Assembly (NCBI GenBank): GCA_964247135.1
Contig: CAXTTL010000066.1
Location: 1 to 20,626 of the forward strand
Direction of reading: 5' to 3'
Length of the DNA: 20,626 bases
Origin: an uncultured Deinococcales bacterium
Lineage (GTDB): Bacteria; Deinococcota; Deinococci; Deinococcales; JAAFIG01
Shown here: piece after piece, positions 1 to 20,626 of the stretch
Layout of the letters: every line of letters begins with the position of its first letter
Position numbering within the stretch: position 1 is the stretch's first letter
Position numbers and translations under genes: made by a program
The notes under the pieces: model-generated
The model's input: the letters and a program-made list of their open reading frames with translations, nothing else
Database searches by the model: none
What the model was told of the DNA's origin: nothing

Positions 1-2
1 AT

Positions 3-104
3 TCCGTCTCCAGAAACAATTTCACACCTTTCGCCATCTCCCGCGTTGTGCTGGGCGTGATTATTCTGATTTTGGCGGCAACAGGAGTCATGCACAACGC
101 ATAA
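3..104 (+). CDS. uppP: 3' end (partial) of undecaprenyl-diphosphate phosphatase (BacA/UppP family)
   Basis: Frame 3 reads SVSRNNFTPFAISRVVLGVIILILAATGVMHNA-stop (TAA 102-104), matching the typical UppP C-terminus (..F.PFA.YR..LG). Only 33 codons visible. Confidence 0.65.
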   Translation, partial: SVSRNNFTPFAISRVVLGVIILILAATGVMHNA

Positions 105-208
105 AGTTGAAAACTCAAAACTCCATTTCTTCACGCAAAAGCCTCGGGCAACCATCTTTAAATGGGTCACTCACAGTAAAAAATGGACTCAAACCAAATT
201 GTGTTTAC

Positions 209-243
209 ATCCGAACTCGAGCCAACCCCGAGTTCGGATTTTG
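209..243. terminator. Intrinsic terminator-like hairpin between convergent genes
   Basis: ATCCGAACTCG (209-219) / CGAGTTCGGAT (229-239), an 11-bp stem followed by a short T run on +. Confidence 0.6.
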
Positions 244-253
244 CAGTTCAGAT

Positions 254-1468
254 TTACTTGGCAGAACCAATATCATAAACATAACGGACCGATGGTTCGG
301 TGTAGACCATCAGCTTGGCGGCTGCCACGTCATTTGGGATTTCAAAAAAGTACCGCAATTTGACTTCCTGCCCAGGCGTCAGTTCGGTGTCACCATTTTC
401 GTTGCGGCTGACTTTCAGAAAATTCGCCCCGCAAGAAGTTGTGACCTGACGCTCGTTCTGCGAATCGGTGAACTCGAGGATAAAACCCTCACCGCCACAC
501 ATGCCAACCCCTGCGTTTGGCGCACCCCTCGGCATGGGATTGCGAAACCCAAAAATCAGACGCACGAAACGCTTGCCCTCGCCAGGCTGCACATCGCCAA
601 CCTCGAGCGTGCTGATCTGAGCGCTCTCGAGGCGCATATCGGCTTTGCCCACCGGGTAATACGTGCCCAGTTGCGCGTTGATTTGCTCGAGAGACTTGAT
701 GCCCGTGCTGTCCGCCGCGAACGGGGCAGCCAAGGGTTTGATTTTGCCCGTCAAATCAAAGCGCAAGACCCCAGCCTGACGTTCATTCCAACGTTCGACC
801 AGCAACTTTGGCACACTGACCTCGTTCGGCACGACAAACACGGTGTAGGCATCGAGTCTCTGCCCTGGTTTTAAGGGCGTGTCCAGCGGTGTAGAATCAT
901 TGTCCCTGGCAATGGCAATTTCACTGCCAGCCCAGTCTGGTGTCACCGAAACGCTGTTGGAATCGACCACCGTAAAGACAAAACTGGCATTGTTCAGTTG
1001 AACATCCTTACCCGATTGCGGATTTTGCGCGGTGAAACGCACCAACAAGAGTTTTTGTTTGGCGTTTGACACCCAAACATTCTGCCCGATGGCAACCCGT
1101 CCAACCAGGTACTCGAGGCTGCGGAGCGTAAAATTTAAAGGGCTAAGCTTGCCCAAAGTGGCAGTTTTGCCAAACACGCCCACGCCGCCAGAAAGCTGTT
1201 GCGTGCCAGCCGCACCCGTATCGTTTGGCTTTGAGGGCGTCGGACTTGCCGCACCCGCTCGAGAGAGTGCCAAGGTGTTGCCAGACGCAACCGCATTCAC
1301 GCCCAAGCTTTTTAAGGCAGCCAGCGGGACATAACTTTTACCCGCCACCACAATGGCTTTTTCGCTCGAGGCAACCCCGTTAATGGTGAGGTTCAAGCTT
1401 TTTTGTACGGCTTGGGCGATGACAAGACCACCAAACAACACGACGCCAACAACCAAATATTTTCGCAT
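254..1468 (-). CDS. Secreted protein: signal peptide, short copper-amine-oxidase-N-like domain, linker, two beta-rich DUF4352-like (Ig-like) domains
   Basis: Start moved to ATG 1468 (MRKYLVVGVVLFGGLVIAQA) because of the GAGGAG RBS and signal peptide. N-domain LTING...AIVVAGKSYVPLAALKSLG. Two similar modules (KLLLVRFTAQNP...LKPGQ...FVVP and RFVRLIFGFRNP...LTPGQ...FEIP). Confidence 0.7.
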   Translation of the reverse strand: MRKYLVVGVVLFGGLVIAQAVQKSLNLTINGVASSEKAIVVAGKSYVPLAALKSLGVNAVASGNTLALSRAGAASPTPSKPNDTGAAGTQQLSGGVGVFGKTATLGKLSPLNFTLRSLEYLVGRVAIGQNVWVSNAKQKLLLVRFTAQNPQSGKDVQLNNASFVFTVVDSNSVSVTPDWAGSEIAIARDNDSTPLDTPLKPGQRLDAYTVFVVPNEVSVPKLLVERWNERQAGVLRFDLTGKIKPLAAPFAADSTGIKSLEQINAQLGTYYPVGKADMRLESAQISTLEVGDVQPGEGKRFVRLIFGFRNPMPRGAPNAGVGMCGGEGFILEFTDSQNERQVTTSCGANFLKVSRNENGDTELTPGQEVKLRYFFEIPNDVAAAKLMVYTEPSVRYVYDIGSAK

Positions 1469-1613
1469 GATGTGCTCCTCTCGAGTCTTCAGCATAGGCG
1501 AAAATTTTTGATGGACACAAAGTGATGGGTTTGAAGCCGTGCTTAACGAATAAGTCACGAACTGAATCTCGAGTGATGTTTCAAATGACCGAGCGTATAG
1601 CCAAACCAAAACG

Positions 1614-2015
1614 TCATTCTCCAGATTGCCGTTTGTAATTCCGAATGACCATCCCCTGCGCCTCGAGCATCCCGCATTTCGCGTAAAAGCCCTTCATATT
1701 ATCGTCGCACATCAGGTCAATCATGTAAAAACCTGAAAGCCTCTCGAGCATTTGCCGCATGAGTTCGCGCCCAATGCCTTGCGCTTGAAATTCGGGCAGC
1801 ACCTCGAGCGAGGGAATATACGCCGTCAAAATCCCATCCGAAATCGCAGTGATAAACCCAACCACGCGGTCATCCTCGAGCGCCAAACACACATGGCTTG
1901 AGCCGCGCAAAATCTCGAGGTGTTTGGCTGGCGTGGGTGGGTTCAACCAGCCAACAAAGAAACCTTCCAAGTTTTCTGGTACGATGTGCTCGAGGTTGTG
2001 CTGATACCGAATCAT
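1614..2015 (-). CDS. GNAT family N-acetyltransferase
   Basis: Acetyl-CoA motif A ([17 protein letters not shown]) and C-terminal FYAKCG; ATGA overlap with dtd. Confidence 0.9.
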
Positions 2016-2467
2016 GGTTTCAACCTCTCACTCGAGTCAATAATAATCGTCACAGGACCATCGTTGACCAAACTGACTTTCATCTCGGTTTGAAAAATTC
2101 CTGTTTGCACCTCGAGGTTTTCATTGCGCAGCATTTCGCAAAAGGTTTTGTACAAACGGTTGCCATCGTCTGGACTGGCGGCTTGCGAAAACCCTGGGCG
2201 GTTGCCGTCTCGAGTGTCGGCGTACAGCGTGAATTGGCTGACGGCAAGAACTGCGCCATTCACTTGCTCGAGCGATACATTCATTTTCCCAGCTTCGTCG
2301 TTGAATACCCGCAACTTGGCAATTTTTCGCGCCAGGTACGCCGCATCGTCTTGCGTGTCGCCGCGTTTCACACCCAGCAACACCAGAAAACCCCGTTCGA
2401 TCTCGCCAACAATTTTGCCTTCAACCATCACATTGGCGCTCGAGACGCGCTGAATCACGGCTTTCAT
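2012..2467 (-). CDS. dtd: D-aminoacyl-tRNA deacylase
   Basis: MKAVIQRV start, SQFTL, GNRPGF and NDGPVT signature motifs. Confidence 0.97.
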
Positions 2468-2715
2468 GATGGTGTTTGTAATCCCATTTTGAGCGAGTGA
2501 ATGCCTTCAGTCAGCGCTCGAGCTTCTTCAGCGTCCAAATTGCCACGCGTTTTTTGTGCCAGCACCTCGAGAATCCGCAGGCTGCGTTCGGCGGTTTCGC
2601 GTCGTTGCACGCCGTCGCGTTCGAGACGGCTCGAGAGCACGTTTAAGTTTCCCAGTGCCGCTTCGCCTGTGGCGGTTAGAGACTGAATCAAACCAAGAAA
2701 ATCAGAATTCGACAT
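2464..2715 (-). CDS. DUF1844-like small protein
   Basis: FLGLIQSL...ALG and L..L..KTRGNL..EE pattern; GAGGTG RBS; ATGA overlap with dtd. Confidence 0.75.
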
Positions 2716-2728
2716 AACACCTCGAGCC

Positions 2729-3355
2729 TTAGAATAACGTGGTTTGCTCGACCTCGAGCTTGATGTCTGGTTTTGCGCCCAAAGCCTCGAGTTCTGCCTT
2801 GACGGTTTTGATGTCCTGCCAGGTCAACCATTTTGGACCGCCCGTGGTTCGGACTGGGTTTCGCAGCAGATACGCGGGGTGAAACATCGGAAAAATCTTG
2901 ATCGGCGCACTCAATTTCTTAAATTCACCCCACACCCCTCGGGTTTTGGTGATGCCCAAACTTGTGCCTGTCGCCCATTGCGTTGGCACATTCCCCAAGG
3001 TCACAATGATCTGCGGGCGAATCAATTGAATCTGCTCAATCAACCAATGTTCGCAAGCTGCGATTTCATCGGTTTCAGGATTGCGGTTGCCAGGAGGACG
3101 GCATTTGACGATATTGGCAATGTACACCGACTCTCGAGGGATTTGAACGGCAGCCAGAATTTGATCGAGCAATTGCCCAGCACGACCCACGAACGGACGA
3201 CCCGTTTTGTCCTCGTCCTCGCCTGGACCTTCGCCAATAATCATCAGTTGCGCGTCGGGGTGTCCTTCGCCAAACACGACATTCTTGCGGGTTGGGGCGA
3301 GTTTGCAAGTGGTGCAACTCGAGCAAACAAGTCCAAGATTCTCGAGATCGGTCAT
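2729..3355 (-). CDS. Uracil-DNA glycosylase, family 4 ([4Fe-4S] type)
   Basis: CxxC at the N-terminus, GEGPG, PFVGRAG, VKCRPPGNR, HPAYLL. Confidence 0.95.
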   Translation of the reverse strand: MTDLENLGLVCSSCTTCKLAPTRKNVVFGEGHPDAQLMIIGEGPGEDEDKTGRPFVGRAGQLLDQILAAVQIPRESVYIANIVKCRPPGNRNPETDEIAACEHWLIEQIQLIRPQIIVTLGNVPTQWATGTSLGITKTRGVWGEFKKLSAPIKIFPMFHPAYLLRNPVRTTGGPKWLTWQDIKTVKAELEALGAKPDIKLEVEQTTLF

Positions 3356-3361
3356 ACGGTC

Positions 3362-3367
3362 ATTTTA
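3362..3367 (-). promoter_or_regulatory. -10 box TAAAAT of a leaderless promoter for the udg operon
   Basis: Minus strand reads TAAAAT-gaccgt-ATG (6-nt gap); no SD sequence. Confidence 0.7.
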
Positions 3368-3491
3368 CCTGTGCATGAAGGTTTGAAACGCAATGGCGTT
3401 CTCTATTTTTGATTCAATCTACAATTTGTTTGCAGTAAAATTCAGGCGTCGCAACTGAACAAGATATTTTAGAAACTGGTACAGACAAAAT

Positions 3492-3517
3492 TGACCGTCA
3501 TCAAAAAATGACGGTCA
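3492..3517 (-). terminator. Hairpin/terminator downstream of the YciF-like gene
   Basis: TGACCGTCAT (3492-3501) / ATGACGGTCA (3508-3517), perfect 10-bp stem, followed by ATTTT on minus. Confidence 0.65.
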
Positions 3518-3558
3518 TTAAACAATTTAACTTTGACTCAAATTGCAAAACTCGAGTT

Positions 3559-4068
3559 TTAATCAGCCGCAGATTGCATGGCATCTGTGTTAATGACGCT
3601 CATGGCTAAATCGGTCAAAAGGTGGTCAGTGTCGCCCTCTTCGCCAGCAATGCGGTGCAAGGTGTTGTGCGCCTCGGATTCGCCAAGCATCTTCGCATAG
3701 GCGCAAACCGTGCCGTAACCCGCGATTTCGTAGTGCTCAACGCGTTGCGCGGCGGCAATCAAACCGGCATCCATCACATCAGGTTCAATTTGTGCTTTCT
3801 TCGCCAGAAGTTCACTGCCCTCTTTGATCAAGCCCTTCATGGCTTCGCAGGTGTGACCATCGGGATTTGCACCCAAGTTTTTAACGATTTTTCCAACGTC
3901 CTCGCGCTGCTTTTTGGTTTGCTCGAGGTGCTTTTCAAAAGCTTGACGCAATTCTGGATGGGTGGCGGCTTTTGCCATCAATGGAATGGCTTCGACCAGT
4001 TGCGTTTCGGCACTGTAGAGGTCGCGGAGTTGCTCGATGTAGAGGTCTTTAAGGTTGTTCATCTTCAT
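3559..4068 (-). CDS. Ferritin-like stress protein, YciE/YciF (DUF892) family
   Basis: Start ATG 4068 with AAGGAG RBS. Motifs LRDLYSAE, CEAMKGLIKEG, DAGLIAAAQRVEHYEIAGYG. Confidence 0.93.
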   Translation of the reverse strand: MKMNNLKDLYIEQLRDLYSAETQLVEAIPLMAKAATHPELRQAFEKHLEQTKKQREDVGKIVKNLGANPDGHTCEAMKGLIKEGSELLAKKAQIEPDVMDAGLIAAAQRVEHYEIAGYGTVCAYAKMLGESEAHNTLHRIAGEEGDTDHLLTDLAMSVINTDAMQSAAD

Positions 4069-4264
4069 GGCTATTTCTCCTTTTGGCATTTTGAGTGCCG
4101 TGTTGTTTGCTGCCAGAGTATTTTTGCCCATATTGCTCTGCCACATCTGATTGCGCCCTGAACCCGAGCTGAAGAAAAACGCTGAGACCAACAAAGTGAA
4201 GCAATTGTGTGGAACGAATGTAATTCCACAAAGCGCAGTTGAAAATCATGACCTATAGAGGCAG

Positions 4265-4314
4265 AAAAACCGATCAACCTCGAGCGAACGCTGCATCCAG
4301 GTTGATCGGTTTTT
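4265..4314. terminator. Long bidirectional terminator-like hairpin after the mutase gene
   Basis: AAAAACCGATCAACCT (4265-4280) / AGGTTGATCGGTTTTT (4299-4314), perfect 16-bp inverted repeat. Confidence 0.75.
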
Positions 4315-4384
4315 ACCATTTTGAATTCTATATTTTGAAATTCCTTTGGTTGACCGGTATATTCATTCAATTGTCATCCGAGAA

Positions 4385-6031
4385 TCAAATCGCCACGGGT
4401 TCTTCATACACCCCGTACACCCCTCGCAACACATCCATCATCTCGCCCAGCGTGGCGTAAGCGTGGGCGCACTCGAGAAACGCGGGCATGGTGTTCTGCC
4501 CCAGCACCGCGACTTTGCGCAGTTGCTCGAGACTCGCGGCGTGTCTGGTCGCATCCCGTTCGCGGCGCACCTGCGCGAGGCGTTCGGCTTGAATGCGTTC
4601 CACTTGTTTGTCCACCAGTTGAATCGGCACGGACAGCGGTTTATTGTCGCTGAATTCGTTCACGCCAACAATAATCCGTTTTTTGCCGTCCACCTCGCGT
4701 TGATAACGGTAACTCGCGTCGCCAATCTCGCTCGAGAAAAACCCATGCTCCAGCGCTTTCACCACGCCGCCGAGGTTGCGAATTTGGGTGATGTAACGCA
4801 TGGCTTGGCTTTCGACTTCATCGGTCAGTTTCTCGAGGTAGTAACTGCCCGCGAGTGGGTCGATCACGTTTGCCACGCCTGTTTCGTGGGCGATGATTTG
4901 TTGGGTTCGCAGCGCAATCGTGGCGGCATCTTCGGTCGGCAGCGCCAGGGCTTCATCGAACGAATCGGTGTGAAGGCTTTGCGTGCCGCCCAGCACGGCT
5001 GCCAGGGCTTGAATCGCAACTCGAGCGATGTTGGTCAGCGGTTGTTGCGCGGTCAGACTGACCCCTGCGGTTTGGGCGTGGGTGCGGAGCATCCAGGATT
5101 TCGGGTTTTTCGCGCCGTAACGGTTTCGCATCTCAGAAGCGTAAATTCTTCTGGCGGCACGAAACTTGGCGATTTCCTCAAAAAAATCGTTGTGAACATC
5201 GAAAAAGTAACTGATGCGCGGTGCGAATTCGTCAATGTCCAACCCTCGAGCCAGCGCCTGTTCGACGTAATGAAAGCCGTCCGCCAGGGTAAACGCGAGT
5301 TCTTGAACATTGGTCGAGCCAGCCTCGCGGATGTGATAACCCGAAACGCTGATAAAATTCCATTTTGGTGTGAACTTGGGCGACCATTCAAAGGTGTCGA
5401 TCACGAGCTTGACACTCGGTTCTGGTGGGAAAATAAATTCTTTTTGGGCGATAAATTCTTTTAAAATGTCGTTCTGAATCGTGCCGCCCAGATTCTCGAG
5501 TTTAAAACCCTGATTTTCGGCGTTCGCCAAGTACATTGCCCAGATCGCGCTGGCGGGCGAGTTGATCGTCATGCTGGTCGTGACCGTCTCGAGGTTCACG
5601 CCTTTAAACAGCACTTCCATATCGGCAAGGCTCGAGACTGCCACGCCACACTTCCCAACTTCGCCACGCGCCATGATGTGATCGCTGTCGTAGCCCATCA
5701 AGGTTGGAAGGTCGAAAGCGGTGCTCAAGCCCGTCTGACCCGCCTCCAAGAGCGCGTGGAAGCGTTGGTTGGTTTGCTCGGCGCTGCCAAAACCAGCGAA
5801 CATCCGCATCGTCCAGAGTTTGGCGCGGTACATGCTGGGTTGCACACCTCGAGTGAACGGGTATTCTCCTGGCATTCCCAGTTTTTCAGCAGACTCGAGT
5901 TCGCCCAAATCGTCTCGAGTGTAAATCGGTTCTGGATCAATCCCGCCCATGCTCGAGAAGAGCACATCGCGTTCTGGGAATTTTTGATTCGCTTTTTGGT
6001 ACACGCCCGTCAGCCAGGATTTCTTGTCCAT
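4385..6031 (-). CDS. B12-dependent acyl-CoA mutase large subunit (methylmalonyl-CoA mutase family, isobutyryl-CoA-mutase-type signature), no cobalamin-binding domain
   Basis: Start ATG 6031 with [51 protein letters not shown]. Ends without a DxHxxG B12 domain. Confidence 0.93.
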
Positions 6032-6169
6032 GATGTCCTCCAAAAACTCGAGCAACCCTCGAGCGGTGTTTGATGCTGTCATCATAGAACGTTTAAAGCT
6101 CAAGGATTATCAGTTGCAACCGAATTCATGTACAAAACTTGATGTTGATTCGTCGAGACAGAACTTAAA

Positions 6170-6213
6170 CTCCCTTTTCCCGCGCGGCGGGAGAAAGGCT
6201 GGGGATGAGAGGG
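6170..6213. repeat. REP-like short palindromic element
   Basis: Minus strand CCCTCTCATCCCCAGCCTTTCTCCCGCCGCGCGGGAAAAGGGAG, a purine/pyrimidine-skewed GC-rich hairpin resembling the widespread CCCTCAxCCCxxCCCTCTCCC...GGGAGAGGG repeats. Single copy in this window. Confidence 0.6.
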
Positions 6214-6261
6214 AGACGGAGCAATTGCTAATTTTTTAATGCACTCAAAACAGCTCGAGAC

Positions 6262-7437
6262 TTACAATCTGCTGCGTGGGTCGAGCGCATCACGCAAACC
6301 ATCGCCCAAAAAGTTGATACTCAGGCTGGTCAGCAAAATAAACAACCCAGGCCAAAAAGACGCGAGCGGATTTTGAAAGATCGCTTCCTGGGCGCTCGAG
6401 AGCATGTTGCCCCATGAAGGAATGTCTCGAGGAATGCCGTACCCCAAGAAAGAGAGTGCGCTTTCGGAGATGATGTTGTTGCCAACGTCGAGCGTGACTT
6501 GCACAATAATCGGCGCGACGGCGTTGGGCAGAATGTGACGAATCATCACGCGCCAGTCGCTCGAGCCTAACGCTTTGGCGGCGTCGGTAAATTCGCGTTG
6601 GCGCAGGCTTAATACCAAACCACGAATGACTCGAGCCGTGCCGAGCCAACCGAAAAGCACCAGCACAAAAATGATCAAAACGATTGGTCGCGCCGAACCA
6701 AAAATCGAGTCGAGCACACCGCCAAGTTTGACATCGGGGTTGGCGAGCAACCCTGAGAGAATCAACAAGAACGGAATTTGGGGCAAGGACAGCATCACGT
6801 CGATAAACCTCGAGATGATGTTATCAATGTCCACCACGATGGCTTGGACGAAAGCAAAGTAAGCAATCGTGGCTGCAAGCCCAACACCAACAATCCAGGC
6901 AAGTACGACCCCAACCCCAGAGTAGGTTGCTGCAAACTGACTGGTGACGAGCAGCGTGAACGCGATCACACCCGCCCAAACCAACCATTTCAAGCCGTTT
7001 TTCAACCAGAAGCTCGAGCCTTCAAGTCGTTGTTGTTCTGCAAGTAAACTCGAGCGTAAACCAACCGAAAAAATGACGGGTTGCCCGCTGTAATAACCGG
7101 CAATCGTGCCGAGCGTCACGCCGATGAGTGCCGATAAAAGTGCGACGGCAACGCCGATCAGCAAACTGACACGTCCTGCGTACAAGAGTTGACTAAAAAC
7201 ATCGCGTCCAAGGTCGTCGGTTCCCATCAAGTGTCGTCCGCCTGGTTGCGCCCAGGTGTTCGAGGTTTCGTTCAAGGTGGGCGAAAACGGTGCGATCAGC
7301 GGCGCGAAGATGGACACGAAAAACAACAATCCAAGCACAGCAAGCGAGAACATGGCAAGGCGGTGTTTTTTAAACCGTTGCCAGGTTTTGTTCTCTTCTT
7401 TTCGTTTGGGGGGCGTTGCCGTTGTTGTTTGGCTCAT
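6262..7437 (-). CDS. Peptide/nickel ABC transporter permease (OppC/DppC type) with an internal insertion
   Basis: HLMGTDDLGRD, EAA loop REFTDAAKALG, RHILPN, ESALSFLG, GDGLRDALDPR. Confidence 0.95.
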   Translation of the reverse strand: MSQTTTATPPKRKEENKTWQRFKKHRLAMFSLAVLGLLFFVSIFAPLIAPFSPTLNETSNTWAQPGGRHLMGTDDLGRDVFSQLLYAGRVSLLIGVAVALLSALIGVTLGTIAGYYSGQPVIFSVGLRSSLLAEQQRLEGSSFWLKNGLKWLVWAGVIAFTLLVTSQFAATYSGVGVVLAWIVGVGLAATIAYFAFVQAIVVDIDNIISRFIDVMLSLPQIPFLLILSGLLANPDVKLGGVLDSIFGSARPIVLIIFVLVLFGWLGTARVIRGLVLSLRQREFTDAAKALGSSDWRVMIRHILPNAVAPIIVQVTLDVGNNIISESALSFLGYGIPRDIPSWGNMLSSAQEAIFQNPLASFWPGLFILLTSLSINFLGDGLRDALDPRSRL

Positions 7438-7517
7438 GGATATTCCTCGAGATTAAATTATTGTTCTTTTTGAATGGCTCGAGATTCAAAATGTTTTGGT
7501 TTAAGGCGTAGGGGTGA

Positions 7518-7563
7518 ACCTTCTTGATCCCAAAACGCACCTTCTTGACCATAAAATGCACCT
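7518..7563. repeat. 21-bp imperfect tandem repeat (about 2.2 copies) in the oppB-oppC spacer
   Basis: ACCTTCTTGATCCCAAAACGC / ACCTTCTTGACCATAAAATGC / ACCT. Confidence 0.7.
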
Positions 7564-7645
7564 GCGGGCATGGTCGCTTCGGGCGGGATCGCTTGTGTTC
7601 ACCCTAAGCATGAAAACCGTTTCTCGAGATTTACAATTTTATTTT

Positions 7646-8839
7646 TTAGTTGTAACGAATTCTTGGATCGACCAGCGCGTACACCAAATCTGCCAATAGG
7701 TTCGAGGCGAGTGTGGCAATCGCCAGCATCATCAAAATCACCATTGCAACGTTGTAATCTTTTTGCACCACGCTCGAGAGCAGGGCTGTGCCCATGCCGG
7801 GCCAGTTAAAAACGCTTTCGGTTAAGACTGCGCCGTTCAGAACACCAGGAATCGAAAGTCCGACCAAAGTCACGATTGGAATGAGGGCATTGCGAAGCGC
7901 GTGTTTGTAAATCACGATGCGTTCACTTAAACCTTTGCCGCGTGCGGTTCTGACAAAATCCTGGTTGACCACCTCGAGCAAACTGGCTCGCATAAAACGG
8001 GTCCAACTGGCAATTTGAATCAGTGACAGGGCAATCACGGGCAAGACCAAATGCCAGAGTGCGTCTTTGGCGTAATTCCACCAGCTCGAGAGTGTCACGC
8101 GGCTGCCAAAAGCTTGTCCTGGCGAGACGTAATCGCCAACTTTGGGATAATTTTCAATCCCCGCAGGCAGGGTCACGGCTTTGGGTTCGTCTTGTTTGGT
8201 GGCTTCGTTGTAAACGCCCACAGAAATCACGGGCTGACCTTGAGCATTTTTGCTAACGCTGAGGACTTGACCGTTGAGGTCAAACTTTTCATCCGATTCG
8301 ACGGTCATGCTGACGCCTTCGGATTGCATTCCGTCGGTGGGAAACCATTTGAGTTTTGCGCCAAAAAGCAGCAGCATCATGATGCCGAGCCAGAAGACTG
8401 GCACGCTGTAACCGACAAATGACAAGAAGGTGGTGACGTAATCCAAAAGGCTGTACTGCCTGACCGCCGCATAAATCCCGATGGGCAATCCAACCAGCAA
8501 GGATAAAATGAACGACATGGTGGTCAATTTTAAGGTGTTTTGAAGTCGTTGTTGAAAGACATACTCTGTGGCGGAAATATAACCATTTTCTCGAGAAACC
8601 CCGAAATCCAAAACGGCGGCTTTGGATAACCATTTGCCGTATTGCACGTACCAAGGTTGATCCAAACCGTAATCGTGACGAAGCCGCGTCACGTCGGCGA
8701 CGGTCATTTTTGGATTGCCGAGTTTGAGTTCGTCAATAAAGTCGCCTGGTTGCAATTGCACCAAACCAAAGATCGCCATGCTGATGGCTAAGAGCAATGG
8801 AATCATGCCGATCAAGCGTCTTGAGGTGTATAGGAGCAT
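7646..8839 (-). CDS. Peptide/nickel ABC transporter permease (OppB/DppB type) with an inserted soluble domain
   Basis: YGLDQP, HLVLP, DFVRTARGKGL, HALRNALIP, ESVFNWPGMG, DLVYALVDPRI. Confidence 0.95.
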   Translation of the reverse strand: MLLYTSRRLIGMIPLLLAISMAIFGLVQLQPGDFIDELKLGNPKMTVADVTRLRHDYGLDQPWYVQYGKWLSKAAVLDFGVSRENGYISATEYVFQQRLQNTLKLTTMSFILSLLVGLPIGIYAAVRQYSLLDYVTTFLSFVGYSVPVFWLGIMMLLLFGAKLKWFPTDGMQSEGVSMTVESDEKFDLNGQVLSVSKNAQGQPVISVGVYNEATKQDEPKAVTLPAGIENYPKVGDYVSPGQAFGSRVTLSSWWNYAKDALWHLVLPVIALSLIQIASWTRFMRASLLEVVNQDFVRTARGKGLSERIVIYKHALRNALIPIVTLVGLSIPGVLNGAVLTESVFNWPGMGTALLSSVVQKDYNVAMVILMMLAIATLASNLLADLVYALVDPRIRYN

Positions 8840-8909
8840 TTTAAAAATCCTATCGATTGAGATTGGGTTTGGGGCTGAAAGTATGTGCCTATGCTCGAGC
8901 TTTGGTTTT

Positions 8910-8938
8910 GGGGCGAAGCGCTTTAAATTCTTCGCCCC
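8910..8938. other. Intergenic stem-loop after oppA (mRNA stabiliser or partial terminator)
   Basis: GGGGCGAAG (8910-8918) / CTTCGCCCC (8930-8938); no U tract on the coding (minus) strand. Confidence 0.6.
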
Positions 8939-8962
8939 GTTTTGTTTGCTCGAGAATCCTTG

Positions 8963-10798
8963 TTACTTCATTGGAATGGTTTCTTTCGCGCCGCGTTGTT
9001 TCCAGCCGACCAACCAACCCAGGGTGCTGGGGTAACGGGTGTTGGCGTTCCAGGTGTAGTTGGTTAAGCCATTGCGAGCGGTGTAAAGGTCGGTGCGTTC
9101 GTACAACGGAATGGCGGGCAGTTCGCGGTTCCAGATGACTTGGGCTTTGGCGAGGATCGCTTTGCGGGCGTCCACGTCGAATTCACGACGGGCTTTGTCC
9201 CAGAGCGAATCGTATTCGGCGTTGCACCAGCCGCCAATGTTTTGCCCAGCAAAGCCGTTGTCGGCGGTTGGCACGTTGTCTTTGATGGTCTTCGAGCTTG
9301 GGTCGTCGCAGTAGTACAAGCCCAGGTCTTCGGTCAGCGGTTGTTGAACGTAAGCGAATTGGAACAGACCCTTCCACTTGCCGTTGCTGGCTTGGGCAAT
9401 GAACGCGTCGTCAAAGACCACGCTCGAGGGGGCGTTGTTGAATTTCACATCGATGCCGATTTTCTTGAGGTTGTCTTTGTAAAATTGTTGATCGCGCTCG
9501 CGCACTGCGTTGCCGGCGGTGGTCACATACTCGAGCACGAACTTGACGGTTTTGCCGTCCACGGTGCGCTCCATGATGCCGTCCGAACCTGGTTTCCAGC
9601 CCATCGCCGCCAAGAGTTGCTTGGATTTCTCTGGGTTGTAATCGTAAGTGTTGATGCCTTGGGTGGTGAAGACGTTCGAGAGACTGTTGACCACGTTGTT
9701 TGAAACTTTTGCCGTGCCGCCGCGCAAGTCCCTGGTCACGGTTTCGCGGTCGATGCCGTAGACCAGCGCTTGACGGGTGCGCACGTCGTTCAAGCCGAGG
9801 TCTTTGACCTCTTGGACTTTGTCAAACTGGTTGACATCCCAGTGTTCCCAGAGTGCGGTTTTTGGCGTGAACACGGTGTACAGACCTTTGGCAGCATCTT
9901 TGAGAGTCTTGATCGTGGTCGCTGAGGCGACCAGACCGACGCTCGAGGTGGCGTCAACTTGCCCCGCCAGCACGTTGACTTGCAGCGTATCGGTCTTTTG
10001 GAAGAATTTGTAAATCAATCGGTCAACCATTTGCGGGTTGTTGCGCCAGTAATTGCTGTTGCGCACCAGCGTCCAGCTTTGATCGCGTTGCCATTTTTGG
10101 AATTTAAACGGTCCAGAGGTCACCACCGGTCCTTGCTTGCTGGTGGCGATGGCGGCGCCCAAGAAATCTTTTTGAATGATCTCGAGTTGCTGCTCTTTGG
10201 ACTTGCCTTGGGCTGCGGCGGTGGCTTTGTCCCAGAGTGGTTTCCAGATGTGTGCCGGTGGAATAAAATTTGCCACAAAGCTTGGCGCGGCGGTGGCGAA
10301 CAGGTACGGCGGGTCGTAGGTCACCTCGAAAGTGTTGTCGTCAATGACCTTCATGGTTTTGGGATAATTGTCACGGGTGGAGACGGGCAGGCGCTCATCT
10401 CCGAAAACGTCGTAAGCGAATTTCATGTCGGCGGTGGTGATCGGACGACCGTCGGACCATTTTGCGCCGGCACGGATGTTCCAACGGATGGTTTGGGCGG
10501 TCACGTCTCCGGCAGCATTTTTGGTCAGTTTGACGCCACCGTTTTTCTCGGTGGGGACCTCACTTGCCAAGTCGGGTTGCAAGGTGCCGTTTTGGTCGAA
10601 GTAGGTCAAACCAGCGTACAGCCAGCCGAGCACTTCAGCCGAAATCGCTTGGTTGTTGACGAAAGGCTCGAGCGCCGAGGGTTGTTGGGTTGTTCCGAGA
10701 ATCAATGAATTGTCTGACGCGCCAGCCAATGCCGATGGACCGAGTGCCATTGTGCCGAGCGCCATGACACCAAATGCTGTAAGCCATTTTTTGTTCAT
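8963..10798 (-). CDS. Peptide ABC transporter substrate-binding protein (OppA/DppA, family 5)
   Basis: Signal peptide (no lipobox), LQPDLA.EVPT, AKWSDGRPIT..D, TSGPFK, DVRTRQAL..GIDR, YNPEKSKQLL, ELPAIPLY; AAGGAGG RBS. Confidence 0.95.
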   Translation of the reverse strand: MNKKWLTAFGVMALGTMALGPSALAGASDNSLILGTTQQPSALEPFVNNQAISAEVLGWLYAGLTYFDQNGTLQPDLASEVPTEKNGGVKLTKNAAGDVTAQTIRWNIRAGAKWSDGRPITTADMKFAYDVFGDERLPVSTRDNYPKTMKVIDDNTFEVTYDPPYLFATAAPSFVANFIPPAHIWKPLWDKATAAAQGKSKEQQLEIIQKDFLGAAIATSKQGPVVTSGPFKFQKWQRDQSWTLVRNSNYWRNNPQMVDRLIYKFFQKTDTLQVNVLAGQVDATSSVGLVASATTIKTLKDAAKGLYTVFTPKTALWEHWDVNQFDKVQEVKDLGLNDVRTRQALVYGIDRETVTRDLRGGTAKVSNNVVNSLSNVFTTQGINTYDYNPEKSKQLLAAMGWKPGSDGIMERTVDGKTVKFVLEYVTTAGNAVRERDQQFYKDNLKKIGIDVKFNNAPSSVVFDDAFIAQASNGKWKGLFQFAYVQQPLTEDLGLYYCDDPSSKTIKDNVPTADNGFAGQNIGGWCNAEYDSLWDKARREFDVDARKAILAKAQVIWNRELPAIPLYERTDLYTARNGLTNYTWNANTRYPSTLGWLVGWKQRGAKETIPMK

Positions 10799-10868
10799 AC
10801 GTCCTCCTTGAAAAATAAATCGCCGCCAGTTACGGAATCTGAACTGAGTCCAACGGGCGTGATGAGCA

Positions 10869-10898
10869 AGGATATGTTGGAGGGAACACTTATGTCAA
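10869..10898 (-). promoter_or_regulatory. Sigma70-type promoter of the opp operon
   Basis: Minus strand TTGACA (10898-10893), 18-nt spacer, TATCCT (10874-10869), about 70 nt upstream of the oppA ATG. Confidence 0.65.
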
Positions 10899-10975
10899 CG
10901 AAAACGTTTGCAGCCACCTTCATTGTTGCGCCACGGTGACAAAATCGTGTCAGTACTGCTCGAGTTGAAGGTATA

Positions 10976-11005
10976 AAACAAAAACGGGTGCTCGAGAAAG
11001 CACCC
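10976..11005 (-). terminator. Intrinsic terminator of the IscA/HesB gene
   Basis: GGGTGCT (10986-10992) / AGCACCC (10999-11005), followed on minus by GTTTTTGTTTT. Confidence 0.7.
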
Positions 11006-11027
11006 AATTATCAACTCAAAACCAACT

Positions 11028-11435
11028 TTAATGGCAGGCGCTTGCGCCCTCACCTTCGGGGGCAACTGCGCCGTCGGTTCGGAAGCTGTGCCCGCAACCA
11101 CAATTGCTGGTCGCGTTCGGGTTCTCGACCACGCTAAAGCCGCCGCCCATCATCGTCTCGAGATAATCGACCAATGCTCCCTGAACGAACGGCAAGCTGG
11201 CGCGGTCCACGACCAGGCGCACGCCGTTGGATTCAAACATCGAATCTCCCTCGAGCGTGCGGTCATCGATTGCCATGCCGTAACTGTAACCACTGCACCC
11301 GCCAGATTTCACAAAAACCCGAACGGCAGCGTGTTCTTTGCCGTTTTTGCTCATGATCTCGAGGGCTTTTTGAGCACCCGTGTCGGTGATGCGAATATCG
11401 TTACCCACTTTTGGTTGTTCCATGACTGCGCTCAT
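11028..11435 (-). CDS. Iron-sulfur cluster assembly accessory protein (HesB/IscA/SufA family)
   Basis: GGCSGYSY and [13 protein letters not shown] motifs. Confidence 0.95.
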
Positions 11436-11441
11436 GGCGTC

Positions 11442-11450
11442 AATCTAGCA
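11442..11450 (-). promoter_or_regulatory. Extended -10 (TGcTAGATT) leaderless promoter for the IscA/HesB gene
   Basis: Minus strand TGC-TAGATT-gacgcc-ATG (6-nt gap); no SD sequence. Confidence 0.7.
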
Positions 11451-11494
11451 CTTTTAAGCCAGCTCAAAGGTGCAATAGAATACCTCCCTCGAGC

Positions 11495-11523
11495 TTGAAA
11501 TACCCGCTCAAATGCCTTAAAGT
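11495..11523 (+). promoter_or_regulatory. Promoter of tRNA-Arg
   Basis: TTGAAA (11495-11500), 17-nt spacer, TAAAGT (11518-11523), 10 nt before the tRNA. Confidence 0.6.
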
Positions 11524-11533
11524 CAAACCCTGT

Positions 11534-11610
11534 GCGCCCATAGCTCAGCCGGATAGAGCATCAAGCTTCTAACTTGACGGTCGCAGGTTCGAGTCCTGCT
11601 GGGCGCACCA
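11534..11610 (+). tRNA. tRNA-Arg, anticodon TCT
   Basis: Acceptor stem GCGCCCA/TGGGCGC, D arm GCTC..GGATA..GAGC, anticodon arm TCAAG-CTTCTAA-CTTGA, T arm GCAGG-TTCGAGT-CCTGC, encoded CCA; 77 nt. Confidence 0.97.
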
Positions 11611-11616
11611 CATTCG

Positions 11617-11643
11617 CCTCGAGACAGCATCTCGAGGTTTTTT
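11617..11643 (+). terminator. Intrinsic terminator of tRNA-Arg
   Basis: CCTCGAGA-cagca-TCTCGAGG followed by TTTTTT. Confidence 0.8.
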
Positions 11644-11673
11644 CATGTATTCTCGAGGCTCGGAGGGTACAAC

Positions 11674-12402
11674 ATGGCGGTTTCTCGAGACACAGCAGTT
11701 TTAATGCTTCACGGTTTTACGGCGCAACCCAAAACCGTGGATTTTATTGAACGGTATTTTCAGCGCGAGGGTTACGGGTACGAGATTCCTGTGCTGCGCG
11801 GTCACGCCACCAAACGCGAGGATTTGGTTGGCGTGAAGTGGCAAGATTGGGTGGAAGATGCCCTCAGTGCATACTCGAGACTCAAAGAAAAAAAGGGAAA
11901 GGTGGCAGTGGTGGGGCATTCTATGGGAGCGGTGGCAACCATTCAACTTGCCGCCCAAAAACCTGATGTCGCAGCCGTTGTTCTGGTTGCGCCCGCCTTA
12001 AAATTTTCAAACCCAATGGCGGGAATCGCGCCGCTTTTAAAAAACCTTGTCAAATGGAATCCTGGCAGCGGCTCGAGCGTGCTGGACCCAGCCTTGCGTG
12101 AAGAATCAGATCGGTTGGCAGTCACCTACAAGGGTTTCCCGACCGCCGCCTTTGCCGAATTGTACGCGATGGCAAAACTCACGATTCCAAAACTCGAGTT
12201 GATCAAATGCCCTGCGCTGGTGATTCATTCGCTCAAAGACCAGGTGATCCCCCCTGCGGCGGCTGAACTGGCGCTCGAGAAACTGGGAAGCGTTGATAAG
12301 AACATCAAATGGTTTCAGAATTCTGGGCATGAAATGTTCTGGGACATGGAACGCGAAGCCCTGTGCGAGGCGATTGTTGGGTTTTTGAACGAGAAAACCT
12401 GA
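11674..12402 (+). CDS. Alpha/beta-hydrolase, carboxylesterase/monoacylglycerol lipase-like
   Basis: LHGFT oxyanion motif, GHSMG nucleophile elbow, D in KDQVIP, H in SGHE; GGAGGG RBS. Confidence 0.92.
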   Translation: MAVSRDTAVLMLHGFTAQPKTVDFIERYFQREGYGYEIPVLRGHATKREDLVGVKWQDWVEDALSAYSRLKEKKGKVAVVGHSMGAVATIQLAAQKPDVAAVVLVAPALKFSNPMAGIAPLLKNLVKWNPGSGSSVLDPALREESDRLAVTYKGFPTAAFAELYAMAKLTIPKLELIKCPALVIHSLKDQVIPPAAAELALEKLGSVDKNIKWFQNSGHEMFWDMEREALCEAIVGFLNEKT

Positions 12403-12404
12403 TT

Positions 12405-12848
12405 TTAAGGATAACTTAATTTTGTTGTGATCGTCTCACCCAAACCATCTTTTGGTGTCAGAGTGATGCTGACCGAGTAATCGAGCGCCGCCGCGTGACG
12501 CACCAGCGTTTGCAACTCGAGTTTGGTCTCCGCATTTTCAATTTGTTGCGCTCTCGGCAGGCTGATACCTTCTTTGGCAGCAACTTCTTTGAGCGTGATT
12601 TTGCGGTTTGCTCGCGCTCGAGACAAGGCTTTTTTCAGGTTTTCCTCGAGCAATATTTTTTCAAAATCGGCTTTAAAGTTGTCCGAATTTGCAGCGACAA
12701 TCAATCTTTTGGGTGGATTTCCACCCGTCAGAATTCCTGTTTCGATTTCTTCGTCGGTAAACCCCGAGAGCATTTTGAACATTTCTTGGGCTTGTACATC
12801 ATCAAAATTAAATTGGGTTTTTATTTCGCTCACAGTTGCTCTAGGCAT
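12405..12848 (-). CDS. XRE-family HTH protein, probable antitoxin
   Basis: Start ATG 12848 with AAGGA RBS, overlapping the toxin stop. C-terminal HTH LSRARANRKITLKEVAAKEGISLPRAQQIE...LQTLVRHAAALDY. Confidence 0.8.
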   Translation of the reverse strand: MPRATVSEIKTQFNFDDVQAQEMFKMLSGFTDEEIETGILTGGNPPKRLIVAANSDNFKADFEKILLEENLKKALSRARANRKITLKEVAAKEGISLPRAQQIENAETKLELQTLVRHAAALDYSVSITLTPKDGLGETITTKLSYP

Positions 12849-13233
12849 TTTCGTTCCTTTCAATCACTGGAATTCGATTCAAGTATGCTTGCAATACGAT
12901 GATGGCTTCAAACAACTTTTGCGGGTTTGGAACGTTACCAGTTTTGTATTCTGCGTTCACCACGACCAGTTCCTCGTCAACCACAAAAAAATAAACTCTT
13001 GCCCCGCCTTTTAAACCACCTCGAGAGCGTGTTTTGAGTTCCCACAGTGGAGTGTTTCTCAGTTTTTGAGCGAACCTCGAGTTTGTTCCAAAAACATGAA
13101 AATCGGTGAGCATTTCCACAATGGCGTCTACAGCTTCTTGGCGCCCAGCGAATGCCATCTCGAGCAAATTTTCGACCAGAATCGTGTGTTCGGATTTGAG
13201 ATGATTTGGATGTCGAGCTTGTAAGAAAGGCAT
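12841..13233 (-). CDS. RelE/ParE-superfamily (HigB / phage Gp49-like) toxin
   Basis: KL..TPLWELKTR...GARVYFF pattern; lies directly upstream of and overlaps an XRE HTH gene. Confidence 0.7.
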   Translation of the reverse strand: MPFLQARHPNHLKSEHTILVENLLEMAFAGRQEAVDAIVEMLTDFHVFGTNSRFAQKLRNTPLWELKTRSRGGLKGGARVYFFVVDEELVVVNAEYKTGNVPNPQKLFEAIIVLQAYLNRIPVIERNENA

Positions 13234-13306
13234 CGAGGGTTAAGTTTATCAAAAACCAACAATAAAGTCTAGGCTATAATTTAGAAATAATCGTCCAACA
13301 TCCTGT

Positions 13307-13340
13307 AAAACCCGAGCTTGACATTTCAAGCTCGGGTTTT
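13307..13340. terminator. Bidirectional intrinsic terminator downstream of the ApbE cluster
   Basis: AAAACCCGAGCTTGA (13307-13321) / TCAAGCTCGGGTTTT (13326-13340), perfect 15-bp stem with a 4-nt loop. Confidence 0.8.
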
Positions 13341-13409
13341 TTATTTTGATGTCTATTTTTTAGAAAATACATCTCCGAAACGTCAATTACAGTTTTGAGA
13401 ATCACCAAA

Positions 13410-14060
13410 TCAGTTGCGCTGTTCTGAAGTTGCAGTCTTGGTCCGAACTTCGTTTATTCGAAGCCCGAATGTCAGTAACACTGCTGCACCAGCCGTCCAG
13501 TACAACACGACAAGCGAATCGCTGCCTGCAAAAAGACCGTGAATTGTGGCAAAAATAAATGCGGGGTACGACAGTAAGTGCAACACCCTCCAAGCTCGAG
13601 CCGAAAGTCGATTCTTGAAGACGGTCGAGACGTACACGGTCAAGAGGGCGTATACCGTCAAGGTTCCCAGTCCGATCTCGAGGGGTTTGAAACTCGAGGC
13701 AAAGGGCAGCAGCACACCAACGAGCGGTTGACGGTATTGCGCGTCCACCATCAGGAACAACCCGTGAATCATGCTGACCGCCAGGGCAAAACCAGACAGC
13801 AAACCGTGCCAACCGTACTGCGAGGCGCGGTTTAACCAGGCGGGAGCGTATTTGCTCGAGAGCAGCGCCCCAAGACTGGTGCTGATGGCAAGCGCCACAT
13901 AAGCAAGTGTTCCGCTCGAGCGCAAGATCAACCAGGCAAGTGGACCTCCTGGCAGTTTGAGCAAGGATGCCAACCACGCCAGGATCAGGGTGGCAAGAAT
14001 CAGCGCTGTCAGCACTTCGTTAAAGGTTTCAGATTTTTGAGTGGCTGGTTTGGGTGTCAT
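13410..14060 (-). CDS. Ferric-reductase-like / MsrQ-like di-heme membrane protein
   Basis: About 6-7 hydrophobic segments; RSSG..AY; four His (WHGLLS, IHGLFL, WRVLHLLSY, IHGL); no FAD/NAD domain; GGGAG RBS. Confidence 0.85.
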   Translation of the reverse strand: MTPKPATQKSETFNEVLTALILATLILAWLASLLKLPGGPLAWLILRSSGTLAYVALAISTSLGALLSSKYAPAWLNRASQYGWHGLLSGFALAVSMIHGLFLMVDAQYRQPLVGVLLPFASSFKPLEIGLGTLTVYALLTVYVSTVFKNRLSARAWRVLHLLSYPAFIFATIHGLFAGSDSLVVLYWTAGAAVLLTFGLRINEVRTKTATSEQRN

Positions 14061-14072
14061 GAATTTGCTCCC

Positions 14073-14903
14073 TTACGTTGTGAAACTCGAGTTTGACCAC
14101 TCACTGAGGTTGTTATCGGCATCGAACGCCAAGAGTGCCTGAATTTCAGGCTCGAAGGGGCGCAATTGCTGCGACCCGAAAAAGGCGAGTTTGGACAAGA
14201 CTTCGGCGGTGGTCGCACGGCTCGAGACGGCTGTCACTTGGATAAAATTTGACTCGAGCGGTGTACCAGTGCGCGGGTCAATCAGATGATGCCCGCCCTG
14301 CCAAGCGCGGCGCTGGGTGCTCGAGGTGCAGATTCCCCACGTTCCTGCGGGCAGTTCAATGCCGAGTGGTTGATCGTTTGGTGTTTGAGCGTTGACAGCA
14401 AAGGGTTTGGATTGCCTGGCAAAAACATCGCCACCAAAGTCCAGCACAAAATCACCCTCGAGCTTTGCGCCGACCCACTCGGCAATCCAAGTTTTGGCAG
14501 TGCCCCCCAGGTCAATTTGAGTATCTTTTGGCAAGGTAATTCTGTCTTTGCTGACCCGAATACAATACCAAGTTGGGACACTCGAGACTGGGCAATTTGA
14601 CACCTTGAATGACTCGCGCTCGCTCCAAGATCGGCTGTAACCGGCGTGCTCGAGGGCTTTCGAAACCGTTGGTGTAATCAAGCCATTTGTTCGGGCAGCA
14701 ACTTCAAGCGCGTGGCCCAAAGCTTGAACCAGTTCAATCGGTGGATTCTCGAGCACATGATCGCGGTTGAGTTGCGTTAACGGCGAGTCCTGAAAGCGGG
14801 TCAGCAGACGCTCGAGCCGCAGCACTTCCTCGAACGCCCAAGTTGCATCGTTTGCCGTGATGTTGACGGTCGTGCCAAGGGCGTACTCGAGCATCGTCTC
14901 CAT
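14073..14903 (-). CDS. apbE: FAD:protein FMN transferase (ApbE family)
   Basis: ALGT start motif, S.LTQLN, DLGGTAK, GGD, TSS, HHLIDPRTG, AEVLSK. No N-terminal signal or lipobox. Confidence 0.9.
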   Translation of the reverse strand: METMLEYALGTTVNITANDATWAFEEVLRLERLLTRFQDSPLTQLNRDHVLENPPIELVQALGHALEVAARTNGLITPTVSKALEHAGYSRSWSERESFKVSNCPVSSVPTWYCIRVSKDRITLPKDTQIDLGGTAKTWIAEWVGAKLEGDFVLDFGGDVFARQSKPFAVNAQTPNDQPLGIELPAGTWGICTSSTQRRAWQGGHHLIDPRTGTPLESNFIQVTAVSSRATTAEVLSKLAFFGSQQLRPFEPEIQALLAFDADNNLSEWSNSSFTT

Positions 14904-14906
14904 GAT

Positions 14907-15254
14907 TTAGCTCGCTCTGGTTGTGGCAACTGGGGCTTGGACGTAACGCCGCACGATACGCACCACAGGTTTTTGAATGGTTTGAGTTGGAACGCTCGAG
15001 ACGACAGCTTGTACCGGCTTTGATACCGTTGTGACAACAGGTGTGGCAACTTTGGTGACAGTCGTTGCCGTAACTGGCTTTGAGACTGTTGCCACCGCAG
15101 GCGTGTTGACGGTGGTCGTAACTGCTGTTGCTGTCACGGCTTTGGGCGCAAATCCTCGAGCGGTGACGCCGAGGGTTGTGCCGAGCGCAATCAGCAAGGT
15201 CAAACTCAGGGCGAACGAGCCATCGAACTTCTTGCGGGGCTTACTGGGAATCAT
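14907..15254 (-). CDS. Membrane-anchored Thr/Val/Pro-rich protein ending in TTRAS (candidate flavinylation substrate)
   Basis: Start ATG 15254 with AAGGTGA RBS. Basic N-terminus, one hydrophobic helix, low-complexity linker (VSKPV repeated). Stop lies 3 nt before the apbE start. Confidence 0.7.
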   Translation of the reverse strand: MIPSKPRKKFDGSFALSLTLLIALGTTLGVTARGFAPKAVTATAVTTTVNTPAVATVSKPVTATTVTKVATPVVTTVSKPVQAVVSSVPTQTIQKPVVRIVRRYVQAPVATTRAS

Positions 15255-15525
15255 TGCTATCACCTTTGCGATCTTCGTTTGTTTGCTGTTCTTGATCTGT
15301 GTTTTGGCTGGGTGCTGGGACATCCACATATTGAATTTCTGGTTGTGTTTGAGCAACATTGGCAACAGGTGCGTTGTCAAAGGTGGTGGATGCAGACGAC
15401 ACTGCAATTTGAGTTTGAACAGGTGCGGAGACCACTGTGCTGGGTGACGGCGCAAATACGGCATAGGCAAAAGTTGTGGCGCTCACGGTCGCAATGGTCA
15501 TGATGGCAATTCGGATTGGGTTCAT
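15241..15525 (-). CDS. Small exported/membrane-anchored low-complexity protein, first gene of the ApbE cluster
   Basis: AGGAGG RBS; hydrophobic N-terminus, S/T/P/V linker, acidic tail; overlaps the next gene by 14 nt. Confidence 0.65.
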   Translation of the reverse strand: MNPIRIAIMTIATVSATTFAYAVFAPSPSTVVSAPVQTQIAVSSASTTFDNAPVANVAQTQPEIQYVDVPAPSQNTDQEQQTNEDRKGDSNDSQ

Positions 15526-15557
15526 GGTTTCCTCCTGAGACGCAGTGTCTCATGGCG

Positions 15558-15596
15558 CGGTTTCTGCACGGTAACAACTCGGTTAAGTTTTGGTTA
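15558..15596 (-). promoter_or_regulatory. Four 11-bp-phased direct repeats (putative OmpR/PhoB-type boxes) upstream of the ApbE cluster
   Basis: Plus strand CGGTTT (15558), CGGTAA (15569), CGGTTA (15580), TGGTTA (15591). Confidence 0.5.
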
Positions 15597-15629
15597 CGGC
15601 ATCAAAACCCGAGAACATGACGAACATCC

Positions 15630-15665
15630 AAAGAAAAAGTGCCGCCAAATTCTATGGCGGCACTT
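15630..15665 (-). terminator. Intrinsic terminator of rny
   Basis: AAGTGCCGCCA (15637-15647) / TGGCGGCACTT (15655-15665), followed on minus by TTTCTTT. Confidence 0.8.
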
Positions 15666-15687
15666 GAAGTTCAAAACTCGAGAAGCT

Positions 15688-17370
15688 TTACTTGGCGTAT
15701 TCGACGCTGCGGCTTTCGCGGACCACCGTCACTTGCACCTGCCCTGGGTATTCCATGTCCTGCTCGATGCGTCCTGCAATTTCTCGAGCGATCAAGGCGG
15801 CTTTGGAATCCGAGACTTTCTCGGGTTGCACGATCACGCGCACTTCACGTCCTGCCTGAATCGCGTAAGCGCCAGAGACGCCTGGGAAGCTGGTGGCAAT
15901 CGTCTCGAGTTGCTGGAGGCGTTTGACATAGGTCTCGAGGTCTTCACGGCGAGCACCTGGTCGGGCGGCAGAGATCGCGTCGGCGGCGGCAGCCAATACG
16001 CTGAAGACGCTCTCGCCGTTTTCGGGGTCGTGGTGGTGGGCAATCGCGTCGATGACTTCAAACGGTTCGCCGAAACGCTTGGCGAGGTTGATGCCGATTT
16101 CGACATGTGTGCCTTCGATCTCGCGGTCAATGCTTTTGCCGATGTCGTGCAACAATCCAGCGCGACGTGCCAGGGTCGCATCAAGCCCAAGCTCTGCCGC
16201 CATGATGCCCGTCAGGTGCGCCACCTGAATGCTGTGCTTCAAAACATTTTGCGCGTAACTCGAGCGAAAGTGCATCCGACCAAGCAATTGCAACAAACCT
16301 GGTTTGAGACCGACCACATTGGCTTCAATCGCAGCTTCCTCGCCGCGCTCGAGAATGTAGGTTTTCATTTCGTCTTGGGCTTTGGCAACCACCTCTTCGA
16401 TGCGGGTTGGGTGAATGCGTCCGTCTGTCACAAGTTGCTCGAGGGCTTTGACGGCAACCTCGCGGCGAATCGGGTTGAAGCTCGAGAGGATCACAGCTTC
16501 TGGTGTGTCGTCAATGATTAAATCGACGCCGGTCAAGCTTTCAAAGGCGCGAATATTCCGTCCCTCGCGTCCGATGATCCTGCCTTTCATCGCGTCCGAT
16601 GGAATCGGCACGACGCTGACCGCCATGCTGGCGGTGGTTTCGGAGGCGGAACGTTGAATGGCTTGGGCGATGATGCTTTGGCTGCGGCGCTTGACATCGA
16701 GGCTGACCTTCTCGAGCATCACTTTGACGCGCACGCCTTTTTCTTCCTCGAGTTCATTGTCGAGTTTCTCGAGGATCATTTCGCGGGCGGCTTCGCGTGA
16801 AAGTTCGCCAACTTCGTAGAGTTTGCGTTCGGCTTCGTGGATTTTGGCGTCGGCTTGCACCAACAATTCTTGGTAGCGCTTTTCTTCGACTGAGATTTTC
16901 TCCTCGAGTGCGTCCAATTTGACGGCTCGAGCATCGAGTTGCTCTCCCCTGCGGCTTAAACGTTCTGTCTCGAGGCGGGCTTCCTCGCGCTCGGACTTGA
17001 TGCTCTCGCGCTCGGACTTGATGCCGTCGCGCTCGGCGAGGATCGCGTCGCGTTCGCGTTTGTTGTCCTCGTCGATACGGGTTTTGAGTTGCAAGCCCTC
17101 GTCGCGTGCCTTGAGTTCTGCGTCCTTGCGGATGCGGTCGGCGTCGGCGTCGGCTTGGCGGCGAATGGTTTCTGCTTCCCGTCGGATGGAATCGGCTTCC
17201 CTCTGGGCGTTCTCGCGCAAGCCAGCATCGGCTGCGGTTCGAGACTCGAGTTCACGCTTGTGTCCCTCTTGAATGTTCTTGAGGTTGGCGTTGTTGAGGA
17301 AATACATGATTCCAGCACCGACGAGAGCGGCGACAATGGCGGTAAGAACAACAATGAGTATGGTATCCAT
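15688..17370 (-). CDS. rny: Ribonuclease Y
   Basis: Start ATG 17370 with GAGGAG RBS. N-terminal TM helix, coiled coil, KH domain ([14 protein letters not shown]), HD domain (GLLHDIGK), [22 protein letters not shown]. Confidence 0.97.
16984..17036. repeat. In-frame 21-bp tandem repeat within the rny coiled coil
   Basis: CTCGCGCTCGGACTTGATGCT / CTCGCGCTCGGACTTGATGCC / GTCGCGCTCGG, encoding [18 protein letters not shown]. Confidence 0.85.
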
Positions 17371-17544
17371 TTCAGCTCCTCTCGTGGTTTTACTGCGAGG
17401 CAGTCTGACCATGCCCAAATCCAGGCACAAAGAAACGTCATGTCCGTGCTGGAAACACGAAAAGCGTTTTGAGTTAAGGTTTTGAACGGGGAAGTCATTC
17501 CACCGAAGATCGTGTTAAACATAAAGGTTGACCCTTCAGCCCTG

Positions 17545-17553
17545 AGTGTAACA
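17545..17553 (-). promoter_or_regulatory. Extended -10 (TGtTACACT), probable rny promoter
   Basis: Minus strand TGT-TACACT about 175 nt upstream of the rny ATG, within the palindrome AGTGT-A-ACACT (17545-17555). Confidence 0.5.
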
Positions 17554-17628
17554 CTTGGAAAGCAAAATGAGCGCAGTCAAGGTCGCTATTCAAAGTCCAT
17601 CGAGATTTTGGGGTTCTGAAACGATCTT

Positions 17629-17637
17629 TGCTAGATT
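17629..17637 (+). promoter_or_regulatory. Extended -10 (TGcTAGATT) leaderless promoter for the MFS gene
   Basis: TGC-TAGATT-gtgaag-ATG (ATG 17644), 6-nt gap. Confidence 0.65.
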
Positions 17638-17643
17638 GTGAAG

Positions 17644-18852
17644 ATGTTTCGTGTAGCGAGTTTTCTTGAAGAAATTCCCGAATATCCCCTTCTCGCCATT
17701 CCAGTCTTGCTTTTGGGATTCGCCGCCTCGTTCTCAATGCCGTTCATCTCGCTTTTTGGCACGAACATCATTCACATGACCCCATTGGCGCTTGGCACGT
17801 ATTTAAGTTCGGTCGCTGTCTCGAGCATCGTGCTGAGTATGTTCACGGCACGGGTTTCGGATCGCTTGCGAAGTCGCAAACCCGTGGTGCTGGTAGGGCT
17901 GGTGTCGGCGGCATCTGGTTATCTGGCGCTGGCTTTGGTTCGGGATTACACGGCATTGCTGGTGCTGGCAAGTTTTTGTTTGGGTTTGGGAGCTTCGGCG
18001 TTTCCGCAAATATTCGCCCTTGCCCGCACGCAATTTTTGGGAAACAGCCTCTCGCAACAAGCCGTCACGGCGCTCCGTTCAATCTTCTCGCTGGCTTGGG
18101 TGGTCGGTCCGCTCGGCGGGTCGGTGTTGCTCGAGAAATTCGGTTTTACGGGTTTGTTCTTGGCAAGCGGCGCCTGTTATGTCGTTGCGTTGGCATTTAT
18201 TTTGTTGCTGCCCGTCAAAGCCTCGAGCGACGGCATTTCCAGGGTTGTTTCCAGCAACAATCGCAGCGATGCCCCGCCGCCAACCGTGGGTTTGGTGGTG
18301 ATGTGCTTTGCGTTTTACAACATGGCAATCAGCATGGGCGCATGTTGGTTGCCGATTTTGGTGACCAAAACCTTGGCTGGCACGACCGCCAATGTGGGTT
18401 TTATCGCCAGATTGTGTGCCCTCTTGGAAATTCCAATCATGATGGGTTTTGCCCTGTGGCGCAAACGCCCGAGCGACTCGAGTTTTATCATTTGGGCATT
18501 TCTCTTGTGTGCCGTTTATTTTGTGATCGTTGGTACGACCAGCTCGATGCTGATGTTGAATCTGGTCCAGGTGGCACGGGCGACTGCCATTGCCATCAGC
18601 GCCACCATCGGCATGGCGTACTTTGGATTATTGATGCCCAGCCGTGTCGGTACCGCCATGACCTTGTACTCAAATGCCATGAGCATCGGATCAATGCTGG
18701 CGGGCTTGGTCGGGGGTTTTGTGGCGCAGCATTTTGGTTTGCGCAACGTGTTCTTTTTGGGTGCCACGCTGGTTGCGGTTGCTGCACTGGTTTTCTTCTG
18801 GCAAGCTCGAGGTCTTATTCCAAACCCGCAGGGTCAATCCAACCCCGCTTGA
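17644..18852 (+). CDS. MFS transporter, sugar efflux transporter (SET)-like
   Basis: About 12 TM segments; motif A-like SDRLRSRK; FPQIFALAR, LRSIFSLAWVVGP, CALLEIPIM, MPSRVG.A.TLYSN, typical of SetA-like proteins. Confidence 0.88.
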   Translation: MFRVASFLEEIPEYPLLAIPVLLLGFAASFSMPFISLFGTNIIHMTPLALGTYLSSVAVSSIVLSMFTARVSDRLRSRKPVVLVGLVSAASGYLALALVRDYTALLVLASFCLGLGASAFPQIFALARTQFLGNSLSQQAVTALRSIFSLAWVVGPLGGSVLLEKFGFTGLFLASGACYVVALAFILLLPVKASSDGISRVVSSNNRSDAPPPTVGLVVMCFAFYNMAISMGACWLPILVTKTLAGTTANVGFIARLCALLEIPIMMGFALWRKRPSDSSFIIWAFLLCAVYFVIVGTTSSMLMLNLVQVARATAIAISATIGMAYFGLLMPSRVGTAMTLYSNAMSIGSMLAGLVGGFVAQHFGLRNVFFLGATLVAVAALVFFWQARGLIPNPQGQSNPA

Positions 18853-19504
18853 TGCCCGTCAAGACTGCCTCGGTTCTCGAGCCGACCCCAAGTTTGGAAA
18901 AAATATTGGCAAGGTGAACCTGCACGGTGCGCGGTGAAATCTCGAGATTTTTGGCAATTTCTTTGTTGGTCGAACCCGTCGCCGCCACCTTCAAAACCTC
19001 GAGTTCGCGCGGACTGAGGGCTTCACCTTCATATTCGGCTGGGGTGCTCGAGCGGGCTTGGCTGGAAAAACGGTTGAGGACTTTTTTGGCGATGCTCGGA
19101 TGCAACACACTTTCGCCGCTTGCCACGGCGCGGATGGCTTGCACCAAGTCTTCGTCTTTGGCATTTTTCAGGATATAACCCGCCGCTCCAGCCTCCAAGA
19201 GCGCGAACACATACGCATCGTCGTCGTAACTGGTCAAGACCAGAATAGCGGTTTTGGGTTGAATCGCCTTGATTTTCTGGGTTGCCTCGATGCCGTTCAT
19301 GCCAGGCATCGAAACGTCCATCAAAATCACGTCAGGTTGAAGCTCGAGGCTTTTCTGCACGGCTTCCGCCCCGTCGCTGGCTTCACCCAAAATTTTCAGG
19401 TCTTTGTGAGGCTCGAGCATTTCCCTTGTGCCTTTGCGCACAATTGGGTGGTCATCTACCAGCAACAGGGTGATATCGCGCTCGAGGTCGGCTTCAAAAG
19501 TCAT
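18815..19504 (-). CDS. NarL/FixJ-family response regulator (REC + LuxR HTH)
   Basis: LVDDHPIVR, DVILMDVSMP, GYILK, LSPRELEVL...NKEIA..L.ISPRTV.VH. No kinase in this window. Confidence 0.96.
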   Translation of the reverse strand: MTFEADLERDITLLLVDDHPIVRKGTREMLEPHKDLKILGEASDGAEAVQKSLELQPDVILMDVSMPGMNGIEATQKIKAIQPKTAILVLTSYDDDAYVFALLEAGAAGYILKNAKDEDLVQAIRAVASGESVLHPSIAKKVLNRFSSQARSSTPAEYEGEALSPRELEVLKVAATGSTNKEIAKNLEISPRTVQVHLANIFSKLGVGSRTEAVLTGIKRGWIDPAGLE

Positions 19505-20625
19505 GAAGTGATTGTAACTCGAGATTGAGGGCGCAACATCAAAAAAGTAACGACGGCTGCCACCGTCACCACCGCGCCAGAAACCGCGAAAACGTTGCGA
19601 ACGCCGATCAGGCTGGCAAGAACGCCAGAAAACGCCATCGAAACCAGACTGGCTGAGTTCATGACAATGTTAAAACCGCTGCCAACCCTGCCCATAAATT
19701 CGTTGGCGATTGAACCTTGCAACAAGGTGGCAAAGCTCGCCTCGAGTGGCGCGACCACCAGACCGATTACGAAATTGACCATACAAAAAAACCAGATGTT
19801 CGGAACAACTACACTAATCGCAACCAAAACGCCCAACGCCATTAAGCCGCTCGAGACCATGTATCGAGGTTTGATTTTGGCGGCAAAACCCATGACCAAG
19901 ACGCCAGACACAATCATGGCAGCCGTTTCGGAAACATTGACCGCCCCAAGCCAGGTGACGGGGACTTTTAGAATATTGATGATGTACGGCGTATAGAGGA
20001 CGTTTGAAGCCCCAAGACCAAACATCGTGACGCCGCCACCGACCAAGACCGCCAGTAAAATTTTGCTGCTCGAAATGATCTTTAAACCCTCGAGCATCGG
20101 CGCAATCATGCCTTCGGTTTTTTGGCTGACTCGAGGCTCGAGTTTGGGCACTTTGACCAACAACACCAGCGCAAACGAGACGAAAAATGTCAGGGCATCG
20201 ACCATGAAGGCTGGCGCGAAACTGTTGGTGAACCCGACAATCACGCCCGCCAATGCCGCACCGACCACACTCGAGACAACCATGCCCGTTTGTGACATTG
20301 AATTGGCTGCCATGTACTGGTCTGGTTTGAGGATTTGTTGCACCACCGCGCCTCTGGCTGGGTTAAAAAATGTCCCGACAGCCGCTTGGAAAAAGGCGAG
20401 CACGTACATCAACATCAAACGGTCTTTGCTCTGGACGAATAAAAATCCTAACACGAGAATGCCTCTGATCAGGTCGCTGGCGAGCATGATGCGTTTGCGG
20501 TCAAATTTATCGACGTAAACGCCGGCAAAAAGTCCAAACACAATGCTGGGAATGGCGATCACAATGCTGAGTGTGGCGATGGCGGTGGTCGAACCCGTGA
20601 GCTTGTTGACCAAAATCAGCAGTGT
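19501..20625 (-). CDS. MFS transporter, DHA3/macrolide-efflux-like (5' truncated by the window edge)
   Basis: Motif A (AGVYVDKFDRKRIMLASDLIRG), FFNPA, DALTF..S, MGRV. The frame stays open to the end of the window. Confidence 0.9.
   Translation of the reverse strand, partial: TLLILVNKLTGSTTAIATLSIVIAIPSIVFGLFAGVYVDKFDRKRIMLASDLIRGILVLGFLFVQSKDRLMLMYVLAFFQAAVGTFFNPARGAVVQQILKPDQYMAANSMSQTGMVVSSVVGAALAGVIVGFTNSFAPAFMVDALTFFVSFALVLLVKVPKLEPRVSQKTEGMIAPMLEGLKIISSSKILLAVLVGGGVTMFGLGASNVLYTPYIINILKVPVTWLGAVNVSETAAMIVSGVLVMGFAAKIKPRYMVSSGLMALGVLVAISVVVPNIWFFCMVNFVIGLVVAPLEASFATLLQGSIANEFMGRVGSGFNIVMNSASLVSMAFSGVLASLIGVRNVFAVSGAVVTVAAVVTFLMLRPQSRVTITS
19511..19516 (-). promoter_or_regulatory. -10 box TACAAT of a leaderless promoter for the response regulator, inside the upstream MFS CDS
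   Basis: Minus strand TACAAT-cacttc-ATG (6-nt gap). Confidence 0.6.
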
Positions 20626-20626
20626 C

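Follow-up and report, generated by a model that had tools for sequence, protein, structure and literature searches.

Why does one six-base palindrome, CTCGAG, recur throughout a stretch of DNA from an uncultured Deinococcales bacterium, and what makes and keeps its copies? The stretch, which was analysed whole and which we call the window, is 20,626 nucleotides long, and its initial annotation had estimated about 140 copies of the hexamer, about 25 times expectation. We counted 141, running from 216-221 to 20270-20275, and in 100 dinucleotide-preserving shuffles of the window the mean was 3.96 (sd 2.14) and the maximum 13, with none of the 100 reaching 141. Within the 19 called genes, the hexamer is read as CTC-GAG at 63 sites, as xCT-CGA-Gxx at 21 and as xxC-TCG-AGx at 35. 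The relevant features of the window are as follows.

216 to 20275, unstranded: the 141 CTCGAG copies, 119 of them within called genes, the other 22 non-coding; about 4 expected from dinucleotide-preserving shuffles.
8894 to 8954, minus strand: two CTCGAG paired together round a hairpin rich in G+C that lies downstream of the gene at 8963-10798; folding energy -28 to -30 kcal/mol.
11534 to 11607, plus strand: tRNA gene (Rfam RF00005, 72.2 bits), with sites at 11488 and 11618 on either side.
11616 to 11644, plus strand: terminator-like hairpin directly 3′ of the tRNA gene, its arms being the CTCGAG at 11618 and 11631, followed by a T-run; RNA fold -14.1 kcal/mol.
15688 to 17430, minus strand: rny (RNase Y), with 14 CTCGAG, 10 of them encoding all of its Leu-Glu dipeptides, 2 of the Ser-Ser type and 2 of the Ala-Arg type.
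20130 to 20142, unstranded: two CTCGAG at a spacing of 7 bp, the shortest in the spacing counts.

Abundance and placement of CTCGAG

The excess extends beyond the window to the whole genome, as the annotation had proposed. The source genome (G000; 5,091,702 bases in 386 contigs) holds 33,925 CTCGAG where base composition predicts 1,371, which amounts to one site per 150 bp (6.7 per kb; 6,660 copies per Mb), and CTCGAG is the commonest hexamer of this genome by a wide margin. The Markov hexamer test and the control words that the annotation had suggested leave the excess standing. Observed/expected values under Markov orders 0 to 4 are 24.7, 35, 14.4, 3.5 and 1.24, and the low order-4 (maximal-order) value is uninformative because CTCGAG saturates its own sub-words (5-mers); 88% of CTCGA continues with G, and 62% of all TCGA sits within CTCGAG. 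The reversed control GAGCTC has 0 copies in the genome, the HIP1 core CGATCG has 47 versus 1,371 expected, and one-off variants of CTCGAG occur at merely 0.08-1.74 times expectation. All 386 contigs carry at least 2.56 CTCGAG per kb, 11 of the 2,031 genes of at least 900 nt have no site, and the tRNA genes hold 10 sites where composition predicts about 1.4. CTCGAG is a highly iterated palindrome (HIP) of an uncultured Deinococcales family, in the sense of a short palindrome over-represented genome-wide by more than one order of magnitude. We found no earlier description of its iteration in the literature outside the supplementary tables of the HIP papers, which might list non-cyanobacterial palindromes.

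The sequence flanking the sites is weakly constrained, with G at -1 in 39% and near-background composition beyond -1/+1, and the palindrome arms extend no longer than chance in coding and non-coding DNA alike. REP- or MITE-like dispersed repeats were rejected, since no longer unit surrounds the core, and a TaqI-like TCGA signal was also rejected, since TCGA outside CTCGAG stands at about 1.05 times expectation. Density is highest, at 14 per kb, immediately 3′ of stop codons; a site lies at most 40 nt past the stop in 1,518 of 4,232 genes, often paired as hairpin arms before a T-run. Spacings of 7 bp occur in 87 cases in the genome and spacings of 6 bp in 0. A CTCGAG pair spaced by 6 would form GAGCTC.

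Codon usage and the imprint on proteins

Simple codon bias had been judged unable to explain the sites, and the genome bears this out. Non-coding DNA carries 7.16 sites per kb, 33 times its own expectation, and coding DNA 6.57 per kb. Five codon-preserving shuffles of the genes gave 3,796-3,988 sites versus 28,333 observed, leaving a 7.3-fold excess, and compared with a synonymous shuffle the three frames are enriched 5.8, 14.9 and 11.6 times. The genome-wide excess in all three frames agrees with the frame-independent, HIP-like signature outside cyanobacteria that the annotation had described; as in HIPs, the excess is independent of codons and is present in non-coding DNA.

The proteins carry the same signal. 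Leu-Glu is the most over-represented dipeptide of the genome at 2.35 times expectation (22,894 versus 9,742), Glu-Leu stands at 1.01 times expectation, and CTCGAG spells 77% of Leu-Glu (17,715 of 22,891). Outside Leu-Glu, CTC makes up 15% of Leu codons and GAG 32% of Glu codons. For rny, our count reproduced the reported ten Leu-Glu sites, all CTC-GAG, and four others. At three to five of these Leu-Glu sites, most orthologues from outside the family differ (Arg-Glu in 47 of 66, Leu-Ser in 29 of 66, and Tyr-Glu, His-Thr or His-Ala). Spread by insertion was rejected, since the sites align with ordinary residues in orthologues.

Although CTC and GAG are frequent codons among G+C-rich relatives, and the sister genus g9 (32 genomes), at about 0.7-1.0 CTCGAG per kb, lies near its own GAGCTC count, there is virtually no chance that the excess reflects ordinary usage of codons or dipeptides or an artefact of assembly or binning, a reading refuted by the absence of GAGCTC (the Glu-Leu spelling), by the codon-preserving shuffle, by the non-coding excess and by a survey that found the trait in 19 separate assemblies, one being a single contig.

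Conservation and spread within Deinococcota

Congeners conserve 70-78% of CTCGAG sites versus 42-47% of all hexamers. The third base of CTC is conserved in 135 of 158 cases within a site versus 139 of 261 outside, and that of GAG in 131 of 146 versus 144 of 218; these comparisons come from a single 20-kb window and from four genomes that are related and not independent, and their P values are therefore overstated. Like the instances of known HIPs, CTCGAG sites are conserved above control words.

The suggested survey of Deinococcota places the trait in all 19 genomes of the family, at 4.3-6.8 CTCGAG per kb and including the single-contig relative G011. A second Deinococcota lineage carries it at 8.6 (G156) and 7.0 (G157) per kb, whereas the congener G158 has 0.3 per kb. 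The rny genes of G157 and G000 have merely 6 site positions in common, each at a conserved dipeptide. Meiothermus had been mentioned as possibly alike; enrichment is indeed present in named Meiothermus and Calidithermus loci, but it is weaker, at 1.4-4.0 sites per kb and 4-12 times expectation. Named Deinococcus and Thermus-type relatives were without CTCGAG enrichment. Across these genomes, the trait is clade-wide and turns on and off between lineages.

Plasmid-like contigs carry about 3.4 CTCGAG per kb, about half the usual density. The 12 motif-poor contigs of the source genome have on average 7 times more GGCC, and the three examined hold conjugation, RepA or primase genes. Among viral contigs, three sites within about 70 bp were found at no fewer than 120 loci, mainly chance singletons; among the loci listed, one contig, L341, is rich in CTCGAG, and neither relatives nor Pfam matches were found for its ORFs.

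CTCGAG is a second, independent HIP case beside cyanobacteria. HIP1 (GCGATCGC) and other cyanobacterial HIPs, such as GGCGCC of Calothrix PCC 7103, are described as short palindromes that are over-represented tens-fold, in non-coding as well as coding DNA (Elhai 2015, PMC4390886; Xu et al. 2018, PMC5861425), and are likewise described as unexplained by codon usage, conserved above control words, and clade-wide with exceptions. The two differ in word and phylum, the 47 copies of CGATCG in the source genome excluding GCGATCGC itself. They differ also in density, which is 6,660 per Mb here and given as 300-2,700 per Mb in most HIP1 genomes (Elhai 2015, PMC4390886). Until now, HIPs have been a cyanobacterial peculiarity of debated function. 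The unrelated Deinococcales case offers a different word, a higher density, a measurable imprint on proteins, graded intensities across a phylum, and rich and poor congeners, contrasts that permit comparative tests beyond cyanobacteria of which genes track the motif and of whether methylation is needed.

Processes that could maintain the motif

A directional force acts on the bare CTCGAG hexamer in DNA. In any frame, it builds the word through substitutions, synonymous ones and ones that change the amino acid; it puts pairs of it into terminator stems, stops existing sites from decaying, and is weaker on plasmid-like DNA. The annotation had called for a genome-wide process at the DNA level that creates or maintains the sites, and the shuffle, dipeptide and conservation results uphold this.

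Our leading, though tentative, reading is by analogy: CTCGAG may be a motif for self-recognition that drive or selection preserves, as with uptake sequences and as has been proposed for HIP1. A dimeric DNA-recognising protein would target CTCGAG and mark the DNA as self, and CTCGAG-bearing DNA would be preferentially taken up, recombined or repaired, so that copies would accumulate by molecular drive or selection; the present data fit selection and biased conversion alike. In the genomes searched, no methyltransferase for CTCGAG was identified, nor a receptor or a protein that binds it. The DUS of Neisseriaceae and the USS of Pasteurellaceae are likewise family-wide hyper-abundant motifs, located in genes where proteins tolerate them, with inverted pairs serving as terminators after genes and with lower density in mobile DNA, and each of these features recurs here. 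DUS and USS are, however, oriented 9-12-mers at about 1 per kb, whereas CTCGAG has six bases, is palindromic and occurs at 6.7 per kb with weakly regular spacing (CV 0.96), which speaks against a self-mark. Deinococcus and Thermus-type genera are naturally transformable, and competence alone is not the determinant because these relatives are without the enrichment.

HIP1 is described as raising transformation in a way that depends on methylation, and a role as an uptake signal has been suggested for it. DNA uptake by Campylobacter jejuni is reported to require methylated DNA, the self-mark being methylated RAATTY, which gives a short palindromic hexamer a precedent in this role in natural transformation; a known methyltransferase, CtsM, is needed for that mark, and no such enzyme was identified for CTCGAG (PMC8468864 for C. 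jejuni). A more far-reaching version seems to us somewhat unlikely: that CTCGAG would be a Deinococcota self-recognition or DNA-uptake signal, the first palindromic hexamer so used, which a candidate reader protein drives so strongly that about 13,000 extra Leu-Glu were added to the proteome, and which was gained or lost repeatedly in the phylum. If that holds, the thirty-year-old question of HIP function would gain an independent system in which natural on/off contrasts exist.

The annotation had put forward an orphan CTCGAG or TCGA methyltransferase, which with methyl-directed biased mismatch repair (Elhai's ratchet) would make and fix sites as a by-product of repair. We consider this improbable. 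A ratchet model exists, and cyanobacterial HIPs are reported mostly to co-occur with cognate methyltransferases (Elhai 2015, PMC4390886); CTCGAG is a palindrome of the restriction-site type, and methyltransferase genes are numerous in the family. The motif-rich G157 has five C5 and two D12 methyltransferases, and the motif-poor G158 lacks the C5 kind and has a single, marginal D12 fragment. Against this, the eight methyltransferase genes profiled in the source genome (C189, C36, C207, C14, C178, C320, a 466-aa C4 protein and C169, a 1,500-aa C112 protein being left out) are each patchy, with clear orthologues in at most 7 of the 19 family genomes, so none is family-wide, an absence that falls short of proof because the family MAGs are 57-94% complete and non-orthologous enzymes could share one specificity. 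The best conserved of them partners a SacI-family nuclease and is present in seven motif-poor genomes as well, and G011, a single contig, has no PF01555 enzyme. Neither Vsr nor an XhoI nuclease was found in the source genome, which is 84% complete. The ratchet as published predicts saturation at about 1 site per kb, against 6.7 here, and site losses are without the position bias expected from 5-methylcytosine deamination. The co-occurring cognate methyltransferase, usually an orphan, that marks HIPs such as HIP1 thus seems to be missing from this family.

Other candidate enzymes were also considered. Frames of about 500 aa that recur and match PF07669 weakly were rejected, since they turned out to be type I HsdM subunits with 27-32% identity among themselves, and the C21 and C192 methyltransferases are MmeI-type. 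A scan of the 4,232 predicted proteins for (D/N/S)PP(Y/F/W) gave 39 matches, of which 18 were identified: 7 known full-length methyltransferases, 1 known contig-end methyltransferase fragment and 10 metabolic enzymes (Pfam).

XhoI and PaeR7I restriction-modification systems recognise the same word, CTCGAG. Restriction targets are normally avoided rather than enriched. The XhoI-family nuclease (PF04555) was found in none of the 19 family genomes, whereas 7 of 364 Deinococcota genomes have it next to a PF01555 methyltransferase. Orthologues of this XhoI-linked methyltransferase were likewise not found in the family, the best match in the source genome reaching 26% identity, and 80 unrelated carriers of it hold CTCGAG at 1.05 times expectation. 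Judged by nuclease and methyltransferase together, the family probably has no XhoI-type system.

Less probable again is that an abundant nucleoid or chromosome-organising protein binds CTCGAG and that selection maintains the high density of sites. The palindrome would fit a dimeric binder, coverage of contigs and genes is near-uniform, spacings below 20 bp are depleted and those of 50-200 bp in mild excess, and a chromosome-level role is argued for HIP1 (Xu et al. 2018, PMC5861425). However, the spacing is not regular, helical phasing is absent, and counts, with a dispersion index of 0.91 at 500 bp, are over-dispersed at 1-5 kb (1.12-1.89). Kilobase-scale periodicity is reported for HIP1. The short-range spacing test here, on a MAG of 386 contigs, gave a single period, the 3-nt coding period. 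A candidate protein was not found, and why the congener G158 can dispense with the motif is left unexplained by this reading.

A context-specific mutational bias, for example of a lineage-specific polymerase or repair enzyme, that yields functionless CTCGAG is a long shot. The trait changes between congeners and affects every class of DNA, tRNA genes and plasmid-like contigs included, as such a bias might. One-off variants, however, show no position-specific depletion, and existing sites are protected at synonymous positions, so a bias on fixation or repair is required beyond the origin of the sites. No mutational process known to us prescribes every one of the six bases of a word.

Whatever maintains it, CTCGAG dominates the k-mer composition of these genomes, which affects binning, and creates long shadow reading frames, which affect gene calling. 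XhoI would yield pieces of about 150 bp from such DNA unless the sites are modified.

Abundance of the exact word

A lineage-specific directional force favours the exact word CTCGAG in every context and protects existing copies. The window contains 141 copies (span 216–20275), close to the 140 or so counted in the initial annotation, while the mean over 100 dinucleotide-preserving shuffles was 3.96 and none exceeded 13. G+C runs from 48 to 55% along the window, and 119 copies lie in its 19 called genes (63 as CTC-GAG, 21 as xCT-CGA-Gxx and 35 as xxC-TCG-AGx) and 22 in non-coding DNA, with genes by our own calls. Nor is the excess limited to the window: in the source genome (a MAG; 5,091,702 bases, 386 contigs, 84% complete, 1.8% contamination), CTCGAG is by far the commonest hexamer, with 33,925 copies versus 1,371 expected by base composition. 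Observed/expected ratios under Markov orders 0 to 4 are 24.7, 35, 14.4, 3.5 and 1.24, and the high-order values are low because the motif saturates its own sub-words (G comes next in 88% of CTCGA, and CTCGAG accounts for 62% of all TCGA).

The 18 one-off variants occur at 0.08–1.74 times expectation and sum to 22,412 loci, fewer than the exact word alone. Site flanks are near background (G at -1/C at +1 in 39% of sites). A REP-like repeat was rejected because the palindrome arms extend no further than chance predicts. Coverage is nearly uniform: none of the 386 contigs falls below 2.56 sites per kb, just eight 3-kb stretches hold four or fewer, and only 125 of 4,232 genes lack the word (11 of 2,031 among genes of at least 900 nt).

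Density is 7.16 per kb in non-coding DNA (a class that takes in any genes our simple caller missed) and 6.57 per kb in coding DNA, and the 5,617 non-coding copies compare with 169 expected at 47% G+C. Within-gene synonymous codon shuffles (five replicates) gave 3,796–3,988 sites versus 28,333 real ones, with excesses by frame of about 5.8, 14.9 and 11.6 times; the test is conservative because the codon usage it keeps is already motif-inflated. Leu-Glu is spelled CTCGAG in 17,715 of 22,891 cases (77%), while CTC makes up 15% of Leu codons away from Glu and GAG 32% of Glu codons away from Leu. The motif has reshaped protein sequences: Leu-Glu is the most over-represented dipeptide of the proteome (22,894 versus 9,742 expected, 2.35 times), with Glu-Leu at 1.01 and Ser-Ser at 1.61 times expectation. 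The 14 sites in rny comprise all ten Leu-Glu dipeptides, two of Ser-Ser type and two of Ala-Arg type, exactly as first annotated. In orthologues from other families, Leu-Glu residue 153 aligns with Arg-Glu (47 of 66), residue 220 with Leu-Ser (29 of 66) and residue 360 with Tyr-Glu, His-Thr or His-Ala, and the remaining sites fall at dipeptides conserved everywhere. Since the sites align with ordinary residues, they arise by substitution and not insertion.

Conservation and distribution of sites

To follow individual sites, we aligned the window to four congeners of 85–87% nucleotide identity, in which CTCGAG is conserved at 67/96, 87/112, 58/79 and 36/50 sites, versus 42–47% for all hexamers. 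Identity at third codon positions is 87.3% within sites (n = 544) and 71.0% elsewhere (n = 13,588); for non-coding bases the figures are 82.8% (n = 390) and 78.7%. When the same codon is compared inside and outside sites, the third base is conserved in 135/158 versus 139/261 cases for CTC, 131/146 versus 144/218 for GAG, 65/74 versus 88/139 for TCG and 45/52 versus 41/64 for CGA, with Fisher P values that are overstated because the four genomes are related.

Where three or more relatives could be aligned (85 positions), the site is present in every genome at 45, in a single genome at 12 and in all but one at 11. Gains and losses look balanced. Of the 52 one-off alternatives, 39 are transitions, distributed evenly over the six positions, and they give no sign of a deamination hotspot between the window and the four congeners. 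By a rough equilibrium estimate, the ratio of perfect to one-off sites is 1.5 to 1 and neutrality predicts about 1 to 18; therefore the gain/loss ratio would be roughly 27 times neutral, a scaled advantage of about 3 through selection or biased conversion alike, which these data cannot separate.

The relatives of rny come from uncultured "Deinococcales bacterium" MAGs. Own-clade loci carry 5.6–7.7 CTCGAG per kb at 45–60% G+C and no GAGCTC, the reversed control word. Of the 14 loci treated as own clade in the rny comparison, one (L065) groups by rny identity with a second lineage, that of genome G157. Densities per kb are 1.4–4.0 in Meiothermus, Calidithermus and Thermaceae loci, 0.8–4.1 in Trueperaceae and 0–0.4 in Deinococcus. 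We surveyed 364 Deinococcota genomes (including the unpublished G327, on which no claim rests). All 19 genomes of the source family f1, in five genera, have 4.3–6.8 CTCGAG per kb, and 16 of them have 0–25 GAGCTC (exceptions G008, 568; G010, 161; G015, 114). Genus g7 (111 genomes) has 0.01–0.36 per kb, genus g9 (32 genomes) about 0.7–1.0, similar to its GAGCTC count, and many other genera 1.4–3.5 with GAGCTC depressed. In family f3, G156 reaches 8.6 and G157 7.0, while the congener G158 has 0.3; G042 has 3.6.

The rny of G157 is 75% identical to that of G158 and 74% to that of G042 but 62–64% to that of the source genome, and therefore the extreme state exists in at least two lineages. Six rny site positions are common to G157 and the source genome, each of them a universally conserved dipeptide, and the rest are lineage-specific. 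At the 16 rny site positions of G157, G158 has Leu-Glu at 10, just two spelled CTCGAG. Thus, the force is switched on or off by lineage and acts on the time-scale of genus divergence.

Placement, mobile DNA and other words

In the source genome, the mean distance between CTCGAG copies is 148 and the median 108 (CV 0.96). Gaps below 20 bp are depleted, those of 50–200 bp are in mild excess, a spacing of 6, which creates GAGCTC, never occurs, and no period shows other than the 3 nt of coding. With dispersion indices of 0.91 (500-bp bins) and 1.12–1.89 (1–5-kb bins), placement is not strongly regular. The 20 bp that follow stop codons are the densest stretch, at 14 per kb, and in 1,518 of 4,232 genes a site lies no more than 40 nt past the stop. 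Many post-stop sites are paired as both arms of a hairpin with a T-run behind it, an arrangement also predicted in the window:

11618 and 11631: CTCGAG pair forming predicted hairpin arms, then a T-run, directly after the tRNA at 11534-11607

Among 66 ARAGORN tRNA predictions, some doubtful, there are 10 sites; genome density would give 34 and composition about 1.4. Several of the predicted genes, for Glu, Asp, Val, Leu and Thr tRNAs (e.g., C14:11589-11740 and C157:3282-3938), have a site inside the mature sequence, so the motif has entered even structural RNAs, at about one-third of the genome-wide density. Long shadow frames stand opposite real genes, including 4346-5464 (+) versus 4385-6103 (-) and 15664-16521 (+) versus rny in the window. 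Because CTCGAG yields no stop codon however it is read, on one strand or the other, its density may extend these frames and misdirect gene prediction.

In the 12 contigs (5 kb or longer) whose CTCGAG density is below 4.5 per kb, GGCC stands at 0.43 per kb, versus 0.06 in the other 285. The three motif-poor contigs examined for gene content are plasmid-like and keep about 3.4 CTCGAG per kb:

C75: genes for a TraG-like ATPase and for a coupling protein of type IV
C42: gene for a RepA-type initiator
C137: gene for a primase of plasmid or phage type

GGCC is almost purged from the source genome (380 sites, 0.016 times expectation), the remainder being concentrated in plasmid-like contigs. This avoidance is unlinked to the CTCGAG trait, because the rny loci of G011, G157 and G158 (L233, L235, L236) hold 17–25 GGCC each. 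Some 20 palindromic hexamers stay under 0.1 times expectation. GAGCTC has 0 copies in 5.09 Mb versus 1,371 expected, and none in the window; at C320:1061-2985, a D12 methyltransferase gene overlaps a SacI-family nuclease gene (PF09566, 29.7 bits, cut-off 19.3), which explains the absence and assigns the methyltransferase to another word. Seven g7 genomes with an orthologous D12 methyltransferase also have few GAGCTC (10–75). Viral contig L341 (9,722 bases), whose large ORFs match nothing in Pfam and lack relatives among the species genomes, carries 57 CTCGAG and no GAGCTC at 64% G+C, the signature of motif-rich hosts.

Methyltransferases and candidate explanations

The source genome has two C5, three or four PF01555, one D12 and two MmeI-type methyltransferase genes, and encodes a 798-aa HsdM-like and a 1,500-aa type IIG-like protein. 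Eight genes were profiled across 18 family relatives, and all are patchy.

Orthologues (about 60% identity or more) of source-genome methyltransferases in 18 family relatives
C189, PF01555: 0/18
C36, PF01555: 2/18, plus a fragment
C207, PF01555: 4/18, plus a fragment
C14, C5: 3/18
C178, C5: 2/18, plus one at 50%
C4 (466 aa), partial PF01555: 3/18, two with stop codons
C169, HsdM-like: 1/18
C320, D12: 6/18

G157 and seven g7 genomes with just 40–419 CTCGAG carry the C320 enzyme as well. No PF01555 enzyme was found in the single-contig family relative G011, and no Vsr in the source genome at 84% completeness. XhoI-family nucleases occur in 7 of 364 Deinococcota genomes, none in f1 or f3. In five genomes the nuclease adjoins a 340-aa PF01555 methyltransferase (66–79% identical among them), to which the closest source-genome match has 26% identity. 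This methyltransferase has at least 595 relatives, spread over bacteria and archaea; no f1-type MAG is among the best 80, and those 80 loci (425 kb; nuclease adjacent in 58) hold 134 CTCGAG versus 128 expected. Thus, the orphan CTCGAG methyltransferase proposed in the initial annotation is not detectable in the family MAGs, nor is such an enzyme sufficient elsewhere for enrichment.

The reading we prefer, tentatively and at somewhat less than even odds, is that a dimeric protein would recognise CTCGAG as a label of self DNA, and that a drive or selection linked to DNA uptake, recombination or repair would enrich the word. We prefer it because pairs of sites sit in terminators, mobile DNA is short of the word, and the distribution is clade-wide yet switchable, all features in which CTCGAG resembles uptake sequences. 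The three features also agree with current HIP1 proposals and with the methylated hexamer that C. jejuni uses in natural transformation (PMC8468864).

Elhai's methyl-directed repair ratchet is an improbable maker of these sites, though the strongest competitor: no CTCGAG methyltransferase was detected in the family, carriers elsewhere are unenriched, and the density is 6–7 times above the saturation that the model predicts. That CTCGAG is a nucleoid-protein site is a little less probable still, and pure mutation bias is quite unlikely to yield it. Codon bias or artefact is refuted, since the excess stays under codon-preserving shuffles and the trait recurs in 19 separate assemblies.

CTCGAG behaves like the highly iterated palindromes (HIPs) of cyanobacteria but differs in word and phylum, and is without the methyltransferase association typical of most HIPs. 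Its density is the highest among quoted values known to us. In searches of the full-text literature outside subscription journals, we found no earlier description of this or another iterated palindrome for Deinococcota, and the main texts of Elhai 2015 (PMC4390886) and Xu et al. 2018 (PMC5861425) do not mention Deinococcus or Thermus.

CTCGAG is under-represented in g7 and in named Deinococcus loci, although an XhoI-family nuclease occurs in 0 of 125 genomes of that genus's family. The XhoI-cassette methyltransferase shows unusual conservation: across Deinococcota, methanogenic archaea, cyanobacteria, Planctomycetota and Acidobacteriota, its identity is 56–65% (L376–L455), in keeping with a highly mobile cassette.
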